A DNA stretch of 64,000 nucleotides from Gemmatimonadaceae bacterium (GTDB lineage: Bacteria > Gemmatimonadota > Gemmatimonadetes > Gemmatimonadales > Gemmatimonadaceae): contig DATFBY010000110.1 in the NCBI GenBank assembly GCA_035253585.1, positions 47,875 to 111,874 on the forward strand. Direction: 5' to 3'. Shown piece after piece: positions 1 through 64,000 of this stretch (position 1 is its first letter; each line of letters starts with the position of its first letter). Under the pieces are notes generated by a model. That model was not told the DNA's origin. It worked only from the letters and a program-made list of their open reading frames with translations, and did no database searches. The translations under genes and the position numbers were made by a program.

Positions 1-139
1 GTGTGGACGTTGCGCGCTCGCATGCGCACCGCGATCCGGCGGCGGAGACACCGCTCCTTGTAGCTCGCGCATCCGAACCCGCGGTCGCGCGAGATTTTCG
101 CCGTCAGCGCGGCGAACGCCCGGTCGATCTGCGCGGCGG

Positions 140-1762
140 TCATGACGGCAGGTTGCGTACGAGCTCGAGGTTCGCACGGATGCGGTCGTTCCCGGGGTTG
201 AGCTCCAACGCACGCTCCCAGCAGGCGACCGCCTGATCCCGGTCCTGCCACTTGTAGCGGATGTTGCCGAGCTTGAAGTACACGTCGTCGCCGAGCGACG
301 GGTTCAGCTTCACTGCTCGCAGATAGGCTTCCATCGCCTCGTCGAGCTTCCCGCCGCGATAGTAGCAGTCGCCCATGTTCTTGTGCAGCTGCGGGAGCGA
401 GCGGTCCTCCTGAAGACCGCGCTCTCCCGCGTGCACTGCTGCCTGGAGATCGCCACGGCGCTCGTGAATGACTGCCAGTGTGTTGAACAGGGGCGCCGAG
501 TGCGAGTGCACGCCGATCCCCTCGTTGATCAGCGTGAGGGCGCGCTCGTGGTCCCCGCCTAACGCCGCGGCGAGTGACGCATAGTGGAACCAGGCGGCGG
601 AGGGCGGACGCTTGCCCCACAGTGCACGCGACGAGGACAGGATCGCGTTGGCGTGCTCGACGTCGCCGACCTTGAGCGACAGGATGCCTAACGAGAGCTG
701 GACCCGCGGATCGTCTCCACCGCCGCGCTGCACCGCCTCCTCGTACGCCGCGCGCGCCTCGCCGTACCGCTGCGTACGCTCCAATGCGAAGCCAAGATTA
801 TGAAAGACGGCGGCGCGCGCTCCCTGCTGCGCGGCGGCTTGCTGGAACAGCCGCACGGCCTCTTCCCAATGGGCCGAGCGCATGGCGACGAGACCGAGGT
901 AAAACCGCGCCTGGATGTCGTGCTCGCGCAGGTCGATCACGCGGCGGAACTCGCGCGTCGCTTCCTCGAACATCCCCGTCTTGTAGAACGCCATGCCGAG
1001 GTTGCGGTGCTCTTCGACCCGCGCCTCCTTCACGACGTCCTCTTGCGGGCGCGACTTGCCAACGCGATGGAGGAAGCCGGCGGTCACCAGACCGTAGATC
1101 GCCTTGCCCACCTCGAACTCGCCCAGGCCGGACGCATCGATGAGCTGGGTCACGTCACGGTCGCCGTCGATCAGTGGAACGAGCTGCTCCTGCTCCGGCG
1201 TGAGCTTGGCGTCGCTCGCCCCGAGGCGCGCGCGGTCGAGATCGAAGATGATGTCGAAGCTGGGCAGCTTCTTCTCGATGAGCCCCCACTCGTCCACCCG
1301 ACGCGCTCCCTCCAGGAGCAGCGTCTCGGGGTTGATCGACACCAACAGGTCGCGCTCGTCAGGCATCATGTCGGCCTCGAACGAGAACGTTCCCTGCGTC
1401 CAGGTGAAGAGGTAATAGACCGCTTCCTCGATCTGCATCCGGATGTAGCGGTGCAGCTCCTCACGGGTGAGGATCTTCTTTTCCATCAGGATCTCGCCAA
1501 TGCGCTTGTCGCGCTGGCGTGATTGCACCTCGATGGCGAGGTCGAGCTCGCGGCCGGTGATCACCCCGTGCTTCACCAGCATGTCGCCCAAGCGATCGCG
1601 CCGATTCACGATCGACGCGTACGAGATCCGGCCGCGGTCGAAGTACACATAGCCGAAGTTCGAGCGGTCGGTGACGCTCAGACATCCCGTCTTCTGCCCC
1701 ATGGCCAACAGCTGGAGCACGTCGGGCAGACTGGCTTCGCGGAGACTGCCTTTGATTGCCAT
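140..1762 (-). CDS. DUF4388-like N-terminal domain + TPR-repeat protein (last gene of the che/mglA array)
   Basis: The N-terminus MAIKGSLREASLPDVLQLL…GKTGCLSV… matches the DUF4388/PATAN-like pattern. The C-terminal half has multiple TPR-like repeats. The ATG at 1762 overlaps the TAA stop of the upstream gene (TAATG). Confidence 0.6.
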   Translation of the reverse strand: MAIKGSLREASLPDVLQLLAMGQKTGCLSVTDRSNFGYVYFDRGRISYASIVNRRDRLGDMLVKHGVITGRELDLAIEVQSRQRDKRIGEILMEKKILTREELHRYIRMQIEEAVYYLFTWTQGTFSFEADMMPDERDLLVSINPETLLLEGARRVDEWGLIEKKLPSFDIIFDLDRARLGASDAKLTPEQEQLVPLIDGDRDVTQLIDASGLGEFEVGKAIYGLVTAGFLHRVGKSRPQEDVVKEARVEEHRNLGMAFYKTGMFEEATREFRRVIDLREHDIQARFYLGLVAMRSAHWEEAVRLFQQAAAQQGARAAVFHNLGFALERTQRYGEARAAYEEAVQRGGGDDPRVQLSLGILSLKVGDVEHANAILSSSRALWGKRPPSAAWFHYASLAAALGGDHERALTLINEGIGVHSHSAPLFNTLAVIHERRGDLQAAVHAGERGLQEDRSLPQLHKNMGDCYYRGGKLDEAMEAYLRAVKLNPSLGDDVYFKLGNIRYKWQDRDQAVACWERALELNPGNDRIRANLELVRNLPS

Positions 1763-3906
1763 TAGCGGAGATCCTCGATCGCGCGGCCGGCCACGTCCTG
1801 CCACTCCCAGAGGATTTTCTCGTCGGAGATGAAGAGCGGATCACCCTTGCGTGCCGCCACCAGACCTTCGGCCGCCGTGCTCGGCGTCACGCCTTCGATC
1901 TCGCGGCGGGCGAGGCCGAGCGTCAAAGGCCGCGATTGCTGCACAGCCACCGTGACCAGGCGCTGAACCATCGCCCGGATCGACGGCGCATCGAACGTCG
2001 ACGTGTCCGCGAGATAGCTGACCAGTTGCGCGTCCGCGCGAACGCCGGCGGCGTCGAGATAACGTGCGTAAAGCTTCTCGCGCAGCATCCGATCCGCCGG
2101 TTGCAGCTCCACAACCAGTCCACCCTCGAAGCGCGACCGCAGCCGCTCGGCAAGATTGGTGAGCGCCTTGGGCTCGCGGTCGCTCGACAGAATGATCTGC
2201 TTTCCCTGATCGAAGACGGCGTTGAAGACGTGGAAGAGCTCTTCCTGCGTACGCTCCGTGCCGTCACACACCTGCACGTTGTCGAGCAGCAGCGCATCTA
2301 CGCCGCGATACCGCGCGCGGAATCGCTCGATGGATCCCTGCTGGATCGCGGTGATCAAATCATTGGCAAACTCGCGGACGTCGATCACGGCGACGCGCGC
2401 GGCGCCCCCGCTCAACGACGCCAGCTCGTTGCCGATGGCGTGCAGCAGATGCGTCTTGCCGGTCCCGGCCGGCCCGTGCAAGAAGAGCGGGTTGTATCGC
2501 TTCCCCGGCTCCTCGATGACCGCGTCCGAGGCGTGCACCGCGAACTGATTGGCGGCGCTCACTTCGTACGTCGCACGCGTGAACTGCGGATCCGGCGCCG
2601 GCGGCGGCTCCAGTCCATTGATGAGGTTCTCGACAACCTCTCTCGCTTCATCGATGCGCTCGGGATCGAAGAAGAGCTCGCTCGACGCCGTGACCGGATC
2701 GACCTTCCGCGCCTCAGCGCCGAGCTCCTGGAGCTGATCGATCTTGCGTTGGAACCCGGCGAGCAGCTGATCGACACCGGGGTCACTCGGAAGCTCCAGT
2801 GCCCGCTCGAGCTCGGTGGTCTTGAATCCAAGCTCCATCCAGAACGTGACCGCCTCGCCGATGCGCATCCGCCACGGCTCGATGTTTTGCGCGACGGCCG
2901 ATGCCAGGTCGGAGACGAAGCTGTCGAACTCCTCCGTGATCGGGATGATCTCGATCTCATCGGTCTCGATCGCAAACTCGTTATGCCGAGCCGTCGTGAC
3001 CGGCGGACTCGTCGGCGGCTTTGCCCCACCGTTGCCGTGTGCCGTGCCGGTCGGCGGCGGCGCACCGACGGTCGGCGGCGATGCCGGTACGCTCGGCGGC
3101 GTCCCGACAGGCATCGGTCCATGACCGACGATCGCGGCGGTAGCCGCGGACGCGGCACGCGCGATCGCGGGCAACGAGGCCGGCGTCGGCGTGTGACGGG
3201 CGCCGAGCACGGCGATCACCTGCTCGGCGCGAATCGGCTCGTCGGTGATTGCCTGATGCGCGATCATGCGATTCAGTGCGCCCTGCAATTCGCGCACGTT
3301 CGTGTATTCGAGCTTGGCCAGCGATTCGATCACGCCCTCGCCGAACGTCACGCCGCGCTCCTCGCACTTCTTCCGGAGAATGGCCACGCGCGTCTCGTAG
3401 TCAGGCAGCCCGATGTCGACGATGAGACCGCCTGACAAGCGCGTGATCAAACGTTCGTCCAGATCGGCGATCTCGGCCGGAGGCCGATCGCTCGTGAGCA
3501 CGATCTGCTTCCCGCTCCGCTGGAGCACATTGAACAGCCGCATGAGCTCGTTCTGCGTCTCGCGGCGACCGGCGATGAACTGCACGTCGTCGAGGAGCAG
3601 CATGTCGACCGTGTAGTACCGCTCCTTGAACGTGTCCATGCGCCCGGCGGACACCGCTTCATGCAGGCCGTCCACGAACTCGTCGAGCGAGGTGAACATC
3701 ACGTGCAGATCGTGCTGCTGCTGCTTGGCGAGGTTGCCGATCGCCAGCATGAGGTGCGTCTTCCCGAGCCCCGAGCTGCTGTACATGAAGAGCGGGTTGT
3801 ACGCCGAGCCCGGCGACTGCGCCACCGCGCGCGCGGCCGCGACCGCCAAGCGATTGGCGGCACCCACCACGTAGTTCTCGAAGCGGAAGCGTGGATCGAT
3901 GTTCAC
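1762..3906 (-). CDS. Tandem double DnaA-type AAA+ ATPase protein; no DnaA domain I/II or domain IV recognisable
   Basis: Two successive DnaA domain-III-like modules are present. The first reads FENYVVGAANRLAVAAA…YNPLFMYSSSGLGKTHLMLAIGN…LLLDDVQF. The second reads ANQFAVHASDA…YNPLFLHGPAGTGKTHLLHAIGN…LLLDNVQV. No HTTV-type DNA-binding motif is present at the C-terminus. Confidence 0.65.
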   Translation of the reverse strand: MNIDPRFRFENYVVGAANRLAVAAARAVAQSPGSAYNPLFMYSSSGLGKTHLMLAIGNLAKQQQHDLHVMFTSLDEFVDGLHEAVSAGRMDTFKERYYTVDMLLLDDVQFIAGRRETQNELMRLFNVLQRSGKQIVLTSDRPPAEIADLDERLITRLSGGLIVDIGLPDYETRVAILRKKCEERGVTFGEGVIESLAKLEYTNVRELQGALNRMIAHQAITDEPIRAEQVIAVLGARHTPTPASLPAIARAASAATAAIVGHGPMPVGTPPSVPASPPTVGAPPPTGTAHGNGGAKPPTSPPVTTARHNEFAIETDEIEIIPITEEFDSFVSDLASAVAQNIEPWRMRIGEAVTFWMELGFKTTELERALELPSDPGVDQLLAGFQRKIDQLQELGAEARKVDPVTASSELFFDPERIDEAREVVENLINGLEPPPAPDPQFTRATYEVSAANQFAVHASDAVIEEPGKRYNPLFLHGPAGTGKTHLLHAIGNELASLSGGAARVAVIDVREFANDLITAIQQGSIERFRARYRGVDALLLDNVQVCDGTERTQEELFHVFNAVFDQGKQIILSSDREPKALTNLAERLRSRFEGGLVVELQPADRMLREKLYARYLDAAGVRADAQLVSYLADTSTFDAPSIRAMVQRLVTVAVQQSRPLTLGLARREIEGVTPSTAAEGLVAARKGDPLFISDEKILWEWQDVAGRAIEDLR

Positions 3907-3907
3907 G

Positions 3908-4540
3908 TCAGCGCGCGCCTCCGACCGCCATGCTCCGTGCTCCTGGCGCGCTCTGCGCGCTCAGCTTTCGAAGTACCAGTTCCGAGATGCCGCGCAGCGT
4001 CTCGAACACGCCGCGCCCACGCAGCGCGTCGGCGGTGAACGAAGGCACCTCACGGAAATTCAATGCGTCCTCCAGCTCTCCGACGCTCAGCGTCAGCTCG
4101 CGCGGGAGATCCTGCTTGTTGTATTGGAGGACGATCGGCATCGTGCGCACGTCCACTCCCTGCTCCGCGAGATTCGCGTGGAGATCCTGCATGCTCTCGA
4201 TGTTCTCCTCGAGCTGGCGCGATTGGCTGTCGGCCACGAATACCACGCCGTCGGCGCCTTGCAGCACGAGTCGACGCGTCGCCTGGTAGTAGACCTGCCC
4301 CGGGACCGTATACAACTGGAAGCGTGTGCTGAATCCCGATATCGACCCGAGATCGAGCGGGAGAAAATCGAAGAAGAGCGTGCGGTCCGTCTGGGTTGCC
4401 AGCGAGACCATCTTCCCTTTCCGGTCCTGCGGCACCTGCTCGTAAATGTAATGTAGGTTCGTCGTCTTCCCCGACCTCCCAGGGCCGTAGTAGACGATCT
4501 TACAGGTGATCTCGCGGGTCGCGTAGTTGACGAGAGACAC
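3908..4540 (-). CDS. mglA: MglA-like Ras-superfamily small GTPase
   Basis: Diagnostic MglA motifs are present: [40 protein letters not shown] and [12 protein letters not shown] start at 4540 lies 5 nt after the upstream stop. The ORF-track N-terminal extension was rejected. Confidence 0.8.
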
Positions 4541-4545
4541 TGGGC

Positions 4546-5076
4546 TCAGGCGGTTGGAGGCAGTAGCTCTTCGCTGACGCGTGACGACGGAACGGGCTCC
4601 GGTCCAAAGAGCGCCGCCAGACTTTGCTGCAGATCGTGCTCGAACTCGTCGCTCGCACCGAGAGACAGCTCTTCCGGCATCGTTGCGGGCGGCGGAGCGG
4701 CAGCCGCCAGCTGCCGCGCCAGCTCCCGAAAGTAGAACAGCACCAGTCCCGCCGAGCTTTCCGCACCGAACACGGTGAGGAACACCAGCGCGCCGCGCGG
4801 AGTGATCGTCTCCCCCAGAAAAAGCCGGCGATCGTTGTCGGCGTGAAAGAGCCGCGTGAACGGGCGACCATCCAGCTGCCGCCCCAGATGCGCCGCCGAC
4901 GCGTGGATCGCCGACGCCAGCGCACACGCCGACATCACGTCCACAGGGCTGGTGAAGCCGTACTGCGCCAGCACCTGGCCCGTCGGATGCAACAGCAGCG
5001 CGAAGGTGACTCGCGCCTCGTCCACGAACTGTCGAACGGGCGCTTCCACCCACGCCTCCGCCGCCGTCGTCCTCAC
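4546..5076 (-). CDS. Roadblock/LC7 (MglB-like) domain protein with a C-terminal tail
   Basis: The Roadblock-like core reads [16 protein letters not shown]…[27 protein letters not shown]. The GTG start overlaps the upstream stop (GTGA at 5073-5076). Confidence 0.55.
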
Positions 5077-5420
5077 GAAAGCGTCTCCGCCGCACGCAGC
5101 ATCGCCGCGCGCAGCAGCCCAATGTTCACACGCGCCTCGGCCACGGCGATGATCACCAGATCGTGGCGACCCGCCGCGCACACGTGTCCATCCGCTGCCT
5201 CCAACCGCAGGAAGCCGACGGAGCCGAGCCCGGCCGCCTGCGCCGAAAGCCGTGCTTTTCGGAAGAGCGACGCGGCCAATGCCGCGACGGCCTCGCCATG
5301 TACGCCGACCTGTAGCGTCGAGTCGATGATCAGTCCGTCGCTCTCGCCGACGACCATGCATCCGAGCACGGCGCGCTGGCGGGTGAGCGGCGCGAGCAGA
5401 TCGCGAAATAGCGTGGTCAT
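5073..5420 (-). CDS. Roadblock/LC7 domain protein (MglB-like)
   Basis: A 115-aa Roadblock fold starts [12 protein letters not shown]…[17 protein letters not shown]…. Its ATG overlaps the upstream stop (ATGA at 5417-5420). Confidence 0.6.
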
Positions 5421-6229
5421 TGCGGCGCCTCCAGCCACTGACGCGCGCGCTCCACGCATCGATCGAGTGTCCGCCTGACGAGTCCGAGTGGAATCGTCTT
5501 GGCCGCGGCCACGAGCACGAGCGACTCGCCCGCGCCGGGAGCCATCGCGACAGTCGCAACCTCGGTCTCGAACACGACGCACGACCACGCCCCGAGCTCG
5601 AGGTGTTTCGTCGCGCGCTGCGCTTCTTCACGCACGCCGCAGAGCTCGGCGCCCACTTCCTGCGCCACATCGGCCTCGTCAGGCGACAGATATGCTCCCG
5701 CCGTGACCAGTCCACTGGCATCGATCAGCAGCGCGGTTTGCTCGCCATCGCCCAGAATGTCCGCGAAGAGATGCCGTGCTTCTTCGCCAGGCGACATCGC
5801 GCGCGCGCCGTCGGTAGCCGCCGAGCTGGTCAGCATCCGCCGCACCATGGCCAGCGCGGTGGCGATCGTCGGATCCTCGCCATCGTGCGACGCCGCGGCG
5901 GTCAAATAGCGCTCGGCGTCGGATAGCCGTCCCTGTTTGAAGCAAACGTAGCCGAGTCCCTTGTGCGCGCCGACGTGCGTGGGCGACAGCGTGATCACCA
6001 TGTCCCATTCATCGAAGGCCCGATCGAGCTCTTGCTCGTCGACCCAGATGCGCGCGAGAAGGTCATGCGCTTCCGGATTGTGCGGGTGCCGCTCGAGTCC
6101 GCGCGTGGCGACGCGCAGAGCGAGATCGAGCTCGCCGCGCTTTCGCAGCGCCTCGCCCAGGGCGAGGAAAGCCAGGCTGGCGGGATCGCGAGCCAGCTCG
6201 TCGCTCAGCCGGCTGATCTCGTCAGACAT
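5417..6229 (-). CDS. TPR N-terminal + Roadblock/LC7-like C-terminal protein
   Basis: TPR-like helices are at the N-terminus. A Roadblock-like domain (…TALLIDASGLVTAGA…SCVVFETEVATVAMAPG…) is at the C-terminus. It overlaps the upstream gene by 8 nt. Confidence 0.55.
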   Translation of the reverse strand: MSDEISRLSDELARDPASLAFLALGEALRKRGELDLALRVATRGLERHPHNPEAHDLLARIWVDEQELDRAFDEWDMVITLSPTHVGAHKGLGYVCFKQGRLSDAERYLTAAASHDGEDPTIATALAMVRRMLTSSAATDGARAMSPGEEARHLFADILGDGEQTALLIDASGLVTAGAYLSPDEADVAQEVGAELCGVREEAQRATKHLELGAWSCVVFETEVATVAMAPGAGESLVLVAAAKTIPLGLVRRTLDRCVERARQWLEAPQ

Positions 6230-7373
6230 GCAGATGCTCCGTCAAATAAGTACGAAGACGCGAAGCGGTTTCCATCGCCGCGCGCACTCGCTCGGCGTCG
6301 GCCGCGTCCGGTGACATGCGGAGATAGCGGTCCCAACACGCTTCGGCTTCGGCGAAATCGCCCCGTGCCGCGGCGCAGAATCCGAGCTCCAGATGCACCG
6401 CGGCATGCGCGGCATCGAGCTGGAGCGCCCGCTTGAGCTCCGCGACGGCCTCATCGCGGAGTCCTCGCTGAAGGAGCGCGCGCGCAAGAAGCAGGTGTGC
6501 GTCGGCCGAATGCGGATCTGCTTCCACCGCCGCGCGGGCCGATGCCGTCGCGGCGTCGAGCTCGCCTCGTCGAAGCGAGATGCCAGCCTGCTCGAGGAGA
6601 GTGGCGGCGGCTTCCGACGGCGCGACGACCGGCATCTTCTGACCATTGCCGCGATCGCGGAGCTCGATGACGCCGGTGGTCGCCAACCCATACACGACCT
6701 TGCCGACATCGAACTCGCTACGGGCGAGAGCGGTGGCGATACCACGCAGATCACGCGTGCCGTCGATCTCGGTCAGAACCTCCCACTCGCTAGGCAAGAG
6801 ATCGAGCAACGTCGGGTGATCATCCTCCACATCGGCCAGCACCGGCACCATTCCGACGTGGCGGACCTTGCCTTCGATTCGCGACCACTCGTCGATGCGC
6901 CGCGCGCCTTCCATCAGCAGCGACTCGGTCGAGATGCGGATCGGTGCCTCGGAGTGGGAGCCGAGCGCGCCACCTTCCTCGAAGGAGAAATGCCCCTCGT
7001 GCCAGCTCATGAGCTCGAAGATCACTTCTTCGACCTGGAAGCGAACCTGTCGCTCGACTTCCTTCGGCGTGACCGCGCCCATGGCCACGAGAATCTCCCC
7101 GAGCCGACGCGGATCGCGATCGCGCGACTGGAGCTCGCGGGCCCTCACCAGATCGTTCTCCGTGATCTTACCGGCGCGCAGGAGCAGCCCGCCTAACGGC
7201 TGCGGGTTGTTTTTCATCGCCGCATGCACGACCGACCCGCGCTCGAAGTACACGGTGCCCTGGTTGTCCCTCATCGTCGACGTGACGGTGAGCGTTCCGG
7301 TCTTCCGGCTCAGGTCGAGCAGTTGGAAGACATCGTGGATTCCGAGCTCGCGAAGCGGTCCTTCGATCGACAT
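6222..7373 (-). CDS. DUF4388-like N-terminal domain + TPR protein (paralog of 140..1762)
   Basis: The N-terminus MSIEGPLRELGIHDVFQLLDLSRKTGTLTV and the central HEGHFSFEE…EGARRIDEW both parallel the first gene. The C-terminus has TPR-like repeats. Confidence 0.6.
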   Translation of the reverse strand: MSIEGPLRELGIHDVFQLLDLSRKTGTLTVTSTMRDNQGTVYFERGSVVHAAMKNNPQPLGGLLLRAGKITENDLVRARELQSRDRDPRRLGEILVAMGAVTPKEVERQVRFQVEEVIFELMSWHEGHFSFEEGGALGSHSEAPIRISTESLLMEGARRIDEWSRIEGKVRHVGMVPVLADVEDDHPTLLDLLPSEWEVLTEIDGTRDLRGIATALARSEFDVGKVVYGLATTGVIELRDRGNGQKMPVVAPSEAAATLLEQAGISLRRGELDAATASARAAVEADPHSADAHLLLARALLQRGLRDEAVAELKRALQLDAAHAAVHLELGFCAAARGDFAEAEACWDRYLRMSPDAADAERVRAAMETASRLRTYLTEHLHV

Positions 7374-7376
7374 GCC

Positions 7377-10088
7377 TCAGACCTCCACGCGTGGGCGGAA
7401 GATCCGCAGAAGATCGGCGGCGGTCTTCGCGTCGCGCCGCGCGCGGTGAGCGAACTCGCCATCGGGCTCCAGCTCCACGACTTCCTGCCAACGCGCGATC
7501 GCGTCGCGGTAGCGATGCCGCTCGAAGAACAGCACGCCGGCCAGATACAGCGCGCCCGTGTGCTGCGGATCGAAGCGGAGGATGCGCTGCACCGAGGTGG
7601 CGGCATCGTCGTGCCGCTCGAGCTCGATCAGCGTCTCGGTGAGCGCCACCAGGGCCTTGAGGTGATACGGATCCTGCTTGAGCAGCGAGATGAGCGGATC
7701 GAGCGCGTCGCGCGTGCGGGTGAGCTTTCGGCGCACGCTGGCGAGCTCGAGAATCGCCTCGGCGTACGTCGGTACCGCCTCCAGTGCCGCCAGCAGCGCG
7801 GTCTCCGCCTCATTGTACTGCCCCACGGTGCCTAACAAGCGGGCGAGCTCGTAGTGGACCACGGCGAAATGACGGTCGAGGTCGAGCGCGTTACGATAGG
7901 CCGAAATCGCGCCGCGAATGTCGCCGGCCGCGCGCGCGACGTCGCCCATCTGCTTGAGGACGTCGGCGCGCGCCGGCTCGAGCCGCCTGGCCCGCTCGAG
8001 CAGCTCGAGGGCACCGCGAGGGTCGCCGGCCTCGGCCCTCGCCGATGCGACCAGCAGCAGCGTCTCGACGCCTGACGAGTCGGTTTCCAGAAGCTGCTCG
8101 GCGACCGGCCGCGCTTCCTCGGCACGGCCAAGGGCGAGTAGGGCCCGCGTCTCGCCGGCCAGCGCGCGGGGCGCGATGCCGTTCATCGTTCGCGCGGTGC
8201 GATAGCGCTCCAGCGCCTCGCCATAGAGTCCCTGCCGCGCGAACGCATCGCCGAGTAGGGTGAGTCCTTCCACACGGTCAGCGCCGCGCGAAAGTGCGCG
8301 GCTGACCTCGGTGGCTGCACGCTCGAACAGGCCCTTCGACAGATAGTCCCGAGCGAGCGAGTATGGGCCAGCATCCGATGGTGGCGCGGGCTGCTGTGCC
8401 GCTGCGCTCTGCTTGAGCTGATCGAACAGATTGTCCAGAGAGCGAGGATCGAACGAAAACGCATCGACCTGCGCTTCGACACGTCGCTCCCCGGTCATGT
8501 CTGGTACGATGGCGAGCTCGAGATCCTCGTACTCGACATCGAGCGCGAGCTGAAAGCGCTGCTGCACGTAGTACGGGTCGAGCTCCAGGGCGCGCTTGGT
8601 CGCGCGGAGTGCACCCTCGAAGTCGCCGAGGTTGGAAAGGGTGAAGCTCAGGTTGTAGTGCGCTTCGGCGTAGTCGGCCTTCGCTTGGATGGCGCGTCCG
8701 AAGGCGTTGCGCGCGTCCTCGTGCTTCTTGAGCTCCACCAGCACCAGACCGACACCGTTCCACGCCACGGGATGCTCGCCCTCGATCGCCAGCGCCTGAC
8801 GATACGCCTCGAGCGCCAAGTGCAGGCGCTTCCCCCGAAACAAGAGCAACGCCAGGTTGAGCCACGCCTTGATGAAAGTGCCGTGCGCTGCGATGGCGGC
8901 GCGGAACTCGTCGATCGCGTCCTCCGTCTCGCCTGCGTGGTAGAGCGCGACGCCGAGGTTGTTGCGCGCGATGGCGTAGTCGTCGTCGAGCGCCAGCGCC
9001 TTCTTGTAGCTGTCGACCGCGTCGGCGATACGGCCCGTCTGGTGCATCGCGACCCCGAGCTCGCACCAGAGCTTCGGGCTCCCGCTCTGCTTCTGCAGCA
9101 CGCGCTGGTAGAGGTCGATCGCCTGCCCCGCGTCGCGCGTGAGCAGGTGCACCTCTGCCATCGCCTGCATCACGAGCGCGTGATCTTCGCCACGCTCGAG
9201 CGCCAGCTTGTACTCGCGCAGCGCCTCGCTGTAGTAGCCCTTCTGCCGGAATGCGAGACCGAGGTTGTAGTGCGCCAGCTGCTTGTCGTCGGCGACCTCG
9301 AGGCGCGCCGAGCGGCGCTCCTGGCGCTCGGGCAGCATCTCCTGGAAGCGCGAGCTGTTGTAGCGGTCGAGCGAGAGATTCGTCTGAGCGCGAGACAGCG
9401 AGGGGTTGAGCTCGATGGCGCGTCGCGTCGCTACCCGCGCTTCTTCGTGCCGTCCAGCATCGCCTAACACGAAGCCCATCAGGTAGTGGGCATCGGCGTT
9501 GTCCGGATTCAGCTGGATCGACTTCTTCAGTGCCGCGAGCGCGTCATCGTTGAGCCCGCGATTGTACAGCACTTCGCCGATGTAGAAGTGTAAGAGTGAG
9601 CTCTCCGGCTCCAGCTTCTTGGCGCGCTCGAACCAGCGTTGCGCGCGATCGAGATCGCCGCTGGCCTTCTCGGCGAGTCCGAGCTGCACGATCGACGCGA
9701 CGTCCTTGGCGTGGTACTTCAGGAGCTCCGTGAATTCGGCGATCGCTTCCTTGCTGTCGCCCAGCGTCGCATATGCCCGCCCCAGCTCCCAACGCGCCGC
9801 GCGGTTCGAGGGATCGAGTCGAAGACGCTCCTTGAGCTCGGTAACCCGGCGCTCGTAGTAACCCGTGTTGAAGTACGCAATCTCCAGATTGCGCTGTGCC
9901 ACTTCCATCTTCGGGTCGATCTCGAGGGCGCGGGTGAACGCGCCCACCGCTTCCTCGTACAGCCCCTTGTTGTAATAGAGGACGCCGAGGTTGTTGTGCG
10001 CCCCCGCGTCCGACGAATCGATCCGCCGGGCGAACGAGCGCAAGATCGAGCGATCGCGCTCCGAAGTTGGGGACGCCTGCATGATCAC
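7377..10088 (-). CDS. Large TPR-repeat protein (903 aa)
   Basis: Dozens of canonical 34-aa TPR units (…AHYNLG…AL.LDP…) run along the entire length. A GTG start follows 1 nt after the cheC stop. Confidence 0.7.
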   Translation of the reverse strand: MIMQASPTSERDRSILRSFARRIDSSDAGAHNNLGVLYYNKGLYEEAVGAFTRALEIDPKMEVAQRNLEIAYFNTGYYERRVTELKERLRLDPSNRAARWELGRAYATLGDSKEAIAEFTELLKYHAKDVASIVQLGLAEKASGDLDRAQRWFERAKKLEPESSLLHFYIGEVLYNRGLNDDALAALKKSIQLNPDNADAHYLMGFVLGDAGRHEEARVATRRAIELNPSLSRAQTNLSLDRYNSSRFQEMLPERQERRSARLEVADDKQLAHYNLGLAFRQKGYYSEALREYKLALERGEDHALVMQAMAEVHLLTRDAGQAIDLYQRVLQKQSGSPKLWCELGVAMHQTGRIADAVDSYKKALALDDDYAIARNNLGVALYHAGETEDAIDEFRAAIAAHGTFIKAWLNLALLLFRGKRLHLALEAYRQALAIEGEHPVAWNGVGLVLVELKKHEDARNAFGRAIQAKADYAEAHYNLSFTLSNLGDFEGALRATKRALELDPYYVQQRFQLALDVEYEDLELAIVPDMTGERRVEAQVDAFSFDPRSLDNLFDQLKQSAAAQQPAPPSDAGPYSLARDYLSKGLFERAATEVSRALSRGADRVEGLTLLGDAFARQGLYGEALERYRTARTMNGIAPRALAGETRALLALGRAEEARPVAEQLLETDSSGVETLLLVASARAEAGDPRGALELLERARRLEPARADVLKQMGDVARAAGDIRGAISAYRNALDLDRHFAVVHYELARLLGTVGQYNEAETALLAALEAVPTYAEAILELASVRRKLTRTRDALDPLISLLKQDPYHLKALVALTETLIELERHDDAATSVQRILRFDPQHTGALYLAGVLFFERHRYRDAIARWQEVVELEPDGEFAHRARRDAKTAADLLRIFRPRVEV

Positions 10089-10089
10089 G

Positions 10090-10716
10090 TCAGCTCACCC
10101 GCACCGCCCGCAGGATGGCTTGCAGCGAGTCTAGGTCGGGCAGCAGCAGAAAGAATCCGCGCAGCGCCTCGCCCATGTCGCTGAGGAAGAACTCGGTCTC
10201 TACCGCGAACACGTAATCGCGATCGGTGCCGAACTGCAGGTAGGCGGTGGTGAGCACCGCCGACGACATGTCGATCGCCAGGCTGGGCGGCGACGGCAGC
10301 AGCATCAGCCCGAGGAATTCGCTCAGCGCGTTCATGTATGCGCCGCTGAGGATGTTTCCGGCCTCTTTGATCGCCGACTCCTCCAATGGGCCGAATTCGG
10401 CTGGCTCCCGTACTTCGCGTCGCAGCATCAGCGCCGCCATGCGTGCGGCCGTGGCCCGCGGAAAGACGAGCAGCGTACGCCCGGTGAGATCACCGCGCAT
10501 CTGCATCAGCACCGCGGCGATCGGCTCCTCGTTGTCTTGAATTTGTGACGGTACGTCTTCGAGCTGCGCGATGGTGATCGTCGGCACGCTGATCATGATC
10601 GTGCTCCCGGTCATTTGCGACATGGCGGTGGCCGCGTGACCGGCGCCGATGTTCGCCACCTCTTTCAACGCATCGAGCTGCAGCTCTTTCAGCTCCAGAA
10701 GCTCCTTCATTGCCAC
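10090..10716 (-). CDS. cheC: CheC/CheX-family chemotaxis phosphatase
   Basis: Two CheC-type repeats are present: EVANIGAGHAATAMSQMTG and EAGNILSGAYMNALSEF. Confidence 0.7.
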   Translation of the reverse strand: MAMKELLELKELQLDALKEVANIGAGHAATAMSQMTGSTIMISVPTITIAQLEDVPSQIQDNEEPIAAVLMQMRGDLTGRTLLVFPRATAARMAALMLRREVREPAEFGPLEESAIKEAGNILSGAYMNALSEFLGLMLLPSPPSLAIDMSSAVLTTAYLQFGTDRDYVFAVETEFFLSDMGEALRGFFLLLPDLDSLQAILRAVRVS

Positions 10717-10720
10717 TCCT

Positions 10721-12307
10721 TTAGAGGAGGCTACCGACGTCGACGATCAATGCGGGCGCGCCATCCGAGAGGATGGTGGCGCCGCTGAACACCCCAACTG
10801 CGTCCTGCACGGCGTCGAACGGCTTCACAACGATGTCCTGCTGTCCAGTGAGCTCATCGACGAGCAATCCCGCTCGCCGCTCGCCCATCTCGAGAACGAT
10901 GACTTGCGCTTTCGCACGCGGCTCCTCGGGGAGCCGTATGATGTTCCTGAAGCGGATCAGGGGAAGCACTTCGTCGCGCATCACCAGTACATCGTGTCCC
11001 TTCACGCGACGGAGCGCCTCGGGCTGGAGCTCGGCCGTCTCGCTCACGTGCGTGAGCGGCACCGCGTACATCTCCCGGTCCACGCGCGCCAAGAGCGCGC
11101 GCACGATCGCCAGCGTCACGGGCAGGCGCACGGTGACCGTCGTCCCCTGTCCCGGCGTACTCCGAATCTCGACGCCGCCGCCTAACGAGCGAACGCGCGT
11201 GTACACGGCGTCGACCCCCACGCCTCGACCCGAGAGATCGGTGACCATTTCGGCCGTGGAGAATCCCGGACGGGCGATGATTCGAATGAGCTCCTCCTCG
11301 CCGACCTCGCGCGTCGGATCGTCGATCAATCCGAGCTCGGCCGCTTTGCGGAGGACGCGGTGGCGGTCGATGCCGCGGCCGTCATCGGACACGCGGATCG
11401 TTACCGACGAGCGCTCGCGTGCCGCGCTCAGCACCAGCCGGCCGCTGCGCGGCTTTCCGGCGGCCTCACGCTCGTCAGGCAGCTCGATACCGTGATCGAT
11501 GGCGTTTCGAAGCAGGTGCACGATCGGATCGCCGATCTCATCGAGCATCGAGCGGTCGAGCTCGATCTCCTTTCCCTCGAGCGCCAGGTCGATCTCCTTT
11601 CCGAGGGCGCGAGCTCCATCACGCACCAGACGCGGGAATCGGTCGAAGATCTGCGCCACCGGTACCATGCGCGCCGTCATGATCTCGTCCTGGAGCTCGG
11701 CGATGAGCTTGCCCGCCTGCGCAACCGTTTCGTCGAGCGCCGGGTCGCTGGTGCCGCTCGTCAGGCTCTGCAATCGGCCGCGCGCGATCACGAGCTCACC
11801 CACGAGATTCATGAGCGAGTCGAGGCGTTTGAGCTCGATGCGCGCGTGCCGCGGCACCTGCGGCGCTTCCATCGGGCGCGGCACGACAGTCGTCGCGCGG
11901 CGCGCGGCGCGCGTTCCAGCCTTGCCCGATTTCGCGCCGGCCACCGACTTCAGGCGCTCGATGAGACGCGTGACGTCGCCCGCCTCCTCGCCTTTGACGA
12001 CGGCTTCGATCGCCAGTTCGAGCACGTCGGCGGCGCGGAAAAGAAGATCCATCACCTCCGGCGTCGCGGGCTGCTCGCCGCGGCGCATGCGCTCGAGCAG
12101 CGTCTCCAACTCGTGCGTCAGCTCGGTGACGTTGGTGTACCCCATCGTCGCGCTCATGCCCTTGATGGTGTGCACCGAACGGAAGATGGCCGCCACCGGC
12201 TCGCTCGCGTCCGGCGTGCGCTCCAGCTCGAGCAGCTGCGCGTTGATCGCCGAGAGATGCTCGCGGCTCTCGGTGAGGAAGAGGTCGGCGTATTTGCTCA
12301 GGTCCAT
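10721..12307 (-). CDS. cheA: Chemotaxis histidine kinase CheA
   Basis: The N-terminal Hpt domain (H in HTIKG), the HATPase_c domain (DDGRGID…GRGVGVD) and the C-terminal CheW-like domain are all recognisable. Confidence 0.85.
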   Translation of the reverse strand: MDLSKYADLFLTESREHLSAINAQLLELERTPDASEPVAAIFRSVHTIKGMSATMGYTNVTELTHELETLLERMRRGEQPATPEVMDLLFRAADVLELAIEAVVKGEEAGDVTRLIERLKSVAGAKSGKAGTRAARRATTVVPRPMEAPQVPRHARIELKRLDSLMNLVGELVIARGRLQSLTSGTSDPALDETVAQAGKLIAELQDEIMTARMVPVAQIFDRFPRLVRDGARALGKEIDLALEGKEIELDRSMLDEIGDPIVHLLRNAIDHGIELPDEREAAGKPRSGRLVLSAARERSSVTIRVSDDGRGIDRHRVLRKAAELGLIDDPTREVGEEELIRIIARPGFSTAEMVTDLSGRGVGVDAVYTRVRSLGGGVEIRSTPGQGTTVTVRLPVTLAIVRALLARVDREMYAVPLTHVSETAELQPEALRRVKGHDVLVMRDEVLPLIRFRNIIRLPEEPRAKAQVIVLEMGERRAGLLVDELTGQQDIVVKPFDAVQDAVGVFSGATILSDGAPALIVDVGSLL

Positions 12308-12317
12308 GGGATTCCTT

Positions 12318-12406
12318 CGAGATTCGAGATTCGAGATTCGTGACGGCGGATATGGAGCTCGTTAGGTGTGCCGTTACGAATCTCGAATCTCGAATCTCGA
12401 ATCTCG
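12318..12406. repeat. Inverted tandem-heptamer hairpin element, (CGAGATT)3…(CGAATCT)4, intergenic between cheA and cheY
   Basis: Read directly. The two arms are exact inverse complements. The spacer contains ctcgttaggtg, a variant of the octamer. Confidence 0.85.
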
Positions 12407-12769
12407 CTATCCGAGCACCCGCTGCACCGCTTCCAGCACGCGGCTCGGCTGGAAGGGCTTCACCACGAAATCCTTCGCGCCCGCCTGAATCGCTTCGACC
12501 ACCAGCGCCTGCTGGCCCATGGCCGAGCACATCAGGATCTTCGCGTTCGGATCGACCTTCGTGATCTCGCGGACCGCGTCGATCCCGCCCATGTCGGGCA
12601 TCACGATGTCCATCGTCACCAGATCGGGACGCAGTTGGTTGTACTTCTCGATCGCCTGAACGCCGGTCTCCGCTTCGCCGATCACCTCGAATCCCGACTG
12701 CGTCAGGATGTCGGCGATCATTGTGCGCATGAAGATGGCGTCGTCGCAGACCAGCACGGTGTGACTCAA
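12407..12769 (-). CDS. cheY: CheY-like single-domain response regulator
   Basis: The receiver fold carries VLVCDDAIFMR, the phospho-acceptor D in LVTMDIVMPDMGG, and KPF. Confidence 0.85.
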   Translation of the reverse strand: MSHTVLVCDDAIFMRTMIADILTQSGFEVIGEAETGVQAIEKYNQLRPDLVTMDIVMPDMGGIDAVREITKVDPNAKILMCSAMGQQALVVEAIQAGAKDFVVKPFQPSRVLEAVQRVLG

Positions 12770-12782
12770 CGGTTCCTCCCGA

Positions 12783-13250
12783 TCAAAGCAGGACGTGCGA
12801 AACGATTTCTTCGAGGTTCAATACCATCACCACCGCGCCGCCTACGCGCGCCGCGGCCTGTACACTCTCCGTCCCGGGCGCCGGTGGCTCGAGCTCCGAC
12901 TCCGCGACGCGCACCACATCGAGCACTTCATCGACCGCCATCCCCACCACCCGCGATCCACGCTCGATCAGCACGATCGAGCCCTCGGCGCGCGACGACG
13001 ACTCGCCGTGCAGGCGCATGCCGAGGTCGACCACCGTGATGATCGTTCCGCGCACGTTGATCAGTCCGGGCACGAACGACGGAGCGCCCGGCACGCGCGT
13101 GCCCGCGCGATGCGGAATGATCTCCCGCACCACACTGAGCTGGATCGCGTACGGCCGCTCGCCCAGCCGGAACATCACCAGCTGGCGCGTCGGAACGTCA
13201 GAGATCGTTTCGGTAGAAGCCAAGGAAGTCCAACGGATCGGGGTGCTCAA
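12783..13250 (-). CDS. cheW: CheW coupling protein
   Basis: CheW-like domain: QLVMFRLGERPYAIQLSVVREII…LINVRGTIITVVDL. The exact start is uncertain, and the ORF overlaps the rluD 3' end. Confidence 0.75.
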   Translation of the reverse strand: MSTPIRWTSLASTETISDVPTRQLVMFRLGERPYAIQLSVVREIIPHRAGTRVPGAPSFVPGLINVRGTIITVVDLGMRLHGESSSRAEGSIVLIERGSRVVGMAVDEVLDVVRVAESELEPPAPGTESVQAAARVGGAVVMVLNLEEIVSHVLL

Positions 13251-14226
13251 CGAGCTCCCGCATCCCCGACGCGGCGACGAGCGACCGCACTAGGTCCGCT
13301 GGCAACGGCGAGCGAAGGTCGACTGCTACCCCCGTCGCAGGATGCGGGAACACCATCCAGGCGGCGTGGAGGAAATGCCGACGGGGTGGAAGCTCGAGCA
13401 GGCGCCGCCCGCCTCCACCGCCGTACGTGTCGTCACCGACCACCGGATGCCCGATCGACGCGAGATGAACGCGAATCTGATGCGTGCGTCCGGTGTGCAG
13501 GTGCGCACGCAAAAGGTCAGTCGCATCGAAGCGAGCGAGCCGGATGAAATCCGTCTTCGCCGCCCTTCCGCTACTGACGATTGCCATGCGCTTTCGGTCT
13601 CGCGGATCGCGTCCAAGTGGGCGGTCTACCGTCACTTTGTCGGTGTTCAGATGTCCCCACGAAAGCGCCGCGTACCGACGTGTGACGCGCCGCGCCGCGA
13701 TGGCGGCTCCGAGGCTTCGGTGAGCCCGGTCGGTCTTCGCCACCAGAAGGAGCCCTGAGGTGTCCTTGTCGAGCCGGTGGACGATCCCCTCGCGGTCCTC
13801 CCCGCCGGATGCGGAAAGCTCCCCTCCGCGCCCTTTGAGAGCGTTTACAAGGGTTCCGGACCAATTTCCGGGGGCTGGATGGACGACCATGCCGGCGGGC
13901 TTGTCGACGACGAGCAGGTCGTCGTCCTCGAACATGATCGACAACGGAATCTGCTCGGCCTCGATCTCGCGCACCGTCGGCGGTGGGATTACGACGCGGA
14001 TCCGCTCGCCGGAGCGTGGCCTATAGCTCGAGCGCTCCCGCCTCCCGTTCACGGTGACGTTGCCATTGGCGATGAGTGTCGCCGCTTGCGTGCGCGACAG
14101 GTCCAGCTGGCGGGCGATAAACAAATCGAGGCGGACATCGCTATCCGCCTCGATCTCGAGCTCGTGTATCGTGGAGCGCGCGTCGCTGTCGCTCAGCCCG
14201 CCGTCGCGCATCGGCGGCTCACGCAC
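13198..14226 (-). CDS. rluD: RluA/RluD-family 23S rRNA pseudouridine synthase
   Basis: The catalytic motif HRLDKDTSGLLLVAKT is present, and an S4-like N-terminus is also present. Confidence 0.8.
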   Translation of the reverse strand: MREPPMRDGGLSDSDARSTIHELEIEADSDVRLDLFIARQLDLSRTQAATLIANGNVTVNGRRERSSYRPRSGERIRVVIPPPTVREIEAEQIPLSIMFEDDDLLVVDKPAGMVVHPAPGNWSGTLVNALKGRGGELSASGGEDREGIVHRLDKDTSGLLLVAKTDRAHRSLGAAIAARRVTRRYAALSWGHLNTDKVTVDRPLGRDPRDRKRMAIVSSGRAAKTDFIRLARFDATDLLRAHLHTGRTHQIRVHLASIGHPVVGDDTYGGGGGRRLLELPPRRHFLHAAWMVFPHPATGVAVDLRSPLPADLVRSLVAASGMRELVEHPDPLDFLGFYRNDL

Positions 14227-14752
14227 CCTCGCTCGCCTTCACCGCCGCGGGTGCCGCACGCGCCGCCTCCTCGCGCTCCTCGCCCCACAGCGACCAGGCC
14301 AGCAGAATGGCGCCGAAGCTCACCGCGATGTCGGCCACGTTGAACGTCGGCCACCGAAGGTCTCCGAACCCCATGTCGAGAAAATCCACGACGCCGAGCG
14401 GCGAGCGAATGCGGTCGATGAGATTTCCGACCGCGCCGGCGCACACGAGTCCGAGCGCCGTGATGCGGAGCGTGTCGTTTTCCCGAGCAGCGCGATAGAG
14501 TCGGCCGAGAATCACCAGCGCAACGATCGTCAGCAGCAGGAAGATCCACCGCGAATACGGTCCGAGGTGGAGACCAAAGGCCGCGCCGCGGTTGTACACC
14601 AGCGTTAGGCGGACCCACTCGCCGATGACCTCGCGAGGCACGCGCATGGGGCGCAGTGCATCGACGGCGATCAGCTTCGTGATCACATCGAGGGTGACGA
14701 TCCCCCCGATCAGCGACCAGAACAGCAGTGCCTTACGACTGCTTCTTTCCAT
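14219..14752 (-). CDS. lspA: Lipoprotein signal peptidase II
   Basis: Four-TM pattern. The conserved NRGAAFG and FNVADIAVSFG motifs are present. Confidence 0.8.
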   Translation of the reverse strand: MERSSRKALLFWSLIGGIVTLDVITKLIAVDALRPMRVPREVIGEWVRLTLVYNRGAAFGLHLGPYSRWIFLLLTIVALVILGRLYRAARENDTLRITALGLVCAGAVGNLIDRIRSPLGVVDFLDMGFGDLRWPTFNVADIAVSFGAILLAWSLWGEEREEAARAAPAAVKASEGA

Positions 14753-15155
14753 CTTCCTCGCGCTGTTTGCAGCTGATGCACAGGCGTGCGTGGGGAAGTG
14801 CGTCGAGCCGGTCGAAGTCGATGTCCTGACCGCAATTGTGGCACTTGCCGAACGTCTCTGGTGACCGGTAGAGGCGGCGCAATGCCTCGTCGATGTGCCA
14901 GAGGAAACGACCCTCTTGGCTGGCGAAAAGAAACGCCTTCTCGCGCTCCATCGCGTCGGTGCCCTGGTCAGCCATATGGAAGGAATACGAGCTGAGATCG
15001 CCGTCCGAGGCCTGCGGCGTCGCGTTGAACGTCTCGCTGTACTGTCCCAGCTCCTTGAGCACGCGCCGGCGCTCTTCGAGTAGTCGTTTCTCGAAGTGCG
15101 CGAGCATTTTCTTGTTCATGGGCTTGGGCTTCTTGGCGCTCGCTGAAGACGGCAT
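14733..15155 (-). CDS. DksA/TraR-family C4 zinc-finger protein
   Basis: CHNCGQDI…CISCKQ zinc-finger at the C-terminus. Confidence 0.7.
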   Translation of the reverse strand: MPSSASAKKPKPMNKKMLAHFEKRLLEERRRVLKELGQYSETFNATPQASDGDLSSYSFHMADQGTDAMEREKAFLFASQEGRFLWHIDEALRRLYRSPETFGKCHNCGQDIDFDRLDALPHARLCISCKQREEDGKKQS

Positions 15156-15160
15156 GCTGT

Positions 15161-18100
15161 TTACACTCTCGTTAGGGCGACATCGACGGCACGACCATCA
15201 AGGTCCATCGTCTGCGTCGCGTCTGGCGTTCCAACGATTGCGTCACCGACGATGAGCTCGACCGCGAGCACCTCGCCGGTGATGTAATCGCCGAACATTC
15301 GTACCACGTTTTCGACTTCGACGTTCCCTTTCACCTGCAATTTGATGCGATCGCTGACCGCGAAGCCCGCGTCCTTCCGTAGACGCTGGATCCGACTCAC
15401 CAGCTCTCGCGCGACACCTTCGGCGACGAGCTCCGGCGTGAGCGTCGGATCGACCGCCGCAAAGTATCCGCCTTCCTCCTTCACGACCAGATCGCCCGCC
15501 GCTCGGTGAACGACGGTCAGGTCGTCTGGTTGCAACACATGTGACGATCCGCCGACCGAGATGACGACCGGCTCTCCGCGTTGGAACGCGTGCAGCGCGG
15601 AATCGGACAACGCCTCGACTGCTTCGGCCGCGGCCTTCGTCGACTTCCCGAATCGTTTGCCGAGCGCGCGGAAATTCGGCTTCCCCTCGAGCCGCACCAG
15701 TGCATCGCCGCTCGACGCCATCTCCACTCGCTTCACGTTGAGCTCGGCGCGCAGTAGTGGCTCCAGCAGCGCCAGAATCTCCGGGTCGCCACCGGGCACA
15801 ACGCATACCACGCGGGCCAACGGCTGCCGCACTTTCAGATCGGCCTCCTCGCGCGCCGCTCGACCCAGCCGCGCGAGCGTCCGCACCTGCTCCATGCCCG
15901 CCTCCAGATCCGCCTCGGGACGCATTCGTGTCTCGGTGACATAAGGCGCCAGATGCACGGAGGTTCCCGTGAGCTGCCGGTGCATCCAATCGGTCACGAA
16001 CGGTGAGAACGGGGCCAACAGGCGCGTCACGCCGGTGAGTACCTCGTGCAGCGTGGCGAAAGCGGCACGATTGTCCGCGCTGGTGACGTCGTAGAAGCGC
16101 TCGCGGTTGAGACGAACGTACCAGTTGGAAACGTCGTCGGTGACGAAGCGCATGACGGACCGCGCGGCGAGGTATGCATCGTATGCCGCCATGGCACCAT
16201 CGACTTCCACCGCGACGCGCGCCAAGCGACCGAGTATCCAACGGTCGATCGGTGGCCTGGCGGCCGGCTCCGGATCTTCGTTGGACGGCGTCCAGCCGAA
16301 GTTGGCCAACTGCGCGAACATCCCCGAATAGATGTTTTTGAGCGTAACGAGGAACTGTCCTGCCGTGTCCCTGATGCCACGTTCGTCGAATCGGCGCGGC
16401 ACCCAGATCTGGCTGGACGTGATGAGAAAAAGCCGCACGGCATCGGCCCCGTATCGAGGGATCACGCTCCACGGATCGACGACGTTGCCGGCGCTCTTCG
16501 ACATCTTCTGTCCCGCCGCGTCGAGCACCAGATCGTTCACGACGACGGCCCGGTACGGCGCCGCGAACGCGTTGGTCGCGGCAAGCCCGCCATCACCGCT
16601 GTTGTTCGGCAGCGCATCACCCAATCCGGTGGCGATGGCCAGCAGCGAGTAAAACCATCCCCTCGTCTGGTCGACACCCTCGGCGATGAAATCCGCCGGA
16701 TACAGTCGCTCGACCTCGGCCTTACCCTCGAACGGATAGTGCCACTGCGCGAACGGCATCGAGCCCGAGTCGAACCAGGTGTCGATGACTTCGGGGACGC
16801 GGTGCATTCGCGCGCGAGATTCGAGATTCGAGATTCGAGATTCGCCGGTGGTGTCGGTCGATCTTTCGTTGGCCTCCGAATCTCGAATCTCGAATCTCGA
16901 ATCTCGACAGCTTTCACACTCCCACGTCAGCCTATCCACCCCCGGCTTGTGCGGATCGAACTCGTTAGGCAGCGATCCGCCGAGCTTGGCCGCGAGCTCG
17001 GCGTAGCTGCCGATTACATCGATGTGTGAGTCGTCGCGCTCGCATAACCATACTGGGAGTGGCGTGCCCCAGTAGCGGTCGCGCGACAGCGCCCAGTCGA
17101 CGTTGTTGACCAGCCACTCGCCGAAGCGGCCAGTGCCGACCTCCTCCGGATGCCAGTCGACTCGCGCGTTGCGCGACAGCATCTGGTCGCGATACGCGGT
17201 GGTGCGCACGAACCAGGAGCCGCGTGCGTAGTACAGGAGCGGTGTGCCGCACCGCCAACAGTGGGGATAGCTGTGCTCGATCGTACCCGCTTTCTGGAGT
17301 ACGCCGCGGCGCTTGAGCTCCTCGATGATGAGCGGGTCGGCGGCCTTCACGAATTTGCCACCCACGACCGGCATGTCCGCGGGAAATTCTCCGCGCGCGT
17401 TGACCGGCTGCAGAAACGCGAGCCCGTGTCGCTGGCCTGCCGCGTAGTCATCGGCGCCAAATGCCGGTGCCATGTGCACGACGCCGGTGCCATCCTCAGC
17501 CGACACGAACGACTCGGCGACGATCAGCTCGTGCTCCCCTTCTCCATCGGTAAACGGCACCCAGTCGAGCGGCCGCTCGTAGCGACGCCCCGCGAGCTCG
17601 CTCCCCTTGATCCGCCTAACGATCTCCCACCGATCGGTCCAGTCGTCGCCGAAAACGGATGCGACGCGAGAGGAGGCGAGGATCAAAGTGGGAAGCGGGA
17701 AGCGGGAAGCGGGAACCGCCTGCGGCGGTTGAGCGTGGCGCCGACGGATCTCCAAATACTCGAGATCTGGATTCACCGCGAGCGCTACGTTGGAAACGAG
17801 CGTCCAGGGCGTCGTCGTCCACACGAGGATACGCTGTTCGTGCGCTTCCCGCTTCCCGCTTCCCGCTTCCCGCATTGCGCTTCCCGCTTCCCGCAGCTTC
17901 ACCGCCACATACACACTCGGATCCTTCACGTCCTTATATCCCTGCGCCACTTCGTGGCTCGACAGCGCCGTGCCGCAGCGGGGGCAGTACGGAAGAATCT
18001 TGTGGCCGCGATAGAGCAGGCCGCGATCGTACAGCGTGCGCAGCGCCCACCACACGCTTTCGACGTAATCGTTCTCGTACGTGATGTATGGATCGCTGTA

Positions 18101-18556
18101 GTCGAGCTGATAGCCGATCCGATCGCTGAGCCTTTCCCAGTCCGACTTGTACTTCCACACACTCTCGCGCGAGAGCTTGTTGAAGCGCTCGACGCCGATC
18201 TCCTCGATCTGCTGCTTGCCGCTGATGTTGAGCTGCTTCTCGACTTCGATCTCAACCGGCAGACCGTGCGTGTCCCAACCCGCTTTTCGGGTGACGTGAT
18301 AGCCCTTCATCACGCGGTAGCGGCAGAAGAGATCCTTCACCGTCCGCGAAAACACGTGATGGATGCCCGGCTTCCCGTTCGCCGTCGGCGGACCCTCGTA
18401 GAACACGAACTCCCGAGCGCCGGCGCGAGCGCGCTCGATCGCGCCGAAGAGATCTTCATCCGCCCAGCGGCGAAGCATCTCCTGCTCGATGTCATCCGCC
18501 GGCCGGTCGGGTGGGAGGAGCGCGAAGCGGTCCACGCCGGGATCGATCGCGGTCAC
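15161..18556 (-). CDS. ileS: Isoleucyl-tRNA synthetase, carrying two in-frame repeat-element insertions
   Basis: The IleS motifs WTTTPWTL, a KMSKS-like motif (KMSKSAGN) and [21 protein letters not shown] are all present. The 1131-aa product is longer than typical IleS because of two heptamer-repeat insertions. Confidence 0.9.
16815..16906. repeat. Inverted tandem-heptamer hairpin element, (CGAGATT)4…(CGAATCT)4, inserted in-frame in ileS
   Basis: Read directly. It encodes …[32 protein letters not shown]…, which lies between the Zn-finger CESC and the conserved MHRVPEV of IleS. Confidence 0.85.
17690..17717. repeat. (GGGAAGC)4 tandem-heptamer arm inside ileS
   Basis: Read directly. The inverted partner arm lies at 17844-17892. 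Confidence 0.85.
17844..17892. repeat. (GCTTCCC)6 tandem-heptamer arm inside ileS, inverted partner of 17690-17717
   Basis: Read directly. The two arms flank the conserved WTTTPWTL core of IleS. The frame is maintained, encoding [17 protein letters not shown]…. Confidence 0.85.
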
Positions 18557-19428
18557 AACCGCTCCAACACGCCCCGCACGAGCGCCGTCAGCCGCGGCTC
18601 GGCTTCATTCGCCACGGCGATGATGTGCTCGACGGTCGCCGGCACCAGCGCGTCCGGCAGACACTGATCGGTGATGATGGAGATGCCTAGCACACGCATG
18701 CCGCCGTGCACCGCAACGATCACCTCGGGCACCGTCGACATCCCGACCACGTCGGCGCCTAACAGGCGCAGCATTCGATACTCGGCACGCGTCTCCAGAT
18801 TCGGGCCTGTCACCGCGACGTAGACGCCCTCGCGCAGGACGATCCGTTGCTCGGCTGCCACCTCTCGCGCCAGCGCGCGAAGCGCCGCGTCGAATGGCTC
18901 CGACATGTCCGGGAAGCGCGGTCCCAACGAATCGTCGTTCGGCCCGATCAGCGGGTTGTCGCCAAGCAGATTGATCTGATCGGCGATCACCATGAGATCG
19001 CCTGGACTCCACAGGGGGTGCATCCCGCCGCACGCGTTCGACACGATCAGCGTCTGGGCGCCCAACGCACGGAGGACTCGCACCGGAAACGTCACCTGCT
19101 GGAGCGAATAGCCCTCGTACCGATGGAAGCGCCCCTGCATCGCAATCACCGTCTTCCCGCCAAGCGTCCCGCACAGGAGCCGTCCGGCGTGCGATTCCAC
19201 CGTCGACAATGGAAAGCCAGGGATGTCTCCGTACTCGATTGTCGTACGGACGTCGATCTCCTTTGCTAGTGCACCCAGGCCGGTGCCCAGGATGATCGCG
19301 ACGTCGGGCCGCGTGCCGAAGCGCTGCCTGACGACAGCGGCCGCACGCTCGATGACAGGGCGCGAGTGCAGCGGCGCCGCCTCGTCCGCGGTGGGCGAGG
19401 CGGCATGTCCTCCGTGGACGGTGGTCAT
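18553..19428 (-). CDS. Purine nucleoside phosphorylase (PunA/MTAP family)
   Basis: The PNP_UDP_1 fold is indicated by [17 protein letters not shown] and VSNACGG. It overlaps the ileS start by 4 nt. Confidence 0.75.
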
Positions 19429-20033
19429 TCCTTCAGCGCCTCCAGCCAGGCGGGAGTCTTGAGCACGTTACGGGGCCCGGAGTCGTGCTCGTCGCGCGCC
19501 GCGTCGCGGGGCACCTGACGCGAATGATCGGGCGCCGCCGGCTGAGCCGGCACCCCACCCGGCGGCGTCGCGCCCGCCTCGGCTGCTTGAAGCTCCGCCA
19601 GCTGCCGCTCGATCATCGACCGCAGCTGAGTGAGGAACGCCCGGCGCGACTTGTCGAGCTGCGTGAGCTCGACCTCGATCTTGCGCGCTTCGCCGCGCGC
19701 GGCCTCGATGATGCGCTCGCCCTCGGCGCGGGCCTCGCGCAAAATGAGCTGCGCTTCGCGCTCGGCTTGCTCGCGCGTCTCGGCCCGCAGCTGCTGCGCC
19801 GAGATGAGCGCGTCGTTCAGCGCCTTGTCACGCTCGCGAAAGGCGCGGAGCTGTTCGTGAAAATTCTTTGCCTTTCCCTCGAGGTCCATGTGCGCTCGCG
19901 TCAGCCGCTCGAGCTCCTCGGCCACGCGCTCGCGGAATTCATCGACCATGGCGCGATCGTAACCGCGCAGCGCGCTGCCGAAATCCCATCGGCGCACGTC
20001 GATTGGTGTCAGCTTGAAGCCTTCGTCCGTCAT
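19425..20033 (-). CDS. divIVA: DivIVA-domain protein
   Basis: The N-terminus [26 protein letters not shown] is the DivIVA signature. The C-terminus is coiled-coil. Confidence 0.75.
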
Positions 20034-20710
20034 CCCGGCCTCCTTCCAAACAAGACGGTGCCCAGCCGCACCATCGTCGCGCCCTCTTCGACCGCGACCT
20101 CGTAGTCGTCGGACATCCCCATCGACAGCTCCGTTGCCGGATGTCCCGCGCTCGCCATCACCTCACGCGCACGTCGAGCGCCGATGAACACTTCCCGTAA
20201 TACACGCTCTTCGGCGCCAAAGGGCGCCATCGTCATGACGCCCAGCACACGGATCCCGGAATGTCCGGCCAGCCGCTCGGCTTCCGCCGGAATATCCTTC
20301 GGCGCGTAGCCGCCCTTCGTCTCCTCACTCGAGACATTGACCTGGATCAGCGCATCGACAGCGCGGCCGCGCGCCTCTCCATACTGGTCGACCGCATCCG
20401 CGAGCCGGACAGTGTCGATCGAATGCACCAGCGAGAAACGATCGAGCGACTTCACCTTGTTCCGCTGTAGGTGGCCGATAAGGTGCCACGCCACCGGGAC
20501 ATCGCTCGCATCGATCTTTTGCAGCGCTTCCTGCACGCGGTTCTCGCCAATGTCGCGAATCCCCGCCTCCCACGCCGCTCGAACCGCGTCGATTCCGTGA
20601 GTCTTGGTCACGGCGACGATCCGCACCTCTTGCCCCTGCCCGCGGGTCGCGGCCGCGGCGATCCTCTGCCGCACGTCAGCCAACCGCGCGGCGAGGTCGT
20701 GAAAAGGCAT
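20030..20710 (-). CDS. yggS: YggS-family pyridoxal-phosphate homeostasis protein
   Basis: Alanine-racemase-N-like fold with a conserved K in AVTKTH, plus HLIGHLQRNK. Confidence 0.8.
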   Translation of the reverse strand: MPFHDLAARLADVRQRIAAAATRGQGQEVRIVAVTKTHGIDAVRAAWEAGIRDIGENRVQEALQKIDASDVPVAWHLIGHLQRNKVKSLDRFSLVHSIDTVRLADAVDQYGEARGRAVDALIQVNVSSEETKGGYAPKDIPAEAERLAGHSGIRVLGVMTMAPFGAEERVLREVFIGARRAREVMASAGHPATELSMGMSDDYEVAVEEGATMVRLGTVLFGRRPG

Positions 20711-20721
20711 AAGCTGGTAAT

Positions 20722-22938
20722 TTACCGGGGGTTACAGCGCGAATCAAGAGAATTTGGCGCCGCTTCCAACCGGACCTCTTCGAGCGCCTGCCGGGGGCAC
20801 TCGAGTATCGCACGGAAGTGCTCCGCGGTGGGGTCGGTACTCGCCCGAATCGCCCGAGGTACACCCGCGATCCGGCCGGCGAGTCGGCCCGTCTCGACGG
20901 TGTCGACCGCGTACGAGAGCGCCGGCGACACGACTGTCTTGTCGACATCGGCTTCGACCAAAACGAGGCCGCGGAGCGCGGGCTCTTCGATCCCGGCTAG
21001 CCGTGCGCGGGTGAGTCCGGCGCTGAGCGCTACCGCGACCGGCCGCCCCCGCGCTCGCGCGTGTTCTCCGATCGCAGCCAGCATCGGCGACTCCTCGCCT
21101 AACGACTCGCGGGCGACGCTGCGCTCCAGAAGCGAGTCGCGCCGCGAAAGCTGCTCCAGGTACCACCTGGCTCCCAGCAGCGGCGCGACGACGACTGTCA
21201 CGTCGCGCCGTACGCCCTCCACCTCCTGGAGATACCAGAGCGGAAAGGAGTCGTTGTCGCCGGCGGTGACCAGCACCGCGTTCGCCGGGGCAGACTCGAG
21301 TAGCATGCGTCCCAGCAGATGCGGGAGATCCGCCTCGGGGATCGAGCGTCGCGTTACCGCGCTCCAGTTGAGCGCCACCGGAAGCGCGGCCACCGCCAGC
21401 CCGAGTGGAACCAGCCGCGGGTGCACACGACGGAACAACGTGACCGCGCCAACACCAGCCCAGGCTCCCCACACCCAGATCGCCAGCACGAAGAAGTAGT
21501 CTCGCTCTCGCGCTTCGTGCGGAGTGTCGTCAGGCAGCACGCCGACGCCGAACGACGCGCCCGCCTTGAAATTCAGATAGATGGCCAGCGCCACGCTCCC
21601 GGCCACGAAGGTCACCAGCAGCGCAAGCCAGCTCCTGCCGTCGGCCCGTTTGTGCACGATGGACCCGGTGATGCCTAACGCGACGAAGAGCAGCGTGATC
21701 GGCGTACGCACGAGCGATGGCTCGACGGTGGGCGTGAGCGACAGCGCGACCTGCCAGTCGCCATACTCGAGCAAATTGGCCAGCTGGATCCAGAGCGGTG
21801 CCTGACGAGGCAGGAAGTCATGTCCGCCGTACTGCGCGCGGCCGACGAGATCCCACAGCGCCGACCAGGTCACGGCATTCCCCGCGTTGAGCGCCGGATC
21901 GTGAACGGCGCGCACCGCCATCACCCCGACGATCGAAAAGCCGACGAGCATGACGACCATTCCGCCCACGGCATGCGACGGCGGGCGTCGCTCCTGCGAA
22001 ACGATGACCGCCGCCACGATGCCTAACGCGACGGCGATCATCAGGGGTGAGGCAAGGCCGACCGCGAACGCCAGCGCCAGAGCGGCGCAGAGAAGCCCGG
22101 CGTCACCCCATCGGATGCGGCTCTCGTCATCCATCGCCGCCAACGCGATAGCGCCGGGCGCGGCGACCAGCGCGCCGAGATGCAGCGGAACCGCCAGCGC
22201 GAAAGTGAACGCCGTGAGAATGAGCCACTTTCCGGAGCGCGTGAGGCCGGCGCGGTGACCGGCTGCCGTCATGCACATCGCCAGCAACAACGACGGCGCG
22301 TAAAGCTCGGTCTCGGTGGCATTGTGCCACACGGTCGACATGGATCCAGCCGTGAGCGCCGCGGCGATCCCGACGACGACCGGTGCGCCGCCGAGCCAGC
22401 GCGTGAAGAGCCAGGCGAGCACGCCCCCCGCGAGAGCCGTGCACACCGCGGACAGGAGATTCGTCGCGTACGCGGTCGGCAGGAACCCGAGCAGCTCGCT
22501 CCAGGCGCGCGCCAACAGCACGAAAAGGGGCGCACCCGGCGGATGCGGAATGCCCAGGACTTCGACCGCCGCGATGAGCTCTCCCGAGTCCCAGAATGTG
22601 AGACCGGGCGCGAGGGTGGCGACGTAGATGGCGAGAAGGAGCGCTCCCGCCAGCAGTGCGGCGAGCGCGGACGCCCGTGTCTCCGCGTCTAGGCGCGAAG
22701 CTGGAGAACCGGCATCTCCGTCGTGGTGCGCGGCGTCCTCCCGGCGATGATGTCGCGTACCTGCGGCGCGGACAGCCCGCGCATGAGCCGACCATTCTGC
22801 GCCACCGAGATGGTGGCTGTCTCCTCCGAGACGACGATCACCAGAGCGTCGGTCTCGTCCGACAAACCGAGCGCCGCCCGGTGGCGAGTGCCTAACGAGC
22901 GGTCCTCCAGCGGCTGCTGCGTCAACGGTAGAATGCAT
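20722..22938 (-). CDS. DUF2723-like polytopic membrane protein (glycosyltransferase-39-like)
   Basis: The motif TFWDSGELIAAVEVLGIPHPPGAPLF is followed by many TM helices. The true start is uncertain and is probably downstream of the cdaA stop at 22689. Confidence 0.5.
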   Translation of the reverse strand: MHSTVDAAAAGGPLVRHSPPGGARFVGRDRRSGDRRLGGDSHHLGGAEWSAHARAVRAAGTRHHRREDAAHHDGDAGSPASRLDAETRASALAALLAGALLLAIYVATLAPGLTFWDSGELIAAVEVLGIPHPPGAPLFVLLARAWSELLGFLPTAYATNLLSAVCTALAGGVLAWLFTRWLGGAPVVVGIAAALTAGSMSTVWHNATETELYAPSLLLAMCMTAAGHRAGLTRSGKWLILTAFTFALAVPLHLGALVAAPGAIALAAMDDESRIRWGDAGLLCAALALAFAVGLASPLMIAVALGIVAAVIVSQERRPPSHAVGGMVVMLVGFSIVGVMAVRAVHDPALNAGNAVTWSALWDLVGRAQYGGHDFLPRQAPLWIQLANLLEYGDWQVALSLTPTVEPSLVRTPITLLFVALGITGSIVHKRADGRSWLALLVTFVAGSVALAIYLNFKAGASFGVGVLPDDTPHEARERDYFFVLAIWVWGAWAGVGAVTLFRRVHPRLVPLGLAVAALPVALNWSAVTRRSIPEADLPHLLGRMLLESAPANAVLVTAGDNDSFPLWYLQEVEGVRRDVTVVVAPLLGARWYLEQLSRRDSLLERSVARESLGEESPMLAAIGEHARARGRPVAVALSAGLTRARLAGIEEPALRGLVLVEADVDKTVVSPALSYAVDTVETGRLAGRIAGVPRAIRASTDPTAEHFRAILECPRQALEEVRLEAAPNSLDSRCNPR

Positions 22939-23480
22939 CCGGCGCCGATGATCGTGTCGCCGCGCACGATGACCGCGCCGTCGTGCAGCGGCGAATACGG
23001 CGTGAAGATTGTCGCCAGCAGGTCCGAGGAGACTTTTGCCTGCATGGAGGTGCCGGACTGCACGTAATCGCCGAGATTCACTTCCCGCTCGAGCGCGATG
23101 ATCGAGCCGATCCCCGACCGGCTCAGCCGCTCCACCGCCTCGGCGATCTCCTCGGCCACTTCACCGACTTCCATGCGCTTGAAGAAGCGCGCCATCGGAG
23201 TTTGGCCCAGGTGAGCGAGCGCCGCGCGAAGCTCCGGCTGGAAGACCACCAGCGCGGCGAACGCGCCGTAAGTGAACACCAGGCCCAGGATGTAGGTGAT
23301 CATCGTGAGCTTGAATGTCCACGCTAGGGCATACGCGAGGACGAGGACCACGATGCCTATCAACATCTGCACCGCGCGCGTGCCGTGAATCAGTAGCAGC
23401 ACGCGGTAGATGACGTAGGCGACGACGATGATCTCCACCGCATCTCGCCATCCGAATTCGAGGATTCGAAACTGGTCCAC
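22689..23480 (-). CDS. cdaA: Diadenylate cyclase CdaA (DAC domain)
   Basis: Three N-terminal TM helices. The DAC motifs GSIIALE, LHDGAVIV, GAGCILP and RHRAALG are present. Confidence 0.8.
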   Translation of the reverse strand: MDQFRILEFGWRDAVEIIVVAYVIYRVLLLIHGTRAVQMLIGIVVLVLAYALAWTFKLTMITYILGLVFTYGAFAALVVFQPELRAALAHLGQTPMARFFKRMEVGEVAEEIAEAVERLSRSGIGSIIALEREVNLGDYVQSGTSMQAKVSSDLLATIFTPYSPLHDGAVIVRGDTIIGAGCILPLTQQPLEDRSLGTRHRAALGLSDETDALVIVVSEETATISVAQNGRLMRGLSAPQVRDIIAGRTPRTTTEMPVLQLRA

Positions 23481-24317
23481 CTACGCTCCCGCCCGGTTCT
23501 GCGCCTGCGTCGTCTGCTGGTCGAAGATCGCCCACGCCACATCGAGCGCGCGGCGATTCGCCTTCACATCGTGAACCCGAAAGATGCGTGCTCCGGCGAC
23601 GAGCGCCATGATGTTCGCCGCAACGGTTCCGTCCACGCGCTCGGCGGGCTCCGTCACACCGCTGAGCTCGCCGATGAAACGCTTCCGCGAGACACCGACG
23701 ACTACAGGAAGACCACGGAGGACGAGCCGATCGAGCTCCGATAGGATTTTGATCGAGTGCTCGCTCCGCTTGGCAAACCCGATCCCCGGGTCGATCGCAA
23801 TCCGGGACTCCTCGACACCCGCTTCGCGCGCGGCCGTGATCCGCTCCTCGAGCTCGGCGAGCACGTCCCCGACCGGGTCATCGCCATAGTGCGCGTGCGC
23901 GTAGGTCCCCATGTCGCTGACCACACCACGCGAGTGCATGAGAATGACACCTGCCCCCGCACTGGCGCAAACCCCGGCCATTCGCGCGTCCAGGCGGAAT
24001 GCCGACACGTCATTGATGACGTCGGCTCCTTCACGCAGCGCGGCTTCGGCGACATCTGACTTGACCGTGTCGACGGAAATGACCGTTCCCGGAAGGCGCT
24101 GTCTCAATTCTGCGACGACCGGCAAGACTCGCCGCCTCTCCTCGTCGACGTTCACCGGCGTCGCGCCCTGTGGCCGCGTGGATTCGCCGCCGATGTCGAG
24201 AATGTCCGCGCCTTCGTCTATCAGCTCGAGGCCGTGGTCGACGGCGGCAGTGCCCGAAAAAAACTTACCCCCGTCGCTGAAGCTGTCGGGGGTAATGTTT
24301 ACGACGCCCATGATCAT
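23481..24317 (-). CDS. folP: Dihydropteroate synthase
   Basis: Pterin-binding fold beginning MIMGVVNITPDSFSDGG…DIGGESTRP. Start chosen at 24317; the ORF-track N-extension runs through the repeat element and was rejected. Confidence 0.8.
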   Translation of the reverse strand: MIMGVVNITPDSFSDGGKFFSGTAAVDHGLELIDEGADILDIGGESTRPQGATPVNVDEERRRVLPVVAELRQRLPGTVISVDTVKSDVAEAALREGADVINDVSAFRLDARMAGVCASAGAGVILMHSRGVVSDMGTYAHAHYGDDPVGDVLAELEERITAAREAGVEESRIAIDPGIGFAKRSEHSIKILSELDRLVLRGLPVVVGVSRKRFIGELSGVTEPAERVDGTVAANIMALVAGARIFRVHDVKANRRALDVAWAIFDQQTTQAQNRAGA

Positions 24318-24365
24318 CGGGCGGGCGAGCGGGAGCGCCCGCTCCCGAATGCGCCAGACGATCAT

Positions 24366-24461
24366 CGAGATTCGAGATTCGAGATTCGAGATTCGGAAGG
24401 GCACACCGCACGAGGTCCGAATCCGCAGTCCCGAATCTCGAATCTCGAATCTCGAATCTCG
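24366..24461. repeat. Inverted tandem-heptamer hairpin element, (CGAGATT)4…(CGAATCT)4, intergenic between ftsH and folP
   Basis: Read directly. It begins about 3 nt after the ftsH stop codon and has a 36-nt spacer. Confidence 0.85.
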
Positions 24462-24465
24462 ATGC

Positions 24466-26448
<1,983 letters not shown>

Positions 26449-27002
26449 TTACTGCAAGCTCGCTATATAGGGCAGGTGTCTGAAGTTCTCGGCGTGGTCC
26501 AAACCGTACCCCACCAAAAACTCGTGCGGCGCATCAAAACCAACGAACCGCACTGGGTACCGCAAATGCTCGGCAAGGTGCTTGTGCAACAGCGCGCAGA
26601 CCGCCAGTGAGCGCGGATTGCGCGCGGAAAGGAGATCCATGAGCCGGCTCAAGGTTCTGCCCGAGTCGACGATGTCCTCCACTAACAGAATGTGCTTCCC
26701 CTCCAGCTCGGTTTCCGGATCGTAGACCAGCCGCACCGTACCGCTGGACTCCATCTCCGAGCCGTAGCTCGAGGCGACGAGAAAGTCGATCTGAATCGGA
26801 CGGACGATCTGACGCACCAGGTCGCTGAGGAAAATGAAGCTTCCTTTCAGCAGCCCGAGCACCAGCAGATCTCCATCCGGATAGCCGGAGGTGATCTCCG
26901 CACCGAGCTCCCGAACGCGGGACGCGATCGCCTCGGGGCCGAACACGACCCGGCGTACAGCGCGCCCATCAAGACGCGGATCAGCGATCGATGATGCGCT
27001 CA
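26449..27002 (-). CDS. hpt: Hypoxanthine-guanine phosphoribosyltransferase
   Basis: The PRPP-binding motif LLVEDIVDSGRT and FVGYGLD are present. The GTG start overlaps the tilS 3' end. Confidence 0.8.
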
Positions 27003-28354
27003 CAGAGCACTCGTACGACCGGCCGACCGGGCCGAACGGTTGCCGCGAGAGCGCGGCCCACTCCGGGAACCCATACGATTTCGTCGTCGGCCAACACGAC
27101 CGGCCACCCGCGCCGCGCCGCGGCATCGATGCCCGCTTCGCGCAGCAACCGCTTGATTCGACGCGGGGACTCTGCCCCAGCCGGTTTCATACGGTCACCG
27201 GCATGCCAGGGGCGTGCCGTAAGTCGGCGGTCGGCAGGGAGTTCTGCGACCCACGCGTCGGCGCTTCCGACCGCCGAGAGGATTCGAAACCTGAACGACC
27301 CGACGACGAGCCCTTCTTCGATCTCGCGCGCCGCACCAATAGCGGGCGTTGTCGCGCGACGTAGTCGGAGCTCACCTGCGTGCAGGACCACCTCGTGCCC
27401 GCCGGAGAGCTGGATTCGGCGTCCATTGCTCCCCTCCTTAGTAAACGCACTGAGACGGCGTGTTCCGCGACGGTCCAGCGCTACACCCGAGCGCGCCGCC
27501 AGCACCGGCCAAAGCACCGCAAGCTCTTGTGCATCATAGCGGACCAGAGAGTCACGGGCAACCACGAGCTCGCCATTCTCAAAACGAACATCCACCTGTT
27601 TAGCCACCAGATCGTCCAGCGCTTCGCGGAGCCTCGCCGACTCATCGGCCAGGGCCAACAGCTCGTCGGCAAGCGAAGGGCGGACGCGCAGTAGCGCCGG
27701 CAACAGGTCGTGTCTGACTCGGTTGCGCAGGTAGTCGGGCGAAAGGTTGGTCGGGTCGTCGACCCAACGAAGACCGCGGGCGATGGCGTACTCCGTCACC
27801 GCCTGGCGCGAAACGCCGAGCAGCGGACGGACGACGCCGCGTGTGGGCGCCGCGAGTGCCGCGAGGCCGCGTGCGCCCGCACCGCGAAGCACGCGCAACA
27901 GCACCGTTTCGACCTGATCGTCTCTCGTGTGGCCCGTGGCGACGACAGCCTTTTCTGCCTCGGCGAGACGCGTGAGAAATCGCCAGCGCGCATCGCGCCA
28001 CATCGCTTCGGTCGGCCGCGTCTCGAGCGGCGCGCCACGCGCCGCCTCGCCGCCGCGCAGGAGTCGGACACCCAGCTCCGAAGCCCGCGCTTCGACCAGA
28101 TCGGCAGCGTGTGTGGCCGCGTCACCAGTGCCGTGGTCGTAGGTCGCCACTGCGGCGATGCGATCGCGCGCCACTCGCACGCCTGCGTCGAGAAGAACCA
28201 TCGAGTCGCGCCCGCCGGACACCGCCAGCAGCACGCGCGGCTGATCCGCCAGTCCGAGAAGTGTGTCGCGAACCGCGCGCTCGACAGTCGCCTCGGCGCT
28301 CGACGACGCTCGTCTCACGACCGGAGACCTCTGGTCCGCGTGGCGCGTCGACAA
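26981..28354 (-). CDS. tilS: tRNA(Ile)-lysidine synthetase
   Basis: The PP-loop motif is in LLAVSGGRDSMVLL. The conserved tilS-hpt-ftsH order is observed. Confidence 0.75.
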   Translation of the reverse strand: MSTRHADQRSPVVRRASSSAEATVERAVRDTLLGLADQPRVLLAVSGGRDSMVLLDAGVRVARDRIAAVATYDHGTGDAATHAADLVEARASELGVRLLRGGEAARGAPLETRPTEAMWRDARWRFLTRLAEAEKAVVATGHTRDDQVETVLLRVLRGAGARGLAALAAPTRGVVRPLLGVSRQAVTEYAIARGLRWVDDPTNLSPDYLRNRVRHDLLPALLRVRPSLADELLALADESARLREALDDLVAKQVDVRFENGELVVARDSLVRYDAQELAVLWPVLAARSGVALDRRGTRRLSAFTKEGSNGRRIQLSGGHEVVLHAGELRLRRATTPAIGAAREIEEGLVVGSFRFRILSAVGSADAWVAELPADRRLTARPWHAGDRMKPAGAESPRRIKRLLREAGIDAAARRGWPVVLADDEIVWVPGVGRALAATVRPGRPVVRVLCERIIDR

Positions 28355-28407
28355 TACATTCCCGGCGCTCTCACGTCGCGTTTGACGGTTCTTCGCAGAG
28401 GATCACT

Positions 28408-28584
28408 TTGGAGACACACGGCCCGCTTGGCGTGATCTGGATCGGGTTGGGGTTGGGCGCGTTCTACATCGCGCTGATCTGGATCAACATGCTGCTCGGA
28501 CTCTTTCTGACCCCGTTGTTCTTCATTCCGCTCACGTTCCTCAAGGATCGTAAGCGGCGGCAGACGACGACCGAGCGCCGCTGA
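28408..28584 (+). CDS. Small (58 aa) hydrophobic two-helix membrane protein
   Basis: A TTG start sits 6 nt after a GAGGA Shine-Dalgarno. An intrinsic terminator hairpin follows at 28643-28684. The call rests on composition only. Confidence 0.35.
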   Translation: METHGPLGVIWIGLGLGAFYIALIWINMLLGLFLTPLFFIPLTFLKDRKRRQTTTERR

Positions 28585-28642
28585 GCACGCGCCGACTTCG
28601 GTTTGCGCTGTAACACGCGCGGCAATTCGTTCGTAGTATGAA

Positions 28643-28684
28643 GACGGGACGGGGCGCGTCGCCTCCGTCCCGTTTGTCCGTTTA
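28643..28684 (+). terminator. Rho-independent terminator: 9-bp stem ACGGGACGG/CCGTCCCGT followed by TTGTCCGTTTA
   Basis: Read directly. Confidence 0.5.
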
Positions 28685-28725
28685 CCTGGGGCCGCCGAAC
28701 GCGGCTTCACCTTACGGAGAGCGCC

Positions 28726-29304
28726 ATGGGTCTCATCGTCTTGCTGGTCGTCCTCGCCGTCGTGGCCCTGTGGGTCATCAGCGCGTACAACCGGCTGATC
28801 CAGCTCAAGAACCAGGTCTTCAACGCCTGGAAGCAGATCGATGTGCAGCTGAAGCGCCGTCACGATCTCATTCCCAATCTGGTGGAGACGGTCAAAGGCG
28901 CCATGCAGTTCGAGCGGCAGACGCTCGAGGCGGTAATCCAGGCGCGCAACCAGGCGGTGGCCGCGAGCAACAGTGGCAGCGTCGCGCAGACGGCCGCCGC
29001 GGAAGGCGCGCTCACGGGCGCGCTGCGACAGCTGTTCGCGTTGGTGGAGAACTATCCTGATCTCAAGGCGACGAGCAACGTCGCGCAGCTTCAAGAGGAG
29101 CTCACGTCCACCGAGAACAAGATCGCCTTCGCGCGGCAGATGTACAACGACACCGCCACGCAATACAACACCGCGCAGTTGCAGTTCCCCACCAACATGG
29201 TGGCGGGACTGGCCAAGGCGACGCCCGCCGAGCTGTGGGAGATCACCGACGCCGCCGAGCGCGCGGTACCGAAGGTGGATCTCTCGTTTGGACCGAAGGC
29301 GTAG
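28726..29304 (+). CDS. lemA: LemA-family protein
   Basis: N-terminal TM helix followed by the LemA signature: AYNRLIQLKNQVFNAWKQIDVQLKRRHDLIPNLVETVKG. GGAGAG RBS present. Confidence 0.8.
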   Translation: MGLIVLLVVLAVVALWVISAYNRLIQLKNQVFNAWKQIDVQLKRRHDLIPNLVETVKGAMQFERQTLEAVIQARNQAVAASNSGSVAQTAAAEGALTGALRQLFALVENYPDLKATSNVAQLQEELTSTENKIAFARQMYNDTATQYNTAQLQFPTNMVAGLAKATPAELWEITDAAERAVPKVDLSFGPKA

Positions 29305-29313
29305 TCGTTAGGC

Positions 29314-30366
29314 GTGAACGGAGAGAGCGTCAACCTCTTCGATCAGCAGGAAGCCAATCGCCGGCGCTCGCGCTGGCTGGTGATTGGCTTCGTGCTGTTC
29401 TTCGCCTGGCTCGGCTTCGGCGGCGATCTCATTTTGTATCTCGCCACCCAGAACCAAACAGCCGAGTCGTATCATCATCTTTTCCCGTGGTTCGGAATCT
29501 TCCTCACGTTCCTGGCCGCGATCTTGGCGGTCTTTGCCTGGCGAACCGGACCCGAACGAGTCCTGTGGGCCACCGGCGCGCGCGAAGTGATCGATCCCGA
29601 CACTCCGGAGGAACGACAGCTCGTGAACGTGGTCGAGGAGATGTCGATCGCATCGGCGCTTCCGAAGCCACGCATCTGGATCGTGCCTGACGACGATCCG
29701 AATGCCTTTGCGACCGGCCGCGAGCAGAGCGGCTCGCACGTGGCGGTGACGCAGGGACTGCTCGCCGTGTGCTCACGCGATGAGCTGCAGGCGGTCGTCG
29801 CCCACGAGATGGGGCACATCAAGAATCTCGACGTCAGGCTCATGACGCTGCTGGCCGCGCTGGTGGGCGCTGTCGCGCTCATCTCCGATGGCATGGGACG
29901 CATGATTCGCTCGGGCGCGCGCGTCGGCGGCGGCTCGCGCGGCGGCCGCGGGAAGAAGGGCGGCGGGCTTGGCCCCGTCATCATTGCGCTCTTGGTGCTC
30001 TGGATTTTGAGCTGGATCCTGGCGCCGCTCGTGACCAGGCTTCTGGCGCTTGGCGTGAGCCGAAAGCGTGAGTTCCTGGCCGACGCGATGAGCGCGCAGT
30101 TCACGCGCAACCCGATGGCGCTCGCCACCGCGCTCGACAAGATCGAGGGCGCGCATGGTGCGACGAAGGCCATCAAAGGCGGGAGTGCACACTTGTGCAT
30201 CGCCGATCCGCTCGAGCGAAAGATCTCGAACAAGGAAGGCCGGCTCGCCGATTGGTTCGGCACGCACCCGCCGATGCGCCTACGCATCTCCCGTCTCAAG
30301 GCAATGGCGTATCAGGAGCAGAAGAAGCTCGGAACGTTTCAAGCCGGCGTCGAGTCGCCAGTATAG
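29314..30366 (+). CDS. M48-family zinc metalloprotease (HtpX-like)
   Basis: The HEMGH motif is in HEMGHIKNLD. TM helices are present. Confidence 0.75.
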   Translation: MNGESVNLFDQQEANRRRSRWLVIGFVLFFAWLGFGGDLILYLATQNQTAESYHHLFPWFGIFLTFLAAILAVFAWRTGPERVLWATGAREVIDPDTPEERQLVNVVEEMSIASALPKPRIWIVPDDDPNAFATGREQSGSHVAVTQGLLAVCSRDELQAVVAHEMGHIKNLDVRLMTLLAALVGAVALISDGMGRMIRSGARVGGGSRGGRGKKGGGLGPVIIALLVLWILSWILAPLVTRLLALGVSRKREFLADAMSAQFTRNPMALATALDKIEGAHGATKAIKGGSAHLCIADPLERKISNKEGRLADWFGTHPPMRLRISRLKAMAYQEQKKLGTFQAGVESPV

Positions 30367-30422
30367 GACTGCACACAGACCGCCTGCGACCTGCGACATT
30401 TGCAGGTCGCATTCGACGGCGG

Positions 30423-31112
30423 TTAGCGCTGTAGCCTGAAGGCGAAGCTCTGCTGGACGACGAGGCGCACCTTTCGTCCGCCGCTCTCCGCCGGCGTGAA
30501 TCGCATCCGAGCGAGCGCGTCGCGCACCGATTTCTCGAAGAGCGCATGCGTGGCGGCGATCGCGCGAATGCTGGTCGTGTCGACGCGGCCGGTGGTGTCG
30601 ATCACGAATTGCGCGAGTACGGTGCCCTCGATGCCGCCGTCACGTAGGGTGCGAGGATAGTTAGGCGACGGATTGCCATCGCGCGCTCGCGCGGGCACCT
30701 CGACCATCCACTCGAAGTACGTGTTCGGCTGGTGGACGGTCCCCGAGCCAGAAGTACTCGGAGCACGATCACGCGACCCGGCGGCTAGTTCTCCCGGCTC
30801 GGTCGGCACTAGGTCGATCGTCGGCGCCGACACCGGCGGAAGGTTGATGTCGATGTCGAGTCTGCGTGGAAGCGGGAGCGATCGCGCGCTGCCCACTGCA
30901 CTGGCGCCGGGCAACTCACGAACGCCGCTCGGCGGCTCGACGATATGAAATACGAGGGGCGGGACAGATTTCTCTACCGGCGGAATGTCGTCCGCTTTCA
31001 CCGTCGCGGTCACCGCAGCGGCGATCAGCACGACGTGCGCTCCGACGCTGAACACCGTGCCACCCATCGATCGATCCCGCGCTTTCCGTGATTCCACCAA
31101 TACGCCGAGCAT
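30423..31112 (-). CDS. tonB: TonB-family energy transducer (C-terminal TonB domain)
   Basis: N-terminal TM anchor, proline-rich linker, and a TonB C-terminal domain (PNYPRTLRDGGIEGTV…). Confidence 0.7.
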   Translation of the reverse strand: MLGVLVESRKARDRSMGGTVFSVGAHVVLIAAAVTATVKADDIPPVEKSVPPLVFHIVEPPSGVRELPGASAVGSARSLPLPRRLDIDINLPPVSAPTIDLVPTEPGELAAGSRDRAPSTSGSGTVHQPNTYFEWMVEVPARARDGNPSPNYPRTLRDGGIEGTVLAQFVIDTTGRVDTTSIRAIAATHALFEKSVRDALARMRFTPAESGGRKVRLVVQQSFAFRLQR

Positions 31113-31249
31113 GGATCCTCCCTGTCGAGTGCCTGACGACTTGGCGGAGGATACGCGTCTCGGATTTCGCGCCGCTTACCGATTCATGAGCAGTCGCGCG
31201 TTGTGCGATTACGATTCGATGAAGAGTGCGTGACTGCCTCGTAATGCAA

Positions 31250-31280
31250 GAAGCCCTCGGTCATGCGCCGAGGGCTCTTG
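31250..31280 (-). terminator. Putative intrinsic terminator: 9-bp stem AGCCCTCGG/CCGAGGGCT with a 7-nt loop, immediately downstream of the flotillin gene
   Basis: Read directly. The U-tract is only moderate. Confidence 0.4.
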
Positions 31281-31291
31281 CGGAGCTCGAC

Positions 31292-32710
31292 CTACTTTCG
31301 TTCTTTCGTCTTGTCAGGCGGTGCGTATCCATCGCGGGGAGCCGCAACGCTCGCCACCTCGTTCGCGCTCACCCGCTTCGACGCGCCTTGCAGCACCGAT
31401 TGTATGTCGACGCCGAACGCGCTGCCCAATCCCTCGAGCGTGCGGAGCGCGGCGTTCACCTTCTGGTTGGCGGCGTTGGCGACGCCCTCGCCCGACCCGC
31501 TGTCCATCACGACGACGCGATCGATGTCGATTCCCTTCACTGCTTCGACCGTCGTGCCAAGCAGCGCCGGAAGCTTCTCCGCCATGAATACGGCGAAGCC
31601 CTGATCGCCGGCATTTGCGATCTGCGCGTAGAGCAGGCGCAGCACCTCCACCTGCGCCTTACCGTTCTCGAGGATCGGAGCGGCGTCGGCACGGGCGCGA
31701 GCCTCGGCTGCGAGGCGGTCGGCTTCCGCCGGTTCGACCACGTCGGCCTGCAACTTTTTCTTTTGCAGCTCGATGCGCTGCGCCTCGAGCCGCTGTTGTG
31801 CCTCGACCTCGGCACGTGCCGCTTCGACCTTCGCCGTGCGCTCGGCCGTCTCGCCCTGCTGCGCGAGCTGCGCCCGCTTCACGCGCAGCGTGTTCTGCGC
31901 GTCGACGATCGACAGCTCCGCCTGCGCCGCCGCTACCTCGGCCTGCTTTCGCGCCTCCGCCTGCTGCTGCTTCGTCTGGGCGTCGTTCATCGCTTGCGAG
32001 ATTTCCGCTTCCTTCTTGGCCTCGGCCTGGCGCTGCATCGTCTCCGCCTGGTTCCGCGCCTCGGCGATCTGCGCTTCCTTGAGCACCTGCGCCGTCTTCA
32101 CGCGGCCGACCGCCGCCAGGTACCCAACGTCATCCGAGACGTTCTGGATCTTCAACGTGTCGAGCTGGAGGCCGAGCTTTTGAAGATCGTGGTCGGCTTC
32201 CTGAATCAGCTCGGCCGCGAACTTCATCCGGTCTTCGTTCACCTCTTCGGGCGTCAGGGTAGCCAGCACGCCGCGCAGATTCGCGGACAGCGTCTCACGC
32301 GCCAGCAGCTCGATTTCATCCATTGGCTTGCCTAACAAGCGCTCGACACCGTTGTTGAACGTGGTCTCCGGCTCCGAGGCGACCTTCACGTTCGCCACCG
32401 CCTGTACCGACAACGGAATACCTCCCTTCGAGAAGGCGTTCTGCACCGACAGCTCGATGGGAATTGTCGACAAGGGCATCCACGATACCTTTTCGATGAT
32501 CGGGATGCGCAGCGTACGCCCGCCGATCACCGCCCTATAGCCGACGTGTTTGCCTTCGTCGAGTTGCCGGCTTCGGCCGGTGATGATCGCCGCCGAGTTG
32601 GGTGGAACGATGACGATGAGCGCTTTGATCGTGCTGATGAGCACGAAAATCGCCGCCAGGACGACGACGCCGACTACCGCCAGTGGAATCGAGTCCCCCA
32701 GAATGTCCAT
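31292..32710 (-). CDS. SPFH/band-7 flotillin-like protein
   Basis: N-terminal TM helix and SPFH domain, then a long Ala/Glu/Gln-rich coiled-coil (flotillin repeats). Confidence 0.8.
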   Translation of the reverse strand: MDILGDSIPLAVVGVVVLAAIFVLISTIKALIVIVPPNSAAIITGRSRQLDEGKHVGYRAVIGGRTLRIPIIEKVSWMPLSTIPIELSVQNAFSKGGIPLSVQAVANVKVASEPETTFNNGVERLLGKPMDEIELLARETLSANLRGVLATLTPEEVNEDRMKFAAELIQEADHDLQKLGLQLDTLKIQNVSDDVGYLAAVGRVKTAQVLKEAQIAEARNQAETMQRQAEAKKEAEISQAMNDAQTKQQQAEARKQAEVAAAQAELSIVDAQNTLRVKRAQLAQQGETAERTAKVEAARAEVEAQQRLEAQRIELQKKKLQADVVEPAEADRLAAEARARADAAPILENGKAQVEVLRLLYAQIANAGDQGFAVFMAEKLPALLGTTVEAVKGIDIDRVVVMDSGSGEGVANAANQKVNAALRTLEGLGSAFGVDIQSVLQGASKRVSANEVASVAAPRDGYAPPDKTKERK

Positions 32711-32744
32711 TGCTTCTCCTCAAAATGTCCGGGTGTGTCCGCGT

Positions 32745-33296
32745 TCAGCTGTCGGCATTCGCCGACTCTTCCAGCGGTGCCACCACCGCGGTCCCACCAT
32801 GCATCTCGACGACGACGACGCTCTTCCACCGATCGGGCGCTTCGGCGTCGGCGCCTAACGGGCGCGCCAGCAGCTCGAACGACCGGTCGCCCCGGCGCAC
32901 CAGGACCTTGCCCGGCGCCCCGCGCGACAACGGAATCGTCACGCGCCCCGCGAGCCCGACGAAGCTTTGATCGCCCTCACGCGCGCCGGAGTCCGCGCGT
33001 CGCAAGTATTGGAACACGGCCGCCGACGTTCCGCCGAGCGCCAGGCCTACGGTGACTGCCAGCGCGAACGAGAGCCAACCCGATCCACTCCAGATCCAGC
33101 TGAGTCCCGCGCCGGTCGCTCCGAAACCGAAGAGGAAGTAGGTCAGCGTCCGCAGCGAGAGGAGCTTGAACCCCTCGTGATCGTGCGACGCGTCCGCATG
33201 CGCGACATCTCCTCCGTGATGCCCGACATCTCCGAGCACCGAGAAGAGCAGCAATCCTCCGCCAACGATGAGGGAGAAGAGGTAGAGGCCGAGCAT
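32745..33296 (-). CDS. NfeD-like membrane protein (partner of the flotillin)
   Basis: TM helices plus a C-terminal OB-fold-like segment GRVTIPLSRGAPGKVLV. It sits upstream of the SPFH gene, as is typical. Confidence 0.6.
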   Translation of the reverse strand: MLGLYLFSLIVGGGLLLFSVLGDVGHHGGDVAHADASHDHEGFKLLSLRTLTYFLFGFGATGAGLSWIWSGSGWLSFALAVTVGLALGGTSAAVFQYLRRADSGAREGDQSFVGLAGRVTIPLSRGAPGKVLVRRGDRSFELLARPLGADAEAPDRWKSVVVVEMHGGTAVVAPLEESANADS

Positions 33297-33473
33297 GTGA
33301 TCTAACTACGAGAAGGAGGCTTGAACGGTGTCAGTGGCCGGCGGTGCCGTCAAGAATGACAACGGCGGCATCCGGCATGAGGCACGAGGCATCCGGGTCT
33401 TGGCGATCGACACTCTCCGCCCAAGACCCGGATGCCCCGATGCCGGATGCCGGATGCCGCCGTTCGCGCTGCT

Positions 33474-34766
33474 CTATCTGTGCTGAAACTGCTCCGCTTC
33501 CGTCGACCCGTGCAGTGCGGCGGTGGAGGAAGTACCGCCGGTGATCGTCATCAGCACCTGATCGAAGTAGCCGGTCCCCGCTTCGCGCTGGTGTTTGGCC
33601 GCGGTGTAGCCGTCCTTCTCGCGCGCGAACTCTTGCTCCTGCACTCGCACGTAGGCCGGCATTCCCTCGTCCCGATATGCCGCGGCCAGCTCGAACGCGT
33701 TCAAGTTGATCAGGTGCCACCCGGCCAGCGTGATGAACTGGAACTTGTAGTTCATCGCACCGAGCTCGCGCTGGAATCGCGCGATCGTTCCTTCGTCGAT
33801 GTTCTTCCGCCAGTTGAACGACGGCGAGCAGTTGTACGCCAGCATCTTTCCCGGGTACCGCGCGTGGATCGCATCGGCGAAGCGGCGCGCCTCTTCGAGG
33901 TCGGGCTTCCCCGTCTCGAACCACAGCAGATCGGCGATCGGCGCATACGCTAGCGAGCGCGTGATCGCCGCTTCGAGTCCGCCGCGCACCACGTAGTAGC
34001 CCTCGGCAGTGCGCTCACCTGTCGCGAATTCGCGGTCCACATCATCGATGTCGCTCGTCAGCAGCGTGGCCGAAAGCGCATCGGTGCGAGCCACCAGCAC
34101 CGTCGGCACATCGAGCACGTCCGACGCCAAGCGCGCGGCCGTCAGTGTCCGTACGAACTGCGACGTCGGTACCAGGACCTTGCCGCCGAGATGACCACAT
34201 TTCTTTTCCGCCGCGAGCTGGTCCTCGAAGTGCACCCCGCCGGCGCCCGCTTCGATCATGGCCTTGGTGAGCTCGAAGGCGTGCAGCGGCCCACCGAAGC
34301 CGGCTTCCGCATCGGCGACGATCGGCGCCATCCAGTACCGGCCGTTGCGCCCTTCGCTCCAGTCGATCTGGTCCGCGCGCATGAGCGCGTTATTGAGCCG
34401 CCTAACGAGCGCGGGCACACTGTTGCTCGGGTAGAGACTCTGGTCGGGATAAGTCTGCGCGGCCAGATTGCCGTCGGCAGCCACCTGCCATCCGGACAGG
34501 TAGATCGCCTGCAGTCCCGCCTTCACCATCTGCACCGCCTGCGCGCCTGTGAGCGCGCCGAACGTGTGCACGTAGTCTTCCTGCTCGAAGAGGTCCCACA
34601 AGCGCTCGGCCGCCTTGGTCGCCAACGTGTATTCCACGTTGAAGCTACCTCGCAAACGGATCACTTCTTCCGCCGTGTAGCTCCGCGCCACGCCCCGCCA
34701 ACGCGGGTCTCTTGCCCAGCGATCGGCGAGCGCCTTGGCCTCGGTGGTCACGTCGATCTCGCTCAT
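33474..34766 (-). CDS. aceA: Isocitrate lyase
   Basis: The ICL signature is in KKCGHLGGK. The [10 protein letters not shown] motif is present. Confidence 0.9.
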
Positions 34767-34768
34767 CG

Positions 34769-36385
34769 CTACTCTCCCGAAGAGGTGCGCTGCCCTTCCA
34801 GGTAAGGCGCGCCAGGTATGGTCAGAAAGTCGGCGAAGGTATCGCCGATCACCAAGTCGTCGAGCAACCGCGCGGCATCGTCGAGCCGCGATTCAATCCC
34901 AGCGTACGAACTCGTCAGGCGGTCGAGCTCTTCCGTCCGAATCTCGCGATACCGGTCAATCGTGAGTGGCGTACCGTCCGCGACCGGCACGCGATTCCTA
35001 ATCCATTGCCATAGCTGCGCACGAGAGATCTCGGCCGTGGCCGTGTCTTCCATCAGATTGTTGATGGCGACCGCGCCCGAGCCGCGCATCCACGCTTCGA
35101 GGTACTGGATCGCTACGCTCACATTCGTGCGGATCCCACCCTCGCTCACAGTGCCGCCCGGGACTTCAAAGTCGAGCAGCGCGGCCTCGTCGGCGCGGAC
35201 TTCATCCCTCAGGCGATGCTTCTGATTCGGACGCGCACCCAACACGCCATCGAACACCTCGCGCGCGACCGGAACGAGATCCGGGTGCGCCACCCACGTG
35301 CCGTCGAAGCCATCGTTCGCCTCGCGCACCTTGTCGGCGCGCACCTTGGCGAACGCCGCCGCGTTCACCTCCGCGTCACGTCGGCTCGGCACGAAGGCGG
35401 CCATCCCTCCCATCGCGTGCGCTCCTCGCTTGTGGCAGGTGGCGACGAGGAGCTCGGTGTACGCACGCATGAACGGCACGGTCATCACGACCTGCGCGCG
35501 ATCGGGGAGGGTCGCATCGGCGTTTGTTCTGAATTTCTTGATGATGCTGAAGATGTAATCCCAGCGTCCGGCGTTGAGACCCGCCGCGTGCTCGCGTAGC
35601 TCGTAAAGAATCTCGTCCATCTCGAACGCGGCCAGGATCGTCTCGATCAGCACTGTCGCCCGAATCGTCCCGCGTGGAATGCCGAGGGCGTCCTGAGCAA
35701 ACACGAAGACGTCGTTCCAAAGCCGAGCCTCGAGATGGCTCTCGAGCTTGGGGAGGTAAAAGTACGGGCCCGTGCCGCGCTCCAGCTGCTCGCGCGCGTT
35801 GTGGAAGAAGAAAAGACCAAAGTCCATGAGACTGCCTGACAGCGGCTCGCCGTCGACCGTCAGGTGATGCTCGGTCAGATGCCAGCCGCGCGGGCGCACG
35901 AGTAGCGTCGCCAATGTCGTCCCGAGGCGGTACTCCTTCCCCTCCGGGCTGGTGAACGACCGCGTGCGGCGCACCGCATCCATCAATGCCGCCTGTCCGT
36001 CGACCACGTTCTCCCACGTCGGCGACAGCGAATCCTCGAAGTCGGCCATGAAGCACGATGCGCCCGAGTTCAGGGCATTGATCACCATCTTTCGCTCGGC
36101 CGGCCCGGTGATCTCCACACGCCGATCATCGAGGTCTTTTGGCGCGGCGGCGACGCGCCAGGTTCCGCCGCGAACCCCTGCCGTCTCCGCGAGCAAGGCC
36201 GGACGCGCTCCGCTCTCCAGCTCCGCCTGACGAGCAACACGGCGGCGCAGCAGCTCCTCGCGGCGCGGCTGAAACTCGCGGTGCAGCCGCGCCAGGAAGG
36301 CGAGTGCTTCGGGGGTGAGCACCCGCGCGCTCTCCGGCAGCTCGGCTCCCTTGATCTCGATCCGCTCCGAAACGCTCAGCGGCAT
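34769..36385 (-). CDS. aceB: Malate synthase A
   Basis: 538 aa. Malate-synthase motifs are present (…GRWDYIFS…). It lies 3 nt upstream of aceA. Confidence 0.9.
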
Positions 36386-36784
36386 CCCGCGATTCCTCGT
36401 ACGATGACACAGTTGCGCGGTGCGCCAGTAGGCCCGCGCTCACACGAATGGCAATCTGACTGCTCTTGGTCCAAACCGGCAGCCGGCTGACGCGTGCGAC
36501 GAGCAGCGCCCAGCCATGCTCGCCGGCGCAAGAGCTGTGCTATTCACGACTTGGCGGTGAGCAATGTCGAGCTTCGTTATGGCCGGTCGAACAGTCGCGC
36601 CCTTGTTCAGAATTGATCAGATGCGCTCGGCTGTCGCGGTCGCGCCGCACCGCGCGTCACGGCGGCGCACAAGCGCCGGTGCGAAATTGGTGCGCGAGGG
36701 CTGGCTGGACGCCGCCCGTCGCCGCGGCGCGATCCGTGCCTGAGAAGTTTCCGGAGCCTCTCACAGGAAGCCCATATCGGAGGG

Positions 36785-37078
36785 ATGATGCGCGGCTACC
36801 GGTTCTTCGAAGAGTATGTCGACGAGACGAGAAGTCAGAGCCTGCAAAGCGTGATCGCGGTGCAGACGTTCGAAGGGCCGTGGGTGAAGGAGGGGGGCGT
36901 GTGCTTCCCCGCCGTCTGCTCGCCATCCGCGGGCGGGAAGACGTTCGAGAAGAACAGCGCTGTAATCCGTCTCATGTTCAACGCCGAGTACCTCGGAACG
37001 CACTGTCGGCGCATCACCGAGGCGCAGGCACGCACCATTCACCCCAAGCTCTTCGAATACCTCGACAGTCTGGCCTGA
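36785..37078 (+). CDS. Hypothetical 97-aa protein in a lower-GC stretch
   Basis: Composition only. A GGAGGG Shine-Dalgarno sits before the ATG. Confidence 0.3.
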   Translation: MMRGYRFFEEYVDETRSQSLQSVIAVQTFEGPWVKEGGVCFPAVCSPSAGGKTFEKNSAVIRLMFNAEYLGTHCRRITEAQARTIHPKLFEYLDSLA

Positions 37079-37141
37079 AGAGAGGGATTGAGGGATGCAC
37101 GACGGGGCGCTCAATGAGCGCCCCGTCGTGCATCCTCCGAC

Positions 37142-37387
37142 TCACTCACCTATTGGCGGCCCGCCGTCCCCTTTGTGACGGAAAGTGATTCGACCGCGGC
37201 TCAAGTCGTAGGGAGACACCTCGATCGTCACCCGGTCGCCCGCGAGGACGCGAATTCGAAACCGGCGGAGCTTCCCGCCGAGCGTCGCTAGAACCATGTG
37301 TCCGTTGTCGAGCTCGACGCGAAACGTCGCGTTGGGGAGAATCTCGCTGACGGTCCCCTCGAGCTCGATGGCTTCCTGCTTCGCCAT
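37142..37387 (-). CDS. infA: Translation initiation factor IF-1
   Basis: S1-like fold with a near-canonical IF-1 sequence ([13 protein letters not shown]…FRVELDNGH…YDLSRGRI). Confidence 0.9.
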
Positions 37388-37561
37388 ACCACTCCTGTCT
37401 TGCACGACCCGACGCGAGCGCGAATCGCTCGCGGAACCATGAAACGTACCGCGCACCGCACGGTGAAGCAACGTACATGGCGCCTTGCTCGCTTGCGTCG
37501 CTCCAGCGCTCGCTGTCAATTCGATGAGCGCACGTCATCCGTTACAACATCCGCGCCTTAC

Positions 37562-40075
37562 GTGAAAAAATTTCTCTCCGCGGCCGTCACCGCGCTCGCC
37601 GTCGTCGCACTGTCGCTCGGTCTGTTCGCCGGCGCCCGGCCGCTGGGATCCGCGCCGCCGCTCGGCCCGCTGCTCGATCCGGCGAATGGATTCTGGGCAG
37701 TGGCCCAGGCCGCGGAGCTTCCCGCTCGATCGCGGGGCGTCATCACCGGCCTCGGCGCACGGGTGCGCGTTGTCTACGATCGCCGCGGCGTTCCGCACAT
37801 CTTCGCTGCGTCCGAGGAAGATGCGTATCGCGCGCTCGGCTATGTCGTGGCGCGAGATCGGCTCTTTCAACTCGACATTCAGACGCTGGCCGCGTCCGGA
37901 CGCTTGACGGAGATTGCCGGCCGACTGGCGCTTCCAGTGGATCGGGAGACGCGCGGGCTCGGGCTTCCACGCTCCGCCGAGAAACGCCTCGCCGCGCTCG
38001 ATACGACGCGCTCCGCGGAACGCGCGGTGGTTGCGTATGCGGATGGGATCAACGCCTGGATCGATGCGATGCGTCCCGGCGACGTACCGGTGGAATACAG
38101 GCTGCTCGGACGCGCGCCGGAGCGGTGGCGTCCCGAAAATTCGATGCACCTGTTGAATCGAATGTCGTATACGCTGGCGCGGCAAACCACCGAGATCGAC
38201 CGGCTCGCCATAGCGCGGCGCGTTGGCCGTGAGGCGGCCGAAGCTCTTCTGCCAATCGACATGCCGATTCAGGAGCCGATCGAGCCGAACGGGAGCGATG
38301 CGCCGCGCTTCGACGTGAAGCCTCTTCCGCCACCGGGTGCGCCGGAGTCACGCGATGCGAGCGCGGTCTCGTCAGGCGACCCGCTCGCGCTTCTCCTCGC
38401 GGCTGCCGCTACACGCGATCGCGATGAAGCGCCGGGGAGCAACAACTGGGCGGTCGCTCCGTCGCGCACCAAGAACGGCTACGCGTTGCTGGCAGGCGAT
38501 CCGCACCTCGAGCTCACGCTGCCATCGATCTGGTACGAGGCCCACATCGTCGTTCCTGGAAAGCTCGATGTCTACGGAGTGACGCTTCCCGGGCTGCCCT
38601 TCGTGATCATCGGCTTCAATCGCGACATTGCCTGGACGTTCACCAACGTCGGCTCGGACGTTCTCGACTTCTTTTCGGAGACGGTAGACGACACGACACG
38701 TCCCACCCGGTATCGGGTCGATGGACAATGGCGTCCGCTCGAGCTGCGGATGGAGCGCTACCGTGACCGTGCCGGGAACGAGATCGCCCGCGACACGCTG
38801 TATTTCTCGCACCGCGGACCGCTCACTCGTCAGCTCGGGGGTTGGGCCTCCATGCGGTGGACGGCGCTCGATGTCACCACCGAGGCAAGCAACTTCGAGC
38901 GCATAGCGCACGCGACGACAGTCGATCAGTTCCTCGAGGCGATGGCGACGTACCGCGTGCCCGCGCAGAACATGCTGGTGGCCGACCGCCAGGGAAACAT
39001 TGCCATCCGCTCCACCGGAGTCTACCCGATTCGCGCCGGTGATGGTCGCGGTGACATCGTGCGCGACGGTTCGCGGAGTGCCAATGACTGGCAAGGGTCG
39101 CTGCCGGTGGCCGAGTACCCCTTCGCCAAGAATCCGCCGCGCGGCTTTCTCAGCTCGGCCAACCAGCAGCCGGTCGATCCGGCGGTTCGCTCCAGATACT
39201 TGGGATTCGAGTGGCCGTCGCCATGGCGTGCGATGCGGATCAACGAGCTTCTCCGCACCGATACCGCAGTCACGCCTGACGCGATGCGTCGGTACCAGCT
39301 CGATCCTCGATCGCCGCGCGCCGAGATCTTCGTCACCGCGTTCTTGGAGGCGGCACAGCGGCGTCGCGCGGCCGGCCGGTCCACCCCGGAGCTGGATCGC
39401 GCGCACGCGCTCCTCGCTGAATGGAAGCGCGAGTATACGCCGGGCGACGAGCGCGCAGTGTTGTTCGAGATGGCGATGCGCCAGCTCACCAACCGAACCT
39501 GGGATGAGCTCAATCGGCCGGCGGAGGACACGACCTCTGGGTCGATGCGCGTCGCCACTCCGAGCGCGGCACCGATGATCTCATTGCTGCGCACACCTGA
39601 CAGCCCCTGGTGGGACGTCCTCGCGACGCCTAACGAGAGAGAGACGCGAGATGACATCCTCACCGCCAGCCTCGAGGCCGCCCTCGACACGACGCTTCGA
39701 GCGTATGGGGAGCCGGACGGGGGCGGCTGGCGCTGGGACCGCGTGCTGCGCGCGCGGATCGATCACTTGTTAGGCATCGGGCAGTTCTCGCGACGCCGAC
39801 TGGGCTTTCAGGGGGGGCCAGGACTCCTCAACCCATCGTCTTTCAACAGCGAGCACGGGGCGAGCTGGCGCATGGTCGTGGAGCTCGGCCCGACGGTGCG
39901 AGCGTGGGCCACATATCCCGGTGGTCAGTCAGGCAATCCGGTGAGCAGCCGCTACGACGACCGCTTGGACGCCTGGCTCCAAGGACGTCTTGATTCACTC
40001 GTCGTACCGCGTACGCCGACAGAGCTCGACAGTGCACGCGTTCTCTCGACGCTTACTCTGGATCCTCCGACATGA
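37562..40075 (+). CDS. Penicillin-acylase-family (S45 Ntn-hydrolase) protein, AHL/penicillin acylase-like
   Basis: The motif SNNWAVAPSRTKNGYALLAGDPHL carries the N-terminal nucleophile Ser. A signal peptide is present. Start chosen at GTG 37562; an ATG at 37439 is an alternative. Confidence 0.7.
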   Translation: MKKFLSAAVTALAVVALSLGLFAGARPLGSAPPLGPLLDPANGFWAVAQAAELPARSRGVITGLGARVRVVYDRRGVPHIFAASEEDAYRALGYVVARDRLFQLDIQTLAASGRLTEIAGRLALPVDRETRGLGLPRSAEKRLAALDTTRSAERAVVAYADGINAWIDAMRPGDVPVEYRLLGRAPERWRPENSMHLLNRMSYTLARQTTEIDRLAIARRVGREAAEALLPIDMPIQEPIEPNGSDAPRFDVKPLPPPGAPESRDASAVSSGDPLALLLAAAATRDRDEAPGSNNWAVAPSRTKNGYALLAGDPHLELTLPSIWYEAHIVVPGKLDVYGVTLPGLPFVIIGFNRDIAWTFTNVGSDVLDFFSETVDDTTRPTRYRVDGQWRPLELRMERYRDRAGNEIARDTLYFSHRGPLTRQLGGWASMRWTALDVTTEASNFERIAHATTVDQFLEAMATYRVPAQNMLVADRQGNIAIRSTGVYPIRAGDGRGDIVRDGSRSANDWQGSLPVAEYPFAKNPPRGFLSSANQQPVDPAVRSRYLGFEWPSPWRAMRINELLRTDTAVTPDAMRRYQLDPRSPRAEIFVTAFLEAAQRRRAAGRSTPELDRAHALLAEWKREYTPGDERAVLFEMAMRQLTNRTWDELNRPAEDTTSGSMRVATPSAAPMISLLRTPDSPWWDVLATPNERETRDDILTASLEAALDTTLRAYGEPDGGGWRWDRVLRARIDHLLGIGQFSRRRLGFQGGPGLLNPSSFNSEHGASWRMVVELGPTVRAWATYPGGQSGNPVSSRYDDRLDAWLQGRLDSLVVPRTPTELDSARVLSTLTLDPPT

Positions 40076-40524
40076 TCATGCGCTGGTTGCTGCGGCTCGT
40101 CCTCCTCTCGGTCGCGTTCGCCGTTGGCACTGCGTTGCTCGGGTGGTGGACAGTCCCACTCCTGGCGGCAATTTGGGGCGTCATCGCTCACCGTGTCCCG
40201 CGCACCGGCGTGCTCGCGGGCATCGCCGCGGCGCTTGCGTGGGGCGCTCTTCTACTGAAGGCGGCGGGCGCTCCGTCGTTCGCAGCGCTGATCGATGCGA
40301 TCGCCGGTGTCATGCAGTCGCCTCCGGCGTCGCTCATCGCGGTAACGCTGGTCTTTCCCGCACTGCTGGCCTGGAGCGCGGCACGCGTGACCGCTGTGCT
40401 GACGACGCTCATCCGCCGTCGCGCGGCGGCGGATACCTACGTGACGGAAGCGGAGCGGCGCCCGGTCGACGCCGGCACGTCATCGGCCGGCGAGCGTCCG
40501 CGCGAGGTGTACGCGGCGAAGTAA
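40072..40524 (+). CDS. Hypothetical membrane protein (4 TM helices)
   Basis: ATGA overlap with the acylase stop. However, its 3' end overlaps the convergent GCS2 gene by 88 nt, so it is weakly supported. Confidence 0.3.
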   Translation: MIMRWLLRLVLLSVAFAVGTALLGWWTVPLLAAIWGVIAHRVPRTGVLAGIAAALAWGALLLKAAGAPSFAALIDAIAGVMQSPPASLIAVTLVFPALLAWSAARVTAVLTTLIRRRAAADTYVTEAERRPVDAGTSSAGERPREVYAAK

Positions 40525-41714
40525 TCGCGGGCTCGTTCCAGCTCAGGCCGCGCGAAAAAGCGCTCGCCTAACGATTCGCACCCTCGAAGCGCGATCTCGA
40601 AGAGTGAGATGGCGGCAGTTGCCAGCGCGGGGTCACGCAGACCCTCCCGTCCGGCGCGAATCAGCAGTGCGTCATCCGCCTCGCCAAGCAGGTCGATCGC
40701 GTCGAGCAAGGCATCATGGTCGTATGTGATGCCCGCCACGAGCGCCAGCGGTGCCGCGTACCACCCTTCGGGGATCGCGTCCATCGCGCGTACTTCCAGA
40801 TACCCGCGCGGGCGAACATCGGGGAAGAGCGTGGACAGATGGATCTCGAAATCCTCGCTGGTGAGTCGGCCGGAACGTAGCGCGTCACGGAAGGTCGGAT
40901 ATCCCTCGTCGGGCGATCCCAGCATCATCATCGGGGCCGCGAGCGCAAAGCCCAGGTAGGTACAGGCGGGGTCACCGCTGTCGAAGATCCCCGTGCGCGC
41001 CGGATCGAGCTTTCGCCAGCAATCCGCGCGGACGCTACGACAGGAGCTATCAGCGCCGGCATAACGCGCCGAGTTGGCGAAGATCGCCGTGAGGTGCGGT
41101 GCAGCGGCATTCAATACACGCCACCGCAGGTCGGCGTCGGCGTCCAAGTCTACGCTCACCTGGAACGACGCCGTCTGCCGCATCATTCGCGCACCGTGCG
41201 GGCCGATGGTCTCGAAGTATTCCGCCATCCGCTCGTAGCGGGGCGCGCGAAGCTGCATTGGAACGTCGTGCGCGCGCGTGTCGGGATGGATGCCTAACGC
41301 GGCCAGCTCGACGTCCAAGCGATCGCCGGCTTCAATGAGGGCCGCGTTGGTGGCTCTCAGATGGGACAACAGTACGGTCACGCTGTCGCACGGTGGCGAG
41401 CTGTACTCGATCTGCCCGCCGGGCTCGAAGGTGATCGTGCCGCCATCCGGCAGCGCGAAGCACGGGGTGCCCTTGGCGGAGCAATGTTCCTTCCAACCGG
41501 CCCGCGTGCCCGCTTCACGGACGACTCCGAGCGAGGAAGGCCGTTCGGCGGCTGTCAACGGCACCGGTTGCCCCGTCGCGCGATCGAGCGGCAGCACCTC
41601 GACCTCGGCGCCGATGAGGCGCCGATGGGGGGGCGATCGGAAGAGCTGCTGACGCAGCTCGGCCGCCAGAACGCTCGTGTCGCGTGGAAGCGGCACGCCT
41701 GACTCGTTAGGCAC
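40437..41714 (-). CDS. GCS2-family carboxylate-amine ligase (EgtA-like γ-glutamylcysteine ligase)
   Basis: GCS2/YbdK-like fold. It lies immediately downstream of the egtB-egtD pair. Confidence 0.6.
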   Translation of the reverse strand: MPNESGVPLPRDTSVLAAELRQQLFRSPPHRRLIGAEVEVLPLDRATGQPVPLTAAERPSSLGVVREAGTRAGWKEHCSAKGTPCFALPDGGTITFEPGGQIEYSSPPCDSVTVLLSHLRATNAALIEAGDRLDVELAALGIHPDTRAHDVPMQLRAPRYERMAEYFETIGPHGARMMRQTASFQVSVDLDADADLRWRVLNAAAPHLTAIFANSARYAGADSSCRSVRADCWRKLDPARTGIFDSGDPACTYLGFALAAPMMMLGSPDEGYPTFRDALRSGRLTSEDFEIHLSTLFPDVRPRGYLEVRAMDAIPEGWYAAPLALVAGITYDHDALLDAIDLLGEADDALLIRAGREGLRDPALATAAISLFEIALRGCESLGERFFARPELERARDYFAAYTSRGRSPADDVPASTGRRSASVT

Positions 41715-42678
41715 GAGCCGCTATGGCCATGGCGAAGCGCCCCTCAGCGTCCGTCCACCAGTCGATCAGTCGCATTCCCGCATCGTGCAGCATCGACTCC
41801 ACCGCCGCGCGATCGTACTTGCAGCTGATCTCCGTGCGAATCGTCTCGCCGGCCTTGAACGCGACCAGGCCTATTCCGGGAATGCTCACTCGCTGGTCGA
41901 TGCGCGACACCAAATGCATCTCGATCCGGCGCAGCTTCGGCTCGAAGAACGCTCTATGCTCGAACGTGTCGACGTCGAAATCGGCGCCCAGCTCGCTGTT
42001 CAGCACGCGCAGGACGTTGCGATTGAACTCCGCCGTGACACCGCGTGAATCGTTGTAGGCGGCTTCGAGCACGGCGATGTCCTTGACCAGATCCGCGCCG
42101 AGGAGGAAGCGATCTTCTGGTCGCATCGCGTGCCGAACGTGGCCGAGGAGCTGGTTCGCGGACGCAGGGTCGAAGTTACCGATCGTGCTTCCGAGCAGCG
42201 CGAAGAGTGCCGGCCGCGGAATGGCTCGTGGCAGCTCGAATCGCGTGCCGATGTCCGCGATCCACGGGAGCACGTGCAGGTGCGGGTACGACCGGCGTAG
42301 GCGCGCGGCGGTCTCCTCCAGAAACTCGCGGCTGACATCGACCGGTACATAGAGACGCACGCACTCGTCGCGTTGCATGGCGTCGAGGATGATGCGAGTC
42401 TTTTCGGCAGCGCCGGCGCCGAGCTCCACCAACGACCTCGGTGCGAGCTTACTGACGTACCCGGGAATTCGTGCCTCGAGGATCGATCGCTCGGCGCGCG
42501 TGAGATAGTACTCCGGCAGCCGCGTGATCTCCTCGAACAGCAGCGAGCCGCGATGGTCGTAGAAGTATTTCGGCGGAAGCTCCTTCTGGGCGCGCGCGAG
42601 GCCAGCACGCACGTCGGCCAGCATCGCGGCGTCGGGGTGTCGTTGCGGCTGTCGCGCCGCGTGAGCGAGTCCGGTCAT
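41707..42678 (-). CDS. egtD: L-histidine Nα-methyltransferase EgtD
   Basis: PPKYFYDHRGSLLFEEITRLPEYYLTRAERSIL is the EgtD signature. SAM-MTase fold. Confidence 0.8.
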   Translation of the reverse strand: MTGLAHAARQPQRHPDAAMLADVRAGLARAQKELPPKYFYDHRGSLLFEEITRLPEYYLTRAERSILEARIPGYVSKLAPRSLVELGAGAAEKTRIILDAMQRDECVRLYVPVDVSREFLEETAARLRRSYPHLHVLPWIADIGTRFELPRAIPRPALFALLGSTIGNFDPASANQLLGHVRHAMRPEDRFLLGADLVKDIAVLEAAYNDSRGVTAEFNRNVLRVLNSELGADFDVDTFEHRAFFEPKLRRIEMHLVSRIDQRVSIPGIGLVAFKAGETIRTEISCKYDRAAVESMLHDAGMRLIDWWTDAEGRFAMAIAARA

Positions 42679-42687
42679 GAAAGCTCG

Positions 42688-44004
42688 TCAGGCGTCGCGT
42701 GCGCAGCGGAAGCCGCTGAAGATCTGCCGCCGAATCGGATAATCCCAGTTGCGGAACGTGTTCCGAATGGCGCCCGGGCGGGTGGCCCACGATCCGCCGC
42801 GCAAGACCTTGTAGTCACTACCGAAGAAGACCTCCGAGTACTCGCGATACGGAAACACCTCGAATCCCGGATAGCCTTGGAAGTCGCTCGACGTCCACTC
42901 CCATACGTCGCCGATCATCCCGTAGCAGCCGATCGGCGACCGGTTGAGCGGATAGGCGCCGATCGGCGCCGTCCCGAACCCGAGTTGGTCGAGATTCGCG
43001 TGTTGCTCCGTCGGGCGCTCGTCGCCCCAGGGATACTCGCGCTTCTCGCCCGTCACGGGATCCCACGACGCTGCCGCTTCCCACTCGGCTTCTGACGGAA
43101 GCCGCTTTTTTCGGAAGCGGGCGTAAGCTTCGGCCTCGTAGTACGTCACGTGACAGACGGGGTGCGACTGGTCCACGACATCATCGCGGTCAATGACACG
43201 GTTCCGCCAAGCGCCGTACGAGCGATACCAATACTTCGGAGCGATGGCCCCACTCTCCTGCAGCCACGCCCATCCGGCATCCGACCAGAATTCGCGCCGG
43301 CGATAACCGTCTGCCTCCATGAACTCGAGATAAGCGCCGTTCGACACCGGCGCTACGTCGATCAGGAACGGTGCGAGCCTGACGAGATGCGTCGGCCGCT
43401 CGTTGTCGTACGCCACGCTCCGATCGTTGGTGCCGATCTCTACGTCACCGCCCGGAAAGAGGACCATCGCGCCTGACTCGATGGTTGTCGTGCGCTCGGG
43501 TAGCGCGCGGCGACGTGGCGGCTGATACGGCGCACCTTGCTTCAGCTGCAGTGTCTGGAGGATCGTCTCGCCGTGCTGGTACTCGTGCTGGAGCACCATG
43601 TGGTAGACGTAGCCGTCGTGCAGCAACGCGTGCTCGTCGTCTAGCTCCACTCGATCGAAGCGATCGATCACGCGCGAGCGAATCTCCGCCATTAGCGCGG
43701 CACTCTCGTCGAGCGTCGGAAGACGGAGGACGCCGCGGACACGACGTGGATGCTCGAAGGGATTGAAGAGGCCGGGCATCTCGCCGAACTCGATCGGCCC
43801 ATCGAGGTTCCGCGTCAGCCACAATTCTTCGAAGTGCGCGATGTGCCCGAGGTCCCAGACGATGGGACTCATCAACGGATCGTGCTGGCGACGGAGATCA
43901 TCGTCGGACAGAGGGCTCACGAGGAGCATCGTCCGCGACCGCGCTTCCGAGAGAGCCGCGAGGATATCGGCTCTGGCGCTGCTTCGAATAGCGGTTCCAG
44001 TCAT
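42688..44004 (-). CDS. egtB: Ergothioneine sulfoxide synthase EgtB (DinB_2 + FGE-sulfatase domains)
   Basis: The N-terminal DinB_2 His-triad is in HMVLQHEYQHGE. The C-terminus has an FGE-sulfatase domain (RGGSWATRPG…). Start chosen at ATG 44004; the ORF-track extension overlaps the peptidase gene. Confidence 0.8.
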   Translation of the reverse strand: MTGTAIRSSARADILAALSEARSRTMLLVSPLSDDDLRRQHDPLMSPIVWDLGHIAHFEELWLTRNLDGPIEFGEMPGLFNPFEHPRRVRGVLRLPTLDESAALMAEIRSRVIDRFDRVELDDEHALLHDGYVYHMVLQHEYQHGETILQTLQLKQGAPYQPPRRRALPERTTTIESGAMVLFPGGDVEIGTNDRSVAYDNERPTHLVRLAPFLIDVAPVSNGAYLEFMEADGYRRREFWSDAGWAWLQESGAIAPKYWYRSYGAWRNRVIDRDDVVDQSHPVCHVTYYEAEAYARFRKKRLPSEAEWEAAASWDPVTGEKREYPWGDERPTEQHANLDQLGFGTAPIGAYPLNRSPIGCYGMIGDVWEWTSSDFQGYPGFEVFPYREYSEVFFGSDYKVLRGGSWATRPGAIRNTFRNWDYPIRRQIFSGFRCARDA

Positions 44005-44200
44005 GCGCCGCCTCCAAACGCAAGAACGAATCCACGCGGCGGCGCTGCATCCGCCGCTCCTAGAAGTGGCCGCCGACGGTCGACGCGTCAAGCGACAACT
44101 CCACGCCATTGAATTAGAAGTCGTTTTCTCGGCAAAAGGTTCCGCAAAAGCAAGCGGGCCGGCGCTCGCGTCGGCGCCGGCCCGCTTGCCTATCGGTGTG

Positions 44201-46003
44201 CTACTGTCGGCACTGTCCCTGGGGATCGGGCTTCGGTTTGTCGATCGCCACACGGTGATCGAGATTCCCGAAGCGAACCGCCAGGTCTTTCAAGAACGTC
44301 GAGACGCGTGCCAGCTGCGCGTAGTTGATGTACTGCGGCTCGTCGGTCACCTGGTGGTAGTCGACGTGATCGCCCGTACTCAAGAACACGACCGGAATGC
44401 CGTAGCGCGCGTACATGTAATGATCGCTTCGGCAGTAGTACTGCTCGGGATGGTTCGGGGCGTCGAACTGATAGTCGAACGTGAACGGTACAGGACTCGC
44501 CGCGCCGACTTGTTCGACGATGTCGCCGTATTCCGTCGAGAGACGACGTGACCCGAGCAGCTGGATGTACCCTGGCTTCCCCTCGGGAAGATCGCTCGGC
44601 ATGCCGCGGCCGATCATGTCTACGTTGAGCTGACCGACGATCGAATCACGGGGTACGGTCGGATTGTCGGTGAACCAACGCGCGCCAACGAGCCCTATCT
44701 CCTCCGAATCGTGCCACACGAACAGTAGCGACCGCTTCGGTCTGTTCGCCGCATCGGCGAAAAACTCGGCTACCTCGAGCAATCCCATGGAGCCCGAGGC
44801 ATCATCGTCGGCGCCGTTGTTCACCGAGTCGATTCGCGCCGGCCGAATGCGCCGCAGACTATCGACATTCACCCTGATCTGCGCCTGAGCTGCTGCGGAT
44901 GGCTGCGTGCCGCCATTCGCGTGCTTCAAACGCTGCACCTCGGCGTTGAACGCGCGAAGCGAATCGTGATCGACCGGCGTGCCGGTGAACCCGACGTGAT
45001 CACTGTGCGCGCCGAGTGCGACGTACTGCGCGCGAAGCGCGGCATCCGTACCCGGGAAGATCGCAATGACGTTACGCGCCGGCGCCTGCGTCTGCTGAAG
45101 AACGACGGCGCCGCGCAGCGTCTTCCCTATCGCGCCTGCCTTGAGCGTCGACGGGTCAGCGCCAAGGACTTTCGTTGCGGCCGCGGTGGTAAGGAACAGC
45201 GTGATCGGACCGGTGCCTGGCGGCGAGTCGGCGCGAAGGGCGAAGCTCGGGTTGCGCAGAAAGTCGACCAGCGGGGTCGACGCATGCTCCCAGCCGACTA
45301 GCGCGACACCAGCCGCTTCGCTGAAGCGGGGCGCGGCTTGGAAAGAGACCAACGGCAGCTGTGCCGGAGTGCCGGCGGGCGGTGCGGGCAACGTGAACAC
45401 GACGAGCTTTCCTTTCATCTGCGCCACGCTTGGCAGCGCCGTCGTATCCTGTGAGAGAGTGCCGCCGTAGATCGCTTGAACCCCGTCGAGCGAGCGACGA
45501 AGGAATCGCTGAGGACGCACAGCTCCGAAGTCGGTCCACCAACGCAGCGTACTGCCGTCGACGGCGACCGATGACGTCGTGTCGAACAAGCGCCTAACGA
45601 TTGGCACCGCCTGGAAGAACGTGCCGTTCTCGCCCGCTGGTGTCGCACCGAGACGCCGCAGCTCGGCCGCGATGTAGGCGGTTCCCTTCTCGCCACCCGC
45701 GGTTCCCGTGCGCCGGCCCATCATCGAGTCATCAGCGAAGAGATACACGCGACTCATGAGGTCGCCGGGCGTGATCGCCGTCGACGTCGGCTTCGGCGTG
45801 TATTTCCGTGGCAGCGTGTCGCCGGGAAGGATCTCAGCAGATGCTGGCGTCGGCGTAGCAGCGGCGGCGCCTGTTGCCGGCGCTACTGGTGCGTCCGTGC
45901 TCGAGGGCGACTTCGCGCACGCGGCAAACAAGATGGCCGTCACGAGCATCTGCAATGCAAGCGAGTACCGCCCGCGAAGAGGCGGATGAGTCCGGCTGTC
46001 CAT
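44201..46003 (-). CDS. M28-family peptidase lipoprotein with PA domain
   Basis: Lipobox LFAAC. The M28 zinc ligands are in DNGADDDASG and HDSEEIGLVG. Confidence 0.7.
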   Translation of the reverse strand: MDSRTHPPLRGRYSLALQMLVTAILFAACAKSPSSTDAPVAPATGAAAATPTPASAEILPGDTLPRKYTPKPTSTAITPGDLMSRVYLFADDSMMGRRTGTAGGEKGTAYIAAELRRLGATPAGENGTFFQAVPIVRRLFDTTSSVAVDGSTLRWWTDFGAVRPQRFLRRSLDGVQAIYGGTLSQDTTALPSVAQMKGKLVVFTLPAPPAGTPAQLPLVSFQAAPRFSEAAGVALVGWEHASTPLVDFLRNPSFALRADSPPGTGPITLFLTTAAATKVLGADPSTLKAGAIGKTLRGAVVLQQTQAPARNVIAIFPGTDAALRAQYVALGAHSDHVGFTGTPVDHDSLRAFNAEVQRLKHANGGTQPSAAAQAQIRVNVDSLRRIRPARIDSVNNGADDDASGSMGLLEVAEFFADAANRPKRSLLFVWHDSEEIGLVGARWFTDNPTVPRDSIVGQLNVDMIGRGMPSDLPEGKPGYIQLLGSRRLSTEYGDIVEQVGAASPVPFTFDYQFDAPNHPEQYYCRSDHYMYARYGIPVVFLSTGDHVDYHQVTDEPQYINYAQLARVSTFLKDLAVRFGNLDHRVAIDKPKPDPQGQCRQ

Positions 46004-46034
46004 GTAGAGCCTTTGAAGAGGTACGAGAGCGCGA

Positions 46035-46829
46035 CTAACGAGTCTGTCCGAGCTGTTCCTCGAGACGCTCGCGATAGCCACGGCTCAACTTGAGCCGCGT
46101 GCCGTCACGCAAGATGACAATGTACTCACCCGAGAACCACGGCTGCATCTCCTTGACCCGATCGAGGTTCACGATCGTGGACCGGTGGATGCGCGCGAAA
46201 TGGGTGGGGTCGAGCCGCTCGGCGAGATTGCTGATCGTCTCACGGATGACGTGCGACTCGCGGCCGACGTGCAACCGCACGTAGTTGGCGGCCGCTTCTA
46301 CCCAGTCGATCTCCGCCGTCTTCACGAAGAAGATCTTGCCGCCCGAGCGGATCATGAGACGATCGAGATAACGGTCCCCGCCTGCTGCGCCGTCGCCGGC
46401 GCGCGCCTGAGCGGCGAGCTGCTCGAGCAGTGTGATCAGCCGCTGATTCTGATCGGAAGCTTGCGCGCGCTCGAGCTGATCGCGTGCGCGCTGAAAGGCG
46501 CTCCGGAAGCGCTCGGGATCGAAGGGCTTCACCAGGTAGTCCAGCGCGTGCACCTCGAACGCTCGCACCGCGTATTGGTCGTACGCCGTGGTGAAGATGA
46601 CGAGCGGAACCTGCTGCGGATCGAGCGCCTGGAGCACGCCGAAGCCGTCGATCTCCGGCATCTGCACGTCGAGGAACACGAGATCCGGCTGGTGCTGGCG
46701 GATGGTGGCGATCGCTTCCCGTCCATCGCTGCACTCGGCAACGACGTCGACATCGGGTTCCGCTTTCAAGAGCCGGAGAATTCGACGTCGTGCGAGCGGT
46801 TCGTCGTCCACCACCACCGTCTTGATCAT
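46035..46829 (-). CDS. LytTR-family response regulator
   Basis: Receiver domain (VVVDDE…FLDVQMP) plus a C-terminal LytTR DNA-binding domain. Confidence 0.8.
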   Translation of the reverse strand: MIKTVVVDDEPLARRRILRLLKAEPDVDVVAECSDGREAIATIRQHQPDLVFLDVQMPEIDGFGVLQALDPQQVPLVIFTTAYDQYAVRAFEVHALDYLVKPFDPERFRSAFQRARDQLERAQASDQNQRLITLLEQLAAQARAGDGAAGGDRYLDRLMIRSGGKIFFVKTAEIDWVEAAANYVRLHVGRESHVIRETISNLAERLDPTHFARIHRSTIVNLDRVKEMQPWFSGEYIVILRDGTRLKLSRGYRERLEEQLGQTR

Positions 46830-48094
46830 CGGATGCGATTCTCCGCCGAAGCACCGTTCTCGGCCGCCAGGGCCACCCGCAGAGGAATCTCGATCGACAC
46901 GACGGCGCCGCCGTCCTCATCCGCAGCCAGACTGAACCGATGCGCGTCGCCGTACAGCTGCCGCAGCCGCGCCCGCGTGTTCCCGATTCCGACGCCCTCG
47001 CGAATCTCGCCGCGCCGAAGGCCGACGCCGTTGTCGCGCACTTCGAGCTGGAGCCGGCCGTCGCGCGCCAGCGCAAAGATTCCGACACGCCCGGGAGCCG
47101 CGCGCGGTGACAGCCCGTGGCGGATGGAGTTCTCCACCAGCGGCTGGAGCACGAAGGTCGGCACGCAGGCGTCGAGCGTTTGCGGCTCGACCTGTACGTC
47201 GACCGAGAGACGGTCGCGGAAACGCGTCTGCTCGATCTCCACGTAGGCGCGAAGGAAATCGAGCTCCTGCTTCAGCGTGATTTCCTGCGATCCCGCCTGA
47301 TCGAGCGACATGCGCAGCAAACTTCCAAGACGCGTGATGGTCCTGTCGGCCGCCTCCGGGTTCTCGTGTATGAGCTCCGAGATCGCGTTCAGTGTGTTGA
47401 ATAGGAAGTGCGGCTGAAGCTGCATCTTGAGCAGCTGGAGCTCGGCGGTCGCCAGGTCGTGCGATAGCTCCGACGCGCGATATTGTCGCTCGCGGAACCA
47501 GCGGTAGTAGTTCACCGCGTGAGTGGCGGCGAGGATCACGAAGTAGCTGAAGACGTTGACGTCGAGCTGGAAGAGAAGCATCGCGTCGAACGGCAGCTGC
47601 CCGATTCCGACCAGTGGATACACCGCCCGGTCGATCGAGACATCGATCACGCACAGCGCCAGCGCAACGACCAGATGCACTGGGACACGCCACATCCAGT
47701 TGCTTCGGCCGATGCGCAAGCGGTGCGCAAGCCAGATCACCAGTGGCGTGAACGCGGCCCAGATCCAGGCGGTAGTGAGGCCGAGCGGCAGGATCTGACG
47801 CATCGGCGGCGCGGGAGCGTCGATCGCGTGCAGATAGAGAATCGTCTGCTGCGCCGAGAAGACGCCGTAGGCGTTCCACGTCAGGAAGATCGCCAGTGCC
47901 CACTTCCATCGGCCAAATGTCCGGCCCGTTTGGCGTCCGATGGGCCGCTCCGCTTCCACTTCGGCGATGGCCGCCGGATCGGGCGCGCGGCGTGACACGA
48001 TCCCGCCTGGCGGAGTCATGTTGTCGTCGTACACTTGCCCCGTATGCGTCGCGGTGGCGTCGCCGACGGGCGCTTCCTCCAATTGCTTCACCAT
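46826..48094 (-). CDS. LytS/YehU-type sensor histidine kinase
   Basis: Polytopic N-terminus. The His_kinase motif is in QLQPHFLFNTLN. HATPase_c at the C-terminus. ATGA overlap with the regulator gene. Confidence 0.75.
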   Translation of the reverse strand: MVKQLEEAPVGDATATHTGQVYDDNMTPPGGIVSRRAPDPAAIAEVEAERPIGRQTGRTFGRWKWALAIFLTWNAYGVFSAQQTILYLHAIDAPAPPMRQILPLGLTTAWIWAAFTPLVIWLAHRLRIGRSNWMWRVPVHLVVALALCVIDVSIDRAVYPLVGIGQLPFDAMLLFQLDVNVFSYFVILAATHAVNYYRWFRERQYRASELSHDLATAELQLLKMQLQPHFLFNTLNAISELIHENPEAADRTITRLGSLLRMSLDQAGSQEITLKQELDFLRAYVEIEQTRFRDRLSVDVQVEPQTLDACVPTFVLQPLVENSIRHGLSPRAAPGRVGIFALARDGRLQLEVRDNGVGLRRGEIREGVGIGNTRARLRQLYGDAHRFSLAADEDGGAVVSIEIPLRVALAAENGASAENRIR

Positions 48095-48322
48095 TCAACT
48101 CCTTGCAGTGCGCACACGTGCTTCGGCACGAGGGCGATCGGCTTGGCTACAGAGTGTTCCGGGTGTCCGATTCCGGGCAACTCAAATGGGACGAGCAGCA
48201 GAACCCGGGGGACGAAAGGAAATCGCCCCAGCGACCGCCCCGAGTCCTCTTGTCCGCGCTGGGCACCGTCCCTAATCTGCGCCGCGACGCGCTCGTCGTC
48301 TCCCCCTCTATCACTGTAATCG

Positions 48323-49141
48323 ATGCGGTATTCACGTTGGTGGACGCCTCTCGCGCCGAGGCTCGCGCGCCTCGTCGTGCTGTGCGTCGCGGTCGCGTCG
48401 TGCTCCGATAGCCGCTCCACGGGACCTCGTGGCGCGCCCGACCGCGATGGCACACCCGATCTCATCGTCGACGAGGGCGTTCTCGAGTCTTCGGTTCGCT
48501 TCGCTACCGAGACGATCTCGCAGGGGTCGTGCACGTCCGTCGAGGGAAACATCCCGCCGGGCACCTACCGTACGATGCGCTTCAGTGTGTCGACACCGAA
48601 CATCGGCGACGCTGACGTTTTCATCGGTGATCCCCGCGGCCACATCGATCCGAACGGTGACGGTGACTTCGCCGATAGCGACGGGCTCTTCGACTTCGCC
48701 GCCTGTCATAACCACTTTCACTACCGCCGGTACGCCACCTACGAGTTGTTCCAAGTAAATTCAGACAACAGCCTCGGACCCGCGATGCGTGCGAGCAAGA
48801 TCGGTTTCTGCATGCAGGACTCGGAGCCGTATCGTGACGGCATCGGCCGCTCGGAATGGGTATATCGCCAGTGCGGCTCGCCGACTCAGGCTGGCAATCA
48901 GGGCTTGGCAACCGGTTGGACCGACATCTACGATCGCACGCTCGACGGACAGTTCTTTCTGCTGAACGATCCCCGCGCGCCGGTGCCGCCCGGCAGATAC
49001 GCGTTGCGCGTGACAGTCAATCCTGGGTTTGTGCGCGACCCGGGCGATCCTTGTCCGGTGGTGGTGGACGGTTTGTGCCACGTGTTCGCCGAGAGCAATT
49101 ACTCGAATAACGTCGCCGAAATCCGCCTGACGATTCAGTGA
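48323..49141 (+). CDS. Lysyl-oxidase-like copper amine oxidase domain lipoprotein
   Basis: The motif FAACHNHFHYRRYATYELF matches the C-H-x-H-x-H copper site of the LOX catalytic domain. Lipobox VAVASC. Confidence 0.5.
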   Translation: MRYSRWWTPLAPRLARLVVLCVAVASCSDSRSTGPRGAPDRDGTPDLIVDEGVLESSVRFATETISQGSCTSVEGNIPPGTYRTMRFSVSTPNIGDADVFIGDPRGHIDPNGDGDFADSDGLFDFAACHNHFHYRRYATYELFQVNSDNSLGPAMRASKIGFCMQDSEPYRDGIGRSEWVYRQCGSPTQAGNQGLATGWTDIYDRTLDGQFFLLNDPRAPVPPGRYALRVTVNPGFVRDPGDPCPVVVDGLCHVFAESNYSNNVAEIRLTIQ

Positions 49142-49443
49142 GCAAGCGCATGTCGAAGTCGTATGTAGAGCGACGCACAGTCTCTAGGAAAACGCCATTG
49201 GACGGAAAGCTGGAGATCTCCGGCGGGGCAGCCAAGCGCCTCACCGAGTCGACGCCTTTGGCCGTGGATTTGAACGGGGTGCGCGGCCAGGGTACGCTCG
49301 TTTCAATGCCGTGTACCTGCCGCGACGTCGCGCACGTGCACTATTTCCTCGAATCTGAGTCGTTCCGGACGCTCTCGCCTGAGACCGAGGTCGAAGTTCG
49401 AATTTCGGGCGACGGCTCGAGCGCCGTGGTGACGACGGTCTAG
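49138..49443 (+). CDS. Hypothetical 101-aa protein, translationally coupled to the LOX-like gene
   Basis: GTGA overlap with the upstream stop. No recognisable domain. Confidence 0.3.
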   Translation: MSKRMSKSYVERRTVSRKTPLDGKLEISGGAAKRLTESTPLAVDLNGVRGQGTLVSMPCTCRDVAHVHYFLESESFRTLSPETEVEVRISGDGSSAVVTTV

Positions 49444-49447
49444 CCAC

Positions 49448-49735
49448 ATGGCTCAGCCCGACCGTCGCCGACGGAACGGCGTCATCGCCGCTGTAATCGT
49501 CGCGCTGTTCGTCGGCTATCTGCTGTGGTCGACGCTCGGTGCGCAGAAGGCATCGTGCGAAGTGTGCGTGTCGTTCGCTGGTGGAAATAACTGCGCCACC
49601 GCGTCGGCGTCCGATACGATCGAGGCATTGCAATCGGCGCAGTCCACGGCCTGTGGCCCATTGGCGCGGAGCATGGATGCCTCGATCGCGTGCGCCAATC
49701 GCCGCCCCACCCGCTCCCGGTGCTCGCTGCGCTGA
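49448..49735 (+). CDS. Hypothetical small membrane-anchored Cys-rich protein
   Basis: N-terminal TM helix. Composition only. Confidence 0.3.
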   Translation: MAQPDRRRRNGVIAAVIVALFVGYLLWSTLGAQKASCEVCVSFAGGNNCATASASDTIEALQSAQSTACGPLARSMDASIACANRRPTRSRCSLR

Positions 49736-49739
49736 CTCG

Positions 49740-51320
49740 TTAGGCAGCGCCCGCCTCGCGCCGCGGGCGCGCGACAGGTCTCACCCATCGCTCCACCAGC
49801 GCCAGACCTCCGTCGACCAGAAGTGCGAGCAGCGCTGCGGGGATCGCCCCCGACAGAATCATGCGCGTATCCGACAGCGCTAGGCCGGCGACGATCGGGT
49901 CGCCGAGACCGCCGGCGCCGATGAATGCCGCCAGCGTTGCCGTGCCGACCGTAATCACCGCCGCAGTGCGAATTCCGGCCATGATCACCGGCGCTGCAAG
50001 AGGGAGACGCACATGCCGGAGGACCTGCGCCGGCGTCATTCCGAGCGAAAGCGCCGCGTCGGCGGCGGCCGGATCGGCATCGCGAACGCCGGTATATGTA
50101 TTCCGGACGATCGGGTAGAGCGCGTAGAGAAAGAGCGCCACCAACGCCGGCACCACGCCGATGCCCAGCAGCGGGATCATGAACGCGAGAAGCGCGATCC
50201 CCGGCAGTGTCTGGAGCAGCCCGACGGTGCGGATTACCGACTCCGCTCCCTTCCCCAGGCGCTCGAGCATCACGCCGAGCGGGAGAGCGATGACGACCGC
50301 GGCCGCCAGCGAGATCACCACGAGAAGGAGATGCCGCCGGGTGAGCGACAGCAGGTCGCTGCGCCGGGCCACGAGGTAGGTGCCTAACGATTCGCGCTTC
50401 CGATCGATCGCGCGCGATACAGTCGAGGTGCCCATGAGCGAAAGATCGCGGAGCGCATCCGAAGCGACGCGCGCCACCGGCTCGTTGTCGACCTCCACAC
50501 GCCGGTTGAGCGCCCGCATGCGCTCCTCATCCAACCGGCCGCTCAGCTCGGACAGAATGGCGGCCACCTGCGGAACGTCGCGCTGCACCGCCGGCCCCAG
50601 AAGCGCAGCTGCCTGATACGGGGGAAAGAAGCGCTTGTCATCGTCTAGGACTACGAGGTCGTAACGCGCGATCAAACCATCAGTCGAGTAGCCATCGATG
50701 ACGTCCACCTCGCCTTCGGCGAGCGCCTGATACTTCACGGCCGGCACCAACGAGCGAACTTCACGTGGCGCGACGGTGTAGACGCGTCGCAATCCGGGCA
50801 GCCCGTCTGCACGTCCGATGAAGTCGGGCGTGAACCCGGCTCGCAGTCGGCGGGCCACGCGCCCCAAATCGCTCAGCGTGCGCAGGGAGAGCGAATCGGC
50901 GGTCGCGCGTCGTACCGCGATCGCATAGGTATTCTCGAATCCGAGTGGAGGCAGCCAGCGGACGCCGAATCTGGCGCTGAAGTCGCGGACGACACGGGCA
51001 TAAACGGCATCTGGATCAGGCTCCGGCTGTTCGCCCAGGATGGCGATGAGGCCGGTGCCCGTGTACTCCGGGTAGACGTCGATCGCATTCGTGCGAAGTG
51101 CGCGAAACGCGATCTCGGTGGCCCCGAGCCCGAGACGACGGTCGACCCTGAGCCCGCGGACCTCGAGCAGCTGGGCGAACATCTCCGCCAGCAGATACGA
51201 CTCGCCAAAGGGTTTGGATGCGACGACCACGGTGCGCTTCGACGGTTGGGCGCCTAACGAGTGCGCAACACCGAACAGCGTCGCTCCGACGAGAGCCACC
51301 CAACGCGCGAGCCGCGTCAT
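49740..51320 (-). CDS. ABC transporter, fused substrate-binding (OpuAC/OpuBC-like) and permease domains
   Basis: The N-terminal glycine-betaine-type SBP is followed by a BPD_transp_1 permease half. The gene ends with a TAA stop supplied by the GACTCGTTAGGCA motif. Confidence 0.75.
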   Translation of the reverse strand: MTRLARWVALVGATLFGVAHSLGAQPSKRTVVVASKPFGESYLLAEMFAQLLEVRGLRVDRRLGLGATEIAFRALRTNAIDVYPEYTGTGLIAILGEQPEPDPDAVYARVVRDFSARFGVRWLPPLGFENTYAIAVRRATADSLSLRTLSDLGRVARRLRAGFTPDFIGRADGLPGLRRVYTVAPREVRSLVPAVKYQALAEGEVDVIDGYSTDGLIARYDLVVLDDDKRFFPPYQAAALLGPAVQRDVPQVAAILSELSGRLDEERMRALNRRVEVDNEPVARVASDALRDLSLMGTSTVSRAIDRKRESLGTYLVARRSDLLSLTRRHLLLVVISLAAAVVIALPLGVMLERLGKGAESVIRTVGLLQTLPGIALLAFMIPLLGIGVVPALVALFLYALYPIVRNTYTGVRDADPAAADAALSLGMTPAQVLRHVRLPLAAPVIMAGIRTAAVITVGTATLAAFIGAGGLGDPIVAGLALSDTRMILSGAIPAALLALLVDGGLALVERWVRPVARPRREAGAA

Positions 51321-52063
51321 TGTATTCCGGCGCGCTCGAGGAGTGAGGCGACGTAATCCGTCGCCGGCCGGTCGATGCAGTCATCGGCCGTGCCGATCTG
51401 CTCGAGTCGTCCGCGACGCATGACCGCGATACGGTCGGCGAGCATGATCGCCTCGCGCAGGTCGTGCGTCACCAGTACCGAGCTCACGAAAACGTTGCGT
51501 CGAAGGTCCGCAAACGACTGCTGAAGCTCTCCGCGTGTGATGGCGTCGAGCGCGCCGAAGGGCTCGTCGAGGAGCAGGAGATCGGGTGACGCCGCGAGCG
51601 CTCTGGCGATCGCCACGCGCTGGCGCTGGCCGCCGGACAGCTCGTGGGGCGCACGCGCCGCCAGCTCCTCGATCCCAACGAGTGCCAGCGCCGAGCGACC
51701 GCGGGCGAGCGGGTCCGTCATGTCGCGGAGCCAGGGAACGAGCGCCGCGTTCCGCTCCACCGACCAATGCGGAAGTAGCCCGCCGTCCTGCGGCACGTAG
51801 CCGATGCGTCGCCGCAGGGAGACGGGGTCGAGAGCGCGCGTGTCGGCGCCGTCGACCAGGATCCGTCCGTCGTCAGGCGCAATCATCCGATTGAAGCAGC
51901 GGAGCAAGGTGGTCTTCCCCGATCCGCTCTCACCGACCAGCGCCATGCACTCGCCACGCTCGATGGCCAGGGAGACGCGATCGAGCGCGACCGCCTCGCC
52001 GAAGCGCTTGGTGACCTGGTCAGCCACCAGCGCGAAGGGTGCCTGCGCTTGCGACGTCGTCAA
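51317..52063 (-). CDS. ABC transporter ATP-binding protein (Opu-type)
   Basis: Walker A GESGSGKTT, signature LSGGQRQR, and Walker B LLLDEPFGALD are present. Confidence 0.8.
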   Translation of the reverse strand: MTTSQAQAPFALVADQVTKRFGEAVALDRVSLAIERGECMALVGESGSGKTTLLRCFNRMIAPDDGRILVDGADTRALDPVSLRRRIGYVPQDGGLLPHWSVERNAALVPWLRDMTDPLARGRSALALVGIEELAARAPHELSGGQRQRVAIARALAASPDLLLLDEPFGALDAITRGELQQSFADLRRNVFVSSVLVTHDLREAIMLADRIAVMRRGRLEQIGTADDCIDRPATDYVASLLERAGIQ

Positions 52064-53787
52064 TGGGGGAGCCGCCGCTCCGGACGATACGGAAAAACGT
52101 CCATGATCTCACCGGCGCGCTGCCGCTCCTGCATGTCTCGCCAGAAGCGGATCGTGAGGAGATCGGCGTGCTCGTCCAGAAACTCGTCGCGCAATCGCCC
52201 CGGCGGAATCAGAAAAGCCGCGAACTCCTCCGGGAATACGTCGTGCTCGCCGACGTAATACCACGGCTCGGCCGACATCTCTTCGTCCGGATGGACGGCC
52301 TGAGGCAGCTCTCGGAAGACGCAGTCGGTGAGCAGCGTCAGCTCGTCGTAATCGTAGAAGATCACACGCTCGTGACGCGAGACTCCGAAGTTCTTGAGGA
52401 GCATGTCGCCCGTGAAGATGTTCGAGCCGGCCAGCTCCTTGATCGCACGGCCATAGTCGCGGATCGCGTGACGCGCGGCATCGTCGTCGACATCGCGGAG
52501 ATACAGATTGAGCGGCGTGACCCGGCGCTCCGTGTACAGGTGCGTGATCACCACGTGATCGCCGTCCACCTTGACGCTGCCGCCGGCATCGCGTTGCAGG
52601 TGCTCGAGCAACGGCCGGCTGAACGAATCGCGGCGGAATTCGAGGTACTGAAATTCTTGCGCGTCGGCCAATCGCCCGACTCGGTCGCGAAGAAAGACGA
52701 AGTGATACTTCTCCATGACCGCGCGGCGTGTCGTCTTCTTCGGCTGGCCGAAGCTGTCCTTGATGATCTTGAACACGACGTTGAACGACGGGAAGGTGAA
52801 AACGCTCATCACCAAGCCCTGATCGCCTTCGGCGAAGTCGAATTGCGCGTCCGAGTCCGCGAGGTGCTGCACCAGCGCGCGGTACAGCTCGGCCTTTCCG
52901 TGTCGGTTGAAGCCGATGGCGGTGTAGAGTTCGTCCACCCGCTTGAGTGGCATGATCGACGCCAGGAAGTCCACCATCGCGCGCGGCTCTGAGACATCGA
53001 CGCGGAAGTAACGCCAGCTGAAGCCGAACACCACGCTCGCTTCGTCGGACGTCATCAACACGGCGTCGACGAAGATTCCGCGCTCATCGTGCAGCACCGC
53101 GAGAATCAGGGGGATGATCTCGCCATCGCGCACGATGCGTCCCACGAGGTATACGCCTTTGTTGCGGTAGAACGGTGCATCGATGATCTCGAGGCAAAAT
53201 CGGCCGCTTCCGCTAGGGTCCAGTCGCTTCTGTACGATCCGTGCGACCGACGCGGCGTCGCCGTCCAGATCGAGAAATGGCGCGTTCCATCCTGGATGCG
53301 TGACGATTTCGCGTACCAGCTGAGGCTCGAATGCATCACGCTCGTAGACGCGGTAGACTCGCGCGCCAGGCGCCGCCTGCGCCATCAGCTCCTTCGCCGT
53401 GAACTCGATCTCCGGCTCGACGCCGACCACGGTGAAGAACCGCCGCGTGACTGAATTGAAGAAGGTGCGCGCCAGCTCACCGTCCGGTCTGTCGGCCACG
53501 AGCGCCGCATAGCGCGCCTTCACGTCGCGCCAGAGTGCGGGCGATGGCGTGGCGCCGAAGGCATCGGCAAGCCGCAGTCGAATGTCGGTGAGATATTCCT
53601 TGTACAGAGCGAGTCGATCGGTGGCGTCCTGCTGCGCACCGTGCCAGTCGCGCGTCTCGAAGCGATGCTTCGCCAGGCAGGTGAGCTCGCGAAACCGTCG
53701 CTGATACGCCATGTACGTCTCGTAAATCAGCGAAACGGCGTCCTCGGCGGTCGTGCTCGACGTCGCGCGCGCTCGGTTGCCCTTCAT
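52060..53787 (-). CDS. aceK: Isocitrate dehydrogenase kinase/phosphatase AceK
   Basis: Full-length (575 aa) AceK-like sequence. TTGA overlap with the ABC ATPase gene. Confidence 0.85.
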
Positions 53788-53830
53788 AGCCCTCGGGCTA
53801 ATTTTGTACGCCTCATCTTCAGCTCATCCA

Positions 53831-55087
53831 ATGACGACTTCCACGATGCCCGAATACAAGGCGCTCACCCCGCCGGCCGAGGGCGAGCGCATCGAGATGC
53901 GCGACGGGCGGCTCATGGTGCCCGATCGTCCGATCGTTCCGTTCATCGAGGGCGACGGCACCGGTCCCGACATTTGGCGCGCCTCACAAGTGGTGTTCGA
54001 CGGCGCGGTGAAGAAGGCGTACGGCGCCAAGCGGCGCATCGTGTGGTTCGAGGTATTGGCCGGCGAGAAGGCGAAGAACCGCCTCGACAGCTGGCTCCCT
54101 GAGGACACGCTCCTCGCCATTGCGCACCACCTCGTGGCGATCAAGGGTCCGCTCACGACGCCGGTGGGCGGCGGCTTCCGATCCCTCAACGTAGCGCTTC
54201 GGCAGCAGCTCGACCTTTACGCTTGCGTACGCCCCGTGCGCTGGTTCGAGGGCGTACCCTCTCCCGTGAAGGCGCCGCAGGACGTCGACATGGTGATCTT
54301 CCGGGAAAACACCGAAGACATCTACGCCGGCATCGAGTATCGCGCCAGAAGCGAAGAGGCGGATCGGCTCATTCGGTTCCTGCAGACGGAGCTCGGGGCC
54401 AAGAGCATTCGTTTCCCCGCGACCAGCGGCGTCGGCATCAAGCCGATCTCAGAAGAGGGGACCAAGCGGCTCGTCCGCGCGGCACTCGAATACGCCGTGA
54501 GAAACAAGCGCTCGAACGTGACCTTGGTGCACAAGGGCAACATCATGAAGTTCACCGAAGGTGCGTTCCGCGATTGGGGCTACCAGCTGGCGCGCGACGA
54601 GTACGGCGCGACGGAGCTGGACGGCGGCCCGTGGCTCAAGCTTCCCAGCGGTGTCGTCATCAAGGACGTGATCGCCGACGCATTCCTTCAGCAGATTCTC
54701 CTTCGGCCGAAAGAGTACGACGTCATCGCCACTCCCAACCTCAACGGCGACTACATCTCCGATGCCCTGGCGGCGCAGGTGGGCGGGATCGGCATCGCGC
54801 CCGGAGCAAACATCAATTACGTGACCGGTCATGCCGTCTTCGAGGCGACACACGGCACCGCGCCGAAGTACGCCGGACAAGACAAGGTGAACCCGGGCTC
54901 GGTGATTCTCTCGGGCGAGATGATGCTTCGTTACATGGGATGGGACGATGCCGCCGATCTCATCATCCGATCGCTCGAGCGCACGATCGAGCAAAAGCGC
55001 GTGACGTACGACTTCGAGCGACTCATGCCGGGGTCGACGCTGCTCAAGACCAGCGAGTTCGCCGCGGCGATGGTCGAGAACATGTAG
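53831..55087 (+). CDS. icd: NADP-dependent isocitrate dehydrogenase (AceK-regulated type)
   Basis: Homodimeric ICDH sequence. Divergent from aceK. Start chosen at ATG 53831. Confidence 0.9.
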
Positions 55088-55110
55088 ACTCGTTAGGCAC
55101 CGGGCAAACG

Positions 55111-55140
55111 AAAAGGGCGCGCCCCCTCCGGCGCGCCCTT
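55111..55140 (-). terminator. Intrinsic terminator hairpin: 11-bp stem AAGGGCGCGCC/GGCGCGCCCTT with loop CCCTCC, between convergent icd and Plug-domain genes
   Basis: Read directly. The U-tract is on the minus-strand side. Confidence 0.55.
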
Positions 55141-55156
55141 GGCGTTCAGACGGTAT

Positions 55157-55957
55157 TCAGCCCGTCGCGTCTTTCGGCTTCTTGTCCTGCGGCTTCTGAG
55201 TCTCCTTCTCCGCCTCGAGTCGATCCGCCGCCGTGCTCCGTGTCCAGATCGCAATCACGCCGCACCCCGCGTTCATTCGATTCAGCTCCGGCGGAGTCTC
55301 CGCCGGTCCGCGGTAGACCTCGATCGCCTGGATCTCGCTGACCGCCAGGTGATCGAGCTCGAACATCGGAACCACACGACCGTCGAGCCAGTAAAGCGGA
55401 CGGCAACGGCTTCGGCCCATGACGACGATGTTGCTCCCGAAATTCGTGCTCATGATTCGAACGCCGGGCGCGGTGCGGAGCAGCTCGCTCGGACGCGATG
55501 GCGAGCGTCGCTCGATGTCCTTCCGCGTGTAGAACACACCGTAGTACCTGGCGCGCCTGGCTTCGAACTCGGCCATCGGCTCCACGGGTGGGACGCCGGT
55601 CTCGGTCGTCGTCACAGTGTCGAGCACGGCAGGAATCAGAAGCAGCTCGACGTTGATCTCGCGATGCTCCCCTGCGCGCACGACCATCTCCAGCTCGATC
55701 GGCTGGAAGCCGAAGCGGCGCACTTCCATCACGATCTCGCCGATCGGGACCGCCGACAGCCGATATTCCCCCCGCTCGTTCGACTGCGCACGGGAAGCCG
55801 ATCCTCGGATGCGGATCTCCGCGGACTGAAGTCCGAATCCACTCGAGTCGTGCACCACGCCAGAGATCGACGATGGCGTTGCCTGCGCGGTGAGGGCGCT
55901 GCCCGCCACCGCGTCCGAGAGCTGCGCCGCGAACAGCATGGCGCCGCCCACGAGCAT
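55157..55957 (-). CDS. Secreted CarboxypepD_reg-like + TonB-dependent-receptor Plug domain protein, with no β-barrel
   Basis: Signal peptide. A Plug-like C-terminus (ELLRTAPGV…YWLDGRVV…IEVYRGPAETP…GCGVIAIWTR) is present. Start at ATG 55957. Confidence 0.55.
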   Translation of the reverse strand: MLVGGAMLFAAQLSDAVAGSALTAQATPSSISGVVHDSSGFGLQSAEIRIRGSASRAQSNERGEYRLSAVPIGEIVMEVRRFGFQPIELEMVVRAGEHREINVELLLIPAVLDTVTTTETGVPPVEPMAEFEARRARYYGVFYTRKDIERRSPSRPSELLRTAPGVRIMSTNFGSNIVVMGRSRCRPLYWLDGRVVPMFELDHLAVSEIQAIEVYRGPAETPPELNRMNAGCGVIAIWTRSTAADRLEAEKETQKPQDKKPKDATG

Positions 55958-56009
55958 CCGACTCGTTAGGCAGCCGGGTTGGCGACGGCGTGCACGCGTG
56001 GTCATTGTG

Positions 56010-56780
56010 TCACCCCGCTTCGGGATCGCGTGTCCAAATGACGATCACCCCGCACACCGCGTTCATGTGATTGAACTGCGGTGGCGTTTCGGACGAGCCC
56101 TTGTACAGCTCGATCCCTTCAATGTCGTTCGGCGGTATCAAATCCAGCTCGAATCCCGGCTGATATTGACCGTCGACGATGTAATACGGCTGACACATGC
56201 CGCGCACGATCCGCAGCGAGTACCCGCCGAAGCCGCCGCCTTTCACGATCACGCCCGGCACGGTGCGGAACATGTCGCTCAAGTGCTGCGGCTGCTCCTC
56301 CTCGATCTGCTCGCGCGTGACGAAGACGCCCATCCCCGCGCGCCGCCGCCGCTCGAAGTCGAGCATCGACCGCGTCACTTCCCGGTCGCGCTCGCTCACC
56401 GTCACTCCGGCCAACCGGCGTGGTACCACGCGCAACGTCAGATCGACCTCGAGACGCTCCCCTTCGACGAGCGTGGTGTCGATCGCCATCGTGCGGTACC
56501 CGATGCGCCGAATCTCGACGTACACGTGCCCGGGCTGAAGATTGCGAAGCGTGTACGCGCCGGCGGTATCACTGCGCGTCCGTCGGCCACTCTCGCGCTC
56601 CCACAGCTCCACGGCCGCGACAGGCGCGCCCGTGCTGTCGCGAATGACGCCGTGAATGGTCGCTGGGAAGCTCTGCGCCGGTGCCGAGGACGGGTATGCG
56701 ACGGCGCTCGCGACGATCGCGAGTAGGGCGATGGTGCACGCGAGTGGGAAGAGCCGCGTACGCAACACTTTCGCCTCCAC
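56010..56780 (-). CDS. Paralog of 55157..55957: CarboxypepD_reg-like + Plug domain only
   Basis: Same architecture (…MFRTVPGV…YYIVDGQ…IELYKGSSETP…CGVIVIWTRD). A low-GC promoter-like region lies upstream. Confidence 0.55.
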   Translation of the reverse strand: MEAKVLRTRLFPLACTIALLAIVASAVAYPSSAPAQSFPATIHGVIRDSTGAPVAAVELWERESGRRTRSDTAGAYTLRNLQPGHVYVEIRRIGYRTMAIDTTLVEGERLEVDLTLRVVPRRLAGVTVSERDREVTRSMLDFERRRRAGMGVFVTREQIEEEQPQHLSDMFRTVPGVIVKGGGFGGYSLRIVRGMCQPYYIVDGQYQPGFELDLIPPNDIEGIELYKGSSETPPQFNHMNAVCGVIVIWTRDPEAG

Positions 56781-56958
56781 CGACTACTAGCAACACGGAG
56801 GGCAAATAGGCCAGTCGTCAGGCCCTTTACATATATGGCATCCGCATTTATCGGGCACAATGCGCCTGGGACCGGCGCCCGGTCGCGCGGGACATCCAGA
56901 CCGTGTAACACCGTCAGCGCCCATCCGCTGGGACGTCTCGTCCCAGCGCACGCTATCC

Positions 56959-59442
56959 CTATTTGTCGAAGCCCTTTGGGGCGAATGTCAGCGTGAAGAG
57001 ATAGCTCTCTTCGCCACGTTCCGACTTGGGGAAGATCCAATTTCGGACACGCTCGCGCACGCAGCTTTCGACCTTGGTTGCGGTCTTTCCAGCCATCTGG
57101 CGTTTGGTGATGGCAGCCGAGTGGACGCGGCCGGTGATGCCGACCTTCGTAGAAACCGTGAGCGATCCGGCGAGCTTCGGCTCGATTGCCAGTCCGTCGA
57201 GATAACACAGCTCGAACTGGAGGCGCTGCCCCTTCAGGAATTCGCGCACCTGATCAGGGTCCTTCGTCGCCACTCGAACGCGCTCGGCTTCCTCGCTGAG
57301 TGGAGCCGGCCGGTTCTCGAACCGAATCGAGTCGACCGGAATCGCGGAGCCCGGTGCCTCGCCGCGCTCTTTCCGTGATTTCTCGTAGGCGCGCATTGCG
57401 AGCGTGATGAAGTCTTCCGCTTCCCGAACCTTGTGCTCGTTGGCGCTGTCGCGCGCCGCTCGCTGCGCCGCCGCACGGTCGGCTGCCGCCTTCTCGGCCG
57501 CCGCTTTTTCCGCCGCTGCACGCTCCGCTGCGGCCTTCTCCGCCGCCGCCCTCTCTGCTGCCAATCTCTCGCGCTCGGCCTTCTCGGCCGCGGCCCTCTC
57601 TGCTGCCAATCTCTCGCGCTCCGCCTTCTCGGCCGCGGCGCGTTCCGCGGCAATTCGCTCCCGCTCGGCTCTCTCCGCAGCGGCTCGCTCGGCTGCCAGT
57701 CGCTCGCGCTCCGCTTTCTCGGCGGCGGCGCGTTCGGCCGCCAGCTTCTCCGCGGCTGCCTTCTCGGCTGCTAGACGTTCGCGCTCTGCCTTCTCGGCGG
57801 CTGCTCGCTCCGCGGCGAGGCGTTCTCGTTCGGCGCGCTCGGCGGCAGCCTTCTCCGCCGCGGCTTTCAATGCGGCAGCTCGCTCCGCGACACGTCGCTC
57901 GGCATCGGCCTTTTCCGCGGCGGCTTTCTCGGCCGCGGCACGTTCCGCTGCCGCTCTCTCTGCCGCGGCACGCTCGGCTCTTGCTTTCTCCGCGGCGGCT
58001 CGCTCCGCGGCGGCCTTTTCCGCGGCGGCCTTTTCCGCTGCCGCTCTCTCCGCCGCGGCTCTCTCCGCTGCGGCTTTTTCTGCGGCACGCTTCTCAGACG
58101 CAAGGCGCTCAGCTTCCGCTCTCTCGGCCGCGAGCCGCTCGCGTTCAGCCTTTTCAGTCGCGGCGCGCTCGGCGGCAGCTTTCTCGGCGGCCAACTTCTC
58201 GGCTGCTGCTCTCTCGGCGGCCGCTTTCACCGCCGCGGCCTTCTCCGCGGCGATCCGTTGCGATTCGGCTCTTTCCGCCGCAGCCCGTTCGGCGGCGGCT
58301 CGCTCCGATGCCGCTCTTTCGGACGCCGCGCGTTCAGCCGCCGCGCGTTCAGCCGCCGCGCGTTCAGCCGCCGCGCGTTCAGCCGCCGCGCGTTCAGTCG
58401 CCGCGCGTTCAGTCGCCGCGCGCTCCGATGCCGCCTTCTCCGCCAGAGCCTTCTCCGCCGCCGCTCTCTCCGCTGCGGCCCTCTCTGAGCGAGCGCGCTC
58501 TACCGCCGCACGCTCCGCCGCCGCGCGCTCCGCCGCGAGCTTCTGCCGCTCACGCTCGAGCGCCGCTCGTTCCGCTGCGATCTTTTCTTCGGCGGCCCTC
58601 GCCGCGGCCAGACGCTCTTCCGCCGCCCGCGCGGCAGCGGTCCGCTCCGCCGCCTCTTTTTCCCTCGCCGCGCGTTCCGTTGATTCGAGCGTCGTGCTCG
58701 CCGTCGAGCGCTCCCGCGGCGCCGCTTGCGCGGGCTGGGCCGCCTGACGAGCGCTCGGCCGCTCCGCGGTGCCAGTAGCAGCGGAAGGCGCCGGCGCGCG
58801 CTCTTCGGGCGTCAGCATCGCCACGCGTTGCTCGGCGGGACCATTAGCGCTCGGCGCGGTGCGCGCCGACGCCACTGTCCGCGAAGGCGACGTCATCTCC
58901 CGAGTTCGGTTCGCCGCCTGCGCCAGGGCCGGGAGCAGCTCGCCGATGGACATCTCCGGCACTCGAACGACGAGCCCCTCGTTTCCCGCACCGATCCTGA
59001 TGATCAATCCAGGATAGTCACCCTCCGTGTACAGCTCGAAGATCACGGCATCGCTCGAGAGCCCCGCGGTACGCAGCGTCGGCTCGGCGCGCCCCATGAC
59101 CCGACGCCGTGGCCGACCGAGGATCGTGTTGGCGGAGTCGATCCACGCCAGCAGCGAGAACGCGTCGAGAGTTTTCGGTTTGGTGAAGGCGTCACGGTAG
59201 CCGGGCGACGCGAACAACTGTACCATCCCGTTGTTGGTCGCTCGCACCCAAACCGTCGCCGCTCCAAACTGAAAGGAGCCGGTCTCCTCGAACCGCGTCT
59301 GCGCCGTCAGGGGCGCCGCGTGAACGGCCAGAGCACCGATCGCGGCGAGTAGGGGTAGTGAGAGTACCGGCGTAAATGCCGTTCTGACCTGGGCGAGACG
59401 CACGACGACAAGACTCCAAAAGTGGGGGTCTCTCTCCTCCAT
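56959..59442 (-). CDS. Secreted ~830-aa protein with a ~400-aa (A-A-E-R/K-A)n low-complexity tract and a conserved C-terminal domain
   Basis: Signal peptide present. The tract is encoded partly by perfect 15-bp tandem repeats. Confidence 0.5.
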   Translation of the reverse strand: MEERDPHFWSLVVVRLAQVRTAFTPVLSLPLLAAIGALAVHAAPLTAQTRFEETGSFQFGAATVWVRATNNGMVQLFASPGYRDAFTKPKTLDAFSLLAWIDSANTILGRPRRRVMGRAEPTLRTAGLSSDAVIFELYTEGDYPGLIIRIGAGNEGLVVRVPEMSIGELLPALAQAANRTREMTSPSRTVASARTAPSANGPAEQRVAMLTPEERAPAPSAATGTAERPSARQAAQPAQAAPRERSTASTTLESTERAAREKEAAERTAAARAAEERLAAARAAEEKIAAERAALERERQKLAAERAAAERAAVERARSERAAAERAAAEKALAEKAASERAATERAATERAAAERAAAERAAAERAAAERAASERAASERAAAERAAAERAESQRIAAEKAAAVKAAAERAAAEKLAAEKAAAERAATEKAERERLAAERAEAERLASEKRAAEKAAAERAAAERAAAEKAAAEKAAAERAAAEKARAERAAAERAAAERAAAEKAAAEKADAERRVAERAAALKAAAEKAAAERAERERLAAERAAAEKAERERLAAEKAAAEKLAAERAAAEKAERERLAAERAAAERAERERIAAERAAAEKAERERLAAERAAAEKAERERLAAERAAAEKAAAERAAAEKAAAEKAAADRAAAQRAARDSANEHKVREAEDFITLAMRAYEKSRKERGEAPGSAIPVDSIRFENRPAPLSEEAERVRVATKDPDQVREFLKGQRLQFELCYLDGLAIEPKLAGSLTVSTKVGITGRVHSAAITKRQMAGKTATKVESCVRERVRNWIFPKSERGEESYLFTLTFAPKGFDK
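58322..58426. repeat. About 7 tandem copies of the 15-bp unit GCCGCCGCGCGTTCA (encodes ERAAA on the minus strand)
   Basis: Read directly. Confidence 0.85.
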
Positions 59443-59541
59443 TCGACGAGGCCACGCGATACTGGCAACAGATCGGAATCGCGTGCCCGGCCGGGGTCGA
59501 ACCGGGACCGCAACGCACCTTGAAGTGTCACCTGACGTGGA

Positions 59542-59910
59542 GTGTGTATGAGATTGTATGTAAACGTATTATGCGTCGCGATCTCAATGAGTTTCTTAAG
59601 TGCGTGCGGTGGGTCCCGTGCTGGGACCGGCACCAATCGCCCGGAAGAGCCGAAGACGTATCTCGTCGTGGAGAATCGCGGGCCCGTCGACATGACCGTC
59701 TACGTGCTTCGCGGGGCGCAGCGTTACCGGCTGGGAATCTGCCCCGGCACGTCCACGCGGCGCTTCGTAATCCCCGGGTCGTTGGTCTTCGGCGCCACGC
59801 CGCTCCGCTTCCTCGCCGATCCGATCGGCAGCAATCGCACGCCGGTCAGCAACGAGATTCCGGTGAGACCGGGAGATGAGGTGCAGTTGCTGATCCCTTG
59901 GTCGAGCTGA
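59542..59910 (+). CDS. Hypothetical lipoprotein (lipobox LSAC)
   Basis: Signal/lipobox. Composition only. Confidence 0.45.
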   Translation: MCMRLYVNVLCVAISMSFLSACGGSRAGTGTNRPEEPKTYLVVENRGPVDMTVYVLRGAQRYRLGICPGTSTRRFVIPGSLVFGATPLRFLADPIGSNRTPVSNEIPVRPGDEVQLLIPWSS

Positions 59911-59922
59911 GCGGCGGGCGTC

Positions 59923-61302
59923 TCAGGCGCGCGGGATTGCGGATGCCATGGGTCGCACCGCGCTCACTGGCGGCAGGGATGCGATCACGCGATCCAGGTG
60001 GTGCATGTAGGCCTCGTACTGCACCGATATCGCGTGACGGGGTGACCTCAGGTACCGGACGCCGCCCGACAGATTAGGCGACTGTCGTATTAAACTCTCC
60101 AGCTTCCGCGCACCGACTCCGTTCGCTTCTCGCGCACGGATCGCCCGCGCGACGAGCTCCGCCTGGCGGCTGATCACCGGGTACGCTCCACCGTCGGTCT
60201 CGAAGAGACCAAGAACGTAAAGATTCGAGTGCCGCCGATGCAGAACGCCGCTGGCCAGATCCGCCATGGGAGACGTCGCCGAGATGATGCCGTCGTCCAG
60301 GAATGGGAAGGCGAGCTGGTAGCCGATCGCCCAGATGATGACGTCCACCTCGACCTCGCTGCCATCGACGAACCGCACTCGCTTCCCCTGGAGCTCCGCG
60401 ACGTCGGGCTTGGCGGTGATGTCGCCGTGCGCGAGATAGTGGAGCAGCTGCGAGTTCACGATCGGATGGCTTTCCAGCACCTTGTGATCGGGTCGCTGCA
60501 GTCCCAGGCGCGAGAGATCTCCCACGAACACCCGAAGCAGGACGGTGAGCAGCGGCTGCGCCAGCCACGTCGGCAGCTCAGGTCCGCTTCGAAAAAAGAG
60601 GTCCGTCGGCTTGCCGAAGATGTGTTTCGGAAGGAAGTAGTAGCCGCGCCGAAGGCTGATCCATGCCTGACGAGCGTTGGCCGCCGCATCACACGCGATG
60701 TCGCACCCGGAGTTCCCTCCCCCGACGATGAGCACGCGCTTTTCACGCAGCTGATTGGCGCTACGGTAGTGAAACGAGTGGTACGCTTCGCCGTCGAAAG
60801 TACCCCGATATCCGGGCGTGCGCGGCATCCACTGATGACCCGCGGCGATTATCAATCCGCGGTATCGTCTGGTTTCGCCTGACGAGAGTCGCACGTCCCA
60901 GCCTGCGTCGCTTGGCGTCGCGCGCTCGACCTCGATGCCGAGCTCGATGTGTCGGCGCAGGTCGTGCTCCACGGCGAAGGATCGCAGGTAGTGGAGTATC
61001 TGTCGCCACCCGGGATAATCCGGATACGACTCGGGCATCGGGAAGTTGGAGAATGCCGACTGCGTCTTGGACGAGATGAAGTGCGCGGACTCGTACATCG
61101 GCGTGCGACCGCTGTCGCCGTTCCAGATCCCGCCAACGTCGTGCTGCCGCTCGATGACGTCGAATGGGATTCCCGCTTGCTTGAGTGCGCGAGCGGCTCC
61201 CAGCCCCGAGGGACCCGCGCCGATGATGCAAAACCTCTCGCATCGGTCGCCGTGCTCGACTTCCGGCTGCTGCTGCGGTGTGCGTAGCTCTGGCGTCGTC
61301 AT
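59923..61302 (-). CDS. Flavin-containing monooxygenase-like FAD/NAD(P)-binding oxidoreductase
   Basis: GAGPSGL dinucleotide fold. A second GGGNSG motif is present. Confidence 0.75.
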   Translation of the reverse strand: MTTPELRTPQQQPEVEHGDRCERFCIIGAGPSGLGAARALKQAGIPFDVIERQHDVGGIWNGDSGRTPMYESAHFISSKTQSAFSNFPMPESYPDYPGWRQILHYLRSFAVEHDLRRHIELGIEVERATPSDAGWDVRLSSGETRRYRGLIIAAGHQWMPRTPGYRGTFDGEAYHSFHYRSANQLREKRVLIVGGGNSGCDIACDAAANARQAWISLRRGYYFLPKHIFGKPTDLFFRSGPELPTWLAQPLLTVLLRVFVGDLSRLGLQRPDHKVLESHPIVNSQLLHYLAHGDITAKPDVAELQGKRVRFVDGSEVEVDVIIWAIGYQLAFPFLDDGIISATSPMADLASGVLHRRHSNLYVLGLFETDGGAYPVISRQAELVARAIRAREANGVGARKLESLIRQSPNLSGGVRYLRSPRHAISVQYEAYMHHLDRVIASLPPVSAVRPMASAIPRA

Positions 61303-61394
61303 GGGCTCAAGATGACTGCCCGGTCCGGCACCAGCAAACCAATCGCCGAGATCCGTTGTCCAACCGCCGAACCCGTTTCAATCTCGGAGGCTCC

Positions 61395-62210
61395 ATGCGC
61401 TCGACTGTCGTCCTCGCGACGCTGCTGATAGGGGTGTCGCTCCCGATCTTGCCCGTGACGGCGCAGGAGAGCGATGAGGAGTGGTTGGAGAGGTGCGATC
61501 GCAACGGGTGGGACAACGACCGGAGAGAGCGTTTCTGTGAGATTCGCGAATACGGATTCCGGCCGAGCGGTTCGCCGATCCAGATCGACGCCGGACACAA
61601 TGGCGGCATCATGGTGCGGGGATGGAACCGCGACAGCGTGGCTGTGAGCGCGCGGATCCAAGTAGAGGCGCGCACGATGGACCGTGCGCGCGAAGCGGCC
61701 AGGGCGATTACAATCGAAGCCGGCCAGAACGGAATCCGGGCGAACCGATCCGATGCTAGCTCGTCGACGGGCTGGTCGGTGACGTTCGTCGTCTATGTGC
61801 CGCACCGCACGTCGCTGCGCGCCGAGACGTACAACGGACCGATCGGTGTCGACGAGGTGACGGGCGACATGACACTCCGTGCGCACAACGGCCCGCTTTC
61901 ACTTCGGAACATCGGGGGCGACGTTCGAGCGCGCACGACCAATGGACCGCTGACGGTTGACCTCGAGGGGAAGAGCTGGCAGGGCGCGGGTCTCGATGCA
62001 GAAACTCAAAACGGGCCGGTGGACCTCACCATTCCTGAGGGCTACTCCGCACGGCTCACGACGGGAACTACGAACGGTCCGATGCGCATCGGCTTCCCGG
62101 TCACTATTCAGGGAAGATTCGACCGGCGCATCAACACGACACTGGGCGAAGGCGGCCCGCCGATCCGCGTCATCACGACCAACGGTCCACTGGTGGTCCG
62201 CCGAGGCTGA
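61395..62210 (+). CDS. DUF4097-family β-repeat (putative adhesin-like) secreted protein
   Basis: Signal peptide. Repeated NGPI/NGPL…G(D)… motifs. GGAGG RBS present. Confidence 0.6.
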   Translation: MRSTVVLATLLIGVSLPILPVTAQESDEEWLERCDRNGWDNDRRERFCEIREYGFRPSGSPIQIDAGHNGGIMVRGWNRDSVAVSARIQVEARTMDRAREAARAITIEAGQNGIRANRSDASSSTGWSVTFVVYVPHRTSLRAETYNGPIGVDEVTGDMTLRAHNGPLSLRNIGGDVRARTTNGPLTVDLEGKSWQGAGLDAETQNGPVDLTIPEGYSARLTTGTTNGPMRIGFPVTIQGRFDRRINTTLGEGGPPIRVITTNGPLVVRRG

Positions 62211-62213
62211 CCC

Positions 62214-62969
62214 TCAGCGCCTGCCAACCCTGAAGTGCAGCGGCCACCGCACCAGCCGCTCCGAATCGCGAGCGCCCCACGTGCTCGCGATTCGTGCGAT
62301 GAAGGGCGCGATCGGATCGGCGTCGTTCTTCTTGAGATACCGCCGCGTCGCCGACCAGGTGTAGAGATATCCCTCGAAGTCGCCTAACGACATCGTCCGC
62401 TCGATCGACAGCTCGGGGGCGGGCAGCTCACGGAACGGAAACTCGAGATTCCGGTACCCTTCGTCCACCATCCGGCGCTCCGCCGGCCAGTACTCGCCGA
62501 GGACGCCGCGGTAGAGCTCGTGAAGGGCGTCGTCGAGATCGGCGCCGATCGAGCAGAGACCGTATCCCCACACCGCTACCGCGCCTCCCGGTGCCATGAC
62601 GCGCGCCGCCTCGGTGAAGAATGCGGTTGGGTCGAGCCAATGCATCGACTGCGCGACAGTCACCAGGTCGGCAGCACCGTCGGGTAACCCACTCACCTCC
62701 CCGGGAGCCACCCGATACTCGATGCGCGGGTGGGGCATCGCATTCGCGATCTGGGCGGCGCTGGCATCGGTGGCCAGCACACGGTCATAGCGCTCCGCCA
62801 AGCCGATCGCCGCCTGCCCATTCCCCGTGGCGCTGTCCCACGCCAGCGCGTGCCCCGCGCTCAGCCCCGTCACGAAGTCGAAGAGCGCCGGCGGGTACGT
62901 CGGCCGAAACTCGGCGTACTCCCGAGCATGACCCGAAAAGTGATCCTTGAAGTCGGTCATGCCTAACAA
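62214..62969 (-). CDS. Class I SAM-dependent methyltransferase
   Basis: Methyltransf_11/25-like motifs (…LAWDSATGNGQAA…VLATDAS…). Confidence 0.7.
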   Translation of the reverse strand: MLGMTDFKDHFSGHAREYAEFRPTYPPALFDFVTGLSAGHALAWDSATGNGQAAIGLAERYDRVLATDASAAQIANAMPHPRIEYRVAPGEVSGLPDGAADLVTVAQSMHWLDPTAFFTEAARVMAPGGAVAVWGYGLCSIGADLDDALHELYRGVLGEYWPAERRMVDEGYRNLEFPFRELPAPELSIERTMSLGDFEGYLYTWSATRRYLKKNDADPIAPFIARIASTWGARDSERLVRWPLHFRVGRR

Positions 62970-63002
62970 TGCCTGACGAGTGCCTGACTTGGGAGACTTC
63001 TC

Positions 63003-63599
63003 CTAACGGGCTCCGCTCGACTGGCGGCGCGCGAAGAAGCCGGGATAGCCGCGCGACTCGAGCGTGCCCGTGATCCCCCAATGTGGTACGTAGCGCGCTC
63101 GAACCTCGGCGACGGGGCGCAGCATGGCCTCTCGTGATCCGGCAGTCGACTCCAACAGATACTGCACATCCTGCTGACTGAAGAGCACCCAGACGTGCGA
63201 GATCGTCTTGCCGTCGTCTCTTAGCACCTCCCCGGTGACGAGCTCCGCGTCGAAGCCCATCTCGACCAGCTTCCGCCACGCCCAGATCGCATGATCTTCA
63301 CAGTCTCCCTTCCGCACCTGCTCGAAGGTACGCGGATGCTGCCAGAAGTCGCTCTCGTGAAAGAGGTCGCGGTCGCGGATGTATTCGCACGCGAGAAGCC
63401 AGTCACACATCTCGTCAACCGAGCTCACGCTCACCGCGCTCTCACCCTCGAAATACCAGCGAAAATCGCGAACGGCTCCGGCGCCGAATCGCTGTAGCGG
63501 AACTCGCTGCGGCACGGGCGCCCAGAGGTCCGCGGGCGGCTTGTCCTTCCGGCGGATGATTCGAGCGAAAAGCCTGCGAAGCCCTTGGATCAGTCTCAC
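63003..63599 (-). CDS. Transglutaminase-like cysteine-protease-fold protein
   Basis: The catalytic Cys context GDCEDHAIWAWRKL is present. A GTG start gives a GTGA overlap with the DinB-family gene. Confidence 0.5.
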   Translation of the reverse strand: MRLIQGLRRLFARIIRRKDKPPADLWAPVPQRVPLQRFGAGAVRDFRWYFEGESAVSVSSVDEMCDWLLACEYIRDRDLFHESDFWQHPRTFEQVRKGDCEDHAIWAWRKLVEMGFDAELVTGEVLRDDGKTISHVWVLFSQQDVQYLLESTAGSREAMLRPVAEVRARYVPHWGITGTLESRGYPGFFARRQSSGAR

Positions 63600-63928
63600 C
63601 GCTGGCTGCGAGCGTGCACTTCTTCCTCGGTAAGCCCGTAGAGCGGCGGAGTCTTCACCCCGAGCATGGATAGCATGAGGTAGAGCTGCCCGCGGTGGTG
63701 CACCTCGTGCTCGATCATCGACCGGAGCCACTTCCATGTCGTGATCGGCGTGCCAGCCGGCGTGCTGCACTTTCTCTCGAGATCGTCGCGCGTCAACGCG
63801 CGAAGCATGGGCAGGGACTCTTCGTGCATGCGGTCGAGATATTCGAGCACCGCATCGCGTCCTTCGGCCAGCTCACGCCCATGTCCCGGATATCGGCTGG
63901 GGCGGCCGCTGACATTCTCGGCGAACAT
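63596..63928 (-). CDS. DinB/YfiT-family metal-dependent protein
   Basis: DinB_2-like His motifs are in EHEVHHRGQL. Confidence 0.55.
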   Translation of the reverse strand: MFAENVSGRPSRYPGHGRELAEGRDAVLEYLDRMHEESLPMLRALTRDDLERKCSTPAGTPITTWKWLRSMIEHEVHHRGQLYLMLSMLGVKTPPLYGLTEEEVHARSQR

Positions 63929-64000
63929 CCACCGCTCGATTGCGCCCAGGTGCCTAACGATGTCGCCGAGGGTGAAGGCGCCGGGACGGTGCGTCCATTC

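Follow-up and report, generated by a model that had tools for sequence, protein, structure and literature searches.

A lineage-specific, hyper-abundant DNA word in an uncultured Gemmatimonadota bacterium and its occurrence at gene boundaries

Results

A short word recurs far above chance, mostly within genes

The 13-mer noticed at several gene boundaries of an uncultured Gemmatimonadota bacterium is a lineage-specific, hyper-abundant DNA word in its full-length form, free of constraint. In the 64-kb window (the whole stretch of DNA that was analysed), this word has the consensus aCTCGTYAGGCr and occurs in genes and spacers at a density of approximately 1 per 1.2 kb. Its core, CGTYAGGC, is present 52 times versus 6.4 expected, and CTCGTYAGGC 27 times. 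The 10-mer CTCGTTAGGC has 11 copies versus 0.09 expected, far above chance, and the top over-represented 7-mer of the window is GTTAGGC (33 versus 1.1). All statistics given here cover about 80 kb of a single genome plus 23 kb from that of a sister species, and gene starts are the calls made in the present analysis. It is highly probable that we are dealing with a genome word at the DNA level. As its best explanation we are inclined to retain a lineage-specific genome signature with a putative uptake-type drive.

Most core copies (43 of 52, 83%) lie within genes, as do 21 of the 27 10-mers; six core copies are intergenic. Copies are found on both strands, in all usable reading frames and also in intergenic DNA, and three independent assemblies of the species agree on every copy. 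A sequence logo limited the consensus to positions -3 to +8. The conserved partner half-site suggested by the initial annotation was not seen, as no partner element was found within 40 nt on either side of the word. Copies are spaced no more regularly than expected at random (CV 0.95). A single inverted pair is present in the window, GCCTGAC-TC-GTTAGGC at 41697-41712, which overlaps a stop codon and forms no terminator.

The word overrides codon preference in both orientations

The largest coding class is nCG-TTA-GGC read in sense (14 copies). On the minus strand, the core CGTTAGGC at 557-564 in a TPR/DUF4388 gene reads this way (Leu-Gly), the 10-mer CTCGTTAGGC at 686-695 reads TCG-TTA-GGC (Ser-Leu-Gly), and CGTTAGGC at 62382-62389 in a methyltransferase gene also encodes Ser-Leu-Gly, all in sense. 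On the same strand, sense TTA codons are supplied by CGTTAGGC at 32853-32860, 40566-40573, 41292-41299 and, within the Opu permease gene, 50382-50389, and by CTCGTTAGGC at 51252-51261, again in the permease gene. Further minus-strand sense copies are CGTTAGGC at 45592-45599 (M28 peptidase gene) and 63952-63959 (coding), and CTCGTCAGGC at 36225-36234 (malate synthase gene, Arg-Gln-Ala), 43377-43386 (egtB), 58742-58751 (repeat-protein gene), 60665-60674 and 60877-60886 (FMO-like gene, the latter with a TCA Ser codon). The full-length form GACTCGTCAGGCG lies at 8069-8081 (minus) within a 903-aa TPR gene.

A plus-strand gene (37562-40075) carries CTCGTCAGGC in sense at 38368-38377 (plus), together with two antisense copies on the minus strand, CGTCAGGC at 39274-39281 and CTCGTTAGGC at 39628-39637 (Pro-Asn). 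The lysyl oxidase gene, also plus-strand, contains CGTCAGGC in antisense at 49125-49132 (minus). Antisense copies on the plus strand include CTCGTCAGGC at 1355-1364 (CCT-GAC, Pro-Asp) and at 34911-34920 (malate synthase gene), CGTTAGGC at 14603-14610 (lspA, CTA-ACG), and the one-mismatch 13-mer AACTCGTTAGGCA at 16959-16971 inside the minus-strand gene ileS (CCT-AAC, Pro-Asn).

At conserved amino-acid positions, the word uses rare codons where relatives encode the same amino acids with common ones. In the M48 peptidase gene, CGTCAGGC at 29832-29839 (plus, sense) reads GTC-AGG, and relatives have GTG-AGA or GTG-CGG for the same Val-Arg; CGTCAGGC at 29685-29692 (minus, antisense) reads CCT-GAC, and relatives have CCG-GAT. 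At 51871-51878 (plus), an antisense CGTCAGGC in an ABC ATPase gene reads CCT-GAC, the Pro codon of relatives being CCA, CCG or CCC. The isocitrate lyase gene has CTCGTTAGGC at 34400-34409 (minus) as CTC-GTT-AGG-CGG (LVRR), for GTC-GTA-CGC-CGC in one relative. As many as 14 of the 25 in-frame TTA codons of the window lie within the word, as do 8 of 59 AGG and 9 of 73 CCT codons. Codon preference is overridden by the word.

Among peptide sites able to encode the word, 30 of 130 (23%) were occupied in sense and 13 of 47 (28%) in antisense (Fisher p=0.55), compared with near 0% in 14 control loci of relatives (0/164, 0/148, 0/109, 3/24, 4/81 and 2/128). Once coding opportunity is counted, gene orientation is irrelevant to the word, whose level of action is double-stranded DNA. 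In the frame that would yield an in-frame TAG, the T-variant is absent and 5 of 5 copies are C-variants, and the GCC-TRA frame is seen only at three gene ends. Where the Y position can vary freely, T and C are found 10:11, despite strongly G+C-rich third codon positions.

Positions are partly conserved in a sister species

In 23.3 kb of a sister species (L129, 82% DNA identity), the same word is present 12 times and its flanks follow the same consensus. Nine of these 12 are at positions of window copies, versus a baseline of 0.30 (p=0.0015); conversely, 9 of the 18 window copies in the region common to both have a copy at the same position. Conserved minus-strand copies are the full-length degenerate consensus GACTCGTCAGGCG at 5472-5484 within a TPR gene, CGTCAGGC at 8794-8801 (CGT-CAG-GCg, Arg-Gln-Ala) and 19326-19333 (PNP_UDP_1 gene), CTCGTTAGGC at 11180-11189 (cheA, sense, TTA Leu codon) and 22890-22899 (cdaA, Ser-Leu-Gly), and CTCGTCAGGC at 21800-21809 (sense, Arg-Gln-Ala). 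On the plus strand, CTCGTCAGGC at 11471-11480 is conserved, in antisense to cheA. Three plus-strand antisense copies are found in the window only: CTCGTCAGGC at 5675-5684 (coding) and 11757-11766 (cheA), and CGTCAGGC at 21528-21535 (coding).

At sites that are not shared, the two species are separated by synonymous changes, TTA versus CTG for example. Among CGTTAGGC copies on the minus strand, CCG-TTA-GGC at 7191-7198 is CCG-CTG-GGC in the sister species, with the same amino acids, and TCG-TTA-GGC at 21097-21104 is TCG-CTG-GGG; the copy at 21673-21680 (sense, TTA codon) has a one-base difference. In ileS, GTT-AGG at 17614-17621 corresponds to GTC-AGG, a synonymous toggle of Y. At 22021-22028, one of the shared sites, the toggle changes GCG-TTA-GGC (Leu) into GCG-TCA-GGC (Ser), and the seven remaining bases are retained, so that the word is kept. 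Alignments to orthologues display substitutions at the sites and no insertions: the word arises through base substitutions, not insertion.

Across Gemmatimonadales the word is spread patchily. It is lacking in L002, L003 and L006, which by icd are the closest GTDB relatives, and variants of it occur in L009, L010 and L130, the L010 form being [G/C]CGTTAGGC. The T:C ratio at the Y position depends on the lineage: 26:26 in the window, 3:9 in the sister species, T only in L010, and C only in L009 and L130.

Occurrence at gene boundaries is a by-product

The initial annotation had listed five copies of the 13-mer and read them as a boundary-associated element. All five exist, with coordinates shifted by 0-2 nt; four are exact copies of GACTCGTTAGGCA, and the ileS copy at 16959 has one mismatch. 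The identical context attributed to three copies did not hold in full: GACTCGTTAGGCAG is common to 49734 and 55960 only, 41701 and 55087 end in C, and the shorter ACTCGTTAGGCAG is shared by 16960, 49735 and 55961.

All four exact copies are on the plus strand. As the annotation had recognized, two supply stop codons: at 41701-41713, TTA (41707-41709) gives egtD (41707-42678, minus) its TAA stop, and this copy forms the inverted pair with the GCCTGAC upstream of it; at 49734-49746, TTA (49740-49742) provides the TAA that ends the OpuAC/permease gene (49740-51320, minus). This second copy is part of a C-terminal tail absent from relatives, and is missing in two relatives at 74% DNA identity. TAA is indeed the least-used stop, although not a very rare one (9 TAA, 14 TAG and 31 TGA among our gene calls). 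The third copy, at 55087-55099, shares its first base with the end of the icd TAG stop (55085-55087), its 10-mer starting at 55089, and lies between icd and a hairpin at 55113-55140. The hairpin is real, but it excludes the word and has its T-tract on the minus strand, and therefore terminates the convergent CarboxypepD_reg/Plug-domain gene (55157-55957, minus); a terminator-paired signal is unsupported. The fourth copy, at 55960-55972, was correctly placed in the 5' leader of this same gene, 3-15 nt upstream of its ATG (55957).

Very short stop-start spacers are filled by copies at 29306, 41705, 42686 and 62971. CGTTAGGC at 29306-29313 (plus) fills the spacer from the LemA stop (29304) to 29314, where the M48 peptidase gene starts with GTG. 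The C-variant CTCGTCAGGC at 42684-42693 (plus) is located in the 9-nt spacer ahead of the egtD ATG (42678), and its TCA (42688-42690) is the TGA stop of the minus-strand gene egtB; the initial annotation had overlooked this copy. Three direct GTYAGGC units, AGTCAGGCA, CTCGTCAGGCA and TTGTTAGGC (62961-62988, minus), lie directly next to the ATG of gene 62214-62960; among them, the core copy is at 62971-62978. Intergenic copies of CGTCAGGC are found at 31131-31138 (minus) and 56816-56823 (plus).

Intergenic or stop-codon positions account for 9 of the 52 core copies versus 8.6% of bases. The boundary preference is thus real, about two-fold (p=0.03), but weak, with 83% of copies within genes. The degenerate full-length form GACTCGTYAGGCR occurs six times, four of them at boundaries (post hoc p=7e-4). 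No boundary function is needed for this enrichment, because only unconstrained DNA can hold all 12-13 consensus positions, and because one of the six frames, GCC-TRA-CG, can be used nowhere but at a gene end, where it encodes Ala-stop. Rather than signalling gene boundaries, the word is present there as a by-product. Among the options raised by the initial annotation, an uptake signal or protein-binding site is still the most plausible class of explanation.

Discussion

Alternatives to a DNA-level genome word

A true boundary signal, acting locally as a source of stop codons, as a partner of terminators, as an element for translational coupling or ribosome binding, or as a site bound by a regulator, would account for the location of the four exact 13-mers and four of the six GACTCGTYAGGCR copies, for the three stop codons supplied and for the short spacers filled. 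We consider it very unlikely, given the intragenic position of most cores and 10-mers, the hairpin that serves the opposite strand, and the Opu stop-codon copy that two relatives lack; moreover, boundary copies stand in both orientations at no fixed distance to starts, stops or terminators, and no Rfam match was obtained. Equally improbable is a polar chromosome-maintenance signal, either a Chi-like recombination hotspot or a KOPS/AIMS-like motif, lying on one strand relative to replication. The raw strand skew points that way, with 34 minus to 18 plus copies (39:18 with the flanks, p=0.0075) and an excess on the G-rich strand, GC skew being uniformly negative, in a window where nearly all genes are minus-strand, so that gene orientation and replication direction are not fully separable. 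However, the skew disappears when counted per compatible peptide site; the equal occupancy in both orientations accounts for it and argues both against such polarity and against an mRNA signal. Intergenic and stop-codon copies are even skewed the opposite way (7 plus, 2 minus). Known Chi sites are 5-8 nt long, G-rich and only moderately over-represented. The word resembles Chi and KOPS/AIMS as a short over-represented word scattered in core genes; it differs from these strand-polar elements of 8 nt or shorter, which are far less over-represented, by its symmetric orientation after counting coding opportunity.

Still less credit can be given to a peptide, codon-context or mRNA feature, be it selection for Ser-Leu-Gly, TTA-GGC as a codon pair, or a site of toxin cleavage or frameshifting. 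The nCG-TTA-GGC sense class is the largest in the window and the sole coding class in L010 (6 of 22 compatible sites, versus 0 of 20 in other frames), yet five other frame-orientation classes (RQA, xVRx, xSG, xLT and PD/PN) encode unrelated peptides with similar occupancy, six copies are intergenic, and the Leu to Ser toggle at 22021 preserves the DNA word, not the peptide. The least likely origin is that of short mobile-element remnants (MITE or REP-like) or of an assembly artefact, for which repetition itself speaks and nothing further: conservation spans 11-12 nt only, with dissimilar flanks, the sites arose without insertion, and the copies recur both in the three assemblies and in the sister species.

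Uptake-type drive or HIP1-like maintenance

Our tentative proposal is that the word works like a DNA-uptake sequence. A sequence-specific DNA-binding protein would recognize the word, fragments bearing it would be preferentially taken up or recombined, and new copies would thereby spread through the population, as in the drive by which DNA-uptake sequences are maintained. Reference words are the DUS of Neisseriaceae, GCCGTCTGAA and its dialects, and the USS of Pasteurellaceae (Haemophilus), AAGTGCGGT and ACAAGCGGT. These are 9-10 nt words with hundreds to thousands of copies, in genes and spacers, avoiding stop-containing frames (bioRxiv 10.1101/2025.10.24.684340). Like them, the Gemmatimonadota word is short and non-palindromic, with a 10-12 nt consensus and approximately 0.4-0.8 copies per kb on both strands. 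It sits inside genes, core housekeeping genes included, in frames avoiding internal stops, as well as in spacers; it is enriched under low constraint, its extended flanks match best outside genes, and it is common to related species, with dialect-like variants elsewhere, as in L010. Unlike them, it belongs to a different phylum, is unrelated in sequence and has one two-fold degenerate core position. About half of the uptake-word copies of Neisseriaceae and Pasteurellaceae are located in terminators, so the sole inverted pair of the window, which forms none, counts against the uptake reading. So does the patchy spread, as known uptake sequences are conserved family-wide. We know of no natural transformation in Gemmatimonadota, and of no receptor, competence gene or uptake phenotype for this word. 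No competence, pilus, DNA-methyltransferase or vsr gene was found in the window and its flanks (about 80 kb).

The main rival, to which we give a lower but appreciable probability, is a HIP1-like word in which DNA uptake has no part: an orphan or mobile DNA methyltransferase, or else a repair activity with sequence specificity, would target it. Methylation-dependent biased mismatch repair would both create and maintain the word, or selection would favour it for some function in the structure of the chromosome or nucleoid. The patchy spread is more readily reconciled with a link to a mobile methyltransferase or repair gene than with uptake. The over-representation (50- to 150-fold, about one copy per gene) falls inside the 15- to 300-fold reported for HIP1 (GCGATCGC), whose sites are likewise conserved between genomes inside ORFs (PMC5861425), and both words are built into ORFs in several frames. 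The lineage-specific presence, absent from close relatives and replaced by variants in other lineages, resembles alternate cyanobacterial HIPs, which track specific methyltransferases (PMC4390886). In addition, degeneracy is limited to one position and is of the C/T transition type that deamination of 5-methylcytosine leaves behind; the T:C ratio there varies by lineage. On the other hand, the Gemmatimonadota word is not a palindrome, whereas all described HIPs are, to our knowledge, palindromic. No DNA methyltransferase or vsr gene was seen in about 80 kb, a stretch too short for this absence to mean much. A repair bias confined to one position could not, on its own, bring about the two or three synonymous changes per site that make a word of 8-11 nt. 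Finally, the T-variant is not a decay product, since it equals the C-variant where Y is free, against G+C pressure.

A hyper-abundant word in ordinary core genome

The core CGTYAGGC, in which Y is T or C, occurs 52 times in the 64-kb window versus 6.4 expected, a density of about one copy per 1.2 kb. Its 10-mer form, CTCGTYAGGC, is found 27 times versus less than one expected, with 11 copies of CTCGTTAGGC on both strands together (0.09 expected) and 16 copies of the sister 10-mer CTCGTCAGGC. GTTAGGC is the most over-represented 7-mer of the window (33 observed versus 1.1 expected), CGTTAGGC and TCGTTAGGC are present 26 and 19 times for expectations of 0.49 and 0.13, and one in two of the window's TTAG tetramers falls within CGTTAGGC.

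A logo built from the 52 copies gave the consensus aCTCGTYAGGCr. At core positions the match is strict, with hardly any one-off variant. No position beyond these 11-12 nt is conserved within 40 nt on either side, so the word has no partner half-site, a feature that the initial annotation had suggested looking for. The core is not its own reverse complement. A single inverted pair, GCCTGAC-TC-GTTAGGC, is found in the window at 41697-41712, at the egtD stop, and it is no terminator. All other copies are at least 127 nt apart, and their spacing is indistinguishable from random (CV 0.95), which led us to reject a model of evenly spaced copies. The window gave no Rfam match.

The region carrying these copies is ordinary core genome of an uncultured member of Gemmatimonadota (order Gemmatimonadales), with a che/frz-like cluster, ileS, lspA, ftsH, folP, cdaA, aceA/aceB, egtB/egtD, an opu transporter, aceK and icd; for icd, the best GTDB matches are 76-82% identical. 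Two ENA soil assemblies contain near-identical contigs (99.4-99.8%) in which every copy of the word is kept. As these assemblies are independent, the word is no assembly artefact. Only one SNP falls in the flank of a copy, and the divergence of these assemblies is too small to inform on polymorphism. The ENA contigs added 15.5 kb of flank, and in all of the approximately 80 kb inspected (window plus flanks) no competence, pilus, DNA-methyltransferase or Vsr gene was found.

The che/frz-like cluster (140-1804, 3908-4540, 5073-5420, 6222-10088) combines an Arf/MglA-like GTPase, a Robl_LC7 (MglB-like) protein and DUF4388/PatA_N-TPR proteins. The MglA/MglB and Frz-like content hints at pilus-based motility only. 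Within it, a 714-aa protein (1762-3906, minus strand) has two Bac_DnaA-type ATPase domains, and neither the N- nor the C-terminal domain of DnaA.

Occupancy of coding sites

Inside genes, the word imposes rare codons: 14 of the 25 in-frame TTA codons of the window, 8 of 59 AGG and 9 of 73 CCT lie within it. Where orthologues were available, the amino acids were identical to those of the window and the relatives' codons were common ones. At 29832, for instance, the window has GAC-GTC-AGG-CTC versus GAT-GTG-AGA-CTC in a relative, both encoding DVRL; at 34400, CTC-GTT-AGG-CGG faces GTC-GTA-CGC-CGC. No insertion was detected at word sites in the orthologue alignments, indicating that the word arises by substitution. 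A repeat of the REP or MITE type (20 nt or more, extragenic, inserted, with similarity in the flanks) was rejected on these grounds, together with the 11-12 nt extent of conservation and the intragenic position of 83% of the copies.

Roughly one in four of the sites able to encode the word does so. We counted, in called genes, the peptide sites that could encode the core synonymously and asked which fraction does so. In the sense orientation, the core is present at 14 of 50 [APST]-L-G sites, 5 of 9 R-Q-A, 8 of 42 x-V-R-x and 3 of 29 [APST]-S-G; in the antisense orientation, at 4 of 20 [CGRS]-L-T and 9 of 27 P-[DN]-x. Totals are 30/130 (23%) for sense and 13/47 (28%) for antisense (Fisher p=0.55). 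The same six classes, in the same order, gave 0/164, 3/24, 0/148, 0/109, 4/81 and 2/128 in 14 control loci of relatives. Frames that would give an internal stop are avoided: no in-frame CGT-TAG is seen, the five copies of that frame all being of the C-variant, and the GCC-TRA frame is used exclusively as a genuine stop.

By raw counts, copies are skewed towards the minus strand (34 versus 18, or 65%; 39 versus 18 with the flanks, p=0.0075). This skew is explained by the availability of compatible sites: almost every gene lies on the minus strand, and peptides able to encode the word in sense outnumber the antisense-compatible ones about threefold. The copies free of coding constraint, intergenic or on stop codons, are skewed the opposite way (7 plus versus 2 minus). 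A polar word of the Chi or KOPS type, marked by a strong bias in the direction of replication, was rejected for these reasons, with an orientation test that covers one replichore only. Where Y can vary freely, the T:C ratio is 10:11, although third codon positions are strongly G+C-rich. Orientation-symmetric, frame-independent and stronger than codon preference, the word is a double-stranded DNA feature, and not a peptide, mRNA, Chi-like or KOPS-like signal.

The Ty1 frameshift site is CUU-AGG-C. Its likeness to GTT-AGG-C was judged coincidental, as the word is found in all frames and on both strands, and Ty1-like frameshifting was discarded.

Gene boundaries

The initial annotation had described a 13-mer present five times and recurring at gene boundaries, where it supplied TAA stops, and had proposed a boundary-associated function. 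This observation is real yet under-described, and represents a small part of the larger pattern. Four exact copies of GACTCGTTAGGCA are present on the plus strand, at 41701, 49734, 55087 and 55960; the fifth, at 16959, has one mismatch, and the context GACTCGTTAGGCAG said to be common to three copies is found in two. The embedded TTA does form the TAA stop of egtD (41707-42678, minus) and of the OpuAC/permease gene (49740-51320, minus). TAA is indeed the least-used stop, but at 9 of 54 called genes it is not as rare as had been stated. A hairpin also follows icd, as reported, at 55113-55140, but its T-tract is on the minus strand, so that it terminates the convergent Plug-domain gene.

Over the whole window, 43 of the core copies are intragenic, 6 are intergenic and 3 lie on stop codons. 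Boundaries thus hold 9 of 52 copies for 8.6% of the bases, an enrichment of about two-fold (p=0.03). The degenerate full-length form GACTCGTYAGGCR has six copies, of which four are at boundaries (p=7×10−4, a post hoc comparison) and two (5472 and 8069) within TPR genes. To that extent a preference for boundaries is upheld, but the boundary copies are inconsistent in orientation and in distance to starts, stops and terminators. The simplest account of the enrichment is relaxed constraint: room for the full set of 13 consensus positions exists in spacers only, and one frame out of six is possible solely as a gene end. The boundary reading is largely a by-product. DNA uptake sequences (DUS/USS, of Neisseriaceae and Pasteurellaceae) behave in the same way (bioRxiv 10.1101/2025.10.24.684340).

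A Shine-Dalgarno role for the ACGAG found upstream of two ATGs was rejected, since other boundary copies are oppositely oriented. Three direct tandem GTYAGGC units with a period of 10-11 nt (AGTCAGGCA, CTCGTCAGGCA, TTGTTAGGC) are present at 62961-62988 (minus) and directly adjoin the ATG of a methyltransferase-fold gene (62214-62960).

The word in relatives

A sister species was located through its IleRS (82% amino-acid identity). Its locus L129, syntenic with 5154-28653 of the window, has 82% DNA identity to it and 69% G+C, and contains 12 copies of the word (0.51 per kb), whose flanking consensus is that of the window. Over this interval, 9 copies are shared in position, 9 of the window's 18 are found in the window only and 3 in L129 only. 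Compared with an 8-mer retention baseline of 0.30, sharing gives a binomial p of 0.055 when calculated on the window copies and of 0.0015 on those of L129. The word is therefore partly conserved between species. Two or three changes separate the sites that are not shared; most are synonymous, for example TTA versus CTG. Two of the shared sites toggle between T and C at Y; at one, 22021-22028 (position 16768 of L129, reverse-complemented), the toggle changes a leucine (TTA) to a serine (TCA) and leaves the other seven bases intact. Constraint at this site is tighter on the DNA word than on the amino acid.

Further away, distribution is uneven. Loci L002-L008 and L124 of relatives, and approximately 300 kb of other high-G+C loci, have the word at a background level of about 0.05-0.1 per kb, and L131 is devoid of it. 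Relatives found in metagenomes through AceK were only distant ones (64% identity or less) without the word, and serve as negative controls. Variants appeared in three loci: L010 (JBDTOH010000086.1) contains 8 copies in 14 kb of a dialect-like [G/C]CGTTAGGC, in the T-variant only (0.17 expected); the 15 kb of L009 include three CTCGTCAGGC, and the 5.6 kb of L130 three C-variant cores (CGTCAGGC), one being a full CTCGTCAGGC. All six coding copies of L010 are in the sense frame nCG-TTA-GGC (6 of 22 compatible sites, versus 0 of 20 in other frames), a single-frame pattern unlike the symmetric one of the window, in a small sample. In an icd tree, weak as a single-gene tree, the window clusters with lineages without the word. 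The FtsH relative L123 (98% amino-acid identity, 4 kb) stops just before the nearest window copy.

L130 and L131 (74% identity) lack the copy found on the Opu stop codon; there the gene ends with GCG-TGA-GCC. The window permease has a C-terminal tail, …RRAGAA* (49740-49790), not found in these two loci, and this copy of the word is inside the tail.

A scan of viral contigs with ACTCGTTAGGCAGC returned 60 loci with one 14-mer match each and, very short loci set aside, none approaches the core-word density of the window.

Possible origins of the word

We file the word with hyper-abundant genome-signature words. In the literature searched, no paper was found on the word itself, nor on uptake sequences or transformation in Gemmatimonadota. 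We infer that a sequence-specific DNA-binding protein recognises the word, and that the word accumulates by drive and not by a local function at each site. The closest working model, which we hold tentatively, is uptake of the DUS/USS type, in which fragments bearing the word would be preferentially taken up and recombined, spreading new copies. DUS/USS are words of 9-12 nt present far above chance, about once per kb and in hundreds to thousands of copies per genome, and the density of our word matches theirs. They occur in both orientations without polarity relative to replication or transcription, as found here (23% sense versus 28% antisense), and they use several frames, avoid stop frames and are enriched in permissive DNA, again as in the window, where intergenic enrichment is about two-fold. 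They are also family-wide, with dialects tracking phylogeny; our word is common to the window and L129, with variants in L009, L010 and L130, and is absent from L002-L008, L124 and L131. The word of a DUS/USS system raises DNA uptake or transformation by competent cells and has a cognate receptor, a minor pilin (ComP or ComN), alongside type IV pilus and competence machinery, of which the approximately 80 kb inspected encode nothing. Typically, although this is not strictly defining, they form frequent inverted-pair terminators, whereas the window has one pair and no terminator. The word is not classed as a DUS/USS because such terminator pairs are absent and because its uptake is a prediction. 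The fuller proposal is that aCTCGTYAGGCr truly serves in DNA uptake or self-recognition, that this soil lineage is naturally transformable and evolved specific uptake independently, and that L010 and L009 carry dialects; taken as a whole, we consider it rather doubtful.

The main rival is a word of the HIP1 type (the highly iterated palindrome of cyanobacteria), which would be linked either to a methyltransferase or a repair activity or to the structure of the chromosome; we regard it as unlikely. Over-representation of 15- to 300-fold and conservation of sites between genomes are found for HIP1 as for our word, and the patchy distribution among relatives and the C/T nature of the degenerate position favour this explanation (PMC5861425, PMC4390886). 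HIP1, whose function in cyanobacteria is still debated (PMC5861425, PMC4390886), is however a palindromic G+C-rich octamer; our word, being non-palindromic, is not classed with it. A cognate DNA methyltransferase is also expected alongside a word of this type, and none lies in the approximately 80 kb inspected. Moreover, a repair bias acting at one position cannot build a word of 8-11 nt.

Uptake sequences are recorded in two proteobacterial families only, Neisseriaceae and Pasteurellaceae, in a 2025 survey (bioRxiv 10.1101/2025.10.24.684340). If the word were a true uptake sequence, it would represent the third known system of this kind and the first one beyond Proteobacteria. As a third, unrelated and non-palindromic word, filling a quarter of its possible sites, overriding codon usage, conserved in a sister species and found in a phylum without a genetic system, it would offer an independent case for the origin of such words, be it uptake drive, methylation-linked repair or selection on chromosome structure. 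The underlying phenomenon is striking and merits whole-genome follow-up. In practice, the word provides a sharp binning marker for contigs of this lineage, flags foreign DNA, which is expected to be without it, and, should the organism be brought into culture, could help in designing DNA for transformation. In annotation, it accounts for odd TTA, AGG and CCT codons and for some Ala-TAA gene ends.

Other repeated structures in the region

A large low-complexity gene at 56959-59442 (minus), with repeat periods of 15, 30, 45 and 90 nt and HC2/extensin-like Pfam matches, has a different length in the ENA strain assemblies than in the window. Long perfect hairpins with stems made of tandem heptamers are also present. 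Three of them, at 12316-12406, 16815-16907 and 24365-24462, consist of (TCGAGAT)x4, a loop of about 35 nt and (ATCTCGA)x4, with RNAfold ΔG values of −66 to −70 kcal/mol; a fourth, longer one (17686-17894) pairs (GGGAAGC)n with (GCTTCCC)n, at about −135 kcal/mol. They are absent from L129 and the other relatives checked, and the ENA contigs break at the copy located at 16.85-16.99 kb. Two are in spacers (cheA/cheY and ftsH/folP) and two are translated in frame in variable loops of ileS. The loop of the cheA/cheY hairpin (12300-12420) holds CTCGTTAGGT, a one-mismatch copy of the word.
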